Source of the DNA: Elusimicrobia bacterium GWD2_63_28
GTDB lineage: Bacteria; Elusimicrobiota; Elusimicrobia; Elusimicrobiales; UBA9959
NCBI GenBank assembly: GCA_001799895.1
Contig: MGUI01000015.1
Coordinates: 20,338 to 84,337 of the forward strand
Reading direction: 5' to 3'
Length of the DNA stretch: 64,000 nucleotides
Positions within the stretch are counted from its first letter, which is position 1. Every line of letters starts with the position of its first letter. The notes under the pieces were generated by a model, which worked only from the letters and a program-made list of their open reading frames with translations, was not told the origin of the DNA and did not search any database. Below are positions 1 to 64,000 of this stretch, piece by piece. The position numbers and the translations under genes are program-made.

Positions 1-223
1 GGAAAGCCTTTTTAAACCAGCCCGCCCCGAAGGTAAGGCGGATCTCTTCGTGGTCCACCTCCACGGTCAGCTCGCGAAAGCCGAAATAGATGAAAGCCGC
101 CGCCAGGGCGAGCGGGTAAAAGGCGAAAGACCTGGGGGTCAGGGCGCCGGCCGCCAGCGCGCAGGCGAACATGCCCAGCGAAGACAGGACCATCAGCCTG
201 CCGCTCTGTGTATGTCTGTACAT
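1..223 (-). CDS. Hypothetical small membrane protein, N-terminal part only (gene runs off the window start)
   Basis: ATG at 223-221 overlaps the TGA stop of the upstream cyclase gene (catca at 221-225). My translation is MYRHTQSGRLMVLSSLGMFACALAAGALTPRSFAFYPLALAAAFIYFGFRELTVEVDHEEIRLTFGAGWFKKAF, with two hydrophobic segments, open to position 1. Absent from the ORF track because no stop lies in the window. Confidence 0.35.
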   Translation of the reverse strand, partial: MYRHTQSGRLMVLSSLGMFACALAAGALTPRSFAFYPLALAAAFIYFGFRELTVEVDHEEIRLTFGAGWFKKAF

Positions 224-1722
224 CAGATCAGTTTGTAGATCTCCACCGTCTCGCTCTTGCCTTTCAGCACCGCCTTGCCGAGGGGCTCGAATTTCAGCCC
301 CCCGCCCAGCGAGGTCCGGGCGCGCTCCAGCACCGGCGAGCTTACCAGCACGTCGGTATCGAACTCCTTGGTCTTGGACTCCAGCCGCGAGGCGATATTG
401 ACCGTGTCGCCTATGAAGGTATATTCCAGGCGGGCCTTGGTGCCGATATTGCCGGCCACCAGTTTGCCCGAGTGTATGCCGATGCCGAACTCCACCTTGC
501 CGGGCGCCTGGCCCGAAGCGTTGAAGTCGGCCAGCGCGGCGCGCATGCCTACGGCGGCGCGCACGGCGTCGGCCGCGTAATCGTCCGACCCCAGCAGCGG
601 CGTGTAGATGGCCATCACGGCGTCGCCGATGAACTTGTTGATCACGCCGTTATGGTCCGTTATCGGCGGGGTGATGAAATAGAAATACTTGTTGAGGAAC
701 TCCACCAGGTCGCCGGCGCTCATCTTCTCGCTGAGCGTGGTGAAGTTGCGGATGTCGCAGAACATCACGGCCGCCTCCATATCCTCGCCGCCCAGGTTGA
801 TCTTCTTGTTGTGGATCAGCTCGCGCGCGATCTCTATGGAGAGGTACTTGCCGAAGGTGTCCTGCAGCTCCTCGCGCTCCTTCAGGCCGTCCACCATGTC
901 GTTGAAGCCGGCCTTCAGGTAGGCTACCTCGTCGGAGAAATAGATGCGGCTCTTCTCGTAATCTCCGGAGCCGACGCGCCTCATGCGCCCTATCAGCCCG
1001 TCGAGCGGCTTCTGTATGCCGTTGTAGACGCTGGTCAGGCCATTGCCGAGCATGACGGCGGAGAGGCCGAGCATGAAGACGAGGGTCGAAGAAAGGACGT
1101 CCCACGGAACGCGGTTAAAGAACGCGATGTAGACGAGCACGAAGGGCAGGATAGCGAAGCCCGCTATCATCACCGTCAGCTTGAGATAGACCGGTATCGT
1201 AAAGCCGCCCCGCAAGTGGTAGAGTTCGGGACCGGAATAGAGGGCCTGCATCAGCGTCTTCTGCTTCGCCAGGTGCGCGTCGACGTAGACCACCAGCATG
1301 GCCACCTGCGCCAGCAGGGAGACCGCCGAGGCGCCCAGGCGGGGCGCGGTCAGCAGCCCCGGGGTCAGGAAAGACGGCACCAGGACCAGCGCCTGCACTA
1401 TGAGGACCATCAGCAGGCCGTCGCGGTAGACATTGGCCAGGCGGCGGCGGATCTTCTCCTTCAGCGCTTCGTCGGGCTTCTCCAGGTAGAGGTAAGCCGG
1501 CCGGCCCCACAGGGCGACAAAGACCCACATCAGGCCGAAAGAGAGGCCCCCGATGCCGAAACCGAGCCCGGCGCGGCCTGGCGGGACCGTTCCGGTAAAG
1601 ACCGTAAAAGCCATGTCGGAGAAGATGGTCCCGACCAGGGCCAGGGCGAACGGGATGATCAATATGCCGAAAAACTCTTCCAGTTTTTTCTTGCGCTCAA
1701 TTTTTTCCGCGTTTCCAGACAT
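223..1722 (-). CDS. Membrane-bound class III adenylate/guanylate cyclase with HAMP linker
   Basis: 499 aa. N-terminal multi-TM region, then a HAMP-like AGFNDMVDGLKEREEL, then cyclase motifs FCDIRNFTTLSEKM, GDAVMAIY and IGIHSGKLVAGNIGTKARLEYTFIGDTVNIASRLES. ATG preceded by AAGGGG. Confidence 0.85.
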   Translation of the reverse strand: MSGNAEKIERKKKLEEFFGILIIPFALALVGTIFSDMAFTVFTGTVPPGRAGLGFGIGGLSFGLMWVFVALWGRPAYLYLEKPDEALKEKIRRRLANVYRDGLLMVLIVQALVLVPSFLTPGLLTAPRLGASAVSLLAQVAMLVVYVDAHLAKQKTLMQALYSGPELYHLRGGFTIPVYLKLTVMIAGFAILPFVLVYIAFFNRVPWDVLSSTLVFMLGLSAVMLGNGLTSVYNGIQKPLDGLIGRMRRVGSGDYEKSRIYFSDEVAYLKAGFNDMVDGLKEREELQDTFGKYLSIEIARELIHNKKINLGGEDMEAAVMFCDIRNFTTLSEKMSAGDLVEFLNKYFYFITPPITDHNGVINKFIGDAVMAIYTPLLGSDDYAADAVRAAVGMRAALADFNASGQAPGKVEFGIGIHSGKLVAGNIGTKARLEYTFIGDTVNIASRLESKTKEFDTDVLVSSPVLERARTSLGGGLKFEPLGKAVLKGKSETVEIYKLI

Positions 1723-1732
1723 TTTCAGCCCC

Positions 1733-2971
1733 TTAAATAAACTTCAGGAAAACCCAGTATATTATGCCATTTATGATAGTGAGCGGCACCCCCGCGCGGG
1801 CGAACTCCAGGAAGGTAATGGTCTGGCCGGCTTTTTTCTCGGCGTTCTGTATTATGATCACGTTGCTGGCCGCGCCGAGTATGAACATGTTGCCCGCGAA
1901 GGTGGACGCCGCCGCCAGGGCCAGCAGCTCCGGCGTGCCCGCGCCCGCGTGCTGAAGAACAGGCAGGTAGAGCGCCACCAGCGGCACATTGGAGATCAGC
2001 TGGCTCATCGCCACGCTGACCGCCATTATGGGGCCGAGGCCGGTGATATCCGCCCCGGAGCGGGCTATCAGCCCCTGGAAGAAGCCGGTGTCCCACACGC
2101 AGCGCATCAGCGCGAACATCCCCGCGAAGAAGGCCAGGGTGCTCCAGTCCACCTTGCGCAATATCTCGAGGCGCCTGCGGCTCAGCAGCAGGCCGGGCGC
2201 GGCCGCGGCCAGCGCTATCCAGGTGAGGCGGAAATCGAGGGCCGGGTTTATGGAGACTAAAATTATTTTCGCCCCTATCGCCAGCGCCAGCACCGCGGCC
2301 GTTACCTTGGCCAGCCGGGCCAGGCCGCGGTCCTTCACCGGCTCCTGCGAATGCTTAAGCTCCACCGCCCGGAACTCCTCCCGGTAAAAATACCGCACGA
2401 CCAGGAAAACCGCGCCGAGGTTCAGCAGCGTGGGAAGGGCGAGGTATTTGAAAAAGGTCAGGAAAGGCGCGGCCAGTTCCCCCCTCACGGCCACCAGCAG
2501 GTTCTGCGGGTTGCCGATGGGGCTCATCACGCTGCCGACGGTGATGGAGAAAGCCAGCGCCAGCAGCAGGGCCTTGGGGGAGATGCCGTGCTTGCGCGCC
2601 AGCAGCAGGGCCACCGGCGTGCCGACGATGGCCAGGGTGTCGTTCATCAGCAGGGCCGAGGCCAGGCCCATGAAGAAGACCATTATGAGCAGCAGCTGCG
2701 ACTCGGTGCGGGCGCGCTTGAAGACTTCGAACTTGGCGTGGGCCAGCCAGCCGCTCAGCTCGAAGACCTGCCCGGCGGCGAACATGCCGAACAGGAAGGT
2801 CATCACGTCCCAGTCCACGGCCGCCAGCGCCGCGGAGGGCGCGATGTCGCCGGAGAGCAGCACGGCCGCGGCGCCGCCGCACATCACCTGCCAGATTTCC
2901 AGGCGAAAGCCCCGCACCTGCCGCACGGCTATCAGCAGGAACACGGCGGCCAGGACTGTCAGCGGGAACAT
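1733..2971 (-). CDS. Anion/citrate-type permease (ArsB/NhaD-SLC13 superfamily)
   Basis: 412 aa, hydrophobic throughout with about 10-12 predicted TM segments, and composition typical of CitMHS/ArsB-like transporters. ATGA overlap with the upstream gene at 2971. Confidence 0.7.
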   Translation of the reverse strand: MFPLTVLAAVFLLIAVRQVRGFRLEIWQVMCGGAAAVLLSGDIAPSAALAAVDWDVMTFLFGMFAAGQVFELSGWLAHAKFEVFKRARTESQLLLIMVFFMGLASALLMNDTLAIVGTPVALLLARKHGISPKALLLALAFSITVGSVMSPIGNPQNLLVAVRGELAAPFLTFFKYLALPTLLNLGAVFLVVRYFYREEFRAVELKHSQEPVKDRGLARLAKVTAAVLALAIGAKIILVSINPALDFRLTWIALAAAAPGLLLSRRRLEILRKVDWSTLAFFAGMFALMRCVWDTGFFQGLIARSGADITGLGPIMAVSVAMSQLISNVPLVALYLPVLQHAGAGTPELLALAAASTFAGNMFILGAASNVIIIQNAEKKAGQTITFLEFARAGVPLTIINGIIYWVFLKFI

Positions 2972-3573
2972 CAGCCGGCCTTTACGAGGGCGTCGTAATC
3001 TTCCGGCGTGTCGAAGTCGCGGATAATTTCGGGATCTTTAACTTCCAGGTCGGTGATCTTCACCGAGGCGTGATGCGTGACCCAGTGCAGGCCCTTGTCC
3101 GGCGGCCCCTCGAAGCAGAGCGCCTTGTGGGCGGCCGGGATGATTATGGGATGCCCGCGCTTCAGGCGGGAATCCGCCGCCCTGAAGACCCGCGGTATGA
3201 CTATGGTCTCTTTGTTGGCAAGCCAGCACTCTATGATCTTTTTATAGGTCTCTGGATCTATGGCAGGCTGGTCGGCCAGGCAGACCATGAAGCCTTCGGC
3301 GAACTCGGAGATCTCGCCGAGCCCCGCGCGCAGCGACGAAATCTGCCCGTGCTCGGGGTTCGGGTTCACCGTCACCTTTTCCCCCGCCGGGGTCCAGCCG
3401 GCCAGGATCTCGTGGGAGTCCCGGCCCAGCACCGCCACGCGGTCTTCCACGCCGGCGCGGCGCAGGGCGTCGCAGACATGCTCGATAAAGGGCAGGCCCC
3501 GCCACTGCAGCAGGGCCTTGGGCCTGCCCATTCTCGCCGAGTCTCCGGCGGCCAGTACGATCGCGGAAAGCAC
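2971..3573 (-). CDS. MobA-like NTP transferase (MocA-type molybdenum cofactor cytidylyltransferase-like)
   Basis: 200 aa. N-terminal LSAIVLAAGDSARMGRPKALL nucleotide-binding signature of the MobA/MocA family. GTG start 4 nt after the pfk stop, with GGGGA upstream. Confidence 0.7.
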   Translation of the reverse strand: MLSAIVLAAGDSARMGRPKALLQWRGLPFIEHVCDALRRAGVEDRVAVLGRDSHEILAGWTPAGEKVTVNPNPEHGQISSLRAGLGEISEFAEGFMVCLADQPAIDPETYKKIIECWLANKETIVIPRVFRAADSRLKRGHPIIIPAAHKALCFEGPPDKGLHWVTHHASVKITDLEVKDPEIIRDFDTPEDYDALVKAG

Positions 3574-3577
3574 GGCG

Positions 3578-4687
3578 CTAATCCCCCATGCAGATACCGA
3601 GGTCGCGGGCGGTCACAATGCTGTCGCAGTCCGGCGGCACGGTCTTCATGCGGCCGGAGATCTCGGACAGCGGCACGTAGCGCACTGTCGGAGGGTCCAG
3701 CGCCACCATTACGCCGCTGTGCCCGTCCGCCAGGGCGCGCACCGCCGCCGCGCCGAAGCGCAGCGAGAGCAGGCGGTCGAAAGTAGTGGGGCTGCCGCCG
3801 CGCAGCAGATGCCCCAGCACGACGGTGCGGCATTCCTTGCCGGTCAGCGGCTCGAGTTCTTTGGCCACTTTTTCGCCCACGCCGCCCAGCTTTTCGGCCC
3901 GGCCCAGCTCTTTGCTGAGCACGGATACGGAACCGCCTATCGGCTTGGCCCCCTCGGCCACCACCACTATGCAGTAGTGCTTGCCGCGTTTGGGCCGCAG
4001 CTTCAGCGCCTCAGCCACTTTCTTGATGTCGTAAGGTATCTCGGGGATCAGGATGGCGTCGGCGTTGCCGGAGATGCCGGCGTTCATGGCTATCCACCCG
4101 GCGTAGCGGCCCATCACTTCCACCACCATGACGCGGCGGTGAGCGCTGGCAGTGGAATGCAGGCGGTCCAGGCATTCAGTGGCGAAAGAAACGGCCGTAT
4201 CGAAACCGAAAGTCGCCACCGTCTTCTCCAGGTCGTTATCGATGGTCTTGGGCACGCCTATCACGCGCAGGCCCTTCTCCGCCAGGATATTGGCTATGCC
4301 CAGCGAGCCGTCGCCGCCCAGCGCCACGAGGGCGTCGATCTTGTTCTTGCGGAAAGCGGCTATCAGCTCGTCGGTGCGGTCCTTCTCGTACCACTTGCCG
4401 TCTTTGCCCAGCGTCGGGTACTTGGCGGGGTTGCCCTTGTTGGTGGTGCCCAGTATGGTGCCGCCGAGGTGAGTGATGCCGCGCACCTTGCCGCGCGAAA
4501 GCGTTATCAGCCCGCCGTCGGGGTATTCCTCGGGCATCATCAGGCCGTTGTAGCCGTCGCGGATGCCCACCACCTCTATGCCCTTGTGCAGCGCCGAGAT
4601 GACGACCGCCCGTATGACCGCGTTCAGCCCCGGCGCGTCCCCGCCCCCGGTGTTGATAGCGATCCTCCTGATTTTGGTTTTTGCCAT
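3578..4687 (-). CDS. pfkA: ATP-dependent 6-phosphofructokinase
   Basis: 369 aa. IAINTGGGDAPGLNAVIR, ALGGDGSLG (GGDGS form, consistent with ATP-dependent enzymes), VIGVPKTIDNDL and MGRYAGWIA motifs. GGGGGGA SD. Confidence 0.9.
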   Translation of the reverse strand: MAKTKIRRIAINTGGGDAPGLNAVIRAVVISALHKGIEVVGIRDGYNGLMMPEEYPDGGLITLSRGKVRGITHLGGTILGTTNKGNPAKYPTLGKDGKWYEKDRTDELIAAFRKNKIDALVALGGDGSLGIANILAEKGLRVIGVPKTIDNDLEKTVATFGFDTAVSFATECLDRLHSTASAHRRVMVVEVMGRYAGWIAMNAGISGNADAILIPEIPYDIKKVAEALKLRPKRGKHYCIVVVAEGAKPIGGSVSVLSKELGRAEKLGGVGEKVAKELEPLTGKECRTVVLGHLLRGGSPTTFDRLLSLRFGAAAVRALADGHSGVMVALDPPTVRYVPLSEISGRMKTVPPDCDSIVTARDLGICMGD

Positions 4688-4706
4688 ATTCCCCCCTGGA
4701 TGAAGA

Positions 4707-6074
4707 TCAGACTCCGGCCTTCCGGTAAAGCGAAGCGGCGGCGGCGGTGGCGCGGGCGGTGAGAGCGCGCTCGTCCACCCGGGTGAGGCGGCCGTTCTTC
4801 ACTACCACCTTGCCGTTGACTACGGTGTACTTGGTGCGGTGCGAAGCGCCGCAGAACAGCAGCGAGGCCAGCGGGTCCGCCTTGGAGCCGATGTAGTCCA
4901 GGCCGCTCACATCGAAGATGGCGAGGTCGGCGGCCTTGCCGGGCTCGATAGAACCGATGTCGGAGCGGCCGAGCACCGCCGCGCCGCCGCGGGTGGCCAG
5001 CTCCAGCGCCTTGCGGGCGGGCATGGCCTTCACGTTCTCCAGGCGGTGCACCAGCATGCACTGGCGCGCCTCGCCCAGCATGTCGGAAGAATCGTTGGAG
5101 GCGGAGCCGTCCACGCCGAGCCCGACGGGCACATTGTGCTTGAGGAACATGGGGATGGGCGCTATGCCCGAGCCCAGCCGCAAATTGGAGCAGGGGCAAT
5201 GGGCCACGCCGGTATGGGTATGCCCCATCCGCTTGGCTTCCTTCTCGTTGATATAGACGCAGTGTGCGAACCAGGAGTTACCCTCTTCCACCCAGCCCAC
5301 GCTTTCCATATACTCGAGCGGGCGCATCTTGAAGAGCTTCTTGCAGAAGGCTTCCTCGTCCTTGGTCTCGGCGAGGTGGGTGTGCATGCGCACGCCCCAT
5401 TTCTTGGCCATCTCGGCAGTGATCTTGAGCAGTTCCGTAGTGACGGAGAAGGGCGAACAGGGCGCCATGGCCACATTGGTCATGGCGAATCTGGCGGGGT
5501 CGTGGAACTTCTTTATGACGCGCTCGCAGTCCTTCATGATGAAGTCTTCGCTCTGCACCACTGAATCCGGCGGCAGCCCGCCCTTGGAGCGGCCGCGCGA
5601 CATGGAGCCGCGGGTGGCGGTGAAGCGCATGCCCAGCTCGCGAGCGGCGGCTATCTGCGTGTCTATGAAGAAGCCGCTGTCCTTCTTCGGGAAAAGATAC
5701 AGGTGGTCGGAGCTGGTAGTGCAGCCGGTGAGCAGCAGCTCGCCCAGGCCGGCCTGGGTGCTGGCGTAAATGGCCTCGGGGTTCACGTGCTTCCAGATGT
5801 CGTAGAGGTAGACCAGCCAGTCGAAGAGCTCCGCGTCCTGCACCTTGGGCAAGTTGCGGGTGAGCGTCTGGTAAAGATGGTGGTGGGTATTCACCATGCC
5901 GGGCATGACCACGCAGCCGGCGGCGTCTATGACGGTGTCGGCTTTTACCTTGAGACCTTTGCCTACCTTCTTTATCTCGGGTCCCTCGATATAGACGTCG
6001 CCGCCCTTTATCTCGCGGCCGGCGTCGTCCATGGTGGCCAGCAGTTCGGCGTTCTTTATGAGTAGTGTTTTCAT
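4707..6074 (-). CDS. Amidohydrolase-superfamily deaminase (8-oxoguanine deaminase / chlorohydrolase-like)
   Basis: MPGMVNTHHHLYQTL metal-binding HxH, then HLAET and VGLGVDGSASND motifs. The track starts at a TTG (6086). I prefer ATG 6074 (MKTLLIKNAELL), which has GAGGA 6 nt upstream. Confidence 0.75.
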   Translation of the reverse strand: MKTLLIKNAELLATMDDAGREIKGGDVYIEGPEIKKVGKGLKVKADTVIDAAGCVVMPGMVNTHHHLYQTLTRNLPKVQDAELFDWLVYLYDIWKHVNPEAIYASTQAGLGELLLTGCTTSSDHLYLFPKKDSGFFIDTQIAAARELGMRFTATRGSMSRGRSKGGLPPDSVVQSEDFIMKDCERVIKKFHDPARFAMTNVAMAPCSPFSVTTELLKITAEMAKKWGVRMHTHLAETKDEEAFCKKLFKMRPLEYMESVGWVEEGNSWFAHCVYINEKEAKRMGHTHTGVAHCPCSNLRLGSGIAPIPMFLKHNVPVGLGVDGSASNDSSDMLGEARQCMLVHRLENVKAMPARKALELATRGGAAVLGRSDIGSIEPGKAADLAIFDVSGLDYIGSKADPLASLLFCGASHRTKYTVVNGKVVVKNGRLTRVDERALTARATAAAASLYRKAGV

Positions 6075-6127
6075 GTTTATCCTCAAATTTATGTCTTTAA
6101 ATATTATAGTAAAATCAAATTAGAGCG

Positions 6128-8703
<2,576 letters not shown>

Positions 8704-8707
<4 letters not shown>

Positions 8708-9654
8708 CGCGGCCGGCGCTCACCCTAAACCTGCGGCTGAAAAAGCCGCTGGCGCGAGGCATCACCTCGCTGAAGCTGCTGGACCCCACCATCTCAGATC
8801 TGGCCGGGCTGCTCACCGGCGTGAAGCCGGTCACCTACACCGATTACTCCAAGAGCGACTGGCCGTATATAAAAGGGCTATGTGACGCGCTCGGGCTGGT
8901 CTACGCCGACCCGGAGGCCGCGGCGGCGCGGCGCGGCAAGCACCTGGGCTCGGCGCCCGGCGGCCGGAAGATGCTGCTGCTGGCCAGGAAGCCGGGGCCG
9001 CTGAAGGCGGCTGTGGCGGCGTGGGGCAAGTCGGCCATAGACCGAGACTGGGGGCTGCTGCTGGGCTACCCTGAGTGCTGTGTGGACGCGTATATCCGCT
9101 GGCGCACAGCCTTTCACCTTAAGAAAGATTTGGTCCGCTTCACTGCGGAGAATTCCCCCGCCGGGGCTGCCTGGGACTTCAAGCTTAACAATCTCGTGAA
9201 CTATTTTTCCCGCGTCTACGGCGCGGACGAGCGGCAGAGCCGCCTGATCAGCGACCTGAACCAGCGGGCCGGCCTGCTGATTTCCATCGCGCACGTGGCC
9301 AGCTGGCATTCCTGCTCCTACCTCTGCAAAGAGAGTTCAAAGAAGGCCGCGGCCATCTACGATTTCTTCGTGGACTACGCCCCGGCTTACGCCGCGGGCC
9401 TGAAGCGGCTGCTGGCGCGGCCTTTCCTCTTCGTGGATAAATACGATTTCATGCCCCTCGATAAAAAAAACGGGACCGGGTGGGCCTTCACCTATCCCGC
9501 GCTGCCGCTGGGCCTGCTTTCGCCTGCCCGTGCCGCCGCCCTCAAGAAAGCCGGAGAACTTAAACTGGCCGGCAGCGGCCTTGAGGTGGGCTGCAAGGCG
9601 ATAAAAACCGGGAGGCCGCCGATAATATTAAATTTTTCTTCCCGAAATTTATAA
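8704..9654 (+). CDS. Hypothetical Cys-motif protein translationally coupled to the kinase
   Basis: GTG at 8704 overlaps the kinase TGA (GTGA). Contains LLGYPECCVDAY and WHSCSYLCKES motifs, a possible metal site. The track start at 8470 lies in an alternative frame inside the kinase gene and is rejected. Confidence 0.5.
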
Positions 9655-9690
9655 AATAGAATTGCGGACAACATGACAGGAGCGCCTACT

Positions 9691-12141
9691 ATGAAAAAAA
9701 TACAATTCCTTTCCGACGCGCAGCTTAAGTCCGAGGCGGACCGCTGCCTCTACTGCGAGGACAAGCCCTGCCAGAAGGCCTGCCCGGCCGACTGCTCGCC
9801 CGCCGACTTTATCATGGCCGTGCGCCAGATGGCGGATTCCGATTTCAAGCGCTCCTCGGCGCTGATCATGGGCCACAACACCTTCGGCGGAGTCTGCGGC
9901 GCGGTCTGCCCCGACTGGTTCTGCGTCAAGGCCTGCTCGCGCAAGCTTTTCGACAACCCCATCAATATCCCCGCCGTGCAGGCGGCCGTGGTGCAGCGGG
10001 CTAAAGAGCTGGGCGTGATGCCCAAGTTCAAGAAAGCCAAGCCGAACGGCAAGAAAGTAGCCGTCGTAGGCGCTGGCCCGGCGGGCTTCGCCGCGGCGGG
10101 CACGCTGGCCCAGCTCGGCTACAAGGTGGACATTTTCGAGAAGGACAAGAAAGCCGGCGGCGCCTGCAACCTCATCCCCGACGCGCGCTTTCCCAAAGAA
10201 GTGCTGACCACCGAGATAGAGTGGATAAAAAAGCTCGGCGACATCTCCGTAAAGACCGGCGCGGCCGTCAAGAATCCCGCCGACCTGCTGAAGAAATACG
10301 CCGCGGTGATAGTTACCGCCGGCGTGGAAGAACAGCTTAAGCTCAATATCGAGGGAGAGAACCTGGGCGTGGAAGGCCTTGAATACCTCAGAAACACTTC
10401 CAAGTATAAAGTCAAAGGCAAAAACGTGGCCGTGATAGGCGGCGGCGCGGTGGCGGCCGACTGCGCCATGAAGGCGCTGCAGCTGGGCGCGGCCAAGGCC
10501 GAGATCTTCACCCGCAAGAACATCGGCGCCATACAGCTGCCCGAGCACGAACTGCGCGATATCCTGAAGGCCGGCATCGACATCAACGGCAAAAGCCGCA
10601 TCACCGGCATCCTGAAAGGCGGCGGCATAAAGATAGTCCGCCTCGACGATAAAGCGAAGGACATCCCCGGCACCGGGCAGGTCCGCACCGATATACAGTT
10701 CGTAGTGCTGGCCATCAAGAACATCCCCGTTTTCAAGGACAAGGGTGAGAAGGGCGTGTTCCTGGCCGGCGACTGCAAAGACGGCGCAGCCACCGTAGTA
10801 GAGGGCGCGGCTTCCGGCAAGAACGCCGCGATGGCCGCCCACGCCTATATCAACGGCAGGAAGGCCCCCGAAGTTAAGGACCACAAGAAGAGCCATGTCA
10901 TACTGGCCGGCCGCGACCTGACCCCGGTGGACCTGAGCACCGACTTCTTCGGCCGCAAGCTGAAGTCGCCCTTCATCATTTCCGCCTCCCCCCACTCGGA
11001 CGGCTACGACCAGGTGAAGCGCGCCTACGAGGCCGGCTGGCCCGGCGTGGTGATGAAGACCGCCTTCGACGGCCTGCAGATCCACATCCCGTCGGAATAC
11101 ATGGTGACCTTTACCGAAAACACCTACGGCAACTCGGACAATGTCTCCGGCCACCCGCTAGACCGCGTCTGCGCCGAGATCAAGAAGCTGGTGAAGGAAT
11201 ATCCCGACCGCCTGACCGCGGCCTCCACCGGCGGCCCCGTCACCGGCAACGACGAGTTCGACCGGAAGGGCTGGCAGAGCAATACGCTGAAGCTGGAGAA
11301 GGCCGGCGCGATGGCCATAGAATATTCCCTCTCCTGCCCGCAGGGCGGCGACGGCACCAAGGGCGACATAGTCTCCCAGGACCCGGAGCTGTCGGCCAAG
11401 ATCATCGGCTGGGTGATGGAAGTCTCCGACCCGAATGTCCCCAAGCTGTTCAAGCTGACCGGCGCGGTCACCGCCATCTGGCAGGTGGTCAACGCCATAA
11501 AGCAGGTTTACGCCAAATACCCGCACAAGAAGGCCGGCATAACGCTCGCCAACTCCTTCCCGGCGCTCGCTTTCCGCAATCGCCTCTCCGGCAAGGGGAA
11601 GTGGGAAGAAGGCATGATAGTGGGCATGAGCGGCGAGGGCGTGGCCCCCATCAGCAATTTGACCATCTCCAAGGCCGTGGGCCTCGGCGTGCCGATCTCC
11701 GGCAACGGCGGGCCGATGGATTACAAAGCCGCGGCGCATTTCCTGGCGCTGGGCGCCAGGAGCGTACAGTTCTGCACCATTGTAATGAAGTACGGCTTCA
11801 ATATAATAGGCGACCTGGAAAGCGGCCTCAGCCACATGCTCGAGGAGAAGGGCTACAAGTCCGTAGGGGACTTCGTCGGCTGCGCGCTGCCCAAGCCCGT
11901 AACCAACTTCCCGGATCTCACGCCCGTGAAGAACATCCCGTCTGTGGACGCGCAGTTGTGCCGCCACTGCGGCAACTGCGAGCGCTGCGGCTATTTGGCC
12001 GTGCAGCTAGACAAGGACGGCATCCCGGCTTTCGACGCGTCGAAGTGCATAGGCTGCTCTCTGTGCGTGAAGAAGTGCTTCTCCGGCGCGCTCAAGATGC
12101 GCCGGCGCACCCCGGCCGAGCTCAAGGTCTGCCCGGACTAA
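9691..12141 (+). CDS. Fused dihydropyrimidine dehydrogenase-like oxidoreductase (GltD-like FAD/NAD domain + DHODH-like domain + 4Fe-4S domains)
   Basis: N-terminal Cys cluster CLYCEDKPCQKACP, Rossmann VAVVGAGPAGFAAAGTLAQLGY, a PreA/DHODH-like barrel, and C-terminal CRHCGNCERC / CIGCSLCVKKC ferredoxin motifs. I prefer ATG 9691 (AGGAG at 9678-9682, 8 nt spacing) over the track start 9673. Confidence 0.8.
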   Translation: MKKIQFLSDAQLKSEADRCLYCEDKPCQKACPADCSPADFIMAVRQMADSDFKRSSALIMGHNTFGGVCGAVCPDWFCVKACSRKLFDNPINIPAVQAAVVQRAKELGVMPKFKKAKPNGKKVAVVGAGPAGFAAAGTLAQLGYKVDIFEKDKKAGGACNLIPDARFPKEVLTTEIEWIKKLGDISVKTGAAVKNPADLLKKYAAVIVTAGVEEQLKLNIEGENLGVEGLEYLRNTSKYKVKGKNVAVIGGGAVAADCAMKALQLGAAKAEIFTRKNIGAIQLPEHELRDILKAGIDINGKSRITGILKGGGIKIVRLDDKAKDIPGTGQVRTDIQFVVLAIKNIPVFKDKGEKGVFLAGDCKDGAATVVEGAASGKNAAMAAHAYINGRKAPEVKDHKKSHVILAGRDLTPVDLSTDFFGRKLKSPFIISASPHSDGYDQVKRAYEAGWPGVVMKTAFDGLQIHIPSEYMVTFTENTYGNSDNVSGHPLDRVCAEIKKLVKEYPDRLTAASTGGPVTGNDEFDRKGWQSNTLKLEKAGAMAIEYSLSCPQGGDGTKGDIVSQDPELSAKIIGWVMEVSDPNVPKLFKLTGAVTAIWQVVNAIKQVYAKYPHKKAGITLANSFPALAFRNRLSGKGKWEEGMIVGMSGEGVAPISNLTISKAVGLGVPISGNGGPMDYKAAAHFLALGARSVQFCTIVMKYGFNIIGDLESGLSHMLEEKGYKSVGDFVGCALPKPVTNFPDLTPVKNIPSVDAQLCRHCGNCERCGYLAVQLDKDGIPAFDASKCIGCSLCVKKCFSGALKMRRRTPAELKVCPD

Positions 12142-12154
12142 TTCAAGGATCACC

Positions 12155-13477
12155 ATGAAAACAATACTCATAAAGAACGGACTCATAGCCACCCTCGGCG
12201 AGAAGAACAAGGTCCTGACGGGCCACGCCCTCCTGATAGAGGAAGGGCTGATAAAGAAGATAGCCCCGCAGAAGAGCTTCAAGGGCAAGTACGGCAAGGT
12301 GATAGACGCCGCCGGAAAACTGGTAATGCCCGGCTTCATCAACACGCACATGCATTTCTACAGCACCTTCGCGCGGGGCCTGGGCAAGGCCGACCCGTCG
12401 AAGAGCTTCGTGGAGATCCTCAACAACCTCTGGTGGCGCCTGGACAAGCAGCTGACCAACGCCGACTCGTACTACAGCGCCGCGATACCGCTGATCAACG
12501 CCGTGCGCAAGGGCACCACCACTATAATAGACCACCACGCCAGCCCCTTCGCCATCACCGGCTCGCTGGCGGCGGTGGAGAAGGCCGTGCGCGAGACCGG
12601 CCTGCGCGCCTGCCTGTGCTACGAGGTTTCCGACCGCGACGGCAAGGAAAAAGCCAAGGAAGGCCTCGACGAAAACTCCGCCTTCATAGCCGCCTGCCAG
12701 AAGCGCGACGACAACATGGTGAAGGCCCTGTTCGGCCTGCACGCCTCCTTCACCATCACCGACGAGACTCTGGAAGAGGCGGCCTACCGCGGCCACAAAC
12801 TGGGCGTGGGCTTCCACATCCACACCGCCGAGTCGCAGGCCGACCAGCTGCACTGCGAGTCCCACCACAAACTGCGCGTGGTAGAGCGCCTGCGCGACTA
12901 CGGCATCCTGGGCCGGCAGTCCATAGCCGCGCACTGCGTGCACGTCAACGACGAGGAAATTGAGATCCTCAAGAAGACCGAGACGGCCGTGGCGCACAAC
13001 CCGCAGTCCAACGCCAACAACTCGGTAGGCATCGCCGACGTGGCCAACATGGCGCGGCGCGGCGTGCTGGTGGGCCTGGGCACCGACGCCATGACGGTCA
13101 ATATGCTCGAAGAGCTGCGCTGCGCGCTGTGGCTGCAGCATCTCAAGCACGACCCGTCGCACGGCTTCATGGAAGTGGCCAACGCGCTGCTGGTCAACAA
13201 CGCCAAGATCGCCAACCGCTATTTTAAGAACGTCGGCGAGCTGAAGCCCGGCTACGCGGCCGACATAGCGATAATAGACTACATGCCCCCCACCCCGATG
13301 GACGCCTCCAACTTCGCGGGGCACCTCATCTTCGGCATCAGCCAGGCAACGGTGGATACCACCATAGCCGCGGGCAAGGTGCTGATGGAGGGCAAGAAGC
13401 TGAAGCTCGGCCTCGACGAGGAAGAGGTTTCACGCAAATCCTGCGAGCTCGCCAAAAAGCTCTGGAGCCGGTTCTAA
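12155..13477 (+). CDS. ssnA: SsnA-like aminohydrolase (amidohydrolase superfamily)
   Basis: 440 aa. MPGFINTHMHFYSTFARGL, HTAES and GLGTDAM motifs. Placed directly after the DPD-like gene, as ssnA follows ygfK in E. coli. Confidence 0.7.
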   Translation: MKTILIKNGLIATLGEKNKVLTGHALLIEEGLIKKIAPQKSFKGKYGKVIDAAGKLVMPGFINTHMHFYSTFARGLGKADPSKSFVEILNNLWWRLDKQLTNADSYYSAAIPLINAVRKGTTTIIDHHASPFAITGSLAAVEKAVRETGLRACLCYEVSDRDGKEKAKEGLDENSAFIAACQKRDDNMVKALFGLHASFTITDETLEEAAYRGHKLGVGFHIHTAESQADQLHCESHHKLRVVERLRDYGILGRQSIAAHCVHVNDEEIEILKKTETAVAHNPQSNANNSVGIADVANMARRGVLVGLGTDAMTVNMLEELRCALWLQHLKHDPSHGFMEVANALLVNNAKIANRYFKNVGELKPGYAADIAIIDYMPPTPMDASNFAGHLIFGISQATVDTTIAAGKVLMEGKKLKLGLDEEEVSRKSCELAKKLWSRF

Positions 13478-13500
13478 AAACGGCTTCCCAGCCAGACAAA

Positions 13501-13533
13501 GAAGCCGGCCCAGCGCCGGCTTCTTTCTGTTTT
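13501..13533 (+). terminator. Rho-independent terminator after ssnA-like gene
   Basis: GAAGCCGGC (13501-09), loop CCAGC, GCCGGCTTC (13515-23), followed by TTTCTGTTTT. Confidence 0.75.
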
Positions 13534-13538
13534 GGGGC

Positions 13539-13567
13539 TTGACAGATCCGGATCCGCCTGCTAGACT
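13539..13567 (+). promoter_or_regulatory. Sigma70-type promoter of the GntR/ABC operon
   Basis: TTGACA (13539-44), 17-nt spacer, TAGACT (13562-67). Confidence 0.6.
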
Positions 13568-13570
13568 ATC

Positions 13571-13594
13571 ACTGTGCTAGCATACTAGCACAGT
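13571..13594 (+). promoter_or_regulatory. Perfect palindromic operator, probable autoregulatory site of the YtrA-type GntR repressor
   Basis: ACTGTGCTAG-CATA-CTAGCACAGT, 10-bp perfect inverted repeat. It lies between the -10 box and the ATG at 13596. Confidence 0.6.
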
Positions 13595-13595
13595 T

Positions 13596-13967
13596 ATGAT
13601 TACCCTAAACCAACTCTCACAGGTTCCTATCTACGACCAGATCAAACTGGGCTTGAAGGGCCTCGTTAAAAAAGGGCTGCTAAAACCCGGCGACGCCGCA
13701 CCCTCCATCAGGAAGATGGCGGCCGACCTGAAAGTAAATCCCAACACGGTGGCCCGCGCCTACCGCGAACTGACCGCCGAGGGGTTCTTCGAGGGCAGCC
13801 GGGGCCAGGAGAACATCATTTCCCCCCGCGCCTGCGGCCTGGCTGAAAACGCCTCCCGCAAAGTGTCGGAAGGCCTGGAAGCCGCCCTGAAGGGCGCGCT
13901 GGAAAGCGGCTTTACCTGGCCCGAGGTAGAAAAGATGATAGCCGCCCTTAAGAGGAAACTATTATGA
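13596..13967 (+). CDS. GntR family transcriptional regulator, YtrA subfamily
   Basis: 123 aa. Winged-HTH PIYDQIKLGLKGLVKKGLLKPGDAAPSIRKMAADLKVNPNTVARAYREL with a short C-terminal helical tail. ATGA overlap with the ABC ATPase gene. Confidence 0.85.
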   Translation: MITLNQLSQVPIYDQIKLGLKGLVKKGLLKPGDAAPSIRKMAADLKVNPNTVARAYRELTAEGFFEGSRGQENIISPRACGLAENASRKVSEGLEAALKGALESGFTWPEVEKMIAALKRKLL

Positions 13968-14830
13968 ACGACCATATCCTTGAAGCAAGAGGGCTAAAAA
14001 AAGCTTTCGGCCCGAAAGAAGTACTGAAAGGGCTGGACCTGAGCGCCGCGCGCGGCGAAGTGGTCGGCATACTGGGCCGCAACGGCTCGGGCAAAACCAC
14101 GCTGTTCTCCATACTGCTGGACCTGACGGCGGCGGACGCCGGCACCGCGAAAATACTGGGCGCCAGGCCCGACGGCAGCGGCAGGGTGCGGAGCCTGATA
14201 GGCTATGTGCCGGAAAAGCCGGCCTTCCACGGCTTCATGACGGCTAAGCAAGTACTGGAATTCCGCGCCGGTTTCTTCCCCAGCTGGGATATGGCCAAGG
14301 CCCTGGGCCTGTGCAGGAAACTGGAACTGGACCCGGCCTCCCGGGTCTCGGCCATGAGCAAAGGCAATTTGGCCAAGCTGGCCTGGATCACGGCCACGGC
14401 CCATAACCCGGAGCTGCTGCTGCTCGACGAGCCCACCTCCGGCCTGGACTACCTGGTGCGGGACCATATTCTCAACGGCCTCATCCACGAACTGACCGAA
14501 GGCGGCAAGACTATCCTGGTCTCCAACCACCGCATGGGCGAGATGGGCGGCATCCTGGACCGGGTCTGCGTGCTGAAGGACGGCGTCATAGCCGCCAGCC
14601 ACGCCGCGGCCTTCCTGGCCGAAGAGGCGTTCCGCGCGGCGGCGCGGCTGGAGTCGCCCGTCGCCCTGCCTGACGGCGTCGTGGCGCTCAATGGCAGCGG
14701 CGCGCTGCGGGAATTCGCGGTATTCGGCCGCGAGCGGCTGGAGAAGCTCAAGCTGGACCCGGCCTTCGCCGGGGCGGAGATCTCCCCCCTGTCTTTGGAA
14801 GACTCTTTCAAAGTGCTGCTCGGAGAATAA
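13964..14830 (+). CDS. ABC transporter ATP-binding protein
   Basis: 288 aa. Walker A GRNGSGKTT, signature MSKGNLAKL, Walker B LLLLDEPTSGLD. Confidence 0.9.
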   Translation: MNDHILEARGLKKAFGPKEVLKGLDLSAARGEVVGILGRNGSGKTTLFSILLDLTAADAGTAKILGARPDGSGRVRSLIGYVPEKPAFHGFMTAKQVLEFRAGFFPSWDMAKALGLCRKLELDPASRVSAMSKGNLAKLAWITATAHNPELLLLDEPTSGLDYLVRDHILNGLIHELTEGGKTILVSNHRMGEMGGILDRVCVLKDGVIAASHAAAFLAEEAFRAAARLESPVALPDGVVALNGSGALREFAVFGRERLEKLKLDPAFAGAEISPLSLEDSFKVLLGE

Positions 14831-14842
14831 GAGGAAAACATT

Positions 14843-16789
14843 ATGAAGAACCTCATCATCCTTCAATTCAGGAAAAGCCTCCTCCCCTTTTCAGTGCTGG
14901 CGGGGGCCGTCCTGCTGTCGGTTCCGGCGGCCTTGCTGTTCCGGCCCGATAGCCTGACAGGACCCGAGGCCGTAAACATCGCCATGCTCTTCTGGGCCCT
15001 GGCCGGCCTGCCGCTGGCCATAATGGCGCTGGCCGGGGCGGCAGGCTCAGACGCTTCCTCTGACGCGGCGCGCGCGTCCGAGCAGCCGCTGCCGGAGAGC
15101 CAGTACAGGCAGGTGCTCGCCGGCCTGGCCGCGGCCGCGGCCCAGACGGCGCTGCTGATACTGGCCATCTACGCCATAATGGGCTTCTCGGTGCCGCTGG
15201 ACAAGCTCAACTTCGTTAACGCCCATGTGGCGAGTCACTACTTCTTCTACGCGGCCTTTCTCGCCCTTTACGCCTTCACCCTCTCCTACGCCTTGCGCAA
15301 CGCCGTAGCGGGAGGCATCGCCGCTGCGGCGCTGCTGGCCGTCACGGCGGTCCCGCTGCTCTCAGCGTCCCTCTTCAGCGGGCTGATGCTGGACCTGGTC
15401 CCGATGGCTTTCCTCAATTCGCTCACCGGGATCTTGGTCCTGGCCGGGACGCTCGGCGCGCTATCCCTGCTGTGCCGCGCTTACGCCCGCAAGGAGGCGG
15501 GCAGAGCGGTTAAGGCCCTCTTTGCCGCGCTGCTGCTGGCGGCCCCCGCGCTCCCTCCCTTCATCGGCCTTGCCATCCTGCGCGGCAAGTCCGCGGAGGT
15601 GACCTGGCCTGTCTTCCCGCTGACCATCCAGGCCGACGCCCCCCAGGACGCGCCCGGCGTCATGCTGGTGCAGAAGCCCTTCACCGGAGAGGTCTTCCTG
15701 ATAGACGAGGAAGGCAGGCGCGCCGCCGTCTTTCCCGATGATTCGGCCCGGGGCCTGCCGAATTATTTCTTCCCCGTGCCGGCCTTCGTGCGCGGGCAGA
15801 CTATGGCCGGCCCGGACGGCAGCGTCTGGGTCTACGCCGACCGCTATGACAAGCCCGGTGTGCTGATGAACGGCAGCGCCGCCGGCGGGCTGAAGTTGCG
15901 CGCCGCTATGCCCGACTCCTGGAGGGCGAATTTCGTGCGGGGAAAAGTGCCGGGGATAGTCGAGCGCCGGAAGGACGGCTACTATTATGCGCAACTCACC
16001 CCAGGTGACGGGCCGCTGAAGTGGGAAAATGTCAAAAACATCACCGGAGAGGCCGCAAAACGGTGGATAACCGGTACCGGGGCGGAAGCCCTGCTGGACG
16101 CTTTCCTGCGGAGCAGGCTGGCCGAAGCGCCGGGCGTGGCCGTGCTTGCGGCCGACGGCAGAACCGTGACCGCCGGCGGCGGGAAGTGGACGGTGCCCGG
16201 CGCCCTGGGGCCCAAAGCCCCCCTCATCGGCTTGCGGCTCGGCGACGGCATGAGCTATGTAGTCCCGGCCCGCGAAGGCAAAGGCTATGCCGCCTATCTC
16301 TGCCCCCCCGGCAAGGCGGCCCGCAGGCTCTGGGGGGATTATTTCCGCCCGGGCGCGAATTTATGGGCCGCCCCCGACGGCACGCTCTGGGGCTACAGCA
16401 GGAAATCCAGCATAGTCCTGACGGTCAGAAAGCTTTCCGGCGCGTCAAAGAAAGAATTCGACTCGCCTCAATTCAACATACTGACCCGCGAAGGAAAATC
16501 CATAGAGTCTTTCAGGCTTGATAACGTATTAAGGGATCTCCCGGAGGCCGAAGGGGACATAGCGCTGGTCAGGGAGGAGAAGGGAGAGCTCTGGTTCACT
16601 ATCGGCAACGGTTACCTGGTAAAGACCGGCGCGAACCCGAACGGCCCCTATTCAGCCTGGAGGTTTCCAGAAAGCGTGCGCGAGAAATACTGGCGCAGCA
16701 CCCTGCTGCCCACCCGCAACGGGATACTGATAGCGGCGATGGACGGCGTTCACTTCATGGACTGGGAAGGGAAAGCGAAGCGGCTGTAG
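14843..16789 (+). CDS. Membrane protein: N-terminal multi-TM (ABC-2 permease-like) region plus large extracytoplasmic C-terminal domain
   Basis: 648 aa. About 7 hydrophobic segments in the first 250 aa. The C-terminal 400 aa are soluble with recurring DG..W / G.LW strand-like motifs. Operon position follows the ABC ATPase. Confidence 0.65.
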   Translation: MKNLIILQFRKSLLPFSVLAGAVLLSVPAALLFRPDSLTGPEAVNIAMLFWALAGLPLAIMALAGAAGSDASSDAARASEQPLPESQYRQVLAGLAAAAAQTALLILAIYAIMGFSVPLDKLNFVNAHVASHYFFYAAFLALYAFTLSYALRNAVAGGIAAAALLAVTAVPLLSASLFSGLMLDLVPMAFLNSLTGILVLAGTLGALSLLCRAYARKEAGRAVKALFAALLLAAPALPPFIGLAILRGKSAEVTWPVFPLTIQADAPQDAPGVMLVQKPFTGEVFLIDEEGRRAAVFPDDSARGLPNYFFPVPAFVRGQTMAGPDGSVWVYADRYDKPGVLMNGSAAGGLKLRAAMPDSWRANFVRGKVPGIVERRKDGYYYAQLTPGDGPLKWENVKNITGEAAKRWITGTGAEALLDAFLRSRLAEAPGVAVLAADGRTVTAGGGKWTVPGALGPKAPLIGLRLGDGMSYVVPAREGKGYAAYLCPPGKAARRLWGDYFRPGANLWAAPDGTLWGYSRKSSIVLTVRKLSGASKKEFDSPQFNILTREGKSIESFRLDNVLRDLPEAEGDIALVREEKGELWFTIGNGYLVKTGANPNGPYSAWRFPESVREKYWRSTLLPTRNGILIAAMDGVHFMDWEGKAKRL

Positions 16790-16807
16790 GACCGGGCACA
16801 AAAAGAC

Positions 16808-16842
16808 GCGGGCCGCCCGTAGAGGACGGCCCGCGCTCTTTC
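16808..16842. terminator. Hairpin terminator between convergent genes
   Basis: GCGGGCCG (16808-15), 11-nt loop, CGGCCCGC (16827-34), then CTCTTTCC. Sits between the stops at 16789 (+) and 16852 (-). Confidence 0.55.
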
Positions 16843-16851
16843 CCCCCGCGG

Positions 16852-17850
16852 TCAGAAAGTCTGCGTTACCTTGTTGAGGCCTTTGGGGTTGTCGGGGTTG
16901 AGCCCCTTGGACAGCGCCAGACGAAGGGCCAGCTTCTTCATGCGTATGTCCACCGGGATACAGCTGAAAGGGAATTTCAGCGAGCCGGGCTTTACCACGT
17001 GGAACGGGGTGCCGCGCTCTTTGAGGGCGCGCTTCACTTTCATGATGTCCTCTGGCGCCCTGTCGGATGGCGAGAAGAGGAAGACCAGGTCTTTTGAAGT
17101 GTAAGCCCCGACGGGGCCGTGCAGGAATTCGGCGGCGGAATAGCCCAGCGCGTGGGCCTTGGCCATCTCGCGGAACTTCAGGGCGGAGTCTTCGGCCACG
17201 GCGTTATACGCGCCGCGCCCGACGAAACCGAGCATGTTGGCGGCTTTAATTTTCTTCAGCAGCTCTTCCCCCCCGTAATTTTCCTTCACGGCGCGGGCGG
17301 CGGCGGAGATGGCGTCCTTAAAATCGCAGTCGCCGAAGCAGCCGCTCCAGGCCTGCGCGGCCCACAGCACAGCCCAGAGCTGCAGCTCGAAGCTCTTGGT
17401 GGCGGCTACCGGCACCTCTTTGGAATGCGAAAGCAGGATATGCCGGCCGGCCAGGCGGGCCAGCGGGTTGTTCTTCAGGTCCGGCTCATTGGTGACCGCC
17501 ACGCCCTTAGCTCCCCACTTCATCAATTTTTCGAGGCAGGCCGTGATGTCATGGCTGCGGCCGGACTGCGAGAAGGCCCAGACGGCCTGGCCGTGGAAGT
17601 TAAGCGGCTTCTTTGCTTCGAAGATGGAGTGCGGGTGGATGAAGTTAGTGATGGTGCCGGCGTAGGTTTCCCAGATGTATTTGGCGAACAGCGTGGCCGT
17701 GCCGGAAGAGCCGCGCCCGACCAGGTAGACGGTCTTGTCCGAAGACCTGATGGCCAGCTTCTTTATCTCCCCGGCCCGCTTCGAGAATTGGGAAAGCAGC
17801 TCCGGGATCTCGGCGATGTCTTTGTAGGTGAGGGTGTCTTTAATGTTCAT
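16852..17850 (-). CDS. SIS-domain sugar-phosphate isomerase/aminotransferase-like protein (GlmS C-terminal / AgaS-FrlB-like)
   Basis: 332 aa. Two SIS-like halves (VYLVGRGSSGTATLFAKY; MLGFVGRGAYNAVAEDSALKFREMA). Confidence 0.7.
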   Translation of the reverse strand: MNIKDTLTYKDIAEIPELLSQFSKRAGEIKKLAIRSSDKTVYLVGRGSSGTATLFAKYIWETYAGTITNFIHPHSIFEAKKPLNFHGQAVWAFSQSGRSHDITACLEKLMKWGAKGVAVTNEPDLKNNPLARLAGRHILLSHSKEVPVAATKSFELQLWAVLWAAQAWSGCFGDCDFKDAISAAARAVKENYGGEELLKKIKAANMLGFVGRGAYNAVAEDSALKFREMAKAHALGYSAAEFLHGPVGAYTSKDLVFLFSPSDRAPEDIMKVKRALKERGTPFHVVKPGSLKFPFSCIPVDIRMKKLALRLALSKGLNPDNPKGLNKVTQTF

Positions 17851-18692
17851 TTTCCCGCCGTTTTTCTTTTGATTTCCCGCAATTTTTTTATCCCCAGGTC
17901 TATGTCGCGCAGGTCCATGCCGGTGCGGCCGTAATGGGCGTGCTCTATTGGGGAATCCGGGCAGATATAGGTGCCGCGCCGCACGCCGCGGGGGTCCTTT
18001 TCCAGGCCCAGCCAGATCAGCCAGGGCTTCATGTCCGAGAAATCCTCGGCGACCAGTTCCGGATTGGAGCGCATGATGGCCGCGCGGTCGCCGAAGCCGT
18101 CCAGCACCACGCCGCTGTGGTAACCAGCCTCCTTGGCGGCCTCCGCGTCGCGGTGGGTGTCGCCTATCACGAACACGTCGCGCTCCTTTATGGGCGTTTT
18201 CGCCAGCTTCGCCGCCCGCACCACGGCCTTCTGCAGCACGACGCTGCGGTGATGCGAATCGCAGCCGTAGCCGCCGAAGGCGAAATGCCTGAGAAAACCC
18301 GACGGCTCCAGCTTTATGAAAGCCCCGTCCCTGAGGTTGCCGGTGCCGAGGCCCAGCAGCACGTCCTTGCGGCCCGAAAGGCGGGCGAGGAATTTCTCCA
18401 CGCCTTTAACCTTTAAATATTTTTTCGCCTTCACCGAGGCCAGAACCTCGGAGGGCAGGCGGTCCACGTATTTCTGAGTCAGGACGGCCAGCTGCTTCCT
18501 GGTGGGCTTGCGGCCGGCCCCTGCTTTAAACGCGTTCTCGAAATTGGCTTTGTCGGTGGCGCCCTGCAGCTGCACGGCGTCGCAGGCGTTCTTGTGGCCG
18601 GTCAGGGCCTCCACGGCGTAGTTGAGAGCGCGCGCGCCCGCCCCGCCCGCCTTCACCAGCGTCCCGTCTATGTCAAAAAGTATTATCTTCAT
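17847..18692 (-). CDS. HAD-superfamily hydrolase (phosphoglycolate phosphatase-like) with C-terminal extension
   Basis: MKIILFDIDGTL (DxDGT motif I), LGTGN, and GDTHRDAEAAKEAG (motif IV). I prefer ATG 18692 over the track start 18728, which would run into the palindromic element. Confidence 0.7.
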   Translation of the reverse strand: MKIILFDIDGTLVKAGGAGARALNYAVEALTGHKNACDAVQLQGATDKANFENAFKAGAGRKPTRKQLAVLTQKYVDRLPSEVLASVKAKKYLKVKGVEKFLARLSGRKDVLLGLGTGNLRDGAFIKLEPSGFLRHFAFGGYGCDSHHRSVVLQKAVVRAAKLAKTPIKERDVFVIGDTHRDAEAAKEAGYHSGVVLDGFGDRAAIMRSNPELVAEDFSDMKPWLIWLGLEKDPRGVRRGTYICPDSPIEHAHYGRTGMDLRDIDLGIKKLREIKRKTAGK

Positions 18693-18697
18693 AAGAA

Positions 18698-18797
18698 GGG
18701 GACGTTGTTGAGTTGTTGAGTTATTCACCGAGTCGCTATAAATTTGAGGTGTTTTGACATCTTACCGGAAATAACTCAACAACTCAACAACGTCCCC
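18698..18797. repeat. Palindromic intergenic element A: 28-bp perfect inverted repeat with 44-nt loop
   Basis: GGGGACGTTGTTGAGTTGTTGAGTTATT (18698-18725) pairs perfectly with AATAACTCAACAACTCAACAACGTCCCC (18770-18797). It is AT-rich relative to its surroundings and related to the element at 48000-48093. Confidence 0.85.
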
Positions 18798-20044
18798 GGA
18801 GTTCCCCGGAGTATCTTTCCTTTCTTGACCGTCATGGAGCACTGGTTCGCGCCGAAATAGTAGCACAGCTCGCGGTAATCGTACGCGGCGAAGAAGGCCA
18901 GGTCCGCCTGGCGGCCGGGCGCGATGACGCCGCAGCGGTCGCCTATGCCCAGCGCCCAGGCGCCGTTTACGGTGGCGGCGCAGAGGGCCTCCTCGGGGGT
19001 CATGGCGCAATGAGTGCAGGCGACGGAGAGCACGAACTGCATGTTCCAGCACGGGCAGGTGCCGGGGTTGAAATCTGTGGCCAGCGCCACCGGCACGCCT
19101 TCGGCTATCAGCTCGCGCGCGGGCGGAAATTTGGAGAGGCCCAGGTAATAATTTGAGGCGGGCAGGAGAGTGGCAATGGTGCCCGCGTCGCGCATGGCGG
19201 CTATGTCCTCGGCGTAGACGTGGTCCGCGTGGTCGGCGCTGACGGCCCCCGCGGCCGCGCCCGCCCTGGTGCCGCCGTAATTGGACAACTGCTCGGAATG
19301 CACCTTGGGCCGCAGGCCCAGGCGGGCGGCCTCTTTCAGGTAGGTTGTGGTCTGTTCCGGCGTGAAATAGCCTTTCTCGCAGAAGATGTCGGCGAAGACG
19401 GCCAGGCCTTCAGCCGCGGCTTTAGGCAGGATCTCGGCGATAATATGATCGAGATATTTCTGGGAATCCCCGTTGAACTCGGGCGGCACGCTGTGGGCGG
19501 CCAGCAGGGTGGGCAGCAGCTCCAGCGGCGTGAGTTTCCTGGCCTCGCGCACGGCCCGCAGCATCTTCAGTTCCGAATCCAGGGAGAGGCCGTAGCCGCT
19601 CTTGACCTCGGCGGTGGTGGTGCCGCATTCCAGGAAGCGGGCGGCGCGCCTGGCCAGCTGCGCGGCCATCGGCTTGAGCGGCTGTTTGCGCACGGCGCCG
19701 ATGCTGGAGAGTATCCCCCCGCCGGCGGCCTTGATCTCCGGGTAGGAGGCGCCGGCGGTGCGCATGGAGAAATCCTTCAGACGCGGCTCGGCGAAGATCA
19801 TGTGGGTGTGGCTGTCCACGAAGCCGGGCAGGCAGACGCCGCCGGTCTCGACCACCTTCGCAGTTTTCGCCAGGCGGTGCCGGGCCACGGCGGCCCTGGG
19901 GCCGGCGGCCTCGACTATGCCCTTCTCCACGAGCACGGCCCCGTTCTTGACGAGGCCGATTTCGCGCATGGCCGCCCCCGCGCGGGGCGCGTCGTCCCCG
20001 GCGAAGGTCAGCAGCTGCTTTATGCCCGTGAAGAGTATGGCCAT
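18776..20044 (-). CDS. hutI: Imidazolonepropionase
   Basis: 422 aa. PGFVDSHTHMIF, GGGILSS, HSEQLS, ADHADH and ATDFNPG motifs. The last 7 codons and the TGA stop lie inside the right arm of palindromic element A. Confidence 0.9.
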   Translation of the reverse strand: MAILFTGIKQLLTFAGDDAPRAGAAMREIGLVKNGAVLVEKGIVEAAGPRAAVARHRLAKTAKVVETGGVCLPGFVDSHTHMIFAEPRLKDFSMRTAGASYPEIKAAGGGILSSIGAVRKQPLKPMAAQLARRAARFLECGTTTAEVKSGYGLSLDSELKMLRAVREARKLTPLELLPTLLAAHSVPPEFNGDSQKYLDHIIAEILPKAAAEGLAVFADIFCEKGYFTPEQTTTYLKEAARLGLRPKVHSEQLSNYGGTRAGAAAGAVSADHADHVYAEDIAAMRDAGTIATLLPASNYYLGLSKFPPARELIAEGVPVALATDFNPGTCPCWNMQFVLSVACTHCAMTPEEALCAATVNGAWALGIGDRCGVIAPGRQADLAFFAAYDYRELCYYFGANQCSMTVKKGKILRGTPGTLLSC

Positions 20045-20541
20045 CAGCGGAAGTTGTCGAACTGCAGGGTTATGCCGTAATCCCCGCCCCGCAGCAGGCT
20101 CATCACGTTCTGCAGCTCGTCCTTGGACTTGGAGGTCACGCGCAGCGTGTCGGCCTGAATGGAGACATTGGCCTTCAGCTTGGCGTCCTTCACGGCCCGG
20201 ACTATCTCCTTGGCCTTGTCCTGAGGGATGCCCTGCTGCACTTTCACGACCATCTTGGCGGTGCCGCCCAGTGCGCTCTCCACCTTCTGGGCCTCGAAAT
20301 TCTTCACCGGCAGGCCGCGCTTGGAGACCTTCATCATCAGCACTTCGAGGAGTGCCTTGACCTTGTAGTCGTCTGAAGACTGCAGCATGATCTTGTTCTC
20401 CTTCTTGTCGAAGTTGATCTCGGACTTGGAGTCCTTAAAATCGTAGCGGTTGACCACTTCCTTCATGGCGATGGCTATCGCCTCGTCCACCACCGTGTAC
20501 TCCACCTTGGAAACCACGTCGAAGCTGAAATCAGAAGCCAT
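20044..20541 (-). CDS. yajQ: YajQ family nucleotide (cyclic-di-GMP)-binding protein
   Basis: 165 aa. SFDVVSKVE...RYDFKDSKSEI...VSKRGL...LKANVSIQADTLRVTSKSKDELQ...LQFDNFR matches the UPF0234/YajQ pattern along its full length. AGGAGA SD. Confidence 0.85.
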   Translation of the reverse strand: MASDFSFDVVSKVEYTVVDEAIAIAMKEVVNRYDFKDSKSEINFDKKENKIMLQSSDDYKVKALLEVLMMKVSKRGLPVKNFEAQKVESALGGTAKMVVKVQQGIPQDKAKEIVRAVKDAKLKANVSIQADTLRVTSKSKDELQNVMSLLRGGDYGITLQFDNFR

Positions 20542-20558
20542 AATTATTCTCCTATGTT

Positions 20559-22208
20559 TTACTTAAGCATCGGGACTTTGACGCCTTTCTTTTTGGCGAA
20601 GTCCGAGGCGATCTTGTAGCCGGCGTCGGCGTGGCGCAGCACGCCCATGGCCGGGTCGTTGGTCAGCACGCGCTCCAGGCGCGAGGCCATTTCTCTCGTG
20701 CCGTCCGCCACGGTAACCTGGCCGGCGTGCAGGGAATAGCCCATGCCCACCCCGCCGCCGTGGTGGAAAGACACCCAGCTGGCGCCGGACGCGGTGTTGA
20801 TCAGCGCGTTCAGGATCGGCCAGTCGGCTATCGCGTCTGAGCCGTCCTTCATGGATTCCGTCTCGCGGTAGGGGCTCGCCACCGAGCCCGAATCCAGGTG
20901 GTCGCGTCCTATCACTACGGGCGCGGAGATCTTCCCCTTCTTCACCAGGTCGTTGATGCGCAGCCCCATCTGGTGCCGCTCGCCGTAGCCCAGCCAGCAG
21001 ATGCGCGAAGGCAGGCCCTGGAACTGCACCTTCTTCGAGGCCATGTCCATCCAGCGCCTCAGGTGCTCGTCCTTCGGGAACAGGTCCAGCACCAGTTTGT
21101 CGGTGACGGCTATGTCCTTCGGGTCGCCGGAGAGGGCCGCCCAGCGGAACGGGCCTTTGCCCTCGCAGAACAGGTCGCGGATGTAGGCCGGCACGAAGCC
21201 GGGGAAGTCGTAGGCTTTTTTCACGCCCTGCTTGAAGGCCATCGTGCGGATATTATTGCCGTAGTCGAAGGTGACGGCCCCGGCCTTCTGCAGCTTGAGC
21301 ATGGCCTCGACGTGGATGGCGATGGATTCCATCGAGAGCTTAAGGTATTTCTTCGGGTCTTTGCGACGCAGGGCGTCGGCTTCCTTCACGCTGTAGCCCC
21401 TGGGGATATAGCCCTTCAGCGGGTCGTGCGCGGAGGTCTGGTCGGTGAGCACGTCTATCTTCACGCCGCGGCGCGCCAGTTCGGGCAGCACCTCGGCGCA
21501 ATTGCCCAGCAGGCCGATGGAGAGCGGCTGGCGGGCCTTCATGGCCTTCTGCGCCAGGACCAGCGCCTCGTCGAGATCGCGGCTCATGATGTCCACGTAC
21601 CTGGTGTCCAGGCGCTTCTGTATGCGGGTTTCGTCCGCCTCTATCACTATGGCCACGCCGCCGTTCATGGTGACGGCCAGCGGCTGGGCGCCGCCCATGC
21701 CGCCCAGGCCGCCGGTGACGGTCAGCTTGCCCGTAAGGTCGCTCTTAAAATGTTTGCGGGCGCAGGCGGCGAAGGTTTCGTAGGTGCCCTGCAGTATGCC
21801 CTGCGTGCCGATATAGATCCAGGAGCCGGCCGTCATCTGGCCGTACATCATCAGGCCCTTCTTCTCCAGCTCGTCGAAGGTTTCCCAGTTGGCCCAGTTG
21901 CCCACCAAATTGGAATTGGCGATGATCACGCGCGGCGAGTATTCGTGGGTGCGCAGCACGCCCACGGGCTTGCCGCTCTGCACCAGCAGGGTTTCGTCGT
22001 TCTCCAGTTTCCGGAGCGAGGAAACGATGGCGTGGTAGCAGTCCCAGTTGCGGGCGGCCTTGCCGCGCCCGCCGTAGACCACCAGGTCTTCCGGGCGCTC
22101 GGCCACATCCGGGTCCAGGTTGTTCATCAGCATGCGCAGGGCGGCCTCCTGCTGCCATCCTCTGCAGGAAAGTTTATTGCCGCGCGCGGCCCGTATGATC
22201 TTATTCAT
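20559..22208 (-). CDS. hutU: Urocanate hydratase
   Basis: 549 aa. Canonical [50 protein letters not shown] and [13 protein letters not shown] motifs. GGAGGAGG SD. Confidence 0.95.
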
Positions 22209-22290
22209 AGAAATAGTGTGCCTCCTCCGGAAAGACGGCTATAGTGATATTTTATGTTTTCTGCGGGCCTCGGGGAAGCCCGGCGGCGTG

Positions 22291-24048
22291 TCAGGCTGAC
22301 AATAGTTCGCGGTCAGCAAAAATATCGCTTTCGCGGGCCTTGATGTAGACCCTGATGGCGTAATTGAAATAGAGCTCACGAACAAGCTTCTGCTCCGGAG
22401 TCTTTTCAAACCTGTCCCAGCCCAGCGCCGCGTCCAGGCCGCGCTGCAGTTCCGGCAGGTTCTCAGCCGAGACCTTGTCGGCCGCCGCCAGACTGCCGTC
22501 CGTAAAAGTAAAATCGCAATAACAGTTCAGGTCGCCTTTGAAAGGTCCGGGGACGATCCCGTACTTGGGCGCGTTCTTATAAGTTTCGGCCTGCGGCAGC
22601 AGGTTGAGGCGGCCTATATGGTAGGTTACCCGGGGCAGGTCCTTGAGAGTCTCCGCTATGAACGCCGCGGTGGTCTTCGCCTCCTCCGGAGTTTCTCCCG
22701 GGAAGCCGGTGATGAAAGTGAGGTGCTGCCCCAGGCCCGCCGCGGCGGCCGCTTTTATCACCGCCCGGGTGGTCTCCGCGGGCACGGGGTCGGGGTACTT
22801 GCGCATCAGGGCCTGCACGCGCGGGACCACGGTCTCCACGCCGAAAAAGATCTCGCTGCAGCCGGCCCGCTTGATCTTATTCAAAAGCTCGTCGGGGTGC
22901 CGGGCGTCCAGCCGGCAGCGGCAGCCCCACTTGATGTCGAGGCCCTTGGCCAGCACCAGGTCCGAGAAATGGTTCAGCAAATCCGGATGCACCGCCTCGT
23001 CCTCGAAGTAAAAATATTTGTAGCCGAGCCGGGCCAGCCGCTCTATCCTGGGGAAAGTCGCGTCGATGTCGGCCTTCTCCGGCGCGGCGCCGCTCTGGTG
23101 CTTGGAATGCTGCGCGCAGAAGGCGCACTTGTTCCAGTAACAGCCCTTGCCGCTGAGGCGCAGCAGGAAGGAGGGCTCGGGCGTAAAGACATGCAGCAGG
23201 GGCGGGCAGGTTTCCCCGTCCGACGCCGGCGGCTCGCCGGTAAAGTCGGCGGCCGTCAGGAAGCCGGCAGGCCTCTTGCCCGCCGCCAGGTCGCGCAGCA
23301 GCAGCGGCATCACGCGGTCCGCCTCGTAGCTGTGCTTGATCACGGAATCTATCAGCTGGAACACGGCGCCTGTCCTGACTATGGCTTCGGCCTGCCAGTC
23401 CAGGGAAAAGTTCTCGTAGCCGGGGTCCGTGACGCAGATATATACGCCGGGATTCAGCTCCTTCAGGCATTGCGCCCAGACCAGGGCGGAAAGCAGGTCG
23501 AATTCCGACGTGACCGGGATAAAGCAGGCGTCCGGTGTGAAAGGCAGCTTTGCCGCCGCCGCCCTGTAGCTGGCGCGCAGGACAGTATCCTTGCCTGAGA
23601 AAGCCAGCATCTCCGCTGTTTCCCGGAAGCCCAACCCGTTTACGACCGGGCCGTTCTGTACGCCCACGGAGAATTCGTCCACCAGGAAATTGAAGACCCG
23701 CAGGTAGTCGGAAAAGGGCTTCAGGGCCGCGGCATAGGAGGCGGCCGAGGCGTAGGTGGCCGGGGCGCGCATAGCTTCCAGCGAGGCCCCGGCGCGGAGG
23801 GCCAGCTTTTCCAGTCCGGGGATCCCCGCGCTGGAGGACAGCTTCTCCGAAATGATCTTCGCCAGCGGCAGCTTCTCCGCCAGTATGCCGACGAAGGACG
23901 ACGAACAGAAAGCCCGCCACCACATCTCGTTGGCGTTGAAATACGCATACTCGTGCTCTTTGGAGGCGGCGGCGGCGTCCCACCATTTCCCCGGGTCGTG
24001 GACCAGGTTGGGCAGGCAGCCGGGCAGTATGGAGAAAAGTATTTTCAT
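22291..24048 (-). CDS. Radical SAM enzyme with class-B (B12-binding-like) architecture, RiPP island member
   Basis: 585 aa. Cluster motif GKGCYWNKCAFCAQH (23116-23142), followed by FYFEDEAV, IFFGVETV and other rSAM core elements. ATGA overlap with the M50 gene. GAGGAA SD. Confidence 0.75.
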   Translation of the reverse strand: MKILFSILPGCLPNLVHDPGKWWDAAAASKEHEYAYFNANEMWWRAFCSSSFVGILAEKLPLAKIISEKLSSSAGIPGLEKLALRAGASLEAMRAPATYASAASYAAALKPFSDYLRVFNFLVDEFSVGVQNGPVVNGLGFRETAEMLAFSGKDTVLRASYRAAAAKLPFTPDACFIPVTSEFDLLSALVWAQCLKELNPGVYICVTDPGYENFSLDWQAEAIVRTGAVFQLIDSVIKHSYEADRVMPLLLRDLAAGKRPAGFLTAADFTGEPPASDGETCPPLLHVFTPEPSFLLRLSGKGCYWNKCAFCAQHSKHQSGAAPEKADIDATFPRIERLARLGYKYFYFEDEAVHPDLLNHFSDLVLAKGLDIKWGCRCRLDARHPDELLNKIKRAGCSEIFFGVETVVPRVQALMRKYPDPVPAETTRAVIKAAAAAGLGQHLTFITGFPGETPEEAKTTAAFIAETLKDLPRVTYHIGRLNLLPQAETYKNAPKYGIVPGPFKGDLNCYCDFTFTDGSLAAADKVSAENLPELQRGLDAALGWDRFEKTPEQKLVRELYFNYAIRVYIKARESDIFADRELLSA

Positions 24049-25157
24049 TGTTTCCTCAGGGTGGCGTAACCTTCTTTAAAGCGGGGGATCAGGCCCTTGG
24101 CGACTATGACCAGGATATAGACGTTGATGAGCGCGCCCAGAACGCCGCCGCCGGACCAGGTCCCGGCGAAGAGAAAAGCGCCCAGGCCCTTGGCCATCAG
24201 CCAGACCACGTAGACCAGGTAAAGCGTGAACCCCAGCATGGCCAGGGAGTAGATCTTTTCGGAAAAGACCGCGTAGCGGTTGCCCTTGTAGGCGGTGACG
24301 ATATCCTTGTAGCACCAGTAGCCGTCGGTGTTAAGCAGCGGGTTCAGGTTGAAGAGCAGCAGGAAGGCCAGGTACTGCACCACCACGAAATAGGCGCCCC
24401 AGCCCGTGGCCAGGTAGGCGATGACCACGCCGGCCATGAAGAGGCTCTGCAGCGCGAGGCCAGCCAGGTTTATGGAGATCTTCGGCTTGAGCGGCAGCTC
24501 CCCGATGCCGGAGACATTGGCGTAAAAGACCGGGTACATCAGGTACAGGGAGAAACCTATGGGCCGGAAGCCGATGCCGTTGAGGTAGGCGAAGATGGAA
24601 TGCCCGGCCTCGTGCACCAGGATGCTCAGCAGTATTATCGCGAACACCGCGCCCTGCTCGCCCGCCGTGAGCGCTATCCCCCGCCCGGCGGAAAAGCCGG
24701 CGAAGGAGAAAAGCGCGGAGAGCAGCAGCCCGAGCAGGCAGCTGGCCAGCGCGAAGCGGAAAAGGGCCTCGCCGGTGAATTCCGCGTCCTTCAGGAAAAA
24801 GAAAACGCGGTCCTGCAGCTTCGAGGGGAAAAATTCCAGGGCCGGGTTCAGCAGGTATTTCAGGAGCGTCTTGTGCCAGGGGTTCTCGGAAGCCGGCACC
24901 AGGCACTTTATCTCCACCAGCTTGGCCAGTATTTTTTCCGGCTCGGGCACGCCCAGGCGGCGCAGCTCGCCGATATAGTCGGCGGGCGGCCCCTTGCGCG
25001 GCAGGCGTGAGATTATATTCTTGGTGGAGGCGCTTATCTTGAAGCAGGAATCCCCGGTGACGACCAGCCAGGAGCCGCCCCGGGGAACGGCGTAGTTATT
25101 CAGGAAAACGTTTTTCAGCGTCTCCGGCTTTTTTTCGGGCCCCGTGGTCTGGGTCAT
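24045..25157 (-). CDS. Membrane S2P/M50-type zinc metalloprotease with PqqD/RRE-like N-terminal domain
   Basis: 370 aa. HEAGH (ILVHEAGHSIFAY) plus the second S2P motif NLNPLLNTDG, with multiple TM segments. The N-terminal 95 aa (SWLVVTGDSCFKISASTKNIISRL...ADYIGELRRLGV..PEKILAKLVEIKCLV) follows the strand-strand-three-helix pattern of PqqD-like domains. Confidence 0.7.
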   Translation of the reverse strand: MTQTTGPEKKPETLKNVFLNNYAVPRGGSWLVVTGDSCFKISASTKNIISRLPRKGPPADYIGELRRLGVPEPEKILAKLVEIKCLVPASENPWHKTLLKYLLNPALEFFPSKLQDRVFFFLKDAEFTGEALFRFALASCLLGLLLSALFSFAGFSAGRGIALTAGEQGAVFAIILLSILVHEAGHSIFAYLNGIGFRPIGFSLYLMYPVFYANVSGIGELPLKPKISINLAGLALQSLFMAGVVIAYLATGWGAYFVVVQYLAFLLLFNLNPLLNTDGYWCYKDIVTAYKGNRYAVFSEKIYSLAMLGFTLYLVYVVWLMAKGLGAFLFAGTWSGGGVLGALINVYILVIVAKGLIPRFKEGYATLRKQ

Positions 25158-25164
25158 CTGGAGG

Positions 25165-26541
25165 CTAGTTGCCGGCCTTGGCCTTCTGGTTCTCCAGGTA
25201 GGAGAACCGTATGGCCTCCGCCAGGGACTCCCTGTGGTCGGCGCAGTCCGGCGCGAAGATGTCCTTGTACAAGACCCTGGCGTTATAGGCGCAGCTGCCG
25301 CCGCACAGCAGCGCGTAGGGGCAGTCCAGGCATTCTTTTATGCTGCTCACGTCGCGGGAAAGGTTCCGCTTCAGCGTATCCGTAAAGGTCACGCCGTCCT
25401 TCGTCACTTTGCCGAGCAGGTATTCCTCGCGGCCCGCCTCTACGGTGCAGCCGTAAAGCTCGCCGTTAGGGTCCAGGATGAAGGCGTTGGGCCTGTTGTG
25501 CATGCAGTGGGTGGTATGGGAAAGCCGCCGGTTCGGGGTGGCGAGGGTGTTTTTCATGTCCCAGACCCGCGAATTCAGCGGATAGCCGAACTTCGCGCTT
25601 ATCTCCCTGGCTATCGGGTGCGTGACGTCGATGTGCTGGGTAAGCTTGGTTGGGTCCGTGGCCGTATAGTCCCTGACCGGCGCCAGGTGCGGGAAGCAGC
25701 GCGGGTGCCCCACTATGTCCTGCTCTATCAGGTAATCCACCGTATCGCGCAGCGCCGCGTAGTTGTCGCCTATGACGTGCATTCGGATGGCTACGGTAGC
25801 TTTTTTGTCCAGCATCAGGTGGATGTTGGAGATGATCTTCTGGAACTTCGCGCCCTCGGAGCGCTGCAGCGAGGCGCCCTTATAGCCGCCCGCGTCGAGC
25901 GTGACCTGCACGCTGTTGATATTGCCGGGCAGCGGGCCCAGCATGTCGGCCACGCACTCTATGGTGCTGCAGTTGGAGATGGCGGAGGTCCGGATGCCGT
26001 ATTTCGCCGTGTACTCCATTATTTTGCGTATTATCGGCGCGTTGGACGGCTGGAACGGCTCCCCGCCGTAAAGCGTGATGTCCATATCGTGCGGCTTCAC
26101 TCCGGGGAAGATGGCGGAGAAATGTTTATTGAACACCAGGTCCAGCAGCTCGTCGGAGATCTTGGGGCCCCACTTGCGCGGCTTCAAATCTTTCTGGTAG
26201 CAGTACTCGCAGGAGAGGTTGCAGTCGTAGCCCAGCAGCAGCATCAGGACCGCCGAGCTCGTGACCGACTCGAGGTTCTCCTTGTGCAGCACGGCGACGC
26301 GCTTCGCGAATTCCGCCCTTTCCGTGTCGGGCGGCAGCTCCGTGACGTGGCCTCTTTTTTTAAAGAAAGCCAGCTCGTTTTCGGAGATAAAATCCAGGCT
26401 GCCGCCGTCTTTAGCCTGGCGCATTTTTTCGGCGAAATCTTTGCGGACCACGTCCACGTTCCCGGAAAAGCCGTTGAACAGCAGGACCTTGTCGTCGAGG
26501 TTTATCAGCGCCAGGTAGCGGCTAAGATAGGATTTTTTCAT
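25165..26541 (-). CDS. Radical SAM/SPASM-domain peptide maturase
   Basis: 458 aa. CNLSCEYC (CX3CX2C), and a C-terminal Cys-rich auxiliary-cluster region CMHNRPNAF..GELYGC...CLDCPYALLCGGSCAYNA...C. An N-terminal ~100 aa extension is typical of peptide-binding rSAM maturases. Confidence 0.85.
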   Translation of the reverse strand: MKKSYLSRYLALINLDDKVLLFNGFSGNVDVVRKDFAEKMRQAKDGGSLDFISENELAFFKKRGHVTELPPDTERAEFAKRVAVLHKENLESVTSSAVLMLLLGYDCNLSCEYCYQKDLKPRKWGPKISDELLDLVFNKHFSAIFPGVKPHDMDITLYGGEPFQPSNAPIIRKIMEYTAKYGIRTSAISNCSTIECVADMLGPLPGNINSVQVTLDAGGYKGASLQRSEGAKFQKIISNIHLMLDKKATVAIRMHVIGDNYAALRDTVDYLIEQDIVGHPRCFPHLAPVRDYTATDPTKLTQHIDVTHPIAREISAKFGYPLNSRVWDMKNTLATPNRRLSHTTHCMHNRPNAFILDPNGELYGCTVEAGREEYLLGKVTKDGVTFTDTLKRNLSRDVSSIKECLDCPYALLCGGSCAYNARVLYKDIFAPDCADHRESLAEAIRFSYLENQKAKAGN

Positions 26542-28195
26542 AGAATTTACCCTGTTTCACGGCCTCGGAGTATTCGTGCGCGGCCAGGAAGCGCTCTTCC
26601 GCCAGCGTCGAGAAAGCGCCGGCCGGCTTCGGCTTGAAGTAGCGGTGATATTTCCCTTCGTAGAGGTACTGGTCTTCGCCGTCCAGGTAAGCCTCGGCCT
26701 TCTGCTTTATTTCCGGCAGTTTTTTGACATGCGCCTCGTAGGCCGGGCCCGACAGCCCCAGGGCGTCGGCGAGACCGCCGCCGTTCATCCCGGCGAGCAG
26801 GCAGAACCTGAGCCCGTCGGCAACGTGCCTGGCGCGCTTCGCCGGCAGGGCTAAGGAATTCAGCGCGCCAAGCGCGAAAGAATACAGCAGTTCCCCGGCG
26901 AGCAGCTGCTTGAGCTCACCCCCCGGCCTGTCGGGAGATATAAAGATCGTCCCGTTCCCGGCGCTGAAGACCCGGGCGTTGCCCATCAGCAGGCTTACCA
27001 CCTTAAGCTTCCCTGTCCTGAAAAAGAGGCCGTTCGGGAAAGATTTCTCCACCAGGTCCCTGGCCCGGGCCGCGAGGGACTCTATTTCGGCGGGGCTTAA
27101 AGAGGCCGGCACGCCGCCGGCCTGCAATTTGAGGCGCAGTTCCTCGAACTCGGCCCCGCCCGCTTTGGAGCGGGCCAGGCCGTGGCGGGCGAAAACGGCC
27201 GCAAGCCGCGGCAGGCCGCCGGTAAGGAAGCCGGCGAAATCTGAGGCCTCGTTCACTATCGCCGCTATCTCCGCCGTCTCGTCCGCCACCTGTACGCCCT
27301 CCGGCTCCGAAGCAGCGGGGGCCGACCCGCGCGCGGCTTCAGCGAAGGCCTTTGCGGCCTTGCCCACAAAAACCGCATAGTCGTCCAGTTCGGCGGCGGG
27401 AATAGCTTCTGGCAGGAACATATTGACCCCGTTGCCGTTGGCCATGTTCGAGACGCTCAGCCAGACGGAAAGCGGGCCGGCGGCCTGCCCGCCTAGGGCG
27501 GAGAGGTCGGTGAGGAGCTTGCGGCTTTTCAGGTCAAAGAAACCGTAGCGGGCGCCCGCCCCCGGTTCCTCGAAAGAGTCCAGCTCTACCCTGGCGAGGC
27601 CGGCTTCCTCAGGTAATGGGGAGGAGGAAAGCCAGGCGCAGCAGGCCCCGCTTTTAGCCAGCTGCAAGGCCAGGGCCGCGTTGGCCAGCGAAGAGAGGTT
27701 CCAGCCGGAGATATTTTCAGGTGAGGACGAGAATTCGGCCGGGTGGCAGACCGCCGGCTCTTTAGCCGCCGCCAGGATCTTTTCTTTTTCAGCGCCGGGC
27801 AGGAAATAGAGTACGGCGCCGTCTTTGCCCGTAGAGACGTGTTCGACGGCAAGCTCGAACAGCTTCTCCCCGGTTTCCGCGGCGTAAACGCCTAACGACC
27901 GGCCGAGCAGCCCGCCGGGCTTGGGATAGCCGGAAACCGCGGCGAAGAAATATTTCCCTTCGGGCCCGCGCTTCAGCAGGCCGCCGGGGCCGGCGAGCCG
28001 GGCGCAGACGCAGACCTTGCCCGGCTTGACAACTTCCGGCGACTCCGCGCCCACGAAAACGCCCCCGCCCGGGGCGAAGAAATGCGGCATGCCCGCCAAT
28101 ATCTCCCGAAGCGGCAGAGAATGTTCCGGCTGCTTTAGCCCGGGAACGATACGGCAGGATGAAAGTTTCTTAAGAAGGTCGAGGTATTCAGTCAT
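26522..28195 (-). CDS. Hypothetical 557-aa protein of the RiPP island (no domain recognised)
   Basis: Long ORF co-directional with the island genes. Its 3' end overlaps the SPASM gene start by 20 nt. Coding-like amino-acid composition, and no motif I can name. Confidence 0.6.
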   Translation of the reverse strand: MTEYLDLLKKLSSCRIVPGLKQPEHSLPLREILAGMPHFFAPGGGVFVGAESPEVVKPGKVCVCARLAGPGGLLKRGPEGKYFFAAVSGYPKPGGLLGRSLGVYAAETGEKLFELAVEHVSTGKDGAVLYFLPGAEKEKILAAAKEPAVCHPAEFSSSPENISGWNLSSLANAALALQLAKSGACCAWLSSSPLPEEAGLARVELDSFEEPGAGARYGFFDLKSRKLLTDLSALGGQAAGPLSVWLSVSNMANGNGVNMFLPEAIPAAELDDYAVFVGKAAKAFAEAARGSAPAASEPEGVQVADETAEIAAIVNEASDFAGFLTGGLPRLAAVFARHGLARSKAGGAEFEELRLKLQAGGVPASLSPAEIESLAARARDLVEKSFPNGLFFRTGKLKVVSLLMGNARVFSAGNGTIFISPDRPGGELKQLLAGELLYSFALGALNSLALPAKRARHVADGLRFCLLAGMNGGGLADALGLSGPAYEAHVKKLPEIKQKAEAYLDGEDQYLYEGKYHRYFKPKPAGAFSTLAEERFLAAHEYSEAVKQGKFYEKILS

Positions 28196-28207
28196 AGTTT
28201 AAATTTA

Positions 28208-28239
28208 AAGTCCCCACAAAACAGGGTTTATGGGGACTT
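28208..28239 (-). terminator. Hairpin (attenuator/partial terminator) between precursor genes and maturase genes
   Basis: AAGTCCCCA (28208-16), 14-nt loop, TGGGGACTT (28231-39). On the minus-strand RNA it is followed by UUUAAAUUUAAACU and then the AUG at 28195. Confidence 0.5.
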
Positions 28240-28348
28240 GGATGAAAGACCGGTTTTTCGGCGGCGCGTCACATCTTATCGTTCATTGCCCGGCCCCTGC
28301 TATTTCTATTTTATCTTAATCACCGCGGGCAGTAAAGAAGCGCCCCTC

Positions 28349-28558
28349 TCAACCGCGCACGGCGGATGGCATGTTTCCCGGGCGCGTCTCTATTTTTTTC
28401 AGGATGCAGTCGCAGAGGGATCCGTAAACGCCGTCATTGTTCTTGCTGCCGGCCGTTAGGACGGCAGTAAAAGACAGGCGCCTGTCCAGTTCGGCCACCA
28501 GCAGGTCCTCTTCCGCCAGGAACTCCACCGATTCTATTATGTTGGATTCGCTCTTCAT
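28349..28558 (-). CDS. RiPP precursor peptide P1 (69 aa)
   Basis: MKSESNIIESVEFLAEEDLLVAELDRRLSFTAVLTAGSKNNDGVYGSLCDCILKKIETRPGNMPSAVRG. ATG 28558 with GAGGA SD, 11 nt after the P2 stop. The track N-terminal extension to 28651 is rejected because it overlaps P2. Confidence 0.85.
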   Translation of the reverse strand: MKSESNIIESVEFLAEEDLLVAELDRRLSFTAVLTAGSKNNDGVYGSLCDCILKKIETRPGNMPSAVRG

Positions 28559-28569
28559 TTGATCCTCAC

Positions 28570-28785
28570 TTATCCGCGCACAGCGGATGCCAGGTTGCCG
28601 CACGGGCGTGGCTCGAATTTCTTCAGGATGCAGTCGCAGAGGGATTCGCAATGTCCGTTATTGTTCCTGGAACAGGCCTCCAGGACTAAAGCGGAAAACG
28701 ACAGCCTCTTATCCAGCTCGGCCACCAGCAGGTCGTCAGCGGCCAGGAACTCCACCGATTCTATTATGTTTGATTCTTTGCTCAT
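28570..28785 (-). CDS. RiPP precursor peptide P2 (71 aa)
   Basis: MSKESNIIESVEFLAADDLLVAELDKRLSFSALVLEACSRNNNGHCESLCDCILKKFEPRPCGNLASAVRG. ATG 28785 preceded by AAGGGGGA. Confidence 0.85.
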   Translation of the reverse strand: MSKESNIIESVEFLAADDLLVAELDKRLSFSALVLEACSRNNNGHCESLCDCILKKFEPRPCGNLASAVRG

Positions 28786-28814
28786 ATTTCCCCCTTCTGC
28801 GCTCTTCATGACTA

Positions 28815-28837
28815 ATACGGAACAATTTTAATGCCAG
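28815..28837 (-). promoter_or_regulatory. Conserved 23-nt upstream element, copy 1 (sigma54-like -24/-12 spacing)
   Basis: Minus strand reads CTGGCATTAAAATTGTTCCGTAT. It is identical to the copy at 29383-29405 while the flanks differ. It reads TGGCAT-N5-TTGT against the sigma54 consensus TGGCAC-N5-TTGC. Lies ~37 nt upstream of the P2 ATG. Confidence 0.45.
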
Positions 28838-28890
28838 AGATATTCGCGTGCCGCTCTGCTATTATCTCCGCCTGGCCATGACGCCACTTA

Positions 28891-28924
28891 TTTTCACATG
28901 AAAATGTATATTTTCATATGAAGA
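28891..28924. promoter_or_regulatory. Two phased palindromic boxes upstream of the P2-P1 element (candidate regulator/activator binding site)
   Basis: TTTTCACATGAAAA (28891-28904) and TTTTCATATGAAGA (28911-28924, core TTCATATGAA). Their starts are 20 bp apart, and they lie 55-90 bp upstream of the 23-nt element. Confidence 0.4.
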
Positions 28925-28949
28925 TATTTCAGGCGCCGGGGCGTTAAAC

Positions 28950-29159
28950 TCAACCCCTTACGGCGCTGACGCCGCTGGCCTGGTTCGCGCAGTCAAATGA
29001 CTTAGCGAAGCAACCGCAGATGCCGCCACCGAAGCCGGTGCAGCTCTTGCCCGTATCCCCCAGAGCCGTAAAGGAAAGGCGCTTGTCCAGCTCGGCCACC
29101 AGCAGGTCGTCCGCGGCCAGGAACTCCACGGATTCGATTATGTTCGTTTCGTTCTTCAT
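28950..29159 (-). CDS. RiPP precursor peptide P3 (69 aa)
   Basis: MKNETNIIESVEFLAADDLLVAELDKRLSFTALGDTGKSCTGFGGGICGCFAKSFDCANQASGVSAVRG. AAGGAA SD, 11 nt after the P4 stop. Confidence 0.85.
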   Translation of the reverse strand: MKNETNIIESVEFLAADDLLVAELDKRLSFTALGDTGKSCTGFGGGICGCFAKSFDCANQASGVSAVRG

Positions 29160-29170
29160 AACATTTCCTT

Positions 29171-29347
29171 TTATCCCCTAACGGCTGAAGGCTGGCTTGG
29201 TCCCTGGGGAACATTATAAGTGTAGCCGACACAATCACAAACTCCCGGAACCGATACAAAGGACAGCCTCTTGTCCAATTCCGCGACCATCAAATCCTCT
29301 TCCGACAGGAATTCCACCGATTCAATTATGTTGGTTTCTTTTTTCAT
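29171..29347 (-). CDS. RiPP precursor peptide P4 (58 aa, not in the ORF track)
   Basis: Hand translation of the minus strand from ATG 29347 gives MKKETNIIESVEFLSEEDLMVAELDKRLSFVSVPGVCDCVGYTYNVPQGPSQPSAVRG, with TAA at 29173-29171. AAGGTGA SD. Same leader, CxC motif and SAVRG tail as P1-P3. Confidence 0.8.
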   Translation of the reverse strand: MKKETNIIESVEFLSEEDLMVAELDKRLSFVSVPGVCDCVGYTYNVPQGPSQPSAVRG

Positions 29348-29382
29348 ATTTTCACCTTAGATCTGATTTTAGCCTGCGCCCG

Positions 29383-29405
29383 ATACGGAACAATTTTAAT
29401 GCCAG
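29383..29405 (-). promoter_or_regulatory. Conserved 23-nt upstream element, copy 2
   Basis: Same 23-mer CTGGCATTAAAATTGTTCCGTAT on the minus strand, ~43 nt upstream of the P4 ATG. Confidence 0.45.
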
Positions 29406-29488
29406 CATTCAATAGCCCCCCCCATCGAAAAGGCCATCCTGCCGGGGCAACGGCCCCGGTCAAGGAAAGATTATTTAAGTGTCGGAGT

Positions 29489-31063
29489 TTACGCGCCGGA
29501 CATCTGCTTCAGGTCGGCCAGGACGGCTTCCTTGGCGTAATTGAAATGCAGGTCCGCGCGTTCTTTGGCCAGGGCGGCCCTGGCTGAGGGGTTGGAATGG
29601 TCGGCCTTCACAAGGTCGGCTATGAGGCGCAGGACGCTCATATCGCTTATGATCTTTGCCTGCGTAAGAGCGTTGCGCTCCTTGTAGGGCTCTATGGCCG
29701 CCTCAAGGATGAAGGCGTAGATGCGCCTGTAAAGGGCGTCCGCCTGCTCCCAGATAAAGCCTACGGCAGGGTCTTTGAAGCGGTACTGCAGGTAAAGCGT
29801 CTCAATGCCGGCGCCTGTAAGATCGGCGCTCTTCTCGAACAGCCCTTCGGCCTTTATATCCGCCAGGGCCTTGGTATAGATATGGGCCTTCATGCGGTAG
29901 GCGCCGTAAGAGAAATGCTCCAACCCCACCTTCACCATGAAGTTGGCCGAGCGCACCAGGTCCGGCACGGTGGTCCAGGGGGTGAAAAAGATGTAGCCGC
30001 AGTCGAAATGCACTTTTTCCGCGTTAAGGATATTAACGGCTTCGCAGATCTCAGCCACGGTGATCTTCTTGTTGAACGCCTCCAGTTCGGAAGCGTTAAT
30101 TGACTCTACGCCGATGAAGAGGCCGGTCAGGCCGCAGGCCTTCAGGATCTTCAGGCGGGGCGCGGTAATGTCGTTCACGCGGCAGGCGATGAAGAAACCG
30201 ATCTCCAGGCCCCGCTTTTTTATTTCGGCGCTGAAGTCTTCCAGGTATTTATCGGCGGCGCCGGCATCGGCGGACGGGAAGAAATTGTCGGCCTGGAAAT
30301 TAAAGTGGCGGCAGCCGGCCCTATAGAGCTCCTCCACCTCGTCGAAGAAAGAATTCAGGGACCTGCGGCGTATGGCGGAATGGCCGGAAAGGCCGTAAAA
30401 CTCCTGCAGGGCGCAGAACGAACAGCGCCCGTAGCAGCCCCTGGCTAGCTCCACCGGCTGCATGCCCCCCGTGCCGCCGTAACGCAGCGGGCGGGGCAGG
30501 GCGTCCAGGTCGCCGGTGACGCGGACATGCGGATTTTTAACCAGTGCGCCATCTTTCCCGGGGTAGATTATCCCGCTGGTAGCGCGCCAGTCGCGGCCTT
30601 CCCTGAGGTTGGCCGCCAGTTCGCAGGCGGCGGCTTCGCCGTCGCCGTAAACTATGGAATCGAAGTAAGGAAACTTTGAGAACAGCAGTTCCGCGTAAAG
30701 CGAGGCAAAGGCCCCGCCGGCCGTGATATGCTGTTTGCAGCCGGCGGCCCGCAGCTTTTTAATTATCCTTATCGCCGGGCCCAGGTTGTAGATATTCAGG
30801 GAAAAGCCGAGGCAGTTAAAATCGCTTTGAGCTGCCAGCGCCACGGTCTCGTCGACCGAAAGCCTCTCGAAATTAGAATCTATGATCCTGAAACTGACGC
30901 CTTTTTCCCGCAGGTAGGCGGCCAGCGCGCCCAGGCCCAGGTTGAGCTGCTCCTCCTGGCGCTCGTAATACTTGTAGAACATCTCCTGCGGATGTTCTAT
31001 TTCTATGGAGGGATTGAGCAGCAGCAAGTCGACTTTCCCGCCTGGGCCGCCGGTTTCGTTCAT
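29489..31063 (-). CDS. B12-binding-domain radical SAM enzyme (class B), RiPP island member
   Basis: 524 aa. An N-terminal Rossmann-like B12-type domain (VDLLLLNPS...GLGALAAYLREKGVSFRIID) and the cluster motif LARGCYGRCSFCAL (CX3CX2C). Starts 19 nt after the hutH stop. Confidence 0.8.
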   Translation of the reverse strand: MNETGGPGGKVDLLLLNPSIEIEHPQEMFYKYYERQEEQLNLGLGALAAYLREKGVSFRIIDSNFERLSVDETVALAAQSDFNCLGFSLNIYNLGPAIRIIKKLRAAGCKQHITAGGAFASLYAELLFSKFPYFDSIVYGDGEAAACELAANLREGRDWRATSGIIYPGKDGALVKNPHVRVTGDLDALPRPLRYGGTGGMQPVELARGCYGRCSFCALQEFYGLSGHSAIRRRSLNSFFDEVEELYRAGCRHFNFQADNFFPSADAGAADKYLEDFSAEIKKRGLEIGFFIACRVNDITAPRLKILKACGLTGLFIGVESINASELEAFNKKITVAEICEAVNILNAEKVHFDCGYIFFTPWTTVPDLVRSANFMVKVGLEHFSYGAYRMKAHIYTKALADIKAEGLFEKSADLTGAGIETLYLQYRFKDPAVGFIWEQADALYRRIYAFILEAAIEPYKERNALTQAKIISDMSVLRLIADLVKADHSNPSARAALAKERADLHFNYAKEAVLADLKQMSGA

Positions 31064-31082
31064 AATTAAACCCGCCGGCCGG

Positions 31083-32609
31083 TCAGGGGACGAAATAGCC
31101 GTTCAGCACCGCGTCGGCCACGGCCTCTATGCGGCCGGAGAAGACCTCGTCGCCCTTGAAGGCGGGGGAGATCTTGCGGAGCTGCGCGAGGGCGGCCTCC
31201 ACGCGGGCGCCCGACTTGAGCGGGCGGTGGAACTCCACGCCCTCGGCGGCGGCCATCAGCTCTATGGCGGTTATGCACGCCACGTTGCGCACCACGGTGC
31301 GCAGTTTCAGCGCGGCGTTCATGCCCATGCTGACGAAGTCCTCCTTGTTGGCGGAGGTGGGGATGGAATCGGCGCTGGCCGGGTGGCTGAGGATCTTGTT
31401 CTCGTTGCAGAGCGCGGCGGCGGTGACGTGCGCTATCATGAAGCCCGACTCCAGCCCCGGGTTGCGGGCCAGGAAAGGCGGCAGGATCTCGAAGTCGCTG
31501 ACCAGCTGGGCGGTGCGTCGCTCGGAGATATTGCCGAGGGCCGTGAGGGCGATGGCGGCGAAGTCGGAGGCGAAGGCCACGGCCTGGCCGTGGAAGTTGC
31601 CGCCGGAGATGACGTCTATGGAGCCGCGCGTTTTTCCCTCTACCACCAGGGGGTTGTCGGTGACGCTGCCCAGCTCCGTCTCGAAAACGTTCAGCGCGTA
31701 CTCGATGGCGTCGCGGGCGGCGCCCATGGCCTGCGGCATGCAGCGCAGGCAGTAAGGGTCCTGCACGCGCTTGTCGGCCGTCTTGTGCGAGGCGCGGATC
31801 TGGCTGCCCTTCAGCATGGACTCCAGCATCTCCGCCACCTCGAGCTGCCCGGGATGCGGCTTCAGCTCGTGGATGCGCTTGTCGAAGGCGGAAGGGGTGC
31901 CCTTCAGCGCCTCCACGCTCATGGCCCCGGCGAGCACGGAGGAATAGAACAGGTTCATGGCCTCGAAGAGCGCCAGGCCGCCGACGGCCTTCATGGCCTG
32001 AGTGCCGTTGATCAGGGCGAGGCCCTCTTTCTCAGCCAGCTCTATCGGTTTTATGCCGGCTTCCTTCAGCACCTCGGCGGAAGGGCGCCAGTCGCGCTCG
32101 TCCTCGAACTTGGCCATGCCCTCGCCTATCAGGGTCAGCGCCATGTGGGCCGACGGGGCAAGGTCGCCGCTGGCGCCTACCGAGCCCTTGGACGGGATGA
32201 ACGGGATAACGCCCTTGTTGACGAGGGCCGAAAGGGTTTTAACCACCACCGGGCGCACGCCGGAGTTGCCGCGGGCTAGCTCGTTGGCCCGGGCGAAGAT
32301 GAGGCCGCGGGCCTCGGCGTCGTCGAGCGGGTCGCCTACGCCGCAGGCGTGGCTGCGGATCAGGTTCACCTGCAGGCTCTTCAGGCTTTCGCGCGAGACG
32401 CGCTGGCTGGCCAGCTCGCCGAAGCCGGTGTTGATGCCGTACATCACGCGGTCCTCGGCCAGCAGCGCCTCCAGCGCTTTGCGCCGGGACTCTATAAGTT
32501 TAAGGGCCTTGGGCGGGATCTCGGTCTTGCGGTAGCCGAAGGCCACCTCGGCGAAGTCCACTATATCCGGGGCCGAACCGAGGCTGAAAGGCTTGTTCTT
32601 TGCGCTCAT
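31083..32609 (-). CDS. hutH: Histidine ammonia-lyase
   Basis: MIO-forming GSVGASGDLAPSAH motif, with full-length HAL-like sequence. I prefer ATG 32609 (GGAGGA 8 nt upstream, ATGA overlap with the upstream gene) over 32627. Confidence 0.95.
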   Translation of the reverse strand: MSAKNKPFSLGSAPDIVDFAEVAFGYRKTEIPPKALKLIESRRKALEALLAEDRVMYGINTGFGELASQRVSRESLKSLQVNLIRSHACGVGDPLDDAEARGLIFARANELARGNSGVRPVVVKTLSALVNKGVIPFIPSKGSVGASGDLAPSAHMALTLIGEGMAKFEDERDWRPSAEVLKEAGIKPIELAEKEGLALINGTQAMKAVGGLALFEAMNLFYSSVLAGAMSVEALKGTPSAFDKRIHELKPHPGQLEVAEMLESMLKGSQIRASHKTADKRVQDPYCLRCMPQAMGAARDAIEYALNVFETELGSVTDNPLVVEGKTRGSIDVISGGNFHGQAVAFASDFAAIALTALGNISERRTAQLVSDFEILPPFLARNPGLESGFMIAHVTAAALCNENKILSHPASADSIPTSANKEDFVSMGMNAALKLRTVVRNVACITAIELMAAAEGVEFHRPLKSGARVEAALAQLRKISPAFKGDEVFSGRIEAVADAVLNGYFVP

Positions 32610-33199
32610 GATGTTTTTCCTCCGCATTTTTCCGAAAGGTCCTTCACGGTCGCCACCCCGGCGGCCCTGAAGGCGGTTATGAAATGTTCAAAGATCTTGC
32701 GCGTCATTTCCACGTCGGCGAGCGCGCGGTGCCAGCCCTGGCTGGAGATGTTGAGTTCGGCGGCGATATTGCCCAGCCGGTTGCTCTGGAACTTCCAGTT
32801 CTTGCGGGCTATGGCGAGGGTGTCCACCACGTGCAGCTTCGGGAACTTAAGCCCGACCCGTTTGAATTCTTCCCGCAGGAAGCCCAGGTCGAAGTCGGCG
32901 TTATGCGCCACCACGACGGCGTTCTCCAGCAGGTCCAGCAGGCGCGGCGCCACCTGGCCGAAGGACGGGCTGTCCTTGACCATGGCGTCGGTGATGCCGT
33001 GGATCTTGGAGACCTCCGCGGGGATAGGCACGCCGGGGTTGACCAGCTCGGACAGCGTTCCCACGCGGGCAGCTCCCAGGAAACTGACGGCGGCCACCTC
33101 GCAGACGCGAGCCGACCGCGGGGAAAGCCCGGTGGTCTCCACGTCGATGAAGGTAAAGACGGCTTCTTCTATTTTTTGTTTCTCTATTACTTCCAGCAT
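32606..33199 (-). CDS. DEDD 3'-5' exonuclease (DNA polymerase III epsilon-like)
   Basis: 197 aa. ExoI FIDVETTGL, ExoII VVAHNADFDLGFL, ExoIII HRALADVEMT. Confidence 0.8.
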   Translation of the reverse strand: MLEVIEKQKIEEAVFTFIDVETTGLSPRSARVCEVAAVSFLGAARVGTLSELVNPGVPIPAEVSKIHGITDAMVKDSPSFGQVAPRLLDLLENAVVVAHNADFDLGFLREEFKRVGLKFPKLHVVDTLAIARKNWKFQSNRLGNIAAELNISSQGWHRALADVEMTRKIFEHFITAFRAAGVATVKDLSEKCGGKTS

Positions 33200-33209
33200 G
33201 TCCGCCTTG

Positions 33210-33923
33210 TTATAAATAGCCGTAATACACGAACCTGGTGCAGGCGCCCAGCAGCGCGGCGATAACCACGCTGAGCCAGACGTTAATGCCGCTCAGGTCC
33301 ATGATGCGCTTGCGCCTGATGTAGAAGAGCTGCGCCGCCCAGATGATGGCGAAGGGGATCCACCAGCGCCCCTCGGCGAAGAAGAAGGCCCACAGCACCA
33401 CCCGCTCGAAGATCAGGAAATATTTCTCGTCGAAGCTGGGGAAGGGCTTGCCGAACAGGTCCTTCTCTACGAAGTAGATCAGCACCGTGGTGGAATGCGT
33501 CACCAGCACCAGCATGGAGGCGATAGCCGCCCACTTGTCCCCCATCAGCAGGTCGGGGCCTGGCATCACGACGGGCGCTATCATGAACAGCACGTAGAAA
33601 TGCAATACCTGGTCGGCCAGGAAGCTGGCGGTATTGTCCTTCCAGCCCAGGGTCTTCATGCTGTAGACCCGCAGCTGGTCCACGATGAAGTGGATGGCCA
33701 TCATCAGCAGCAGGGCGCCCCAGCCGCTGACCGCCACGCCGCCTGCGCTGAACCAGGTCTCCGGGAGATAGTCCCAGACCAGCGCGGCGGACACGATGAA
33801 GTGGGTCAGGCAGTGCAGCAGCATGCCCCACAGGTTCTTGCGCTTCATGCGGTTCACGACGTCAAACTGCAGCGTGAAGTCCGCGAGAAGGTGCGAAAGT
33901 ACCAGGCGCCAGAAGATTACCAT
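33210..33923 (-). CDS. DUF3307-like integral membrane protein
   Basis: 237 aa. N-terminal LSHLLADFTLQ motif, conserved His residues, about 7 TM segments. Confidence 0.55.
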   Translation of the reverse strand: MVIFWRLVLSHLLADFTLQFDVVNRMKRKNLWGMLLHCLTHFIVSAALVWDYLPETWFSAGGVAVSGWGALLLMMAIHFIVDQLRVYSMKTLGWKDNTASFLADQVLHFYVLFMIAPVVMPGPDLLMGDKWAAIASMLVLVTHSTTVLIYFVEKDLFGKPFPSFDEKYFLIFERVVLWAFFFAEGRWWIPFAIIWAAQLFYIRRKRIMDLSGINVWLSVVIAALLGACTRFVYYGYL

Positions 33924-33929
33924 AAGCCC

Positions 33930-36149
33930 TTAGCCTTTCTCGGTAAGGTTGAACGACTGGTCCCAGTCCTTGATCGGCTCTTTGATAAAGAGCTCGGCCT
34001 TGCCTATGTAGAATTTGACCGGCCCGTCGTCCGGGCGGGCGGCCAGCGCGGCCTGGAAGTCCGGCAGGGACCCGGCGTAGTCGCCCTTGTAGAACTTCTC
34101 TATGCCCGCCTCGTAGTGCTTGAGCATGGCCTTCACTTCCGGCTCCGCTTCCCCCTTCATGGCGAAGGGCTCGTAGACCTTCACGGGGATGAGCTTGCCC
34201 ACCACCCGGATGCTGCCGAGGTAGCGGTAGTCGAAGAAGTCCTTGATGTCGCCGAAGGTCATCTCGCTGGTCATGATCTTGGAGGCGAAGTACTTGTTGG
34301 CGCCCTCCATGCGGGAGGCCATGTTCACGGTGTCGCCCATGACGGTGTAGGAGAGGCGCGACCTGGAGCCCATGTTGCCCACTACCATAGGGCCGGAGTT
34401 AACGCCCACGCGGCATTTGGGCTTTATGGTGAACTGCGTGAGCGCCTCGTTGAGGCGCGTCATGGCTTTCTGGCAGTCTATGGCCGCCATCACGCCGAGC
34501 TTGCGGTGGTCGGCCTGGTCCAGAGGGGCGTTCCAGAAGGCCACGACGCAGTCGCCGATATACTTATCCACCGTGCCGTCGTACTTCAGGATGACGTCGG
34601 TAAAGGCCGACAGGTATTCCACCAGCATGGAGGTCAGCTCTTCGGGCGAGAGCTTCTCGGACATGGTCGTGAAGCCCGCCAGGTCCAGGAAGAAGGCGGT
34701 CATGTCGCGCTTCTCGCCGCCCAGCGACAGCTTGGACGGGTCCTTGGTGATCATTTCCACCACCTTCGGCGACAGGTACTGTCCGAAGGTGTTCTTTATC
34801 CATTTCTTCTCGCGGCCCTCGGCCAGGCCCTTGTCCACGGTAATGTAGGCGAAAGGCAGGAAGAAGGCTAGAGACACCGTGGCAAAAGGCATCAGCACTC
34901 CGTTGATCAGCAGAACCACGTAGCCGACCGCCAGGGCCAGCAGGAAGCCGGTCCCGGAGGAGGTTAGCACGGGCATCGAATACTTGCGCAGGATTACCGG
35001 CACCCAGGGCAGCAGCAGCGTGAGCAGCGTGGTCCAGCCGAGGAAGAGCGGCGTAATAAAGTCCCCGGAGAGGGCGTTGTCGATGTAGGTGGCGTGCACC
35101 TCCACGCCCGGCAACTGTTTGGAGAAGGGACTGGGCGAATAATCGAAGGCGCCCACGGCCGTGGAGCCCACCAGCAGGACGCCGCCTTTTATAGCTTCTC
35201 TTTCTTCCTTGCTGAGGCGTCCGCTAAGGATGTCGGCAAAGGAGATATGCCTGAAGCTGGAGCCGGTCACGTCCCTCTTATCTTTTGTCCAGCCGGGATG
35301 CTTGACCCGCGCCACATAGTTGCGGTAGCGCAGGATCTTTCCCTGGCTTTCGGTCGCTTGCTCGGCCGCGTCTCTTTTGTATTCGTAAAAAAGCTGGGAA
35401 ACATGCTTGCCGGTATAGAAAGACACCCCGGCTATGCCGATGGAAGGGATAGGCAGGTCGGGGAATTCCTTGCCCATCGCGGTCTTTTTCAGTTCCGTCT
35501 GACCGAAAGTTATATATTCCACAGGGTCAGCCGTCTCATCCTTAACCCAGAACGGCATGTAGCGCCGTATCTGGCCGTCGGTGTCGAGCAGCGTATCCAC
35601 GTGCGGGTGGGACATGATGGCGCTGGCCGCGGCCAGCCCCTTGATCGGGTACTTGAAATTCTCGGTTCCCGACTCCTTGATGATCAGGTTGGAGACATTG
35701 CCCGCCCTGGCCGTGGCGGCTACGAAGCGGCTATTGTCGGAGTCTTTGTCCCGCTTACTCTGCGTTACTATCACATCGAAGACTACGGCCTTGGCGCCGT
35801 ACTGTTTCAGCCTGTCTATCATGTCGCCGTATAGGTTGCGGGGAATGGGCCAGCCATACTGGTCCAGCGAATAGTCGTCTATGGCCGCGATGGAAATCTT
35901 GGAATTGGCCGGTTTCGTGATATATTTGCCGTAAAACACCCTGTTGCCGAAAGAATCGTCCGGCTCCATCAGCCTGTCGGCGAAAGGGACATGATTGGCT
36001 ATTAGGGTGGGCAGGTTCATGATAAAATGGTCCCAGCCGAAATCCAGGCGCCGTGTGATTTCAGAGACGGTGCATGTCGTGAACCAGAGCACGGAAAACA
36101 CGAGAATCCCCGCATAGAGTTTCTTATTCCCCGCAGTTTTAGTCGCCAT
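33930..36149 (-). CDS. CHASE2-domain sensor adenylate/guanylate cyclase with C-terminal helical-repeat region
   Basis: 739 aa. N-terminal TM, a large periplasmic CHASE2-like region, TM bundle, cyclase motifs MTAFFLDLAGFTTMSEKL, GDCVVAFWNAP and VGVNSGPMVVGNMGS. Confidence 0.85.
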   Translation of the reverse strand: MATKTAGNKKLYAGILVFSVLWFTTCTVSEITRRLDFGWDHFIMNLPTLIANHVPFADRLMEPDDSFGNRVFYGKYITKPANSKISIAAIDDYSLDQYGWPIPRNLYGDMIDRLKQYGAKAVVFDVIVTQSKRDKDSDNSRFVAATARAGNVSNLIIKESGTENFKYPIKGLAAASAIMSHPHVDTLLDTDGQIRRYMPFWVKDETADPVEYITFGQTELKKTAMGKEFPDLPIPSIGIAGVSFYTGKHVSQLFYEYKRDAAEQATESQGKILRYRNYVARVKHPGWTKDKRDVTGSSFRHISFADILSGRLSKEEREAIKGGVLLVGSTAVGAFDYSPSPFSKQLPGVEVHATYIDNALSGDFITPLFLGWTTLLTLLLPWVPVILRKYSMPVLTSSGTGFLLALAVGYVVLLINGVLMPFATVSLAFFLPFAYITVDKGLAEGREKKWIKNTFGQYLSPKVVEMITKDPSKLSLGGEKRDMTAFFLDLAGFTTMSEKLSPEELTSMLVEYLSAFTDVILKYDGTVDKYIGDCVVAFWNAPLDQADHRKLGVMAAIDCQKAMTRLNEALTQFTIKPKCRVGVNSGPMVVGNMGSRSRLSYTVMGDTVNMASRMEGANKYFASKIMTSEMTFGDIKDFFDYRYLGSIRVVGKLIPVKVYEPFAMKGEAEPEVKAMLKHYEAGIEKFYKGDYAGSLPDFQAALAARPDDGPVKFYIGKAELFIKEPIKDWDQSFNLTEKG

Positions 36150-36200
36150 AGTTACAGAACCCCTTTACTGTTTTTCAGAACAGGCTTTTTACCCCAGCGT

Positions 36201-38213
36201 TTACTTCACCGAAAATTTGAAAACCCCGCCCGGGCCCGCTTCGGCCCAGATGCTGCCGCCGTGCAGCTCCGCTATCTTGCGCGAGATGGCCAGGCCCAGG
36301 CCGAAGCCGGCCTCGCCTTCCCCCGCCTTGAGCCGCTTATACCTGTCAAAAACCGCTTCCAGCTGGTCTCCGGGTATGCCCGGGCCGGTGTCGGCTACCG
36401 AGAACAAAACTCCGCCGTTCCGGGCCCTGACCGAGGCGGTAACCTTGCCGCCGGCCGGAGTGAATTTCCAGGCGTTGGACAGCAGGTTCTCCACCACCCG
36501 GCGCAGCAGGGAGGAGTCAGCCGCGAACTCCAGCTTTTCAGCGCCGGCGGTTTCAACGGCCAGCGCCACGCCCTTTTCCTCGAAAATCGCCCTGAAGCTT
36601 TCGGCGGAGGAGGAGAGGAACTCGGCCGCGTTCACCTTCTGCAGATCCAGCTTCAGCTGGCCGGCCTCCATGCGCGAGATGTCCAGGATATTCTCGAGCA
36701 GCTTGAAGAGGCGGTCGCTGGAGTCCTTCACGTTGCGCACGTAGCCGGACTGCCTGGCCTCCGGCGGGAATTCCTTTTCCAGCAGCTTGATGTAGCCCTG
36801 CATGGTCAGCAGCGGGGCGCGCAGGTCGTGGGCCACCGAGTGGAAGAAATCTTCCTTCATCTTCTGCATGCCGCGTTCCAGCGTGATGTCGCGCAGCACC
36901 ATGAAGACCGCCGGGTTCTGGGTCTTGGCGGAGAGCGTCTGAACGCTGACGCGGTAATATTTTTTTTCGCCGCCCCGCTCCAGCTCCACCGCGCCGCCCT
37001 TGGCCGCAGAGCTCTTGTAGACCAGGTCGGCCACCCTGCGGCGGACGGCCTCGTTCTCGCCCTGGGCGGCGTCGGCGCCCAGGATCTCGCGGGCCGCAGC
37101 GTTGGCGTAAAGCAGTTCCCCCCGCATGTCGGAGAGCACGATAGCGTCGTGGATCAGGCTGACGAGCAGCTCCAGCTTCTGCTTCTCTTCGAAGACCTTC
37201 TCCACCTGTATGCCGTGGTAGCGGTCAACTTCCCTCATCATCGAGTTGAAAGCCCGCAGCAGCGCCGACAGCTCCGTGAACTCCGTGGTCTCCGGGACCG
37301 GCGCCTTGAATTCCCCCGAAGAGACCCGCAGGGCGCCGTCCATCAGCGCGGCCACGGGCACGCCGAGGCGGCGCGTGAAGAGCAGCGCCGAGAAATAGAA
37401 GACGGTGACCACCGCCAGCAGGAAGAAGGCGGTCAGCCACGAGATGCGGTTAAGCCCGCCGAAGGCCTCGGCCTTGTTCTCCAGCGCCACCATGAACAGG
37501 TCGAAGCCGCGCACCGGGGCGGCCGCCCCTATATACGGGCCGTAGCGACCGGAGATCTCGAAGACCGCGCCCCGCTTGAGGATGTCGCGGACCTCGGCGC
37601 CGTTGAATTTTTCGAAGGAGCCGGACAGCGCGATGGCGTTGCCCTCGGCGTCGGCCAGCAGCAGGCCTCCGGTCTCGCCCAGCTTCTGGGTGCGCAGCTT
37701 GACGAAGAGGTCCCGCAGGTTCACCGCGGCGAAGGCGTAATAGCCGCCGCCCAGCGGGTAGACCAGGCGGCAGACCGGCATGTCGTAGATGGTCTCGAAG
37801 CGGCCCAGCGCCGCGCGCCCGGTGCGCGCCGCGCCCTGGAACAGGGCGTCCCCTGACAGGTCCACGTAGCCGAAATAGCGCTTGAGCTCGGGCGCCCCGC
37901 CGCTGAGCACCTCGCGGCCGTCGGCCTTGGTAAAGGCCAGGAAAAGGAATTCGGGGTTCTTCTTCAGCGCCTTCTCCAGGGAGGCCTGGCTGACGTAGGA
38001 GGCGTCTGAATCCCACATGCGCTCGAAGCGGCGCGACAGGTCCTGCGCCTCCCGCTCCATCATCAGCGAGCCCATCTGGGCGACGTTGCGCTGGAAATTG
38101 GAGATGTCCTGCCTGGCCCGGGACTGGAAATAGAACAAGAATAGCGTGGCCGGGACCAGCGGGATAAGCCCGGCCCCGAACACGATAAGCAGCAGCCTGT
38201 TCAATAAGGTCAC
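36201..38213 (-). CDS. Sensor histidine kinase (periplasmic sensor, HAMP, PAS, HisKA, HATPase)
   Basis: 670 aa. H-box [14 protein letters not shown]-box [10 protein letters not shown]-boxes DTGPGIP and [21 protein letters not shown] start. Confidence 0.85.
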
Positions 38214-38281
38214 AATAAATTAAAAACCCGCCGGAGCCGGCCCCGCGGCCGCCCCCCATTCCTTCGGTTCGCCAGGCGAAC

Positions 38282-39475
38282 CTACTTCTTCTTCAGCGCC
38301 TCTATCAGCTTGGGCACTATCTCGTGCGCGTCGCCCACTATGCCGTACTTGGCGACGTTGAAGATAGGGGCGTTGGGGTCCTTGTTGACCGCGATGATGA
38401 CGTCCGAGGCCTTCATGCCCACTATATGCTGCACCGCGCCCGAGATGCCGAAAGAGAGGTAGAGCTTGGGCGACACCGTGGTGCCGCTCTGGCCCACCTG
38501 GTGCGTCTTTTCCTTGAAGCCCAGGTCCACGGCCGCGCGCGAGGCGCCCACCACGCCGCCCAGCAGCTTCGACAGCTCCTCGAGCTGCTTGAACTTCTCC
38601 TTGGTCTTCATGCCGCGGCCGCCGGAAACGACGATATTGGCGTTCTCTATCTTCACCGCGCCGGCGTCGTGCGCTATCTTGCGCTCCAGCACCTTCACGC
38701 GGCGCAGGCTCTTATCGAGCTTGGCGGGCTCGCGCACCACCAGGGCGGTGCGGCCCAGCACCGGCTCCGCCATCTTCATAACGTTGGGGCGCACGGTGGA
38801 CATCTGCGGTCTGGAATTGGGGGCCAGGATGTCGGCCATGATGTTGCCGCCGAAGGCCGGCCGGCTCTGCAGCAGCAATCCGTCCTTGATGGCCAGCGCC
38901 GTGCAGTCAGCCGTAAGCCCGACGTAAAGCGTGGAGGCCACGCGCGGGGCCAGGTCGCGCCCCTGGATGGTGGCGCCGTAGAGCATGGAGGACGGCTTGT
39001 GCCGGTTCACCAGCCCCACGATGACCGTGGAGAAGACGTCGGTGTTGTACTCGAACAGCTCGTCGTGCTCCACCATGTAGACCTTGTCCGCGCCGTAGGC
39101 GCCGAGGTCTTTCTCGTAATTGTGGTTTTTATCCGTCAGCAGCACGGCGCAGAGGTCCTCGCCGAGCTCGTCGGCGAGGCGCCGGCCGGCCGACAGCAGC
39201 TCGAAGGTGACGGGTTTGATCTTCTTCTGCGCCTTGTCGCCGGTCTCGGTCAGCTCGACGTAGACCCAGACGCCCTTGTAGCCGGAGAAGTCCTTGGCCG
39301 AGGCTTCCTCGCGGGTGATGGTGATGGCCTGCACCGGGCAGACCTGCACGCAGGCGCCGCACAGCGTGCAGGCCTCGTTCATCACCGCCTTCTTGTCTAT
39401 CATGTTGATCGCCGCGAAAGGGCAGACCGGCACGCACTTGGCGCAGCCTATGCATTTTTTGGAAACTTCTATCAT
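38282..39475 (-). CDS. etfA: Electron transfer flavoprotein alpha subunit with N-terminal 2x[4Fe-4S] ferredoxin domain
   Basis: 397 aa. CIGCAKCVPVCP and CTLCGACVQVCP, then an EtfA body ending in the FAD-binding GISGAVQHIVGM motif. AGGAGA SD. Confidence 0.9.
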   Translation of the reverse strand: MIEVSKKCIGCAKCVPVCPFAAINMIDKKAVMNEACTLCGACVQVCPVQAITITREEASAKDFSGYKGVWVYVELTETGDKAQKKIKPVTFELLSAGRRLADELGEDLCAVLLTDKNHNYEKDLGAYGADKVYMVEHDELFEYNTDVFSTVIVGLVNRHKPSSMLYGATIQGRDLAPRVASTLYVGLTADCTALAIKDGLLLQSRPAFGGNIMADILAPNSRPQMSTVRPNVMKMAEPVLGRTALVVREPAKLDKSLRRVKVLERKIAHDAGAVKIENANIVVSGGRGMKTKEKFKQLEELSKLLGGVVGASRAAVDLGFKEKTHQVGQSGTTVSPKLYLSFGISGAVQHIVGMKASDVIIAVNKDPNAPIFNVAKYGIVGDAHEIVPKLIEALKKK

Positions 39476-39501
39476 CGTATCTCCTGATCTCTAAAATTGT
39501 C

Positions 39502-40293
39502 TTACTCGCCCGTGAAATGCTCGCTCTTCATGATCTCCAGGATCTTCGCCACGCCTTCCTGGCCGGAGCCGGAGAACATGGCCGCCTTACCGCGCTGCGG
39601 GGGCGGGTAGATCTTGCTGACCTGCGTGGGCGAGCCCTTCAGGCCCAGGTACTGCGCCTCGGCGCCGATGTCTTCGGCGTTCCAGACGTGGAACGGCTTC
39701 TTCAGCGAGCCGTTCACGGCCAGGAACGACGGGTGCTGCGGGGCGTAGTCCTTACCCATGATCATCGTGACCAGCACCGGGGGCCGGGCCTCCAGCAGCT
39801 CGTGGCCGCCGTCTATCTGCTTGCGGGCCAGCACGCGGCGGCCGTCCACGTCGACGTGCTCGCAGAAGGTCACCTGGGGGATGCCCAGCTGCTGCGCCAC
39901 GCCGGGGCCGGTCTGCGCGGTGTCCCCGTCGATAGCCTGCATGCCCGCGAAAATGATGTCGACCTTGCCGACCTTCTTTATGCCCTTGGCCAGGGCATAG
40001 GAGGTGGCCCAGGTGTCCGAGCCGGCGAAGGCCATGTCGGAGAGCAGCACGCCCTCGTCGGCGCCCAGCGCCAGGGCCAGCTGCACCACGGCCTTGGCCT
40101 GCGGCGGGCCCATCGAGACCACGGTCACCTTGAAGCCGTGCTTCTTCTTGAGGGCCAGCGCGGCCTCCAGGGCGAAATGGTCGTAAGGGTTGAGGATGCT
40201 GGGCACGCCCGCGCGGATCAGGGTGCCCGTCTCGGGGTTGATCTTTACTTCAGTTGAATCCGGAACCTGCTTGATGAGTACTGCTATGTTCAT
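39502..40293 (-). CDS. etfB: Electron transfer flavoprotein beta subunit
   Basis: 263 aa. MNIAVLIKQVPD start, with the full-length EtfB/FixA pattern. Confidence 0.9.
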   Translation of the reverse strand: MNIAVLIKQVPDSTEVKINPETGTLIRAGVPSILNPYDHFALEAALALKKKHGFKVTVVSMGPPQAKAVVQLALALGADEGVLLSDMAFAGSDTWATSYALAKGIKKVGKVDIIFAGMQAIDGDTAQTGPGVAQQLGIPQVTFCEHVDVDGRRVLARKQIDGGHELLEARPPVLVTMIMGKDYAPQHPSFLAVNGSLKKPFHVWNAEDIGAEAQYLGLKGSPTQVSKIYPPPQRGKAAMFSGSGQEGVAKILEIMKSEHFTGE

Positions 40294-40308
40294 TAGGTGT
40301 CTCCTAAA

Positions 40309-41949
40309 TTATTTCGCCTTGAACGTCTGCTTGAGCTTGGCGGCCACCAGGTCCATGTCGGCGATCATGCCTTTCTGCTCGGCCTGGACGGCCTCCAGGT
40401 TGACCGCGTCGGCGAGGTTACCCGCCTGGTCGGCGGCGCCCAGCACCAGCGCCAGGCCCTCCACGCAGGTGGAGAGCGCGGCCTCGCGCGCGAACACGCG
40501 GGCCATGGCCTGCCAGCCCTCGCGGTCGAAGCGGACGGTTTCGGTGTACTTCTCCGCCGCGGCGGCGGTGGAGAAGATGGCGGCGGTCTCGGCCGCGGCT
40601 ATCATCTTGCCCAGCTTGAAGGTGACGTGCTGGTGGCGCGTGAGCTTCTGCACGCGGCACTCTTCCATGATGGCGCCCAGGGCCCGCAGGCCCAGCGCGG
40701 CGGCGTGCGCCCCGGCGCCGGGAACCTTCGCGTGCAGCTCGTCGAGCCGGTCCGCCTGGTCCATGTAATACCTGCCGCGGGATTTAAGGTGCTCCTGCCA
40801 GCGGCCGCGGTAGATGGTCATCTCCAGCACCTCGCTGGTGCCCTCGTAGATGCAGGTGATCTTGATGTCGCGCTTGATCTTCTCTACGGGGAAGTCCTTG
40901 GTGTAGCCGTAGCCGCCCAGCGCCTGGATGGCGTCGTCGGCGGCTTTGTTGCCCCACTCGGAGGCCCCGTACTTGGCGATGGCGCCCTCGGTCTGCAGGC
41001 CGTGTTCTCCGGAGTCGAGCCGCAGGGATGTGAACTCGATATAGGAGCGGGCGCCTTCCATGCGCACGTAGTTGGGCACCAGCAGCTTGTGGGTGTAGCC
41101 CTGCTTGTCGGACAGCGGCCCGCCGCCCTGTATGCGCTGCTGGCTGTAGCGGATGGCCTGCTCGAGGGCTTCCTCGCCCGCGCCGAGGCCGAAGGCGGCC
41201 ACCATCACGCGGGTGTAGCCGAACACGGCCTGGGCCTGCAGCAGGCCTTTGCCCTCTTCCATGCCGATGAGGTTCTCCGCGGGGACGTAAACATTGTCGA
41301 GCGACAGCCCGGCGGTATTGGACAGGCGGATGCCGTGCTTGTCCTCGTGCTTGTTGGGCGAGAAGCCTTCCATGCCCTTCTCCACGATGAACCAGGACGG
41401 GCCGCCCGGGGCCATGGCCAGCACGGTGTGCATGTCTGCCACGCCGCCGTTGGAGATCCACTGCTTGTTGCCGGTGATGCGGTAGCCGGCTATCTTGCCG
41501 TTCTTCACCACGTGCTCGGCGCGCGTTCGCAGGTTCACCAGGTCGGAGCCCGCGTCGGGCTCGGTGGCGGCGTAGGCCACCAGCAAATTCTCGGAAGCTA
41601 TGCGCTTGAGCCACTTCTCTTTCTGCTCTTCGGTGCCGCCCACGTTGAGCGGGTCGGTGCCGAGGAAGGTGGCGAACACGCCGGTGGCGATGCCCAGGTC
41701 TATGCGGGCCAGCTGCTCGCAGACCCGGTAGATGTCGTAGGTGCCGCCGGAGACGCCGCCGTATTCCTCGGGGATCATCAGCAAATGCACGCCCAGCGTA
41801 TCGCGGTCGTACATCTCCTTCAGTATCTGGGCCGGAAATTCGTTCTTCTCATCCAGCTCGCGGATCAGGTCGTAGGGGATGCGCCGCTTGGCGTATTCCT
41901 TGAGGCTGTCCAGCATCAGGTTGCGTGAAATAACGTCCATGCTTGCCAT
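40309..41949 (-). CDS. Acyl-CoA dehydrogenase with ~160-aa C-terminal extension
   Basis: 546 aa. ACAD motifs (TEPDAGSD, WISNGG, YEGTSEVL catalytic-base region). Operon with etfBA. Confidence 0.9.
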   Translation of the reverse strand: MASMDVISRNLMLDSLKEYAKRRIPYDLIRELDEKNEFPAQILKEMYDRDTLGVHLLMIPEEYGGVSGGTYDIYRVCEQLARIDLGIATGVFATFLGTDPLNVGGTEEQKEKWLKRIASENLLVAYAATEPDAGSDLVNLRTRAEHVVKNGKIAGYRITGNKQWISNGGVADMHTVLAMAPGGPSWFIVEKGMEGFSPNKHEDKHGIRLSNTAGLSLDNVYVPAENLIGMEEGKGLLQAQAVFGYTRVMVAAFGLGAGEEALEQAIRYSQQRIQGGGPLSDKQGYTHKLLVPNYVRMEGARSYIEFTSLRLDSGEHGLQTEGAIAKYGASEWGNKAADDAIQALGGYGYTKDFPVEKIKRDIKITCIYEGTSEVLEMTIYRGRWQEHLKSRGRYYMDQADRLDELHAKVPGAGAHAAALGLRALGAIMEECRVQKLTRHQHVTFKLGKMIAAAETAAIFSTAAAAEKYTETVRFDREGWQAMARVFAREAALSTCVEGLALVLGAADQAGNLADAVNLEAVQAEQKGMIADMDLVAAKLKQTFKAK

Positions 41950-41978
41950 TCAATAACTCCTTGGGTCGCTAAAAAAAC

Positions 41979-43469
41979 TTAAGCCTTCACCGCTTCGCAG
42001 GATGCTATGTAGCCCTTCACCTCGGCGGTGATCTTCTCTCCGAAGGCCTTGTCTTCGAGGCCTTCCGCGTTTATGAAAACGTTCTCCGCGGCGCAGCGCA
42101 CGGCCGCCTCCAGCAGGTAGCGGGCGCTGCGGTAGTCGCTCATCACGTGGGGAGAGACGGAGCCTTGGCAGACCGTCAGGCCGGCCATGGCCTCGGAGGC
42201 CAGGCGGGCGGTCTTGAGCGGCACTTCGGCCGCGTGTTTCAGGGCGGCCTGCATCTTCACCTTGCGCTCCGGATTGTCCTTGGGGATCTTCATGGCTTCC
42301 ATGAAAACGTCGAAGGAAGCGGAATCCTCGGAGACGCAGGTCATCAGCGCGGCCTTGTGGGCGCCCAGGCGGTCGTTGAGTTCGCGCAGGGCCGGCTTTT
42401 TGGCCTCGTCGAGCTTCTTGCTGCGCAGGGTGATGCCGAGGGCCATCTGGCCGAGGGCGCAGCCCATGGCGCCGCTGACGCCGGCCGCCGAGCCTCCGCC
42501 GGGGGTGGGCTCGGTGTTGGCGAGCGCGTCCACGAAGAGGCCCGCTCCGGCCTGCCAGGAGCTCAGCAGCTTCAATAGTTTGGTCTCGAGCACCTGCTCT
42601 TCCTTCTTGAAATCCTTCACCTGCAGGTTCTCCACCGCGTAGTCGGTCAGGGCGTCCTGCGTGGTCAGGCCGATGAGCTCGGTGCCGGTGACGGCAATGC
42701 CCTTGGGCCCCAGGTCCTTCTGCAGCTCGTCCATCACGCGCTTGATGGAGGTGGTCTTGTAGTCGGTGAGCACGGTAGACATCTGCACCTGGCCCTTGCT
42801 CTCCAGGAAGATTTCCTTGGCGCGCAGGGCCGGCAGGCCGCCGCCCGAGGTGCGGATCTTCTTGGCCAGGGCCTTGGAGAACTCCATGTCGGTGGTGGCC
42901 AGGTTGACGTTGAAATTGACGATCTGGTTGCGGGCGCCCACGGCCATGGCGCCGGCGGTGGGATGGATGTGGTTGGGCCCGAAGTCCGGCACGCGCTCGG
43001 GGTCCTTGCCTATCACTTCCCTCAGGCCCTCGAACTGGCCTTTGCGCACCTTGGCCAGGTCCTTGCGGTGCTCGAATTTGGCGGCGCGGTCGTAGAGGTA
43101 CACCGGGATGTTCAGCTCGCGGCCGATGCGCTCGGCGGCCTTTTCGGCCAGCGCTATGCAGTCCTCTATCGTGGAATCCATGATCGGGATGAACGGGGCT
43201 ACGTCGGTGGCGCCCATGCGGGGATGTTCGCCCTTGTGGTGGTTGAGGTCTATAAGCTGGGCGGCCTTTTTGGTGACCGCGAACATGGCGTCGGCGGCGG
43301 TTTCCACGGGGGCCATGAAGGTGAGCACGGTGCGGTTATGGTCGGCGTCCTTCTCCACGTCGAGAATGAGCACTCCGGGCACGGCCCTGGCGGCGTCCAC
43401 GATGGCGTTAATCTTTGAGAGGTCGCGGCCTTCGCTGAAATTGGGAACACATTCTACGAATTTACCCAT
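41979..43469 (-). CDS. ftcD: Bifunctional glutamate formimidoyltransferase / formimidoyltetrahydrofolate cyclodeaminase
   Basis: KFVECVPNFSEGRD N-terminus, a transferase domain, then a cyclodeaminase domain (TPGGGSAAGVSGAMG). I prefer ATG 43469 (GGAGGA SD) over the track start 43508. Confidence 0.9.
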   Translation of the reverse strand: MGKFVECVPNFSEGRDLSKINAIVDAARAVPGVLILDVEKDADHNRTVLTFMAPVETAADAMFAVTKKAAQLIDLNHHKGEHPRMGATDVAPFIPIMDSTIEDCIALAEKAAERIGRELNIPVYLYDRAAKFEHRKDLAKVRKGQFEGLREVIGKDPERVPDFGPNHIHPTAGAMAVGARNQIVNFNVNLATTDMEFSKALAKKIRTSGGGLPALRAKEIFLESKGQVQMSTVLTDYKTTSIKRVMDELQKDLGPKGIAVTGTELIGLTTQDALTDYAVENLQVKDFKKEEQVLETKLLKLLSSWQAGAGLFVDALANTEPTPGGGSAAGVSGAMGCALGQMALGITLRSKKLDEAKKPALRELNDRLGAHKAALMTCVSEDSASFDVFMEAMKIPKDNPERKVKMQAALKHAAEVPLKTARLASEAMAGLTVCQGSVSPHVMSDYRSARYLLEAAVRCAAENVFINAEGLEDKAFGEKITAEVKGYIASCEAVKA

Positions 43470-43549
43470 AGGTCCTCCGTGGCGGCGGGCGCCGTATAAT
43501 ATATACATAATTAAACAAAATTATGAGGTAGCGGAAAAGGCCGTAAAAT

Positions 43550-43578
43550 GCGATAACCCCCTTTTGGGGGGTTATCGC
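43550..43578 (-). terminator. Rho-independent terminator after the OMP gene
   Basis: GCGATAACCCCC / GGGGGTTATCGC, a 12-bp perfect stem with a 5-nt loop. On the minus strand it is followed by ATTTTAC. Confidence 0.7.
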
Positions 43579-43657
43579 TCTCCCTTGTTTCGGGGAGTTC
43601 ACAGTTGGAGGCCGATATACGGCGTCCATCTATATTATAGCAGATGCCATTGACTTG

Positions 43658-44302
43658 TCAAGGGGCCTTGCGCTTTTTCCAGACCCCGTAGGTCAAGGTG
43701 AACATGGCGTTCAGGCTGTCGGCGGAACCCAGGTCCAGCCTGGCGCCGCTGACATTGAACACGTGGTGCCAGCGCAGGTCCAGCGCCAGCCGGGTATCGA
43801 ACAGGAACGGGTAAGAAACCCCGCCGCCGAGGTTGACGCCGCCGCTGGAGCCGGAATCCGAGCCGTAGCGGACGCCGCCGGCGGTGTAGGCCTGCTGCCG
43901 CCACTGGTAAACGCCGGCGCCCAGGACGCCGTAAAAGATCTTGTTCCCCTCCGGGAAGGAGGCCTTGACAAAGGGGGTCAGCGACAGCAGTTTGACCTGC
44001 ATGCCGTCCACGCCGAGGTTCAGGTAGCGCGCGCCATAAAAGGTCTCGGCGCCGTAGCTCAGCACCTCGTCCACCCTTTTAGACACGGCCAGGCTGAGGG
44101 CCTGCGACGTCTTGAAGCCGTCGCTCCCGTCGCCCCAGTGCCCGCCTATGGGCCTGCTCCAGCCCAGGCCGGCCGAGATATAGCCGGCCAGGTAGCGCGA
44201 GGGCGGCGGCAGCTCTCCCAGGTCCGGCAGGTCGGGCAGCACCTGCGCGCGCGCAGGCCCGGCCAGGCAGGCCAGCAGCAGGGCTCCGGCGGCCAGCCGC
44301 AT
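43658..44302 (-). CDS. Outer-membrane beta-barrel protein (OmpA-like/OmpW-like small barrel)
   Basis: 214 aa. Signal peptide MRLAAGALLLACLAGPARA, alternating aromatic/Gly-rich strands, and a C-terminal aromatic-rich strand (TLTYGVW) before a basic tail. Confidence 0.6.
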   Translation of the reverse strand: MRLAAGALLLACLAGPARAQVLPDLPDLGELPPPSRYLAGYISAGLGWSRPIGGHWGDGSDGFKTSQALSLAVSKRVDEVLSYGAETFYGARYLNLGVDGMQVKLLSLTPFVKASFPEGNKIFYGVLGAGVYQWRQQAYTAGGVRYGSDSGSSGGVNLGGGVSYPFLFDTRLALDLRWHHVFNVSGARLDLGSADSLNAMFTLTYGVWKKRKAP

Positions 44303-45378
44303 CAGCGGGGCTCCACGCCGATGCCCGCCTTCACGCGGTCCAGCGAGTAAACCCCGTCGGAGGAAAGGAATGCGGGCCGGCGCAGGCCGCTGTCCTTGAT
44401 GAAGAAAGGCGTGTCAAGGTCTATGAAATCGAAGCCGCCCAGGCCGGCGGCGAACTGGGCCGCGGCGCAGGAGGCCAGCTCGCTCTCCACCATCTCGCCC
44501 ATCATCAGCTTTATGCCCTTGGCGCGGGCCAGGGCCCACACCTCGCGGGCGCGCAGGAAGCCGAGCTTGGTGAGCTTGATATTGACGGCCGTGACCGCGT
44601 TGCGGCGGATCAGGTTGAAGACGTCGTCGAGGGAATAGGCGGACTCGTCGGCGCAGACCGGCATCGGCAGCCGCCGGGACAGGTAGGCCAGACCGTCGAA
44701 ATCGTCCTTCTTCACCGGCTGTTCCACCACCTCGGGGGTTATGCCGCGCCGCATCAGTTCCTTGACGAACTTCTCGGCTTCTTTGGCGGTATAGGCGCAG
44801 TTGGCGTCCAGGTAGACGGCGCAGCCGGGCGCGGCCCGGCGCACTGACTCCAGCCGCCGGTAGTCCTCGTCCATGTCCACCCCGGTCTTGATCTTGAAGA
44901 TGCGGAAGCCGCGGGCCCGCATTTTCCTGGTAAATTCGTACGCGGCGTCCGCGCCGCCTATCACCACGGTCACGTCTGTCTTGACGGCGGGCATCCGCCC
45001 GCCGAAAAATTTCCACAGCGACACGCCCTGCAGGCGCGTGGACAGGTCCAGCACGGCCATCTCGGCGGCGGCCAGCGCGGCCCGGTTGCCCTCCAGCAGG
45101 CGCTCCAGGCGGCAAAGGGCCCCGAGGTAATCAGAGGCGTCCAGCCCCGACAGCAGTTCCCCCGCCTTCGCCAGGCTGCGCATGGTGCGCTCGCGGGTCT
45201 CGCCGGTGATGTGGGTGGCAATGGCGGCCTCGCCGTAGCCCTTTACCCCGCCGGCGGCCTCCAGCGTGAACAGGGCGTTCGTCATGCTCTTGTGGCTGCC
45301 GCTGGAGATGGTGAACGGCGTGAACAGCTCCGCGTCCAGCTTCCTGACGGAATATTTTTTTATCAGCGAGTCTTTCAT
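44302..45378 (-). CDS. Dipeptide epimerase (L-Ala-D/L-Glu epimerase type, enolase superfamily)
   Basis: Starts MKDSLIKKYSVRKLDAELFTPFTISSG. Contains FKIKTG, LDANCAY, VEQPV and ADES metal/catalytic motifs. ATG 45378 forms an ATGA overlap with the upstream GT4 gene. The 707-aa track ORF is this gene plus a spurious upstream read-through. Confidence 0.8.
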   Translation of the reverse strand: MKDSLIKKYSVRKLDAELFTPFTISSGSHKSMTNALFTLEAAGGVKGYGEAAIATHITGETRERTMRSLAKAGELLSGLDASDYLGALCRLERLLEGNRAALAAAEMAVLDLSTRLQGVSLWKFFGGRMPAVKTDVTVVIGGADAAYEFTRKMRARGFRIFKIKTGVDMDEDYRRLESVRRAAPGCAVYLDANCAYTAKEAEKFVKELMRRGITPEVVEQPVKKDDFDGLAYLSRRLPMPVCADESAYSLDDVFNLIRRNAVTAVNIKLTKLGFLRAREVWALARAKGIKLMMGEMVESELASCAAAQFAAGLGGFDFIDLDTPFFIKDSGLRRPAFLSSDGVYSLDRVKAGIGVEPR

Positions 45379-46517
45379 GATTTCTCCCCGGTGGTGAGTT
45401 CCCTGCCCAGCAGCATCAGCACGATCACTATCAAGAATATCAGCACGCTCTGCGCCAGCAGCAGCCAGGTGCCGGCGGTGGACGCGGTGTGGCGGATGGT
45501 CCAGGCCCCGAGCCCCAGGCAGACATTGAGCAGCATTATGAACCCCACGGTCTGCGGCACGTCGAGCCCCAGCTTCATCAGGCGGTGGTGAAAATGGTCC
45601 TTGCCGGTGTATTCCAGCCATTCTTTGACGCCGGCCACGCTGCCGTTGCGTATCCGAGAGACGGTGGTGTAGATGATGTCGAAGATGGGAATGCCCAGCA
45701 CCAGCAGCGGCGTGGAGAAGGCCACCGCCGGGTTGTCCGTGGCCCAGCTGCCATAGAGGGCCAGGCAGCCCAGGATGAAGCCGATGAAGGTGGAGCCGGA
45801 ATCGCCGAGGAAGATCTTCGCGGGGCGCCAGTTCATGCGCAGGAAGCCCACACAAGCGCCGGCCAGGGCGGCCGAGATGAACGAGAGCGGGAACTGGTTG
45901 GAGTTCCAGCCGATGCCCAGGAACAGCAGCGCGCAGACCGCCCCCATCGTAGAGGCCAGGCCGTCGATACCGTCCATAAAATTGAAGGCGTTTATTATCC
46001 CCACCAGCCAGACGACGGAAAGCAGTACGGAAAGGACCTGGCCGAAGGGCAGGCTGAGCGGGAAGCTCAGGCGCAGGCCGAAGAAGGTCACCACCAGCGC
46101 CGCCGCCGTCTGCCAGAACAGGCGGGTCCGGGCGGAGAGGCCCTTCCAGTCGTCTAAGAAGCCCAGGACGAAGATTATCGTACCGCCGAGCATTATGCCC
46201 AGGATCTCCCTGGAGAACTGCTGGTTGCGCAGCAGGGCCGCCATAAAGGCCAGGTAAATGGCCACGCCCCCGGTGCGCGGGATGGGGGTGTCGTGCACCT
46301 TGCGCGCGGAAGGCAGGTCCAGCGCCCCTATCTTCAAGGCCAGCCAGGCGCTGGCCGGGGCCAGCAAAAACACCGCGGACATGGCGATCAGGAAAAGGTA
46401 GAGCCAGCGCAGGCCCTCGGTCCACGTCCAGGCGGAGAAGCCGCCCGGCGGCAGCAGCGCCAGCAGCACGGCCAGCACCGCGAAGGAGAAGAAGCCGCCC
46501 TGGCGCTTAATAGTCAC
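45375..46517 (-). CDS. Polyprenyl-phosphate N-acetylhexosamine-1-phosphate transferase (WecA/MraY family, GT4)
   Basis: 380 aa, ~10 TM. FLDDWKGL and NAFNFMDGIDGL motifs. The GTG start is uncertain. Confidence 0.8.
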   Translation of the reverse strand: MTIKRQGGFFSFAVLAVLLALLPPGGFSAWTWTEGLRWLYLFLIAMSAVFLLAPASAWLALKIGALDLPSARKVHDTPIPRTGGVAIYLAFMAALLRNQQFSREILGIMLGGTIIFVLGFLDDWKGLSARTRLFWQTAAALVVTFFGLRLSFPLSLPFGQVLSVLLSVVWLVGIINAFNFMDGIDGLASTMGAVCALLFLGIGWNSNQFPLSFISAALAGACVGFLRMNWRPAKIFLGDSGSTFIGFILGCLALYGSWATDNPAVAFSTPLLVLGIPIFDIIYTTVSRIRNGSVAGVKEWLEYTGKDHFHHRLMKLGLDVPQTVGFIMLLNVCLGLGAWTIRHTASTAGTWLLLAQSVLIFLIVIVLMLLGRELTTGEKS

Positions 46518-46550
46518 GCCGGCGGCCTCCCCCTGGGAAAACTTTTTTTA

Positions 46551-47177
46551 TCATTTGCAGGAGAGCAGGTGGTCGAGCAGCAGGCGGCGCGGGACGAACC
46601 CCTCCGCGTACTTGACCCGGTCCTGGTAGCCGCGGAACATGGCGGCGGCCTTGGCGCTCTCGACGATGGAGAGGTCCTTGACCCGCGTCTTGTACACCTG
46701 CGAGCGGTGGCATTTCAGCAGCGCCACCTTGTCATTGATCACGGGCCCGATGTCTACGAACACCCCGGGGTTGAAGTCCAGCGTGGTCGGCACCTCGTAG
46801 AACAGCAGGTTTTTGGTGTAGCGGGCCGCGGTCTCCACGGCCTTGGCCACGTTGCGGTGGTCCTGGTGCGTGTCCGAGGCGTAGTTCACGAAAATCATGT
46901 CGGGCTTGACGGCCTCTATGCGCTCTTCCACGGCGCGGATCAGCTCGCGGGTGACAGTGACGCCGGTATCCTCAAAACCGCCCCAGTACAGCTTGGCCTT
47001 CAGCATGGCGGCCGAGCGCTCCTGCTCGGCGAAGCGCACCTTGGGGTCGCCGCCCACGGAGCCGCGCGTCATCACCAGCAGGCTGATCTTGTGGCCGTGC
47101 GAGGCCAGCTTGTGGAAGGTGCCGCCGCAGCCGAATTCCAGGTCGTCGGGATGGGGGCCAATGCCCAGTATTTTCAT
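46551..47177 (-). CDS. PIG-L/LmbE family N-acetylglucosaminyl deacetylase
   Basis: 208 aa. PHPDDLEFGCGGT and HQDHRNV zinc-site motifs. AAGGTGA SD. Confidence 0.8.
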   Translation of the reverse strand: MKILGIGPHPDDLEFGCGGTFHKLASHGHKISLLVMTRGSVGGDPKVRFAEQERSAAMLKAKLYWGGFEDTGVTVTRELIRAVEERIEAVKPDMIFVNYASDTHQDHRNVAKAVETAARYTKNLLFYEVPTTLDFNPGVFVDIGPVINDKVALLKCHRSQVYKTRVKDLSIVESAKAAAMFRGYQDRVKYAEGFVPRRLLLDHLLSCK

Positions 47178-47181
47178 AAAT

Positions 47182-47979
47182 TCACCTTGAGCTCTCCACG
47201 CCCTCGGCCACCAGCTCGTCGGTTATGAGCTTGACGCCTTTGGAGTAGGCCGCCAGCATGCTCATGTTGGCGATATTGTTTATCCAGCGCGGTATGCCGC
47301 CGGAGCGCTCGTAGAGCAGCTCCAGCGCTTTCTCGTCGAAGATATTCTCCGCGAGTCCGGCCACTTCCAGGCGGTGGAGGACGTATTTACTGGTCTCTTC
47401 GAAATCAAGCGGCTTCAAGTGACAGCTGAGGGTTACGCGCTGGCTGAACTGCTTGTTGGACTCCAGTTTCTCTTTGAGCTCGGGCTGGCCGCTGAGCAGC
47501 AGCGTGAGCAGGAAGCGGGTCTCGGTCTGGAAATTCAGCAGCAGGCGCAGTTCCTCTAAGACGTTCTCGTCGTTAATCAGCTGCGCCTCGTCGATGGCCA
47601 CCACCACGTGCTTGCCGTCCTGCATGGTATCGCGCAGGAAGCGCTCTATCGCCATCAGCACGTCTTCCTTGGCCTTCGGCACGTTGTAGCCGGTGAAATT
47701 GTGAAGGATGATCTTGAGCAGGCCCAGGTCGTCGAGCCGCGGGTTCTGCACGAAGGAGAAAACATAGCCTTTCTTTTTGAACTGCCGCTCCAGCGCTTTC
47801 AGGAGCAGCGTCTTGCCGGTGCCGTAGGCCCCGGTGATCACCCCGCAGGCCTTCTTCTCGTCCACCACGTAGGAGAGCCGGGAAAAAGCCTCCTCGTGCT
47901 GCCCGGACTCGAAGAAGAACTCGGTGTCGGGCGTGTTTTCGAAAGGGAGTTTCTTCAGGTTCCAATGCTTCTGGTACAT
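47182..47979 (-). CDS. ExeA-like AAA ATPase (general secretion protein A / polysaccharide-locus ATPase type)
   Basis: 265 aa. N-terminal HWNLKKLPFENTPDTEFFFES, Walker A GAYGTGKT, Walker B VVAIDEAQ. No SD, and TATAAT ends 7 nt before the ATG. Confidence 0.75.
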   Translation of the reverse strand: MYQKHWNLKKLPFENTPDTEFFFESGQHEEAFSRLSYVVDEKKACGVITGAYGTGKTLLLKALERQFKKKGYVFSFVQNPRLDDLGLLKIILHNFTGYNVPKAKEDVLMAIERFLRDTMQDGKHVVVAIDEAQLINDENVLEELRLLLNFQTETRFLLTLLLSGQPELKEKLESNKQFSQRVTLSCHLKPLDFEETSKYVLHRLEVAGLAENIFDEKALELLYERSGGIPRWINNIANMSMLAAYSKGVKLITDELVAEGVESSR

Positions 47980-47986
47980 TAAGTAG

Positions 47987-47992
47987 ATTATA
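47987..47992 (-). promoter_or_regulatory. Consensus -10 box (TATAAT) 7 nt upstream of the exeA-like ATG (candidate leaderless transcript)
   Basis: Minus strand reads CGTCCCC-GTTTATATATAAT-CTACTTA-ATG. The -35 position falls inside the arm of palindromic element B (TAGTCA at 18-nt spacing). Confidence 0.4.
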
Positions 47993-47999
47993 TATAAAC

Positions 48000-48093
48000 G
48001 GGGACGCTGATGACTATATGACTATTTGCCGTGCCATAAGAGGCTAACGCGCGGCCTGGAAGCCGCAATAGTCATATAGTCATCAGCGTCCCC
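48000..48093. repeat. Palindromic intergenic element B: 27-bp perfect inverted repeat with 40-nt loop
   Basis: GGGGACGCTGATGACTATATGACTATT (48000-48026) pairs perfectly with AATAGTCATATAGTCATCAGCGTCCCC (48067-48093). A further TGACTATA copy lies at 48094-48101. Confidence 0.85.
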
Positions 48094-48100
48094 TGACTAT

Positions 48101-48124
48101 AAAAAAACCGCGCTGCCGCGGCTT
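48101..48124 (-). terminator. Rho-independent terminator of the amylase gene
   Basis: Minus strand reads AAGCCGCG-GCAG-CGCGG followed by TTTTTTT (plus-strand A7 at 48101-07). It lies 21 nt after the stop at 48145. Confidence 0.7.
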
Positions 48125-48144
48125 GCAGTCAGAGCTAGGGAGGC

Positions 48145-49383
48145 CTATTTCGTCCAGACGGCGTAGGCGGGGCCCTCCGCCGCCAGCTTCCAGCCCTGGC
48201 CGGGGTTCCAGGGCTTGTCCCCCAGTTTCATGGCTACCTTGCCGTCTATGGAGGCGGCGTAAAGGCCCCTTTCGGCCTTTACGATGTCCGCCTTGCTGGA
48301 GGCCGTGAGGCCGGCGGCGCGGCGCAGCTTTATCAGCGCCGAGAGCTTGTCCTTGAGCCCCCAGTCGAAGAAATGCGGCCAGTAGACGCAGGGAATGCCC
48401 GGGTGCGTGAGGATATAGGCGTAGCCGGCCAGCACCTTGTCCGAAGGGAAAGGCCAGGCCCGCCCCTGTATGCTGCCGGAGGGGCTGGGCCCGGTGTCGT
48501 GGTTGTCTATGAAAGTAACGGCGTTGGCGGGCCACCAGCCTATCAGGCCCGCGGGCTGCCGGTGCTCGTCGGCAAGGCGCCAGTATTCGCCCGACTGCAC
48601 CGCGGCCTGCAGTATGCCCTTGGTGGTAAAATCGAAGACCTTGATCTCGCCGTTCACGGCGTCCATCCAGTCGCAGGAGGCCTGGCGGTGCGCGTCGGTG
48701 TTGTTCTGGTCGAAATCGTCCCAGATCTCCGCCACGGCGAAGGAGGCGCCGCTGGCCCTGTTGTAGTCCAGCATATAGGCCGGCGAAAAGCCCCGGGCGT
48801 AGTCGTAGCGCCAGCCGTCGAAGCCCGCGTCGCGCAGCGAGGCCAGCCAGCCCTTCACCGACTCCCGCACGTATTTTTTGGTATGGTCTATGTCGCGGGC
48901 CGCGTGGAAACCTTTGCCCGTATCGGCCGCGCCCTGGCCCTTGCCCCACTCGTCGTCGGAGCAGACCGAATCTGCGCCCCAGGCCGGCGCGCTGAAATCC
49001 GCCCAGTCCTTTACCCCCACGCGGTGGTTCACCACCACGTCGGCTATCACGCGAAGCCCGGCGCCGTGCAGCGCCCTGACGGCGGCGGAGAGCTGGGCGG
49101 CGGTGCCGTACGAAGAATCGAGCAGTTCCAGTTTCCTGGGCATGTAGCCTTCCGGGGCCAGGGAATCCGAAGGCGGCGGCAGCCAGACCAGGTCTATGCC
49201 GGCCCCGGATAGCTCGCGGGCGCGGCCTTTAACCTCCCCCCACCACGGGGCTTTCTGCCAGGAGGTCCAGTGGAAACCCTGTATCATCACGGTGGTATCG
49301 CCGCCCACGGCAAACAGGGGGGCCGCCAGCCAGGACGGCAAGCTGCAAAATAAAAGCGCGGCGGCGGCAGCGTATTTCCGCAT
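48145..49383 (-). CDS. Secreted GH13 alpha-amylase
   Basis: GH13 regions DVVVNHR, GWRYDYARG, AEIWD and FIDNHDT. Signal peptide MRKYAAAAALLFCSLPSWLAAPLFA. ATG 49383 preferred over the GTG at 49386. Confidence 0.85.
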   Translation of the reverse strand: MRKYAAAAALLFCSLPSWLAAPLFAVGGDTTVMIQGFHWTSWQKAPWWGEVKGRARELSGAGIDLVWLPPPSDSLAPEGYMPRKLELLDSSYGTAAQLSAAVRALHGAGLRVIADVVVNHRVGVKDWADFSAPAWGADSVCSDDEWGKGQGAADTGKGFHAARDIDHTKKYVRESVKGWLASLRDAGFDGWRYDYARGFSPAYMLDYNRASGASFAVAEIWDDFDQNNTDAHRQASCDWMDAVNGEIKVFDFTTKGILQAAVQSGEYWRLADEHRQPAGLIGWWPANAVTFIDNHDTGPSPSGSIQGRAWPFPSDKVLAGYAYILTHPGIPCVYWPHFFDWGLKDKLSALIKLRRAAGLTASSKADIVKAERGLYAASIDGKVAMKLGDKPWNPGQGWKLAAEGPAYAVWTK

Positions 49384-49389
49384 CACTTA

Positions 49390-49418
49390 ATTTTTAGCAG
49401 ATTTATAAAGTATGTCAA
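49390..49418 (-). promoter_or_regulatory. Sigma70-type promoter immediately upstream of the amylase ATG (candidate leaderless mRNA)
   Basis: Minus strand reads TTGACA (49418-13), 17 nt, AAAAAT (49395-90), then TAAGTG, then ATG at 49383. No SD. Confidence 0.45.
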
Positions 49419-49446
49419 GGGCCCATGGGGAACGGGCCGGGGGACT

Positions 49447-50499
49447 TCAGGCGAGTTTCTTGCGCAGGAATTCGGCGCGGAAAGCGTCGCGCGCGGCGGG
49501 GTTCAGCTCCCGCCCCGCGGCGGCCTGTATATGGGCGGGCTGCATCAGCAGCGTCACCTGGTTGAACGTGCTGAAATCCAGGCCCATGTTCCAGCCCATG
49601 GCGGCCCCCATGCGGGCCAGCGAGACGTTCTGCATGAACTCCTCGTAGGAGAGCGTGCGGGCGTGCTTGAGCAGGCCCAGCGCGCGGTAGACGGCGTCCT
49701 CAGTCTTCACCTTCAGCGGCCCCTTCAGCAGCTCCTCCCGGGCGGCTATCTCCTGCCGTATCAGGTTGCGGATCACGCGGTCTATGTTCTGGCAGAAATC
49801 TTCCTCGGAGCGGCCCAGGCAGGTGGCATTGGAGATCTGGTAGAAGTCGCCCAGCACCATGGTGCCCTCGCCGTAGATGCCGCGCGCGGTGACGCTGAGG
49901 TGGGAGAGGTTTTCCAGCACCTGCGGCATGCGGCCCAGGCGCGACAGCGCCGGCAGGTGGACCAGGCAGGAAACCCGCATCCCCGTGCCGGCGTTCGTCG
50001 GGCAGGCCGTCAGGAAGCCGAAGCGGGGGCTGAAGGCGAAAGGCAGCGCCCGGCCCAGGGCCTCGTCAAGCTTCAGGGCCGCGTTCAAAGTTTCTTCTAT
50101 CGAGAAGCCGGCGCTGAGGCACTGCAGGCGCAGGTGATCTTCCTCGTTGACCATCGCCGAAAGGTCTTCGTCGTTGGAGACCGCGGCCCCGGCGGGCAGC
50201 ACCGCAGCGGCCAGCGCGTGCGAAACGTGGTGGCGCTCCACGAGGAAGCGCTTTTCGAGCGAAGAGAGGGCTTCGAACTTCAGGAAGTGGCCGCGGGAGA
50301 ACAGCCCGGTGTCTTTGACGGCCGCCAGCGCCAGCCGGCGTATCTCGCCCAGCTGCCGCGGCTCGGCGCGGTTGGGAAAAGGGAAGCCCTCCAGGTTGCG
50401 GGCGAAGCGCACCCGCGTGGAGAAGATGATGTCCGGCCAGCCGCCGCGCGCGTTGGCCCAGGTGACATAGGGGCGGAAGGTCTTCAGGGCTTCAGCCAT
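49447..50499 (-). CDS. mcsB: Protein arginine kinase (ATP:guanido phosphotransferase)
   Basis: 350 aa. NEEDHLRLQ and CPTNAGTGMRVS signature motifs of guanidino kinases/McsB. Confidence 0.85.
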   Translation of the reverse strand: MAEALKTFRPYVTWANARGGWPDIIFSTRVRFARNLEGFPFPNRAEPRQLGEIRRLALAAVKDTGLFSRGHFLKFEALSSLEKRFLVERHHVSHALAAAVLPAGAAVSNDEDLSAMVNEEDHLRLQCLSAGFSIEETLNAALKLDEALGRALPFAFSPRFGFLTACPTNAGTGMRVSCLVHLPALSRLGRMPQVLENLSHLSVTARGIYGEGTMVLGDFYQISNATCLGRSEEDFCQNIDRVIRNLIRQEIAAREELLKGPLKVKTEDAVYRALGLLKHARTLSYEEFMQNVSLARMGAAMGWNMGLDFSTFNQVTLLMQPAHIQAAAGRELNPAARDAFRAEFLRKKLA

Positions 50500-51007
50500 G
50501 CCGGCCCTCCAGCAGCTTCAGCTCGTCGCGCAGGCGGGCCGCCCCTTCGAAATCTTCTTTCGCCACCGCCTGCTTGAGGGCGGCGCGCAGCTCTTCCAGG
50601 CGGCGGGCGATCTCCGCGTTGGAAAGCTTGAGGGCGGGCCCGCCGGAGTAGGCGCGCCCGGCGTGCTGGGCCGCGCCGTGTATGCGCGACATCAGCTCGG
50701 CCAGCTGCGGCTCGAAGCTTCCGTAGCAGGCGGGGCAGCCCAGCCGGCCGCTCTCTTTGAACTCCGAGTATTTGAGGCCGCAGCCCCCGCAGCGCAGCGT
50801 CTTCTTTTCCGGCGGCAGGAAATCCTTAAAATAGCCGCTCATGTTGCCTACGATGTCGGAGATGTTGAACGCCCCGGTCTCGAGGCCGAAGCCCATGCCC
50901 TTCTTGGCGGCGCAGGCGGTGCACAGGTGCAGTTCCTTCACCTTGTTGTTGACCGCCACCTTCAGGAAGACGGAGGCGTTATGGCTGCGGCAGTCTTCAC
51001 ACAGCAT
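50492..51007 (-). CDS. mcsA: McsA-like activator with two zinc-ribbon motifs and a UVR domain
   Basis: 171 aa. CEDC..CTAC and CGGC..CPAC pairs, plus a C-terminal UVR-like LKQAVAKEDFEGAARLRDELKLLE. Overlaps the mcsB start. Confidence 0.75.
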   Translation of the reverse strand: MLCEDCRSHNASVFLKVAVNNKVKELHLCTACAAKKGMGFGLETGAFNISDIVGNMSGYFKDFLPPEKKTLRCGGCGLKYSEFKESGRLGCPACYGSFEPQLAELMSRIHGAAQHAGRAYSGGPALKLSNAEIARRLEELRAALKQAVAKEDFEGAARLRDELKLLEGRHG

Positions 51008-51662
51008 TCAGCTTGCCCCCGCCCATGTGCAGGGTCCTGTCGGCGCGTCGGGCGGCCTCTTCGTTGTGCGTAACCATCAGCACGGCGGCGCCCAGGCCGG
51101 CGGCGGCCCGCAGGTCGTCCATGATCACGCCGGAATTGTGGCGGTCCAGGTTGCCGGTCGGCTCGTCGGCTATCAGCAGGGCGGGGCCGTTGCGCAGCGC
51201 GCGCAGCATGGCGGCGCGCTGCTTTTCCCCGCCGGAGATCTCCCGCGGCAGCTTGCCGGCTATCTCTTCCAGGCCGAAGCGCCGCAGCAGTTCGAGCCCC
51301 GCGGCCGGGTCGCCCTTGCCAAGCACGCGCGCCGGCATCTCGATGTTCTCGAGCACGGTGAACTCCGGCAGCAGCGAGTCGAATTGGAAGACGAAGCCTA
51401 TGTTTTCCAGGCGCAGCACCGCCTTGGCGGCCTCGCCCAGATCCTCCAGCTTGCGGCCGAAGAGCTTTATCTCGCCGCTATAGACGTCGTCGAGCAAACC
51501 TACGATATTGAGGAAAGTGGACTTGCCGGAGCCGGAGGGACCCACGATGGAGACGAACTCCCCCTTCGAGATGTGGAAATCGAGCCCCTCCAGCACGAGT
51601 ATCTGTTCGTGCCCCTGCGTATAGGCCTTGCTCAGCCCGGAGATCTCCACGATCTTATCCAT
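50997..51662 (-). CDS. lolD: Lipoprotein-releasing system ATP-binding protein (LolD-like ABC ATPase)
   Basis: 221 aa. GPSGSGKST, ISGGEKQRAAMLRAL and LIADEPTGNLD. Adjacent to the LolC/E-like permease. Confidence 0.8.
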   Translation of the reverse strand: MDKIVEISGLSKAYTQGHEQILVLEGLDFHISKGEFVSIVGPSGSGKSTFLNIVGLLDDVYSGEIKLFGRKLEDLGEAAKAVLRLENIGFVFQFDSLLPEFTVLENIEMPARVLGKGDPAAGLELLRRFGLEEIAGKLPREISGGEKQRAAMLRALRNGPALLIADEPTGNLDRHNSGVIMDDLRAAAGLGAAVLMVTHNEEAARRADRTLHMGGGKLNAV

Positions 51663-52884
51663 AGCGTATCGCGTCCATCGGGCTCACCTTGGAGGCCCTC
51701 ACCGCCGGGATGACGGCGCTCAGCATGCAGAGCAGGTAGCTGCCCGCGGCGGTGCCGAGGATATTTATCAGCTTCAGCTCCACGGGCACCTTGGTCACAT
51801 AATAGATGTCCGCCGGCAGCTCCACCACGGGGTAGATGGAGATGAACACCGAGAGCCCCACGCCCAGCGCCACGCCGATGGTTATGCCGGTCAGGGCGAT
51901 CAGGTTGCCCTCCCACAGGAAAACGCGGCGGATGAAGCCGGGGCTGGCGCCCATCGCCCGCAGGATGCCGATGTCGCGCAGCTTCTCCATGCTCATCATC
52001 AGCAGGTTGGAGGCGATGTTGAAAACGGCCACCAGGATTATCAGCCCCAGCACCAGCGACATCACGAACTTCTCCAGCTTCAGCGCGGCGAAAAGGGTCT
52101 GGTTCATGTCGGCGTAGGTCTTGACCGTGTAGGCGAAGCCCAGCGCCTTGCGCAGCGCGGCGGCCGTTTCCGGCGCGGCCTTGATGTCCTTGAGCCGCAC
52201 CCCTACCCCGTTGGCCCCGCCGGGGAAGCCGAAGAACTCCCCGGCCGCGGAGCGCGAGCAGTACGCCATGGTATTGTCGAATTCGAAATAGCCGGTGCGC
52301 ACCAGGCCGGCCACCCGGAACTTCTTCATCTTCGGCAGCAGGCCCAGGCCCATCGAGGCCGAGCCCTGCGGCGAGACCAGCACGGCGTCGTCGCCGGTCC
52401 AGAGGCCCAGGTTCTTGGCCAACTCCTCGCCGAGCACTATGGCCGGCGGCTCGCCCTTGACGGGTTTTTCCAGGGCGTCCCAGGAGCCCCGGGTGAGGGA
52501 GGTCTTCAGGCTGTTGACCGAGAATTCGGCGGCGGGATCGAAGCCCTTGACCACCGCGCCCGTGGAGCGGTTGTCAAAGGTGAGTATGCCCTGGCCCAGC
52601 ACGAAAGGCGATTCCGCGGCCAGGCGGCCGTCGCGCCCGAAGGCCGCGCGCACCACTTCCAGGTCGCGGGGCTGCATGCGGCCGTAGATGGTGATATGCG
52701 CCTGCGCGTCGATAATTTTCTTCTTGATGTCGGACTGGAAGCCGTCCATGATAGCCAGCGTCACTATCAGCGCGGCCACGCCCAGCGCCACGCCGGCCAC
52801 GCCGATGAAGGTGGTGATCATGGCGAAGAGGCCCTTCCTCTTCGCCAGCAGGTAGCGGCGGGCTATGAAGAATTCTGTGGACAT
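51655..52884 (-). CDS. Lipoprotein-releasing system permease (LolC/LolE family, FtsX-like)
   Basis: 409 aa. N-terminal FIARRYLLAKRK, a periplasmic MacB-like domain, and a C-terminal FtsX TM bundle. Confidence 0.8.
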   Translation of the reverse strand: MSTEFFIARRYLLAKRKGLFAMITTFIGVAGVALGVAALIVTLAIMDGFQSDIKKKIIDAQAHITIYGRMQPRDLEVVRAAFGRDGRLAAESPFVLGQGILTFDNRSTGAVVKGFDPAAEFSVNSLKTSLTRGSWDALEKPVKGEPPAIVLGEELAKNLGLWTGDDAVLVSPQGSASMGLGLLPKMKKFRVAGLVRTGYFEFDNTMAYCSRSAAGEFFGFPGGANGVGVRLKDIKAAPETAAALRKALGFAYTVKTYADMNQTLFAALKLEKFVMSLVLGLIILVAVFNIASNLLMMSMEKLRDIGILRAMGASPGFIRRVFLWEGNLIALTGITIGVALGVGLSVFISIYPVVELPADIYYVTKVPVELKLINILGTAAGSYLLCMLSAVIPAVRASKVSPMDAIRYG

Positions 52885-52939
52885 AAACCGGGAACTTGCG
52901 TGCCGCAGGCGCGCGGGGCGGTTGTCCGCCCCGGCAGCC

Positions 52940-54444
52940 CTACGGCTTCGCTGGCTCGCTCTCCGAAGGGCGCAGCAGCGGGAACAGTATGACCTCGCGG
53001 ATGGAGGGCTTGCCGTTCATCAGCATGCACAGGCGGTCGATGCCGATACCGATGCCGCCCATCGGGGGCATGCCGTATTCCATCGCCTCTATGAAATCCT
53101 TGTCGAGGATGTCGGCCTCGCCGTTGTTCTCTTCCTGCTGCTGGCGCAGCTGCTCCACCAGGCGGCTCTTCTGGTCCTCGGGATCGTTCAGCTCGGAGTA
53201 GGCGTTGGCTATCTCCTCGGTGCCGGCGAAGAACTCGAAGCGCTCCACCAGGCTCTCGTCGCCGGCCTTGCACTTGGCCAGCGGGGTAATGGCCGTGGGA
53301 TAATCCATCACGAAGGTGGGCTGCACCAGCGCGCCCAGGATCTTCTCGTCCATGATGCGGTCAAAGATCTTGGCGGAGGTGGTGTCGGCGCCGCACTCCA
53401 CGTGCAGCTTCTTGGCCAGGGCGATCAGGTTGGGCCGGTTGAAGCCCTTGCCCTTGAGCACCTCGTGGATGTCCTCGCCGGTCTTCTCCTTCCAGGCGTC
53501 GGGCAGGCTGAGGCGCCTGAAGGGCGGCTTCAGGTTGATGGTGTTGCCGTTGTATTCGATGGTCTCGGAGCCTATGGTCTTGATGCAGCGCTCGAAGACG
53601 CTCTCGACGAATTCGGCCATGCCGTTGTAGTCGGAGTAGGCGATGTAGGCCTCGAGCGTGGTGAACTCGGGGTTGTGGCGGGTGTCCACGCCCTCGTTGC
53701 GGAACACGCGGCCTATCTCGTAGGCGCCGTCGAAGCCGCCGATCAGCAGCTTCTTGAGCGGCAGCTCGGTGGCGATGCGCATGTACAGCTCGTAGCGGTA
53801 GGCGTTGTGGAAGGTGATGAAGGGGCGGGCGTTGGCGCCGCCGGCCTGCGCGCAGAGCACCGGGGTCTCCACCTCGAGGCAGCCGCGGCCGTTGAGCTCT
53901 TCGCGGATGGCGGCCACTATCCGGGCGCGGCGCACGAAGATGGCGCGGGTCTCGTCGTTGGAGATCAGGTCCAGGTAGCGCTCGCGGTAGCGGGCCTCGG
54001 CGTCGGTCAGCCCGTGGAACTTCTCGGGCAGCGGCCGCACGCTCTTGGACAGCACGGTCAGCCTGGCCGCGTCCACGGTCAGCTCCCCGGTCTTGGTGAC
54101 GAACATCTTGCCCTCCACGCCGAGGAAGTCCCCGACGTGCATCTGCTTCTTGAAGATCTCGTAGGCCTCTTCGCCCACGGAATCCCGCTTCACGTAGATC
54201 TGCAGCTTGCCGGTGCCGTCCTTGAGGTGGGCGAAGGTGGCCTTGCCCATCACGCGCATCAGCACCATGCGGCCGGCTATGGTCACGGGCGTATCGGGCG
54301 GCAGCGCGGCGGCTTCCGCTATCTTATGCGTCGGCTTGAAGCGGTGGGGGAACGGGTCGATGCCCTTCTCCCGGATCGCCTTGATCTTGGCGTAGTTGTT
54401 GGCGACTATTTCGTTGATGCCTGAATTAGGGGTAGGTGTTTCGT

Positions 54445-54448
<4 letters not shown>
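52940..54448 (-). CDS. lysS: Lysine--tRNA ligase (class II)
   Basis: 502 aa. An OB anticodon-binding domain plus class II motifs (FRNEG, GGIGIGIDRL). Canonical LysS along its full length. Confidence 0.95.
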
Positions 54449-54828
<380 letters not shown>

Positions 54829-55019
54829 AAGTCTCCTGTTGTCGTCAGCGCCTGCCCCGCCATTTATACGCGGGGATAAAGATAGAGTATTTTACAAGAA
54901 AAGAAGTCCTCATAACAAGCGGGGAGCCGCGCGGGCGAGCGGCGGGGGGCGGCCCTTCCTTTCAGGGGCGGCTCCAAATATGTAAAATAAAACCGGAAGC
55001 ATTTCAACGGAGGCCCACC

Positions 55020-55496
55020 ATGGCTATTGAAAGGACACTGGTACTGGTAAAACCCGACGGCATGCAGCGCCACCTGGCCGGCCTGGCCATAGACCGCCTG
55101 GAGAACACCCACCTGGAGCTGGTGGGGGCCAAGATCGCCACGGTCACCGACGCGCTGGCCAGGGAGCACTACGCCCTGCTCGAGGGCAAAGGGCCTTTCA
55201 CGGACAAGAAGCTGTTCGAGCACCTGATCAATTTCATAAAGGGCGAATACCACGGCGACCCCAAGCGCAGGGTGATGGCCCTGGTCTACCAGGGCGAGAA
55301 CGCCGTGCAGGGCATCCGCGCCGCCGTAGGCGTGACCAACCCCGAGGACGCCTCCCCGGACACCATCCGCGGCGCCTTCGGCCGCATCTGCCGCAAGCAC
55401 GGCTACTTCGAGAACGTCGTGCACGCCTCCGGCAATATCGAGGAAGCGGACCGCGAGATCAAGATCTGGTTCAAGCCCGAAGAACTCCTGAAGTGA
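55020..55496 (+). CDS. ndk: Nucleoside diphosphate kinase
   Basis: 158 aa. ERTLVLVKPDG, TIRGAFG and NVVHASGN (catalytic His retained, variant of HGSD). ACGGAGG SD. Confidence 0.85.
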   Translation: MAIERTLVLVKPDGMQRHLAGLAIDRLENTHLELVGAKIATVTDALAREHYALLEGKGPFTDKKLFEHLINFIKGEYHGDPKRRVMALVYQGENAVQGIRAAVGVTNPEDASPDTIRGAFGRICRKHGYFENVVHASGNIEEADREIKIWFKPEELLK

Positions 55497-55500
55497 GCCT

Positions 55501-56376
55501 ATGAGCCGCAAAACCCACCTCCTGGCCGCGCTGGCCCTCTGCGCCGCGGTGCTGCCCCCCCTCCCCGCTTCGGCGCAGGAGCGGGAAGAGGAGCGCGTCA
55601 CGCTGACCGCGGAGGACGGTTGGAACCTGGGGGCGCGCTACCTGAAGGCGGCCCCGGGCGCACCGACGGTGGTCCTGATACACACCCAGAAAAGCGACCT
55701 GAACGAATGGGAGCCCTGGCTGAAGCCCCTGAAGCGCTACGGCTTCGGCTACCTGGCCATGGACCTGCGCGGCCACGGCAACAGCTTCGTAAAGCCCGAC
55801 GGCTCCACCACCACCTGGCGCGCCTTCAGCCTGAGCGGCTCCGACAACGAATACAACAAGATGCTGCGCGACGTGGAAGCCGCGCTGGCCTTCCTCTCCA
55901 CCAACTCGGTTACCGGGGACCAGACCGTGCTGGCCGGCTCCGTGCTGGGGGCCAACCTGGCGATAAAGACGGCCGCGATACACCCGGAGATCTCCATGGT
56001 GGTGGCCGTCTCGCCGGTGCTGAACGTCAACGACGTGCTGTCCGTGAACCCGCTGCGCGCCTACGGCCGCAGGCCCATCCTGCTCATCGGCGGGGCGGAC
56101 AGGGCGCGGCAGTACACCGAGCTGCAGATCCTCAACAGCACGGCCAGGATAGCGTGCGGCACGGGCAACGTTTCAGTGATCATAGAGGCCCGGGGCTTCG
56201 GCCCGGGGCTGGTGAACAAGTATAACGTGCGCCGGGTGCTGGACTGGATAAAGAACCCGCGCCTGCCGGAGGTGGTGGCGTATTCCACCGCCGCCATCGC
56301 CGGACTGCTGTCCGGAGCTACCGAACAGATCGCGGCGCCCGAAGACGGCGCCATGCAGGACTACGCCGGGGAATGA
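55501..56376 (+). CDS. Secreted alpha/beta-fold hydrolase
   Basis: 291 aa. Signal peptide, and a nucleophile-elbow-like AGSVLGAN (GxSxG). Dienelactone hydrolase/peptidase S9-like layout. Confidence 0.55.
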   Translation: MSRKTHLLAALALCAAVLPPLPASAQEREEERVTLTAEDGWNLGARYLKAAPGAPTVVLIHTQKSDLNEWEPWLKPLKRYGFGYLAMDLRGHGNSFVKPDGSTTTWRAFSLSGSDNEYNKMLRDVEAALAFLSTNSVTGDQTVLAGSVLGANLAIKTAAIHPEISMVVAVSPVLNVNDVLSVNPLRAYGRRPILLIGGADRARQYTELQILNSTARIACGTGNVSVIIEARGFGPGLVNKYNVRRVLDWIKNPRLPEVVAYSTAAIAGLLSGATEQIAAPEDGAMQDYAGE

Positions 56377-57284
56377 CAATGAAAAAGAACGACGCTTTCG
56401 ACAGGTACTCCAAGCTGCCCACCGAGCAGAACAACCCGCGCACGCGCGACCTGGACCGACTGCCGCTGCGGCGCGTGCTGGAGAAGCTGAATTACGAGGA
56501 CGCGCTCGTGCACCGGGCCGTGGCCAAGGCCATACCGCAGATAGAGCGGGCCGCGCGGGCGATCTCAAAATCCTACCTCGCCGGCAAAAAGATCTATTTC
56601 ATCGGCGCGGGCACCAGCGGCCGCCTCGGCGTGCTGGAAGCCGCAGAGATCCCCCCCACCTACGGCGTGGCGCCGGACGTCTTCACCGCCTTGATGGCCG
56701 GCGGCCAGATGGCGGTCTTCCATTCCAAGGAAGGGGCCGAGGACGTTTTCGAGAACGGCCGCAAGGAGATCGCGGCGCTGGCCCGCCGCGGCGACGCCGT
56801 GATAGGCATAGCCGCCAGCGGCATCACCCCTTACGTGCAGGGCGGCCTGGCCGCCGGCAAGGCGAAGGGCGCCGTGACCGTGCTGGTCACCTGCAACCCC
56901 CGCGAGAGGGCCAAAGAGGTCTCCATCCGCGTGGCCATAGACGTGGGCCCCGAGCCGGTCTCCGGCTCCACGCGCATGAAGTCCGGCACGGCCACCAAGC
57001 TGGCGCTGAACATGCTCTCCACCGCCTCCATGATAATCTCGGGCAAGGTCTACCGCAACTGGATGGTGGACGTGAAGACCACCTCCAAGAAGCTGGTGCT
57101 GCGCGCCGAGCGCATCACCGCCACCGTGGGCGGCGTAAGCCAGCCCGAGGCCCGGCGCCTGCTGGACCTCACGGGCAACGACGTGAAGACCGCCATCGTG
57201 ATGGCCCGCCTGGGCGTCTCCAAGGAAAAGGCCGCGGCGCGCATCCTAAAGGCCCGCGGCTTCCTGAAGAACATACTGGGCTGA
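56373..57284 (+). CDS. murQ: N-acetylmuramic acid 6-phosphate etherase
   Basis: 303 aa. LPTEQNNPRTRDLD, SIS GAGTSGRLG, GSTRMKSGTATK. Confidence 0.9.
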   Translation: MTMKKNDAFDRYSKLPTEQNNPRTRDLDRLPLRRVLEKLNYEDALVHRAVAKAIPQIERAARAISKSYLAGKKIYFIGAGTSGRLGVLEAAEIPPTYGVAPDVFTALMAGGQMAVFHSKEGAEDVFENGRKEIAALARRGDAVIGIAASGITPYVQGGLAAGKAKGAVTVLVTCNPRERAKEVSIRVAIDVGPEPVSGSTRMKSGTATKLALNMLSTASMIISGKVYRNWMVDVKTTSKKLVLRAERITATVGGVSQPEARRLLDLTGNDVKTAIVMARLGVSKEKAAARILKARGFLKNILG

Positions 57285-57286
57285 TC

Positions 57287-58207
57287 TTGATAAAATTCCT
57301 GTCCTCCCTCAAGCTCTTCTTCGCGCTCTGCCTGGCGCTGGGCGGAGCCTTTATCTACCAGACGGTGTTCAACACCGGGCCGGCCGTCTACGCTTCGGCC
57401 TGGTTCCTGGCGCTGGGCGCCCTGCTGGCCCTCAACATCGCGGTTTGCGCCGGCGGCCGCATCAAAACGGCCGCCCCGTCCTTCCTGCTGATACACGCCG
57501 GCCTGATCCTGGTGATACTGGGCAGCTTCGCCAGCCGCGCCCTGCGCTTCGAGGCCGAGCTGCCGCTGCGCGCGGGCGCGGAATCCGACAGGGTTTACGC
57601 CGGCAACGCCGTCTACCAGCTGCCTTTCTCGCTGAAGCTGGAAAGCTTCCGCCTGGATTATTACGGCGAGCCCACAGGCTCGCTGACGGTCATGGACGAG
57701 GGGGGCGGCAAAGATTTTCCGGTCAAGGAAGGCTCCGTCATAAGCCTGCCCGGCGGCGCAGAGATAAAAGTCCTGCGCCTGCTGCGCGACTTCGGCCTGT
57801 CGCCCTCCGGCGAGGCGGCCGACAAATCCCCCTATTGGCATAACCCGGCGGCCCAGGTGGAGGTGAAAGCGAAGGGTACCAGGAAGAAACTGTGGTTCTT
57901 CGCCAATTTCCCCGGCATGCACCGCTCGGAGCTGCCCTTCCACGTCTTCTACAAGCTCGAGAACGCCGACATCAAGAATTTCACCAGCGCGGTGCTGGTG
58001 CGCCCGGCGGGCGGGGCGGCTTTCAGCGCCGAGATCTCCGTCAACAAGCCGCTCAGGACGCTGGGCTATACCGTTTACCAGACCAGCTACGACCCGGCCG
58101 AGGCCGGCTATACTTTGCTCACCGTGGCGCGCGACCGCGGCCTCTGGCTGGTCTACGCCGGCTTCGCCGCGCTGCTGGCCGGCATTTTTTTATGGCTGAA
58201 AAAGTGA
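57287..58207 (+). CDS. Short ResB/CcsB-like cytochrome c biogenesis protein
   Basis: 306 aa. N-terminal FLSSLKLFFALCLAL, C-terminal LGYTVYQTSYD plus a final TM. TTG start. Shorter than typical ResB. Confidence 0.6.
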   Translation: MIKFLSSLKLFFALCLALGGAFIYQTVFNTGPAVYASAWFLALGALLALNIAVCAGGRIKTAAPSFLLIHAGLILVILGSFASRALRFEAELPLRAGAESDRVYAGNAVYQLPFSLKLESFRLDYYGEPTGSLTVMDEGGGKDFPVKEGSVISLPGGAEIKVLRLLRDFGLSPSGEAADKSPYWHNPAAQVEVKAKGTRKKLWFFANFPGMHRSELPFHVFYKLENADIKNFTSAVLVRPAGGAAFSAEISVNKPLRTLGYTVYQTSYDPAEAGYTLLTVARDRGLWLVYAGFAALLAGIFLWLKK

Positions 58208-58965
58208 CGCTTCTGTTCAATATCTCGTTCGCGCTGGCGCTGGCCTCCCTGGCGGCCGCGGCCGCGGACTACCTCTTCAAAGAAAAGGCCCCGCGCAGGC
58301 TTACGCCCGCGCTGCTGGGCCTCTGCTGGCTGGCCCTCACCGCCGGCCTGGCGCTCCTCTGGGCGAGGCTGGGCCGCCCCCCGCTGGCCAACCAGTACGA
58401 GTCCCTGCTGACCATGCTCTGGTTCATTTTCCCCCTCAGCGCCTACTTCTACCGCCGGTTCCCGGTGCCGGAGGCCCTCTGGCCGGCCGCCTTCGCGGCC
58501 CCGGTCCTGATGGGCGTGGCCGGCCTGCTCGACAAGACGGCGCGCCCGCTGATGCCCGCCCTGCGCTCCGACTGGCTGATCTTCCACGTGCTCTCTTCCA
58601 TGGCCGCCTACGCGGCCTTCGCGCTGGCCGCAATCGCGGCGGCCGCGGCGCTGGCCAGGAAAAAGACCGCCGAGGACGAGGAGCTGCTGCTGCGCCTGGC
58701 CAAGCTCGGCTTCGCCTTCCTTACGCTGGGCATAGTAACCGGCTCCGTCTGGGCCGAGACGGCCTGGGGCGCCTGGTGGAGCTGGGACCCCAAGGAAACC
58801 TGGTCGCTGCTGACCTGGCTGGCCTACGCCGCCGCGCTGCACCTGAGGAAGAGGGGCTGGCACGCCCATAAATTTGCGATAACCCTTATCGCCTGCTTCG
58901 CGCTGGTGCTCTTCACCTATTTCGGGGTAAACTTCCTGCTGAGCGGTATGCACAGCTATGCCTGA
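58192..58965 (+). CDS. ccsA: Cytochrome c biogenesis protein CcsA/ResC (haem-handling WWD protein)
   Basis: ATG 58192 (MAEKVTLLFNISF). WWD motif WGAWWSWDPKETW, with conserved His residues. The track ORF start at 57892 is an out-of-context upstream extension. Confidence 0.8.
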   Translation: MAEKVTLLFNISFALALASLAAAAADYLFKEKAPRRLTPALLGLCWLALTAGLALLWARLGRPPLANQYESLLTMLWFIFPLSAYFYRRFPVPEALWPAAFAAPVLMGVAGLLDKTARPLMPALRSDWLIFHVLSSMAAYAAFALAAIAAAAALARKKTAEDEELLLRLAKLGFAFLTLGIVTGSVWAETAWGAWWSWDPKETWSLLTWLAYAAALHLRKRGWHAHKFAITLIACFALVLFTYFGVNFLLSGMHSYA

Positions 58966-59461
58966 GACGATTAAAAAGCTCTGGAGCGCCTTAAAGGAAC
59001 TGGCCGCCAGGCGGCAGGACTTCCTGATCAAGGCCGCCATCTACGCCGGGGCGGCCGGTTTCGCCGCGCTGACGCTGTTCTTCGGCCCGCCGAAGCTCAT
59101 CGAGCGCACCGAGACCACCAAGTTCTGCGGCCTCTGCCATTCCATGAAGCCGCAGCACTCGGCCTGGGAGCACTCGGCGCACCGCTCGGCCCGCTGCATA
59201 GACTGCCACCTGCCCAACGACAATGTCGTGAACCACTACGTCTGGAAGACCATCGACGGCAACAAGGACGTCTTCTACGAGTTCTCCGGCCTGCGCGAGC
59301 ACGACGAGATAAAGCTTTCCCCCCACGGCCACAAAGTGCTGCAGGCCAACTGCATCCGCTGCCACGAGACGACGGTGACCCACATCGACACTAAGCGGGC
59401 CTGCATAGACTGCCACCGCACCGCGGGGCATAAGAGACAGGGAATGACCGAAACAAGGTAA
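58958..59461 (+). CDS. nrfH: NrfH/NapC-family tetrahaem cytochrome c quinol dehydrogenase
   Basis: 167 aa. An N-terminal TM plus four CXXCH motifs (CGLCH, CIDCH, CIRCH, CIDCH). Confidence 0.85.
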   Translation: MPETIKKLWSALKELAARRQDFLIKAAIYAGAAGFAALTLFFGPPKLIERTETTKFCGLCHSMKPQHSAWEHSAHRSARCIDCHLPNDNVVNHYVWKTIDGNKDVFYEFSGLREHDEIKLSPHGHKVLQANCIRCHETTVTHIDTKRACIDCHRTAGHKRQGMTETR

Positions 59462-59466
59462 AAACC

Positions 59467-60909
59467 ATGAAAAAACTCATACTCTTAACTCCGGCGCTGT
59501 GCTTATTTTTCGCCGCATGCACCAAGAACGCGGACCCGATCAAGATCACCGAGCTCAAGCCCGGCGAATACGAGCCCAAGGAATGGGCCAAGAACTGGCC
59601 GCTGGAATACGAGGGCTGGGAGGCCACCGCCAATCCCACCCCCGCCGGCAAGAGCTACTACAAGAAGGGCTGGGACGCCGACGGCAAGATCTACGACAAG
59701 CTCTCCGAATTTCCCTACATGCCGCTGCTGTTCTCCGGCTGGGGCTTCGGCATAGAGTACAACGAGCCGCGCGGCCACATGCACATGCTGACAGACGTGC
59801 TCGATATCGACCCTTCGCGCCGCAAGGCCGGCGGCGCCTGCCTGACCTGCAAGACCCCCTACGCGCAGGAGCTGCAGGCCAAGTACGGCAAGGACTATTT
59901 CTCCAAACCCTTCGACGAGATCCACGCGCTGATCCCCAAGAACCACCAGAAGCTGGGCGCGGCCTGCATCACCTGCCACGACGAGGCCGACGCGTCGCTG
60001 CGCATCCTCAACCAGTTCACCCTCGGGAAGGCGCTCAAAGACATGGGCGTGGACACGGCGAAGCTGTCCAACCAGGACCTGCGCTCGCTGGTCTGCGCGC
60101 AGTGCCACGTCACCTATGTGGTCAGGAAAGACAAGGACATGAAATCCGATTCCGTCTTCTTCCCCTGGCAGAACTCCAAATACGGGAGTATTTCCATAGA
60201 GGACATAATAAAGACCATCAAGAGCGACCCGGCCCACCTGGAATGGACGCAGGCCGTGACCGGCTTCAAGCTGGGCTTCCTGCGGCACGCCGAGTTCGAG
60301 CTGCTCTCCAACGACAGCACGCACTGGAAGGCCGGCCTGGCCTGCGCCGACTGCCACATGCCCTACACCCGCTCCGGCTCCAAGAAGATCTCAGACCACC
60401 GCGTGATGAGCCCGCTGAAAAAAGACATGAAGGCCTGCATCCAGTGCCACACCGAGGGCAAGGAATGGCTGATGCAGCGCGTGAAATCCATACAGGACCG
60501 CACGGCCTCGCTGCAGCTGCGCGCGGGCTACGCCACGGCGACGGCGGCCAAGCTGTTCGAGCGCGCTAACGCCGTGAAGAAGGGCGGCCGCTCGCTCGAC
60601 GAGGCGCTCTACGCCAAGGCGAAAGAATATTACGAGGAAGCCTTCTACCGCGTCACGTTCATCGGCGCGGAGAACTCGATGGGCTTCCACAACCCGCCCG
60701 AGACGCTGCGCGTGCTGGGCGACGCGGCCTATTTCGCGGGCAAGTCCGAGGCCCTGCTGCGCCAGGCGCTGGCCCAGGCGGGCGCCCCCGCCCCGGCCCG
60801 GGTGGACCTGGAACTCGGCAAGTACCTGAACAACCGCGGCAAGAGGAAACTGAACTTCGACCGCACCGTGGAGTTCAAGGACCCCTTCAAGAACCAGGAA
60901 AAGTTCTAA
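59467..60909 (+). CDS. nrfA: Pentahaem cytochrome c nitrite reductase (ammonia-forming)
   Basis: 480 aa. Lipoprotein-like signal LFFAAC, active-site CXXCK (CLTCK), and four CXXCH motifs (CITCH, CAQCH, CADCH, CIQCH). Confidence 0.9.
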   Translation: MKKLILLTPALCLFFAACTKNADPIKITELKPGEYEPKEWAKNWPLEYEGWEATANPTPAGKSYYKKGWDADGKIYDKLSEFPYMPLLFSGWGFGIEYNEPRGHMHMLTDVLDIDPSRRKAGGACLTCKTPYAQELQAKYGKDYFSKPFDEIHALIPKNHQKLGAACITCHDEADASLRILNQFTLGKALKDMGVDTAKLSNQDLRSLVCAQCHVTYVVRKDKDMKSDSVFFPWQNSKYGSISIEDIIKTIKSDPAHLEWTQAVTGFKLGFLRHAEFELLSNDSTHWKAGLACADCHMPYTRSGSKKISDHRVMSPLKKDMKACIQCHTEGKEWLMQRVKSIQDRTASLQLRAGYATATAAKLFERANAVKKGGRSLDEALYAKAKEYYEEAFYRVTFIGAENSMGFHNPPETLRVLGDAAYFAGKSEALLRQALAQAGAPAPARVDLELGKYLNNRGKRKLNFDRTVEFKDPFKNQEKF

Positions 60910-60922
60910 ACCCCGCGGCGAT

Positions 60923-60951
60923 AAAAAGGCCCGCCCCCGGCGGGCTTTTTT
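60923..60951 (+). terminator. Rho-independent terminator after nrfA
   Basis: AAAAAG-GCCCGCC-CCC-GGCGGGC-TTTTTT. Confidence 0.8.
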
Positions 60952-61042
60952 ATTTACGCAACCCTACAGGCTCCCGGCGCGTATTATTAGCGTGGAACCC
61001 GCGGAGGCCCGGCCCCCGTCGTTAATTTTGTAGAATCAAGGA

Positions 61043-62269
61043 ATGCGCATGCTGACCTGCCTCCTGCTGCTGGCCGTACTGCCGGCCGCCGCCGCCGAAA
61101 CCCTGACCCTTGAAGAGGCCCGCAAGGCCCTGCTCGCCGCCAACCCGCAGGCCCAGGCGGCCGCCGGGGACCTGGAAACCGCGCGGCTGCGAGTGACGGC
61201 GGCGCGCGCCGGGCTTTACCCCAGCCTATCGGCTTCAGCCTCCTATACCCGCTCCGGCACCCAGGGCTACGAGCCCGGCGACTCGTACTCCTACGGCTTC
61301 AATGGCAGCCAGCCCCTTTTTTCCCCCTCCGTCCCCGCCTCCGTCCGCTCCGCCTCCGCGGCGCACAGGGCGGCGCGGGCCGCCTATGACAGAACGGCCT
61401 CCCGGCTGGTCTACGAGCTCAAGGCCGCCTTCGCCGACCTGCTGAACGCCGGGGAAAGCGTGAAGCTTTCCGAGGAGACCCTGAAGCGCCGCGGGGAGAA
61501 CCTGGAACTGATCCGCCTCAAGTACGAGGCCGGCCGCGAGAACAAGGCCGCGCTGCTGGAGACCGAGGCGGCGCTGAAGACCGCGCAATGGCAGCACGAG
61601 CGCTACAGGAAGAACCAGCGCCAGCTCGCCCGCAGGCTGAACCGCCTGCTGGGCCGCCCCCCGCAGACGCCGGCGCCGGAACTGCGCCTGCCGGCCACGC
61701 CCGAGCCGCCTGAAGATTTTTCGGTTTTCGAAGGCCGGCTGCGCGAGCATTATGCCCTGCGCGCCGCGCGCGCGGCCGCGGACTCCTCCCGGGCCGCCCT
61801 GGACACGGCGGGCAGCGCCGTACTGCCGGAAGCCTCGGCGAACGGCAGTTACCGCTGGAGCGGCACCGACTGGCCGGAAAAGCGCAGCGGCTGGTCGCTG
61901 GGCGCCAGCCTCAGCCTGCCGCTTTTCGCCGGAGGCCGCCTCTCGGCTAATTTAAACGCCGCCCGTTCCTCGCTCAGTTCCTCCGAGGCCGGCCTGAAGA
62001 ACGCCTCGGACGAGGTTTACCTGAACGCCGAGGACTCCTTCCTGGCCTGGCGCGAGGCGCGGGCCTACCTCGACGTGGCTAAAAGCTCCCTGGACGCGGC
62101 GCAGGCGCGCGCCTGGCTGGTGCGCAAGCAGTACCTGGCAGGCCAGGCCTCCTATTTCGAGTGGCGAAACGTTGAAGAGCAGTTCATAGCGGAGCAGAAC
62201 CAGTACCTTTCCGCCGGACGCGGCCTGGCCGTCAGCCACGCGGCCTTCGCGCAGGCTATCGGAGAATAA
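61043..62269 (+). CDS. TolC-family outer-membrane efflux protein
   Basis: 408 aa. Signal peptide, and two repeats of the OEP coiled-coil/barrel pattern. The start could be ATG 61049. Confidence 0.8.
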   Translation: MRMLTCLLLLAVLPAAAAETLTLEEARKALLAANPQAQAAAGDLETARLRVTAARAGLYPSLSASASYTRSGTQGYEPGDSYSYGFNGSQPLFSPSVPASVRSASAAHRAARAAYDRTASRLVYELKAAFADLLNAGESVKLSEETLKRRGENLELIRLKYEAGRENKAALLETEAALKTAQWQHERYRKNQRQLARRLNRLLGRPPQTPAPELRLPATPEPPEDFSVFEGRLREHYALRAARAAADSSRAALDTAGSAVLPEASANGSYRWSGTDWPEKRSGWSLGASLSLPLFAGGRLSANLNAARSSLSSSEAGLKNASDEVYLNAEDSFLAWREARAYLDVAKSSLDAAQARAWLVRKQYLAGQASYFEWRNVEEQFIAEQNQYLSAGRGLAVSHAAFAQAIGE

Positions 62270-63229
62270 ATGAAAACGCCCTTTTTCAAGACTAAAAAAT
62301 TCATCTTCGGCCTCGCCCTGCTGCTGCTGTTCGGGGGCAGCTGCGCGGCGCTGAAGAACAGGAAGGCGAAGGCCGAGCAGAAGCGCCTCGCGGAGCTTAC
62401 CGCCATCAAGCCCGAGCGCGGCGTCCTCGTGACCAAGACCCAGGCCATAGCCAGCGTCGAGCCGGAGAACCGCGTGCAGGTCACCCCGTCGGTGGGCGGC
62501 CGGGCGGAGGAAGTGCTTTTCACGGAAGGCCAGGAGGTGGCTAAGGGGCAGGTGCTGGCCTGGGTCAGCTCCAGCGAGCGCACGGCGCTGATGGATTCCC
62601 TCAAGATGAAGGACTCCTCCCCCGAGGAGCGGCGCATGGTGGAGGAAGCCTACAACCTCACGCCCGTGGTCGCCCCGATCTCCGGCATGGTGGTGAAACG
62701 CTCGGTGGAGCCCGGGCAGTCCGTCAGCCAGGCCAAAGAGCTCGCCGTCATCTCGGACCGCCTGATCGTAAAGACTTTCGTGGACGAGACCGACATCGGC
62801 GCCGTCAGGGAAGGGCAGAAGGCGGAATTCTACCTGGACGCCTTCCCCAAGGAAAAGCGCTATGGCCGCGTGCTGGCCATCTCGCATGAATCCTCCCTGA
62901 AGGACGGCGTGGTGGTCTACGAAGTAAAGGTACTGCCCTCCGGCGGGGTCGCCGCCCTGCGCTCCGGCATGACCGCGGACGTCCTGATAGTGACCGGCGA
63001 CAAGAAGAACACCCTCACCCTGCCCAAGAAGGCCGTGAAATACCGCGACGGCGAGGCGACGGTTTCCATGAAGGCCTCTCCCGCCGCGAAGCTGGAAGAC
63101 AAGAAGATCAAAGTCGGGGCCTCCGACGAGGCTCGCATAGAAGTGACCGAGGGCCTGGCCGAAACCGACACGGTTTATTATTCCACCGGCGTGACCAAGG
63201 AAAGGTCCGGCTTCGGCGCGAGCTTCTAA
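62270..63229 (+). CDS. Efflux periplasmic adaptor (MacA/HlyD-type membrane fusion protein)
   Basis: 319 aa. N-terminal TM, a lipoyl/barrel-sandwich hybrid pattern (VTPSVGGRAEEVLFTEGQEVAKGQVLA ... APISGMVV). Confidence 0.8.
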   Translation: MKTPFFKTKKFIFGLALLLLFGGSCAALKNRKAKAEQKRLAELTAIKPERGVLVTKTQAIASVEPENRVQVTPSVGGRAEEVLFTEGQEVAKGQVLAWVSSSERTALMDSLKMKDSSPEERRMVEEAYNLTPVVAPISGMVVKRSVEPGQSVSQAKELAVISDRLIVKTFVDETDIGAVREGQKAEFYLDAFPKEKRYGRVLAISHESSLKDGVVVYEVKVLPSGGVAALRSGMTADVLIVTGDKKNTLTLPKKAVKYRDGEATVSMKASPAAKLEDKKIKVGASDEARIEVTEGLAETDTVYYSTGVTKERSGFGASF

Positions 63230-63240
63230 AACAGGAACCG

Positions 63241-64000
63241 ATGCAGCCGCTCATAGAGATCAAACAGGTTTCCAAGACCTATGTTACCGGGGACTTCCGC
63301 GTGGAGGCCCTGAAAGCCGTGTCGCTGGCCATAAACGCCGGCGAGCTGGTGGCGCTGGTGGGGCCTTCGGGCTCCGGCAAGAGCACGCTGCTGCACATCA
63401 TGGGCTTCCTGGACCGGCCCGATTCAGGAGAATACTATTTCGCCGGCCACCCGACCGCCAAACTGCCCGAGAGCCGGCTGGCCGCCATCCGCAGCCGCAT
63501 GGTCGGCTTCATCTTCCAGTCCTTCCACCTGCTGAAGCGCACCTCGGCGCGCGACAACGTAATGCTGCCGATGGTCTATACCGGCCTGGGCTCCGACTCC
63601 GCCAAGGCGCTGGAATGCCTGCGCCTCGTGGGGCTGGCGGACCGGGTGAAGCACAAGTCCAACGAGCTCTCCGGCGGGCAGTGCCAGCGGGTGGCCATAG
63701 CCCGCGCCCTGGTCAACGACCCTCTGGTAGTGATGGCCGACGAGCCCACCGGCAACCTGGACGCCGTCAGCCGCCAGGAAGTGATGCAGGTGATAAAGGA
63801 TCTGAACGCCAGGGGCCAGACCATCATCATCGTTACCCACGACGACGAAGTGGCGGCCATGACCGACAGGACCGTGCGCATGAAGGACGGCCTGATCGTC
63901 TCCGACGAAGTGCGCCGTCCCCCCGCCGCCTCCAAGGCCGCCAGCGCGCAGCTGCCGCCGGCCCGCCTGAGTTTCTCCCCCTCTGAGTTTTCCGAGCAGC
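63241..64000 (+). CDS. MacB-type ABC transporter, ATPase domain (3' end beyond the window)
   Basis: My translation from ATG 63241 begins MQPLIEIKQVSKTYVTGDFRVEALKAVSLAINAGELVALVGPSGSGKSTLL... and includes LSGGQCQRVAIARAL and MADEPTGNLD. Open to the window end, so absent from the ORF track. Confidence 0.85.
   Translation, partial: MQPLIEIKQVSKTYVTGDFRVEALKAVSLAINAGELVALVGPSGSGKSTLLHIMGFLDRPDSGEYYFAGHPTAKLPESRLAAIRSRMVGFIFQSFHLLKRTSARDNVMLPMVYTGLGSDSAKALECLRLVGLADRVKHKSNELSGGQCQRVAIARALVNDPLVVMADEPTGNLDAVSRQEVMQVIKDLNARGQTIIIVTHDDEVAAMTDRTVRMKDGLIVSDEVRRPPAASKAASAQLPPARLSFSPSEFSEQ

Follow-up and report, generated by a model that had tools for sequence, protein, structure and literature searches.

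A variable RiPP gene cluster between hutH and hutU in Elusimicrobia, probably exchanged through the flanking hut genes

How does a RiPP gene cluster come to lie between two genes of histidine utilisation? The question is raised by a groundwater Elusimicrobia bacterium, of which a stretch of 64,000 nucleotides (the window) was analysed. In the window, hutH, a RiPP island, hutU, yajQ and hutI follow one another on the minus strand, to which the features below also belong. The island (22291-31063) is 8.8 kb long, consists of five enzyme genes and four precursor genes, and is separated from hutH by 19 nt (31064-31082) and from hutU by 82 nt (22209-22290), reproducing the coordinates and gene identities reported in an earlier note on this DNA. 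An identical hutH is encoded on eight contigs from at least six independent assemblies, and the island adjoins it in all eight, which rules out an assembly artefact as the source of the layout. Every genome compared in this study is a metagenome assembly.

The flanking genes are readily identified. The left flanking core gene, hutH (histidine ammonia-lyase; 31083-32627, with the public gene call starting at 32609), scores 620 bits against TIGR01225 (cut-off 539) and has the ASG motif at residue 152, while the right flanking core gene, hutU (urocanate hydratase; 20559-22208), scores 972 bits against TIGR01228. These are followed by yajQ (DUF520; 20044-20541; NF003819, 179 bits, cut-off 146) and hutI (imidazolonepropionase; 18776-20044; TIGR01224, 426 bits, cut-off 298), and a formiminotransferase-cyclodeaminase approximately 9 kb upstream serves as the last step of the histidine pathway. 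In the clade, the genes form part of a conserved same-strand array, cyclase-DUF3307-RNase T-hutH-hutU-yajQ-hutI-HAD-SIS. The order hutU-yajQ-hutI is kept in nearly all Elusimicrobia loci compared; yajQ is conserved across the clade as part of the hut array, and its place between hutU and hutI, previously described as atypical, is so only in comparison with textbook organisms.

Genes and candidate control sites of the island

Four precursor peptides are encoded in tandem: A (58 aa; 29171-29347), B (69 aa; 28950-29159), C (71 aa; 28570-28785, a gene call taken from L101) and D (69 aa; 28349-28558). Precursor A displays a leader/core/tail pattern, with the conserved leader NIIESVEFLxxxDLxVAELDxRLSF, a Cys-containing core and a C-terminal SAVRG, and a conserved x-x-R-G end is shared among the precursors. 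A paralogous precursor locus (L088), unlinked to hut genes, is found elsewhere in the same genome. The segment carrying the precursors (approximately 28.25-29.75 kb) has a GC content of 0.51-0.56 compared to 0.63 for the whole window, bearing out its earlier description as AT-rich. Codon usage did not set the island apart: its genes have Karlin B values of 0.24-0.28, the remaining genes 0.27 +/- 0.11, and the island is native in this respect.

The first enzyme gene encodes a B12-binding radical SAM enzyme (29489-31063; PF02310 and PF04055; CYGRCSFC motif) whose top NCBIfam scores are far under every cut-off, and which is 75% identical to its homologue in locus L083 and 50-51% identical to those in L091. 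This gene is a variable left module, whose place is taken in other island versions by a gene for a YcaO protein or by a B12-radical SAM gene in reverse orientation. It is followed by an orphan 557-aa protein (26522-28195) with no match in Pfam, NCBIfam, PADLOC or PDB; homologues were found in only three clusters among 5.8 billion proteins and as 24 representatives among 1.84 billion, yet the protein is present in every island version seen. Next are a SPASM radical SAM peptide maturase (25165-26541; PF04055; CNLSCEYC motif), which exceeds the cut-off of the TIGR04085 SPASM domain (46.9 bits versus 27) and reaches no named equivalog, and a HExxH (M50-like) membrane metalloprotease (24045-25157; HEAGH at residue 182), which barely exceeds that of PF02163 (27.6 versus 27.2 bits). 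The latter is weakly similar to the YydH/LiaK and daptide proteases and is a probable leader peptidase. The last island gene encodes a third radical SAM protein of 585 aa (22291-24048; PF04055) with a CX4CX2C motif instead of CX3CX2C. Its homologues in L083, L092, L093, L094 and L097 are 38-76% identical and occupy the same position, adjoining hutU in every version with a readable right flank and also ending the island in L094, where the flank is truncated; relatives elsewhere are only remote (approximately 30%) and occur in unrelated contexts. The island therefore has a conserved core of one or more precursors, the 557-aa protein, the SPASM enzyme, the protease and the third radical SAM protein, and an exchangeable left module of either B12-radical SAM enzyme or YcaO proteins.

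Promoter-like TAAAAT boxes are concentrated outside genes, with 13 of the 25 hexamers in the window lying in its intergenic 6% (p 4e-10), five of these 13 in the island region. Separate boxes of this kind belong to the precursors, to the 557-aa gene and to hutU. A 23-nt motif containing the box, CTGGCATTAAAATTGTTCCGTAT, lies upstream of precursor A (29383-29405), with an exact second copy upstream of precursor C (28815-28837) and a near-copy upstream of the paralogous precursor in L088. Another box (28308-28313), similar to one in L084, lies between the last precursor and a 13-bp hairpin and is a candidate promoter for the enzyme genes. The hairpin itself (28210-28237; 14 nt upstream of the 557-aa gene) was listed by the terminator scan. 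It folds in the window and in L083, where U7 follows; L084 has the same inverted-repeat sequence, but the minimum-free-energy fold of the tested stretch paired otherwise. The stem varies in sequence among loci with its pairing retained, and appears terminator- or attenuator-like. At the right junction, the 82-nt spacer holds a two-box motif, GGCTTCCCCGA (22270-22280) and CCGCAGAAAACATAAAATAT (22247-22266), which is a candidate promoter for hutU-yajQ-hutI even though the box upstream of hutU lacks a good -35 hexamer. The 20-mer CCGCAGAAAACATAAAATAT is unique within the window and otherwise occurs only in island-bearing loci, the right-junction box being absent from island-free genomes. Both boxes are kept in the window, L083, L093 and L092, while in L097 and L094 the TAAAAT box alone remains, a conservation that persists despite coding genes only 38-76% identical. 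Folding of this junction revealed no terminator-like U-tract.

These sites suggest how the locus might be transcribed. The 19-nt left spacer was read directly, and the scan reported no terminator-like or promoter-like site in it; since the B12-radical SAM gene starts so close behind hutH with no terminator between, it is likely to be transcribed by read-through from hutH. The precursors and the remaining enzyme genes would use their own TAAAAT-type promoters, with the hairpin placed before the enzyme genes, and the promoter-like element at the right edge may restore transcription of hutU-yajQ-hutI, otherwise severed from the hutH promoter. Co-transcription of the peptide-maturation genes with histidine catabolism, as suggested in the earlier note, is only partly plausible: read-through would reach the first gene, but promoter-like boxes stand before the precursors, before the 557-aa gene and before hutU, and the first island gene is reversed in L091 and L097.

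The hutH-hutU site in relatives and the mosaic flanks

In most relatives the site is empty. No island gene was detected within 10 kb of hutU in any of 47 Elusimicrobia species representatives, even at E 1e-3, and the island is absent from all 43 informative ones; in 31 representatives, hutH and hutU are separated by just 16-214 nt (median 29). The expectation that the two genes are normally contiguous where the island is missing was thereby supported, as was the proposal that an accessory cassette splits the pair. However, this was not a one-off event, since diverged or re-tooled versions occur in at least five other metagenomic lineages (L083, L091, L092, L093 and L097), between hutH and hutU or beside one of them wherever a flank can be read. 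L083 runs from the end of hutH through the island to the start of hutU, L091 has hutH followed by two B12-radical SAM genes, L092 joins a YcaO version to hutU-yajQ, and L093 and L097 have hutH and hutU on either side of a YcaO version and a reversed B12-radical SAM version, respectively.

Resemblance among islands does not follow resemblance among hosts. The host of L093 is nearest to L029 (89%) and the window (87%), as judged from a 96-residue hutH fragment, but the island cores of L093 and the window are only 37-48% identical; the window island is 55-76% identical to that of L083, whose host assignment is based on just 15 and 14 flanking residues. On these comparisons, island and host relationships disagree. 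Composition also differs across the junctions in some versions, with islands of 40-42% GC beside a hutU of 65% GC in L092 and of 40-49% GC within flanks of 60-62% in L097. From codon 14 onward, the hutU of L092 shares 98.4% of its nucleotides with that of the island-free L015. It is important to note that L092 could be a chimeric contig and that, even as a genuine one, it would leave the direction of transfer ambiguous.

The window hut region is itself a mosaic. Its hutH, upstream and downstream genes are sister to those of L029 (100, 95 and 92% bootstrap), while its hutU joins L001/L002 or L014 with bootstrap support of at least 93 out of 100 and is 95-96% identical to that type compared to 86-89% for the backbone relatives L029, L028, L022 and L026. 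Informative sites (L029-like : L001-like) number 186:57 in hutH, 55:149 in hutU and 33:12 in yajQ (Fisher p 2e-26, hutH versus hutU). The hutU of L029 groups with the backbone relatives of L029, which identifies the window as the recombinant. On the left, hutH is L029-like until approximately 8 nt before its stop codon, where the window reads ..GTC CCC TGA and L029, the nearest relative, ..GTA GAG GAT TAA; on the right, L001-like sequence gives way to L029-like sequence in the 5' part of yajQ, at approximately nt 105-175 (20366-20436, no strand). The imported tract therefore spans approximately 10.7 kb, from the last codons of hutH to approximately 100-170 nt into yajQ. The left breakpoint is only a few bases away from the hutH stop, leaving little visible homology for the left crossover, a problem that would be eased if the donor hutH resembled that of L029. 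No donor with a near-identical island was found, and none of the species representatives with a window-type hutU bears the island.

Because the flanking hutU is recombinant, the island most likely came by homologous recombination through the hut genes. We consider it likely that the site is an element-free recombination hotspot inside an operon, where one variable RiPP cluster is exchanged at a fixed hutH-hutU spot via the flanking hut genes. The cluster would have been gained, swapped and probably lost in this way without an integrase or transposon; in the window lineage, the imported tract would have carried the island together with the foreign hutU allele, and island codon usage would later have become host-like. 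We infer a single event, but hutU replacement and island arrival could be two separate ones. Insertion of a transposon or integrative element targeting the hutH/hutU spacer, its mobility gene since lost from the window copy, is highly improbable. An IS30-like transposase (HTH_38 and rve domains) does stand at the left end of the L092 version, where the contig breaks; however, its GC content (55%) is unlike that of the adjoining island (41%), which suggests that it arrived later. The versions in the window, L083, L091, L093 and L097 have no integrase or transposase. Pfam scans of the window island genes and ten neighbouring ORFs, upstream genes included, revealed no such domain, and the window has neither direct or inverted repeats bracketing the island nor a tRNA, in agreement with the earlier note, which had seen no mobility signature. 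In addition, the foreign tract spans all of hutU and continues into yajQ, unlike the product of a cut-and-paste insertion.

It is also unlikely that the RiPP locus was ancestral at hutH-hutU, diverged in place and was lost independently from most lineages, the window then showing the original arrangement and no insertion. Such a history would fit an identical site in at least six lineages ranging from approximately 45% to 63% GC, the native codon usage in the window, and island versions 33-76% identical, a divergence at least as great as that seen in the most weakly conserved flanking genes (58-64%). However, with the island in 0 of 43 representatives it would demand dozens of scar-free losses, and it conflicts with the discordant island and host relationships, the recombinant hutU and the islands of 40-49% GC within flanks of 60-65%; since scar-free loss requires recombination with an empty allele, it also merges into the exchange favoured here. 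Alternatively, the position may have been selected, with peptide production co-regulated with histidine catabolism, for instance through hutH read-through or because hutU and the last radical SAM gene act as one unit. The 19-nt left gap without a terminator and the linkage of last gene, conserved spacer and hutU in all versions with a readable right flank speak for this, and the general rarity of integration within operons (PMC5635113) means that persistence here invites a functional reason. Such coupling is nonetheless decidedly unlikely: the gene next to hutH may be a B12-radical SAM, a YcaO or an opposite-strand gene, the island has its own promoter-like boxes, most species thrive without it, the paralogous precursor locus is unlinked to hut, and recombination through conserved flanks accounts for the fixed position without any function.

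Comparison with known systems

Canonical hut operons are hutHUIG in enterics and Pseudomonas and hutPHUIGM in Bacillus. As in these, HutH, HutU and HutI are here full-length equivalogs encoded on one strand. In contrast, the array regularly includes yajQ between hutU and hutI, its last step is carried out by the distant formiminotransferase-cyclodeaminase instead of HutG, and it is surrounded by conserved genes that are unrelated to it. Neither a HutC nor a HutP regulator was seen nearby.

The island was further compared with radical SAM/SPASM clusters (ranthipeptide/SCIFF, CefB 'Cys-every-fifth', geopeptide and Clo7bot-type maturases) and with the HExxH leader peptidases of epipeptide (YydH/LiaK) and daptide systems. 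It shares with these systems several small precursors, in which the leader is conserved and the Cys-rich core varies, as well as a SPASM-domain radical SAM enzyme, a membrane HExxH protease and extra tailoring enzymes (B12-radical SAM or YcaO). However, no island enzyme reaches a curated family cut-off (92 bits versus 600 for CefB; 39 versus 225 for the protease against YydH/LiaK), the core adds the orphan 557-aa protein and the CX4CX2C third radical SAM protein, and the precursors end in the conserved x-x-R-G tail.

In element-free transfer hotspots, double recombination at the core genes on either side generates diversity, and new genes rarely integrate within operons (PMC5635113). Like such hotspots, the hut site keeps its place between one pair of core genes, is empty in most genomes and differs in gene content in others, is without integrase or transposase, and has a phylogenetically incongruent flanking core gene, hutU, with mapped breakpoints. 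Unlike them, it separates two closely spaced genes that are presumably transcribed together (median gap 29 nt), the filled sites all hold variants of a single RiPP cluster family with no unrelated cargo, and exchange crosses species-level and GC-content boundaries.

The island in the hut operon and its absence from related species

On the minus strand, the window encodes a CHASE2-cyclase (33930-36149), a DUF3307 protein (33210-33923), RNase T (32606-33199) and HutH (31083-32627, with the public gene call starting at 32609), followed by the RiPP island (22291-31063) and then by hutU (20559-22208), yajQ (20044-20541) and hutI (18776-20044), past which lie genes for a HAD hydrolase and then a SIS-domain protein. 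The outer genes were assigned from an ORF map and family scans, while HutH, HutU and HutI each reached the curated equivalog score (TIGR01225, 620 bits versus a cut-off of 539; TIGR01228, 972 versus 375; TIGR01224, 426 versus 298), YajQ scored 179 bits against NF003819 (cut-off 146) and 184 bits against PF04461, and residues 152-154 of HutH are ASG, the MIO-cofactor triad. The island consists of a B12-binding radical SAM gene (29489-31063; ORF map and family scans), four precursor genes (29171-29347, 28950-29159, 28570-28785 and 28349-28558) and a gene for an orphan 557-aa protein (26522-28195), all from the ORF map, and genes for a SPASM radical SAM protein (25165-26541), an HExxH/M50-like protease (24045-25157) and a third radical SAM protein (22291-24048), recognized by family scans. 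An earlier note on this DNA had described an island that splits hutH from hutU-yajQ-hutI, with gaps of 19 nt and 82 nt and an AT-rich precursor segment. Both gaps are exact, the precursor segment has a GC content of 0.51-0.56 versus 0.63 for the window, and the gene identities were reproduced; the observation therefore stands in every detail. The same locus is present, identical, on eight contigs from at least six independent groundwater assemblies (JGI 3300025309, JGI 3300001041, several ENA assemblies and one NCBI Elusimicrobia MAG), with the island adjoining hutH in all of them, which excludes a chimeric assembly for the window.

A formiminotransferase-cyclodeaminase gene (41979-43469, minus strand; FTCD_N, FTCD and FTCD_C domains) lies on the same strand approximately 9 kb upstream of hutH, separated from it by acyl-CoA dehydrogenase, ETF, histidine kinase and cyclase genes, and its product is probably the enzyme for the fourth step in histidine catabolism, in which formiminoglutamate is broken down. 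Family scans of the neighboring genes revealed no hut regulator of the HutC or HutP type. Going by its family name, YajQ (DUF520) is a putative cyclic di-GMP binder; this nucleotide-binding protein and the CHASE2 adenylate/guanylate cyclase are both conserved across the clade in the co-directional hut array.

A scan for HutU in one genome per species yielded 47 Elusimicrobia and 33 Acidobacteriota loci, onto which all window proteins were mapped, and none of the 80 loci contained a match to an island protein, even at an E value of 1e-3. The 47 Elusimicrobia loci comprised 31 with hutH followed by hutU, six with a diverged lyase, six without a lyase and four that were uninformative, giving 43 island-free species representatives. 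The array common to Elusimicrobia is cyclase-DUF3307-RNase T-hutH-hutU-yajQ-hutI-HAD-SIS; in the 31 species hutU follows hutH after 16-214 nt (median 29), and the empty junctions contain a ribosome-binding site alone. Together, the species mapping and the empty-junction sequences indicate that hutH and hutU adjoin each other wherever the island is missing. The core reading of the earlier note, an accessory cassette splitting a hut operon, is right. The position of yajQ between hutU and hutI had been called atypical, but hutU-yajQ-hutI is the normal order of the clade. Literature searches returned nothing relevant, either for RiPPs of Elusimicrobia or for yajQ together with hutU.

The slot to the left of hutU is also variable in ways other than by the island. 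Between RNase T and hutU, six species carry an ammonia-lyase (histidine/aromatic) that is 36-38% identical to the usual HutH (loci L003, L008, L011, L025, L027 and L035; for example, L008:8411-9943), and six loci have no lyase there (L024, L030, L032, L040, L046 and L047). The hut array has a second, small insertion point at the hutU-yajQ junction, as nine species have a spacing of approximately 620-665 nt in which a gene of approximately 600 nt is inserted (L022, at 11653-12255, L007, L011, L017, L018, L027, L028, L037 and L043); the L022 insert, the only one of the nine that was read, codes for a putative lipoprotein of 200 aa that has a signal peptide and an LAGC lipobox. In three Acidobacteriota/Terriglobia loci (L051, L064 and L067), a yajQ homologue with 42-43% identity lies approximately 4 kb upstream of hutU, which hints at a wider yajQ-hut association beyond Elusimicrobia.

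Island versions and the predicted peptide

Relatives of the 557-aa protein form three clusters among 5.8 billion proteins. One of them, 55% identical, is encoded on L083, a contig of another lineage that holds a whole island and whose ends encode the C-terminus of HutH and the N-terminus of HutU. Further versions were found with a profile of the precursors. In L091, hutH is followed by a B12-binding radical SAM gene, a second one in reverse orientation, a precursor and a 557-like gene; L092 contains an IS30-like transposase, YcaO, a precursor, YcaO, 557-like, SPASM, protease and radical SAM genes, then hutU-yajQ; L093 has hutH, YcaO, two precursors, the core and hutU; and L097 has hutH, a reversed B12-binding radical SAM gene, a precursor, a core without the protease and hutU. 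In three additional versions (L094-L096) the flanks are cut off; where flanks are visible, hutH is always on the left and hutU always on the right. The core kept across versions comprises a precursor, a member of the 557-aa family, the SPASM enzyme, the last radical SAM enzyme and, in most cases, the protease, while the left module is exchangeable, giving at least four architectures (forward B12-binding radical SAM; forward plus reverse; one or two YcaO; reverse without protease), and identity between versions ranges from 28 to 76%. The cassette splits the operon as had been proposed, but a one-off insertion does not describe it, since the site is also filled in L083, L091, L092, L093 and L097. 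In metagenome scans, the B12-binding radical SAM protein found no relative, and the sole hit to a profile built for the third radical SAM protein was a gene of 34% identity whose context is unrelated (L087); remote homologues of this third protein in Binatia and another MAG are uninformative on the origin of the island because unrelated clusters surround them.

All precursors share the leader N-I-I-E-S-V-E-F-L-x-x-x-D-L-x-V-A-E-L-D-x-R-L-S-F, have variable, Cys-containing cores and end in a conserved x-x-R-G (SAVRG in the window, CGVRG and similar in other versions); the window has four beside its enzymes, the other versions one or two. The SPASM protein contains CNLSCEYC (CX3CX2C) and scores 46.9 bits against TIGR04085 (cut-off 27), and the combination of leader-core precursors with a SPASM enzyme resembles radical SAM/SPASM RiPP clusters. 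The island enzymes resemble radical SAM/SPASM maturases, B12-dependent radical SAM methyltransferases and membrane HExxH leader peptidases; none reached the curated cut-offs of these families, and the best score against named maturase equivalogs (CefB, PapB, SCIFF, geopeptide and others) was 92 bits versus 600. Judged from domain types only, the product would be a secreted thioether- or carbon-cross-linked peptide, possibly C-methylated. Neither family scans nor a profile search of solved structures (best E value 0.22) detected relatives of known function for the 557-aa protein, and a structure prediction based on only three sequences had a mean pLDDT of 38.5, too low to be of use. Matches of the island to anti-phage defence models arose through generic radical SAM similarity only, and a defence-island reading was rejected.

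Residues 303-311 of the third radical SAM protein read C-Y-W-N-K-C-A-F-C (CX4CX2C) in place of CX3CX2C and are invariant between the window and L083. Another contig of the window's genome encodes a paralogous precursor (L088:10001-10216) that shares the leader, the SAVRG tail and the upstream TGGCATTAAAATTGTTCCG motif of the window precursors. Its neighbors differ (Peptidase_C11, a 584-aa orphan, UbiA, PEP-utilising and CDP-alcohol transferase genes), and the opposite strand carries a SPASM-protease pair at a distance of 7 kb. The 584-aa protein was rejected as a relative of the 557-aa protein (hhalign probability 4%).

Candidate expression elements

A consensus scan found no terminator or promoter at either island junction; promoter-like matches were few and weak (7 versus 3.9 ± 1.8 expected) and terminator-like matches did not exceed chance (14 versus 18.9 expected). 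The hexamer TAAAAT occurs 25 times in the window, and 13 copies fall in the 6.1% that is intergenic and point at downstream genes (binomial p 4e-10). The island region has five of these 13. Precursor A is preceded by two (29366 and 29393) and precursor C by one (28825); a fourth (28308) separates the final precursor from a 13-bp hairpin ahead of the 557-aa gene, and the fifth (22249) stands 41 nt in front of the hutU start codon. The box before precursor C lies inside an exact 23-nt repeat, CTGGCATTAAAATTGTTCCGTAT (28815-28837 and 29383-29405, minus strand), found upstream of precursors C and A. This repeat resembles a -24/-12 element but was rejected as a sigma-54 promoter; because it reads GG-N10-GT, not GG-N10-GC, it is kept only as a TAAAAT-containing conserved element. 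The hairpin folds in the window and in L083, and in L084 its inverted repeat is also present, with bases changed and pairing kept. In the spacer before hutU, four versions retain both the GGCTT(T/C)CC(T/C)GA box and the ATAAAAT(A/G)T box, and all six retain the TAAAAT box, despite 38-76% identity of the coding genes. The exact 18-nt core of this box was found, among 86 loci, only in window copies and L083, and the short spacers between hutH and hutU in genomes lacking the island showed no comparable box. The spacer that separates precursors B and C, whose fold is unusually stable (z = -2.8), contains an AT-rich inverted repeat that is nearly perfect (ATGAAAAT-ATAC-ATTTTCAT, 28898-28917, minus strand) and may be an operator or RNA element.

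The earlier note had suggested co-transcription of the island with histidine catabolism. In the working model drawn from these elements, this would hold for the B12-binding radical SAM gene alone, which would need the hutH transcript; the remaining island genes would have their own transcription starts, and the right edge of the island would provide a start for hutU-yajQ-hutI. Read-through from hutH is no general requirement, since L091 and L097 have their first island gene on the opposite strand. Through the conserved promoter-like element at its edge, the island may compensate for the cost of dividing the operon.

Route of arrival at the hutH-hutU site

In trees, the window is sister to L029, its nearest backbone relative, for hutH (100/100), the upstream genes (95) and yajQ, hutI, HAD and SIS combined (92). 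For hutU, the tree contradicts those of hutH and the remaining neighbors, placing the window with L001 and L002, which carry another HutU type. Because there are two HutU types and the L029 copy groups with the backbone relatives of L029, the window hutU is a replaced copy. Informative sites at which the window matches only L029 or only L001 number 186:57 in hutH, 55:149 in hutU and 33:12 in yajQ (Fisher's test, p 2e-26), this test of flank incongruence covering this locus alone. On the left, hutH is L029-like until approximately 8 nt before its stop codon; on the right, the L001-like signal runs through hutU and the hutU-yajQ spacer, and L029-like sequence returns approximately 105-175 nt into yajQ. 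These breakpoints delimit a foreign tract of approximately 10.7 kb (island, hutU and the start of yajQ), and the coinciding boundaries suggest that island and hutU arrived in one event. Two other versions have boundaries visible in composition. In L092, the island has 40-42% GC versus 65% for hutU, whose first 14 codons are low-GC and which from codon 14 onward is 98.4% identical to the island-free L015; in L097, the island has 40-49% GC, while the hut flanks on both sides have 60-62% and are 96-99% identical in protein to island-free species. Among versions, island relationships disagree with host relationships.

The absence of a mobility signature noted earlier was confirmed: family scans found no integrase or transposase in or beside the window island, no repeat family joins 22.2-22.3 kb to 31.06-31.09 kb, there are no bracketing direct or terminal inverted repeats, the 64-kb window contains no tRNA or tmRNA, and Rfam returned nothing. 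The only mobility gene seen beside any version is the IS30-like transposase of L092 (66-1070; HTH_38 and rve, GC 55%), at the contig end and the left edge of a 41%-GC YcaO-type island. The trees, the breakpoints, the L092 and L097 cases and the lack of mobility features fit double homologous recombination through flanking core genes. Composition bears on when this took place. Island genes in L092 and L097 are foreign in composition; those of the window are not (Karlin B of 0.24-0.28 versus 0.27 ± 0.11 for other genes; GC3 of 0.77-0.85 versus 0.84 ± 0.09), its precursor segment alone being AT-richer, so the window version has either long resided in a high-GC genome or come from a compositionally similar donor. 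The GC deficit of the island relative to its hut flanks, approximately 3 to 23 points across versions, fits acquisitions of different ages; the data are also compatible with an old presence/absence polymorphism in which the island was lost by reverse recombination.

Recombination through the flanks gives a fuller picture of the hutH-hutU site as an intra-operon hotspot filled with versions of a single RiPP family. It is doubtful that the spacer is more than this, namely a self-contained, swappable peptide cassette adapted to the operon, with a replacement promoter for the downstream hut genes, a leftmost gene transcribed onward from hutH, radical-SAM-modified peptides of a new class whose production is tied to histidine catabolism, and versions kept by bacteriocin-like diversifying selection; the site would in that case be an allelic RiPP locus embedded in an operon instead of a passive hotspot. 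The recombination hotspot itself represents breakpoint-resolved interspecies movement of a biosynthetic cluster without a mobile element in an uncultivated phylum, with conserved catabolic genes serving as recombination arms. The hutH/hutU junction offers an easy way to search Elusimicrobia metagenomes for new versions of the cluster, one of whose core proteins belongs to a family with just 24 representatives in 1.84 billion.

Element-free transfer hotspots have been proposed to operate through double recombination at flanking core genes (PMC5635113). The hutH-hutU site resembles such hotspots in that one core-gene pair bounds a spot that is empty in some genomes and filled in others, in that gene content differs among filled spots, and in that the flanking hutU is phylogenetically incongruent, with mapped breakpoints. 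The transfer mechanism is already known; since integration inside operons is generally rare (PMC5635113), it is the intra-operon position that is unusual, an exception in which a cluster moves where new genes are rarely tolerated.

What the first reader, a model, noticed from the sequence alone, without database searches (positions are those of the whole stretch)
28349..29347. Four tandem precursors with conserved leader, variable Cys core with a shared CxC, and an invariant C-terminal SAVRG tail kept by synonymous codons
- **Leader.** P1-P4 share NIIESVEFL(A/S)x(E/D)DL(L/M)VAELD(K/R)RLSF.
- **Core.** The middle diverges completely in sequence and length (23-36 residues), but each contains one CxC (LCDCIL, LCDCIL, ICGCFA, VCDCVG).
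- **Tail.** All four end in SAVRG followed by a stop. The tail uses different codons in each copy: Ser TCC/TCC/AGC/TCA, Val GTG/GTG/GTA/GTT, Arg CGC/CGC/AGG/AGG, Gly GGT/GGA/GGT/GGA. Conservation is therefore at the protein level, not a DNA repeat artefact.
- **Interpretation.** A conserved element at both ends of a hypervariable core suggests a leader-core-follower architecture, or a C-terminal recognition or modification site. By loose analogy, the C terminus is the substrate in mycofactocin-type systems.
Basis: seen in the sequence. Interest (0 to 1): 0.85.

Follow-up and report, generated by a model that had tools for sequence, protein, structure and literature searches.

The report
Peptide precursors with invariant Arg-Gly tail
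Four neighbouring small genes in an uncultured Elusimicrobia genome encode precursors of an undescribed family of enzyme-modified peptides that keeps a fixed start, a free-varying cysteine middle and a fixed Arg-Gly end, next to radical-SAM enzymes and one protein with no known relatives.

Summary
Four minus-strand ORFs (P4 29171-29347, P3 28950-29159, P2 28570-28785, P1 28349-28558) share a 25-residue leader, one CxC each, and SAVRG-stop. The tail is written with different codons: 8 of 15 tail bases vary and no residue changes.

Searches of billions of proteins found only 25 distinct relatives.
- All have the leader.
- 24 of 25 end in Arg-Gly, as [S/T/C/A][A/G]xRG.
- All have at least one Cys after the leader, but only 17 have CxC.

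The genes sit in a conserved module: precursor(s), an orphan 557-aa protein, a SPASM radical-SAM enzyme, an M50-like membrane metalloprotease and a CX4CX2C radical-SAM enzyme. The upstream enzyme is either a B12-radical-SAM (tails S/T-A-x-RG) or a YcaO (tails C/T-G-x-RG).

Orthologous cores are under purifying selection, so the middle is product, not spacer.

No curated family, solved structure or paper matches the peptides or the 557-aa protein.

Best reading: a new, lineage-restricted radical-SAM RiPP family with a leader, a Cys core that is cross-linked, and a C-terminal tail that is a second enzyme-directed site. The chemistry is untested. A mycofactocin-type reading is not supported.

The parts
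29171..29347 (-). Precursor P4 (58 aa; tail codons 29174-29188). It is the first gene of the array and has no NCBI protein record.
28950..29159 (-). Precursor P3 (69 aa; tail codons 28953-28967). It starts 11 nt after the P4 stop.
28570..28785 (-). Precursor P2 (71 aa; tail codons 28573-28587).
28349..28558 (-). Precursor P1 (69 aa; tail codons 28352-28366). It starts 11 nt after the P2 stop.
29383..29405 (-). A 23-nt element, CTGGCATTAAAATTGTTCCGTAT, that looks like a sigma-54 -24/-12 promoter. It ends 42 nt upstream of the P4 ATG.
   Evidence: There are only two matches in the 64 kb window, 0.15 expected. They form an exact 23-nt repeat. The same element lies upstream of precursors in other loci.
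28815..28837 (-). Second, identical copy of the sigma-54-like element. It ends 36 nt upstream of the P2 ATG.
28208..28239 (-). A 13-bp hairpin followed by a U/A-rich tract, lying between the P1 stop and the start of the 557-aa gene. It resembles a terminator or attenuator.
   Evidence: The whole spacer does not fold better than shuffles (z = -1.2), so this is only a consensus-level call.
29489..31063 (-). B12-binding radical-SAM enzyme (524 aa, CX3CX2C at residues 210-217). This is the swappable accessory enzyme; a YcaO takes its place in sister loci.
   Evidence: Pfam B12-binding plus Radical_SAM. It is far below every NCBIfam cut-off. Nearest PDB entries are OxsB, TokK and TsrM. The swap is shown.
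26522..28195 (-). Orphan 557-aa soluble protein, conserved directly downstream of the precursors in every locus long enough to show it.
   Evidence: No Pfam, NCBIfam or PDB match. Homologues of 32-55% identity are found in the other loci.
25165..26541 (-). Radical-SAM/SPASM peptide maturase (458 aa, CX3CX2C at residues 107-114, about 95-residue N-terminal extension).
   Evidence: SPASM domain at 46.9 bits against a cut-off of 27. The nearest families are maturases of Cys-rich peptides (CefB, TIGR04463, geopeptide, Clo7bot, PapB, SCIFF), all below cut-off. Nearest PDB entry is CteB, 5wgg.
24045..25157 (-). M50-like intramembrane metalloprotease (370 aa). It has HEAGH at residue 182 and NPLLNTDG at about 272-279. 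Hydrophobic transmembrane-like stretches run from about residue 130 to 360. An N-terminal soluble domain of about 125 residues precedes them.
22291..24048 (-). Radical-SAM enzyme of 585 aa with a non-canonical CX4CX2C motif (residues 303-311) and a 300-residue N-terminal domain. It resembles class-B (B12-type) enzymes.
   Evidence: Nearest PDB entry is AprD4, 6fd2.

Best explanation
The four ORFs are translated precursor peptides of a previously undescribed radical-SAM RiPP family. So far it is seen only in close relatives of one Elusimicrobia lineage.

**Proposed mechanism (steps 1-4 are inferred, not shown)**
1. The invariant 25-30-residue leader (NI.ESV.F....DLLV.ELD[KR]RLSF) docks the peptide onto the maturases. 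The most likely site is the N-terminal extension of the SPASM enzyme.
2. The SPASM enzyme makes cysteine-derived thioether cross-links (sacti- or ranthi-type) in the variable core.
3. The C-terminal [S/T/C]-[A/G]-(V/I/L)-Arg-Gly-COOH is a second, separately recognised module, often set apart by a Pro-rich linker. It is the site on which the family-specific enzymes act: the orphan 557-aa protein, the CX4CX2C radical-SAM enzyme, and the interchangeable B12-radical-SAM or YcaO.
4. The M50-like membrane protease then removes the leader near RLSF and may release the product. No transporter is encoded in the cluster.

**What is shown**
- The genes and their protein-level conservation.
- The conserved gene module.
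- The enzyme swap that tracks the tail subtype.
- Purifying selection on orthologous cores.
- Dedicated sigma-54-like promoter elements in front of the precursors.
For: **Family signature**
- 25 distinct members were found. All have the leader, 24 end in RG, and all have at least one Cys after the leader.
- Tail Arg uses CGC, AGG, CGG, AGA and CGA across members; Gly uses GGT, GGA and GGC.
- Leader pN/pS is 0.13-0.19.

**Core is functional**
- Orthologous cores are under purifying selection: P2 versus L008a has pS 0.58 and pN 0.15 (p = 5e-5); P2 versus L011a gives p = 1.5e-6.
- Paralogous cores have pN/pS of 0.5-0.8.

**Conserved gene module**
- The order precursor(s), 557-aa protein, SPASM, M50-like, rSAM585 is complete in the window, L005, L008 and L017. 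In L004 the M50 gene is split.
- An upstream B12-rSAM homologue goes with [ST]A[VI]RG tails (window, L008, L011, L020). An upstream YcaO goes with [CT]G[VIL]RG tails (L004, L005, L017, L019).
- The same MAG assembly has a minimal cluster: an 83-aa precursor without an RG tail, plus SPASM and M50-like genes only. It lacks the 557-aa protein and rSAM585. So the tail travels with those two genes.

**Enzyme affinities**
- The SPASM enzyme's nearest families and nearest solved structure (CteB) are thioether-forming maturases of Cys-rich peptides.
- The M50-like protein has HExxH and NxxPxxxxDG motifs and is weakly similar to the epipeptide and daptide RiPP proteases.

**Precedents in the literature**
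- M50 proteases act in RiPP maturation (PMC10885120).
- The B12-rSAM ApyD methylates the penultimate residue of a conserved C-terminal motif (PMC10635010).

**Expression signals**
- Sigma-54-like elements lie 33-66 nt upstream of precursor ORFs in several loci.
Against: - No modification has been observed; every chemical step is inferred from family resemblance that falls below curated cut-offs.
- The enzyme/tail co-variation is essentially one split between two clades that also differ in the leader (VAELD versus VQELD). It counts as about one evolutionary event.
- L018 has a different B12-rSAM and an AGTRG tail.
- P0025 lacks the RG tail but is followed by a homologue of the 557-aa protein.
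- The YcaOs are closest to the E. coli stand-alone type, not to azoline-forming SagD-type enzymes.
- The structure of the 557-aa protein could not be predicted (pLDDT 38).
- An RRE fold in the N-terminal domains could not be shown.
Confidence: 0.55

Rival explanations
1. The tail is a follower peptide, that is, a protease or cyclase recognition signal that is cut off. This would resemble the C-terminal recognition sequence of cyanobactins or the bottromycin follower. The product would end at position -5 or -6, possibly as a heterocycle or a macrocycle.
For: - A Pro-rich stretch often precedes the tail, and position -5 is Ser, Thr or Cys in 22 of 25 members.
- In YcaO loci that residue is usually Cys.
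- Followers removed by dedicated hydrolases are known (PMC10885120).
- An orphan paralogue (P0009) lies next to a clostripain-family (C11) peptidase. By general knowledge that family is Arg-specific.
Against: - No recognisable second protease or macrocyclase is in the cluster, unless the orphan 557-aa protein is one.
- The most invariant residues are the last two (RG), not a cleavage junction.
- The YcaOs are not of the azoline-forming type by curated models.
Confidence: 0.2
2. Scaffold model, like mycofactocin or pearlins. The real product would be a small molecule built on the C-terminal residues and released by the M50-like protease acting as a carboxy-terminal peptidase. The middle would be a spacer.
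For: - Only the leader and the tail are conserved family-wide.
- The M50 proteases TglG and TmoG release modified C-terminal residues from scaffold peptides (PMC10885120).
- No exporter is encoded in the cluster.
- P0028 has no Cys outside the tail.
Against: - Orthologous cores are under significant purifying selection.
- 24 of 25 members keep Cys in the middle segment.
- Several diverged paralogues are maintained per genome.
- Tail positions -5 to -3 vary.
- No PEARL/LanB-like or Mft-type genes are present, and the SPASM enzyme's best matches are maturases of Cys-rich peptides.
Confidence: 0.1
3. The tail is not an enzyme substrate. It would instead be an export, stability or self-protection tag, for example a C-terminal signal read by an efflux system or protecting the peptide against cytoplasmic proteolysis.
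For: - The orphan paralogues (P0009, P0008, P0016) lie beside OEP and RND efflux genes.
- No transporter is in the main cluster.
Against: - Tail positions -5 and -4 track the accessory enzyme type, which a pure export tag would not require.
- The sister minimal cluster lacks the tail together with two enzymes.
Confidence: 0.1
4. The ORFs are not expressed peptides: they would be a DNA repeat artefact or non-coding.
For: There is no expression data. P4 is not annotated in the NCBI record.
Against: - Synonymous-only variation in the tail and pN/pS of 0.13 in the leader.
- Shine-Dalgarno sites and dedicated promoter-like elements.
- 25 homologues in the same gene context.
Confidence: 0.02

Closest known systems
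Ranthipeptides / SCIFF and sactipeptides (radical-SAM/SPASM thioether RiPPs, e.g. CteB-SCIFF, PapB-freyrasin)
   Same: - An N-terminal leader and a Cys-containing core.
- A SPASM maturase with an N-terminal extension.
- The nearest families and the nearest solved structure are of this kind.
   Different: - The precursors match no curated precursor family.
- The maturase scores 50-92 bits against cut-offs of 340-600.
- An invariant C-terminal Arg-Gly, two further radical-SAM enzymes and an orphan 557-aa protein are not part of those systems.
Epipeptides (YydF/EpeX with the M50 protease YydH/EpeP) and daptides (MpaP protease)
   Same: - A membrane M50-like HExxH protease is encoded with radical-SAM or other tailoring enzymes.
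- Daptides, by general knowledge, also have several tandem precursors and an obligatory C-terminal residue that is modified.
   Different: - The protease scores 38.9 against a cut-off of 225 (LiaK family) and 36.9 against 300 (daptide family).
- No YydG-type epimerase was recognised.
- There is no daptide-type C-terminal Thr, and no aminotransferase or dehydrogenase set.
Mycofactocin (MftA with the SPASM enzyme MftC acting on the C-terminal Val-Tyr)
   Same: A SPASM radical-SAM enzyme together with a precursor whose extreme C-terminus is conserved.
   Different: - No MftB, MftD, MftE or MftF equivalents were recognised, and no Mft family is among the 25 best matches listed.
- The precursors are multi-copy with functional, diversifying cores.
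- The terminus is Arg-Gly, not Val-Tyr.
Aminopyruvatides (the apy cluster; B12-rSAM ApyD)
   Same: - A B12-radical-SAM enzyme acts on a conserved C-terminal motif: ApyD beta-methylates the penultimate Tyr (PMC10635010).
- Both window radical-SAM enzymes of class-B type give weak ApyD-family matches.
   Different: - Scores are 48-50 bits against a cut-off of 750.
- There are no MNIO or P450 genes, and the motif is different.

Membership tests
RiPP precursor (general definition) | Small ribosomally encoded peptides with a conserved recognition region and a variable core, clustered with modifying enzymes | tested here: met
RiPP precursor (general definition) | Demonstrated post-translational modification | not testable with these tools
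   Needs expression and mass spectrometry.
Ranthipeptide / SCIFF | Maturase reaches the curated cut-off of TIGR03974 (SCIFF maturase) or NF047865 (PapB) | tested here: not met
   49.9 bits against 425, and 69.2 bits against 340.
Ranthipeptide / SCIFF | Precursor matches a curated precursor model (SCIFF and similar) | tested here: not met
   No NCBIfam or Pfam hit at E <= 1 or E <= 10.
Ranthipeptide / sactipeptide | Cys sulfur to carbon thioether cross-links in the core | not testable with these tools
   Every member has at least one Cys after the leader, but the chemistry is unobserved.
Mycofactocin | MftC-family SPASM enzyme together with MftB, MftD, MftE and MftF genes | tested here: not met
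   No Mft family is among the 25 best NCBIfam matches listed for the SPASM enzyme (58 matched). The neighbouring genes are B12-rSAM, an orphan protein, M50-like and rSAM585.
Mycofactocin | Single conserved precursor ending in Gly-Val-Tyr | tested here: not met
   There are four to five diverged precursors per genome, each ending in Arg-Gly.
Epipeptide (YydF/EpeX) | YydH/LiaK-family protease at the curated cut-off | tested here: not met
   38.9 bits against 225.
Daptide | Daptide HExxH protease at the curated cut-off, and an invariant C-terminal Thr | tested here: not met
   36.9 bits against 300. The C-terminus is Gly.
Pearlin (scaffold peptide plus PEARL) | LanB-like, tRNA-dependent amino-acid-adding enzyme in the cluster | tested here: not met
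   No such domain was found in any cluster gene.
Azoline-containing RiPP (in the sister YcaO loci) | SagD-type cyclodehydratase YcaO at the curated cut-off | tested here: not met
   TIGR03604 scores 26.8-54.4 bits against 219. The best match is the E. coli-type YcaO, NF040716, itself below its cut-off.
Sigma-54 dependent promoter | TGGCAC-N5-TTGCW at -24/-12 upstream of the gene | tested here: inconclusive
   TGGCAT-N5-TTGTT lies 36-42 nt upstream of P2 and P4 and is conserved in other loci. The -12 element is GT rather than GC in most copies. No activator gene was seen in the window.

The most novel reading that the evidence does not exclude
The invariant Arg-Gly carboxy terminus may be the substrate of a new C-terminal chemistry. 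The enzymes would be the orphan 557-aa protein and the CX4CX2C radical-SAM enzyme, tuned by a swappable B12-radical-SAM or YcaO. It would operate alongside thioether cross-linking of a hypervariable Cys core. That would define a new dual-site RiPP class, and a new enzyme family, in Elusimicrobia.
Probability: 0.3. Interest if true: 0.75.

Novelty: new variant of a known kind. Interest (0 to 1): 0.6.

Why it matters
If correct, this is a compact and unexplored RiPP system from an uncultured phylum.
- It has a natural library of cores: one to four tandem precursors per locus, plus orphan copies elsewhere in the genome.
- It has three radical-SAM enzymes.
- It has a 557-aa protein with no detectable relatives outside the system.

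An obligatory C-terminal Arg-Gly gives a clear experimental handle, through tail swaps and truncations. These could show how a second recognition site directs tailoring enzymes.

The natural B12-rSAM/YcaO swap at one chromosomal site is a ready-made comparison of how accessory chemistry co-evolves with the substrate.

Tried and rejected
- **Structure of the 557-aa protein.** AlphaFold2 with the only three admissible sequences gave pLDDT 38.5 and was unusable.
- **More homologues of the 557-aa protein.** A profile search added nothing new. PDB and Pfam profile searches gave nothing.
- **N-terminal domain of the M50-like protein.** Single-sequence AlphaFold2 gave pLDDT 44. Its beta-beta-beta-alpha-alpha layout hints at an RRE but is not reliable. 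hhalign against the SPASM N-domain gave probability 0.1%.
- **Reference genomes.** Scans of GTDB representative genomes with the 557-aa profile and with the degenerate leader pattern found nothing.
- **Metagenomes.** The JGI metagenome scan gave five stretches; only one 1.4-kb contig (L013) was new, and it carries an already-known member (P0027).
- **False positive.** P0018 (1259 aa, 21 weak repeats) is a repetitive-translation artefact.
- **Nei-Gojobori on the 5-codon tail.** It reports spurious non-synonymous differences, because Ser TCN/AGY and Arg CGN/AGR switches need two steps. I used direct codon counts instead.
- **RNA elements.** Rfam and tRNA scans of the window were empty.
- **Literature.** Searches for the tail strings, for Elusimicrobia RiPPs and for the enzyme combination found no description of this family.
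Full report
**1. What is in the sequence**

The span 28349-29347 holds four small ORFs on the minus strand:

| Precursor | Coordinates | Length |
|---|---|---|
| P4 | 29171-29347 | 58 aa |
| P3 | 28950-29159 | 69 aa |
| P2 | 28570-28785 | 71 aa |
| P1 | 28349-28558 | 69 aa |

- They form two pairs, P4-P3 and P2-P1. Each pair has an 11-nt spacer.
- Each ORF has a Shine-Dalgarno-like run before its ATG.
- Alignment confirms the invariant leader, one CxC per peptide, and SAVRG-stop.
Eight of the 15 tail bases differ among the copies, and no residue changes.
- A degenerate back-translation of the leader matches four times in the window and never in 100 shuffles.
- Among the four copies the leader has pS 0.49 against pN 0.065.

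The conservation is at the protein level.

**2. Surroundings**

All neighbouring genes are on the same strand, in this order:
- hutH
- a B12-binding radical-SAM enzyme (29489-31063)
- the four precursors
- a 557-aa protein with no Pfam, NCBIfam or PDB match (26522-28195)
- a radical-SAM/SPASM enzyme (25165-26541)
- an M50-like membrane metalloprotease (24045-25157)
- a 585-aa radical-SAM enzyme (22291-24048)
- hutU

Details of the enzymes:
- The SPASM enzyme's nearest curated families all mature Cys-rich peptides: CefB, TIGR04463, geopeptide, Clo7bot, PapB and SCIFF. All score far below their cut-offs. Its nearest solved relative is the SCIFF maturase CteB.
- The M50-like protein has HEAGH, NPLLNTDG and an N-terminal soluble domain of about 125 residues. 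Hydrophobic transmembrane-like stretches run from about residue 130 to 360. It weakly resembles the epipeptide and daptide proteases.
- The 585-aa enzyme has CX4CX2C instead of CX3CX2C. Its nearest solved relative is AprD4, which belongs to an NCBIfam family of radical-SAM diol-dehydratases.
- No transporter is in the cluster.

**3. Relatives elsewhere**

- A profile of the four peptides found 12 proteins among 5.8 billion clusters.
- A full HMMER pass over 1.84 billion representatives found 19, one of them an artefact.
- The leader pattern and the 557-aa profile found nothing in 185,579 species-representative genomes.
- The leader pattern found five stretches in JGI metagenomes.
- NCBI names place P1-P3 and a fifth paralogue in Elusimicrobia bacterium GWD2_63_28 and a matching TPA MAG, all as "hypothetical protein". 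P4 has no NCBI record.

Across the 25 distinct members:
- Leader positions I2, E4, S5, E18, L19, D20, R22 and L23 are invariant.
- 24 of 25 end in Arg-Gly.
- Position -3 is V, I or L in 22.
- Position -4 is only G (13) or A (11), apart from P0025.
- Position -5 is S, C or T in 22.
- A Pro-rich stretch often precedes the tail.
- Arg is written with five different codons across members.
- CxC occurs in only 17 of 25, but every member has at least one Cys after the leader. In P0028 the only one is the tail Cys.
- P0025 ends PPPGD, yet a homologue of the 557-aa protein follows it.

**4. The gene module and the swap**

- In every locus long enough to judge, the precursors are followed by the 557-aa protein, SPASM, M50-like and rSAM585 genes. 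These are the window, L005, L008 and L017, plus L004 where the M50 gene is split.
- L004 and L017 lie at the same hutH/hutU site as the window.
- The gene upstream of the precursors differs between loci.
  - A homologue of the window's B12-rSAM is found in the window, L008, L011 and L020. Tails there are [ST]A[VI]RG.
  - One or two YcaO genes are found in L004, L005, L017 and L019. Tails there are [CT]G[VIL]RG.
  - L018 has a different B12-rSAM and an AGTRG tail.
- The two groups also differ in the leader (VAELD versus VQELD). The co-variation therefore amounts to roughly one evolutionary event. It is suggestive, not proof.
- The YcaOs are nearest the E. coli stand-alone type rather than the azoline-forming type.

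The same MAG assembly (locus tags DEQ38_ and A2089_) also carries two related features:
- An orphan precursor, P0009, lies next to efflux genes and a clostripain-family peptidase.
- Six kilobases away there is a minimal cluster: an 83-aa precursor with a related leader end (EDRMEF), plus SPASM (31% identity) and M50-like (33% identity) genes. It has no RG tail, no 557-aa protein and no rSAM585.

This single comparison suggests two pairings. The SPASM/M50 pair goes with the leader. The RG tail goes with the two family-specific genes.

**5. Is the middle a spacer?**

No. Orthologous cores are conserved while synonymous sites have diverged:
- P2 versus L008a: pS 0.58, pN 0.15, p = 5e-5.
- P2 versus L011a: p = 1.5e-6.

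Paralogous cores have pN/pS of 0.5-0.8. Distinct core types recur across relatives, for example NNNGHCESLCDCI, DTxKSCxG..CGCF and KATSMCSGKAYCDCLI. This argues against a mycofactocin- or pearlin-like scaffold model.

**6. Expression signals**

- An exact 23-nt repeat, CTGGCATTAAAATTGTTCCGTAT, precedes P4 and P2.
- Its core, TGGCAT-N5-TTGT, resembles a sigma-54 -24/-12 promoter.
- The same element lies 33-66 nt upstream of precursors in L001, L010 and L011.
- A near-identical element also precedes the 83-aa precursor of the minimal cluster.
- YcaO-type loci lack it.
- A 13-bp hairpin with a U/A-rich tail lies between P1 and the enzyme genes (28208-28239). By general knowledge of RiPP operons, this is the usual place for a leaky terminator.

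**7. Most likely mechanism**

1. Shown: these are conserved, selected small proteins in a conserved radical-SAM gene module.
2. Inferred: the leader binds the SPASM enzyme's N-terminal extension, and Cys residues are converted into thioether cross-links.
3. Inferred: the tail is a second site read or modified by the orphan protein, rSAM585 and the swappable B12-rSAM or YcaO.
4. Inferred: the M50-like protease removes the leader.

Literature precedents:
- M50 proteases remove leaders or release C-terminal residues in RiPP pathways (PMC10885120).
- The B12-rSAM ApyD methylates the penultimate residue of a conserved C-terminal motif (PMC10635010).

Rival readings remain open: a cleaved follower, a scaffold for a small C-terminal product, or an export tag. 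The scaffold model is the one the data most disfavour.

**8. Comparison and novelty**

- The system works like a radical-SAM/SPASM RiPP pathway.
- It fails every curated membership test tried: SCIFF/PapB, mycofactocin, epipeptide, daptide, pearlin and azoline YcaO.
- No paper in the searchable library describes it.
- I rate it a new variant of a known kind. It is a new precursor family with an unusual invariant C-terminus and an orphan enzyme, inside the familiar RiPP logic.
- Structure prediction of the orphan protein failed for lack of admissible homologues. Its role is the main open question.

Noticed in passing
window 29383-29405 and 28815-28837 (-); L001 9937-9952 and 3888-3903; L010 427-442; L011 361-376 and 974-989: A near-identical sigma-54-like element (TGGCATTAAAATTGT[T/C]) lies 33-66 nt upstream of precursor ORFs in B12-type and orphan loci. 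A similar element also precedes the unrelated 83-aa precursor of a second cluster. YcaO-type loci lack it. No sigma-54 activator gene was seen in the window.
   Followed up: partly
window 20559-22208 and 31083-32627; L004; L017: The whole peptide cluster sits between hutH and hutU, inside a histidine-utilisation gene set. hutI-like and formiminotransferase genes are nearby. The same insertion site is used by the YcaO-type clusters of related genomes.
   Followed up: partly
L001 10001-10216 (also L002, L003, L012, L016); L009; L010: A fifth family member (P0009, SAVRG tail) lies elsewhere in the same MAG assembly without maturase genes. It is flanked by OEP/RND efflux genes and by a clostripain-family peptidase plus unknown 584-aa and 195-aa proteins. 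A relative has two such orphan precursors in tandem.
   Followed up: partly
L016 8408-11305 (= L001 913-3810, minus strand): A minimal sister cluster: an 83-aa Cys/Pro-rich precursor with a related leader end (EDRMEF) and no RG tail, followed only by a SPASM enzyme and an M50-like protease.
   Followed up: partly
window 28880-28930: AT-rich palindromes (ATTTTCACATGAAAAT / ATTTTCATATGAAGAT) lie between P3 and the P2 promoter-like element. As RNA they fold into a 13-bp hairpin. They could be a regulator binding site.
   Followed up: no
window 22291-24048 (-): The 585-aa radical-SAM enzyme has CX4CX2C (C303, C308, C311) instead of the canonical CX3CX2C. It also has a 300-residue N-terminal domain with no family match.
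   Followed up: no
L011 974-1055: A third precursor (MHKGSNIIES...) begins at the cut end of this 1-kb contig, with its own sigma-54-like element. Array size therefore varies among relatives: one, at least three, and four copies.
   Followed up: no
L021 2345-2542: One family member (P0025) ends in PPPGD with no RG tail. It follows a 5'-nucleotidase gene rather than a B12-rSAM or YcaO, yet a homologue of the 557-aa protein comes next. It may be a decaying copy or a distinct subtype.
   Followed up: partly
window 33930-38213 (-): A CHASE2-adenylate/guanylate cyclase and a Cache/HAMP/PAS histidine kinase lie a few kilobases upstream of the cluster. No link to the peptides was tested.
   Followed up: no
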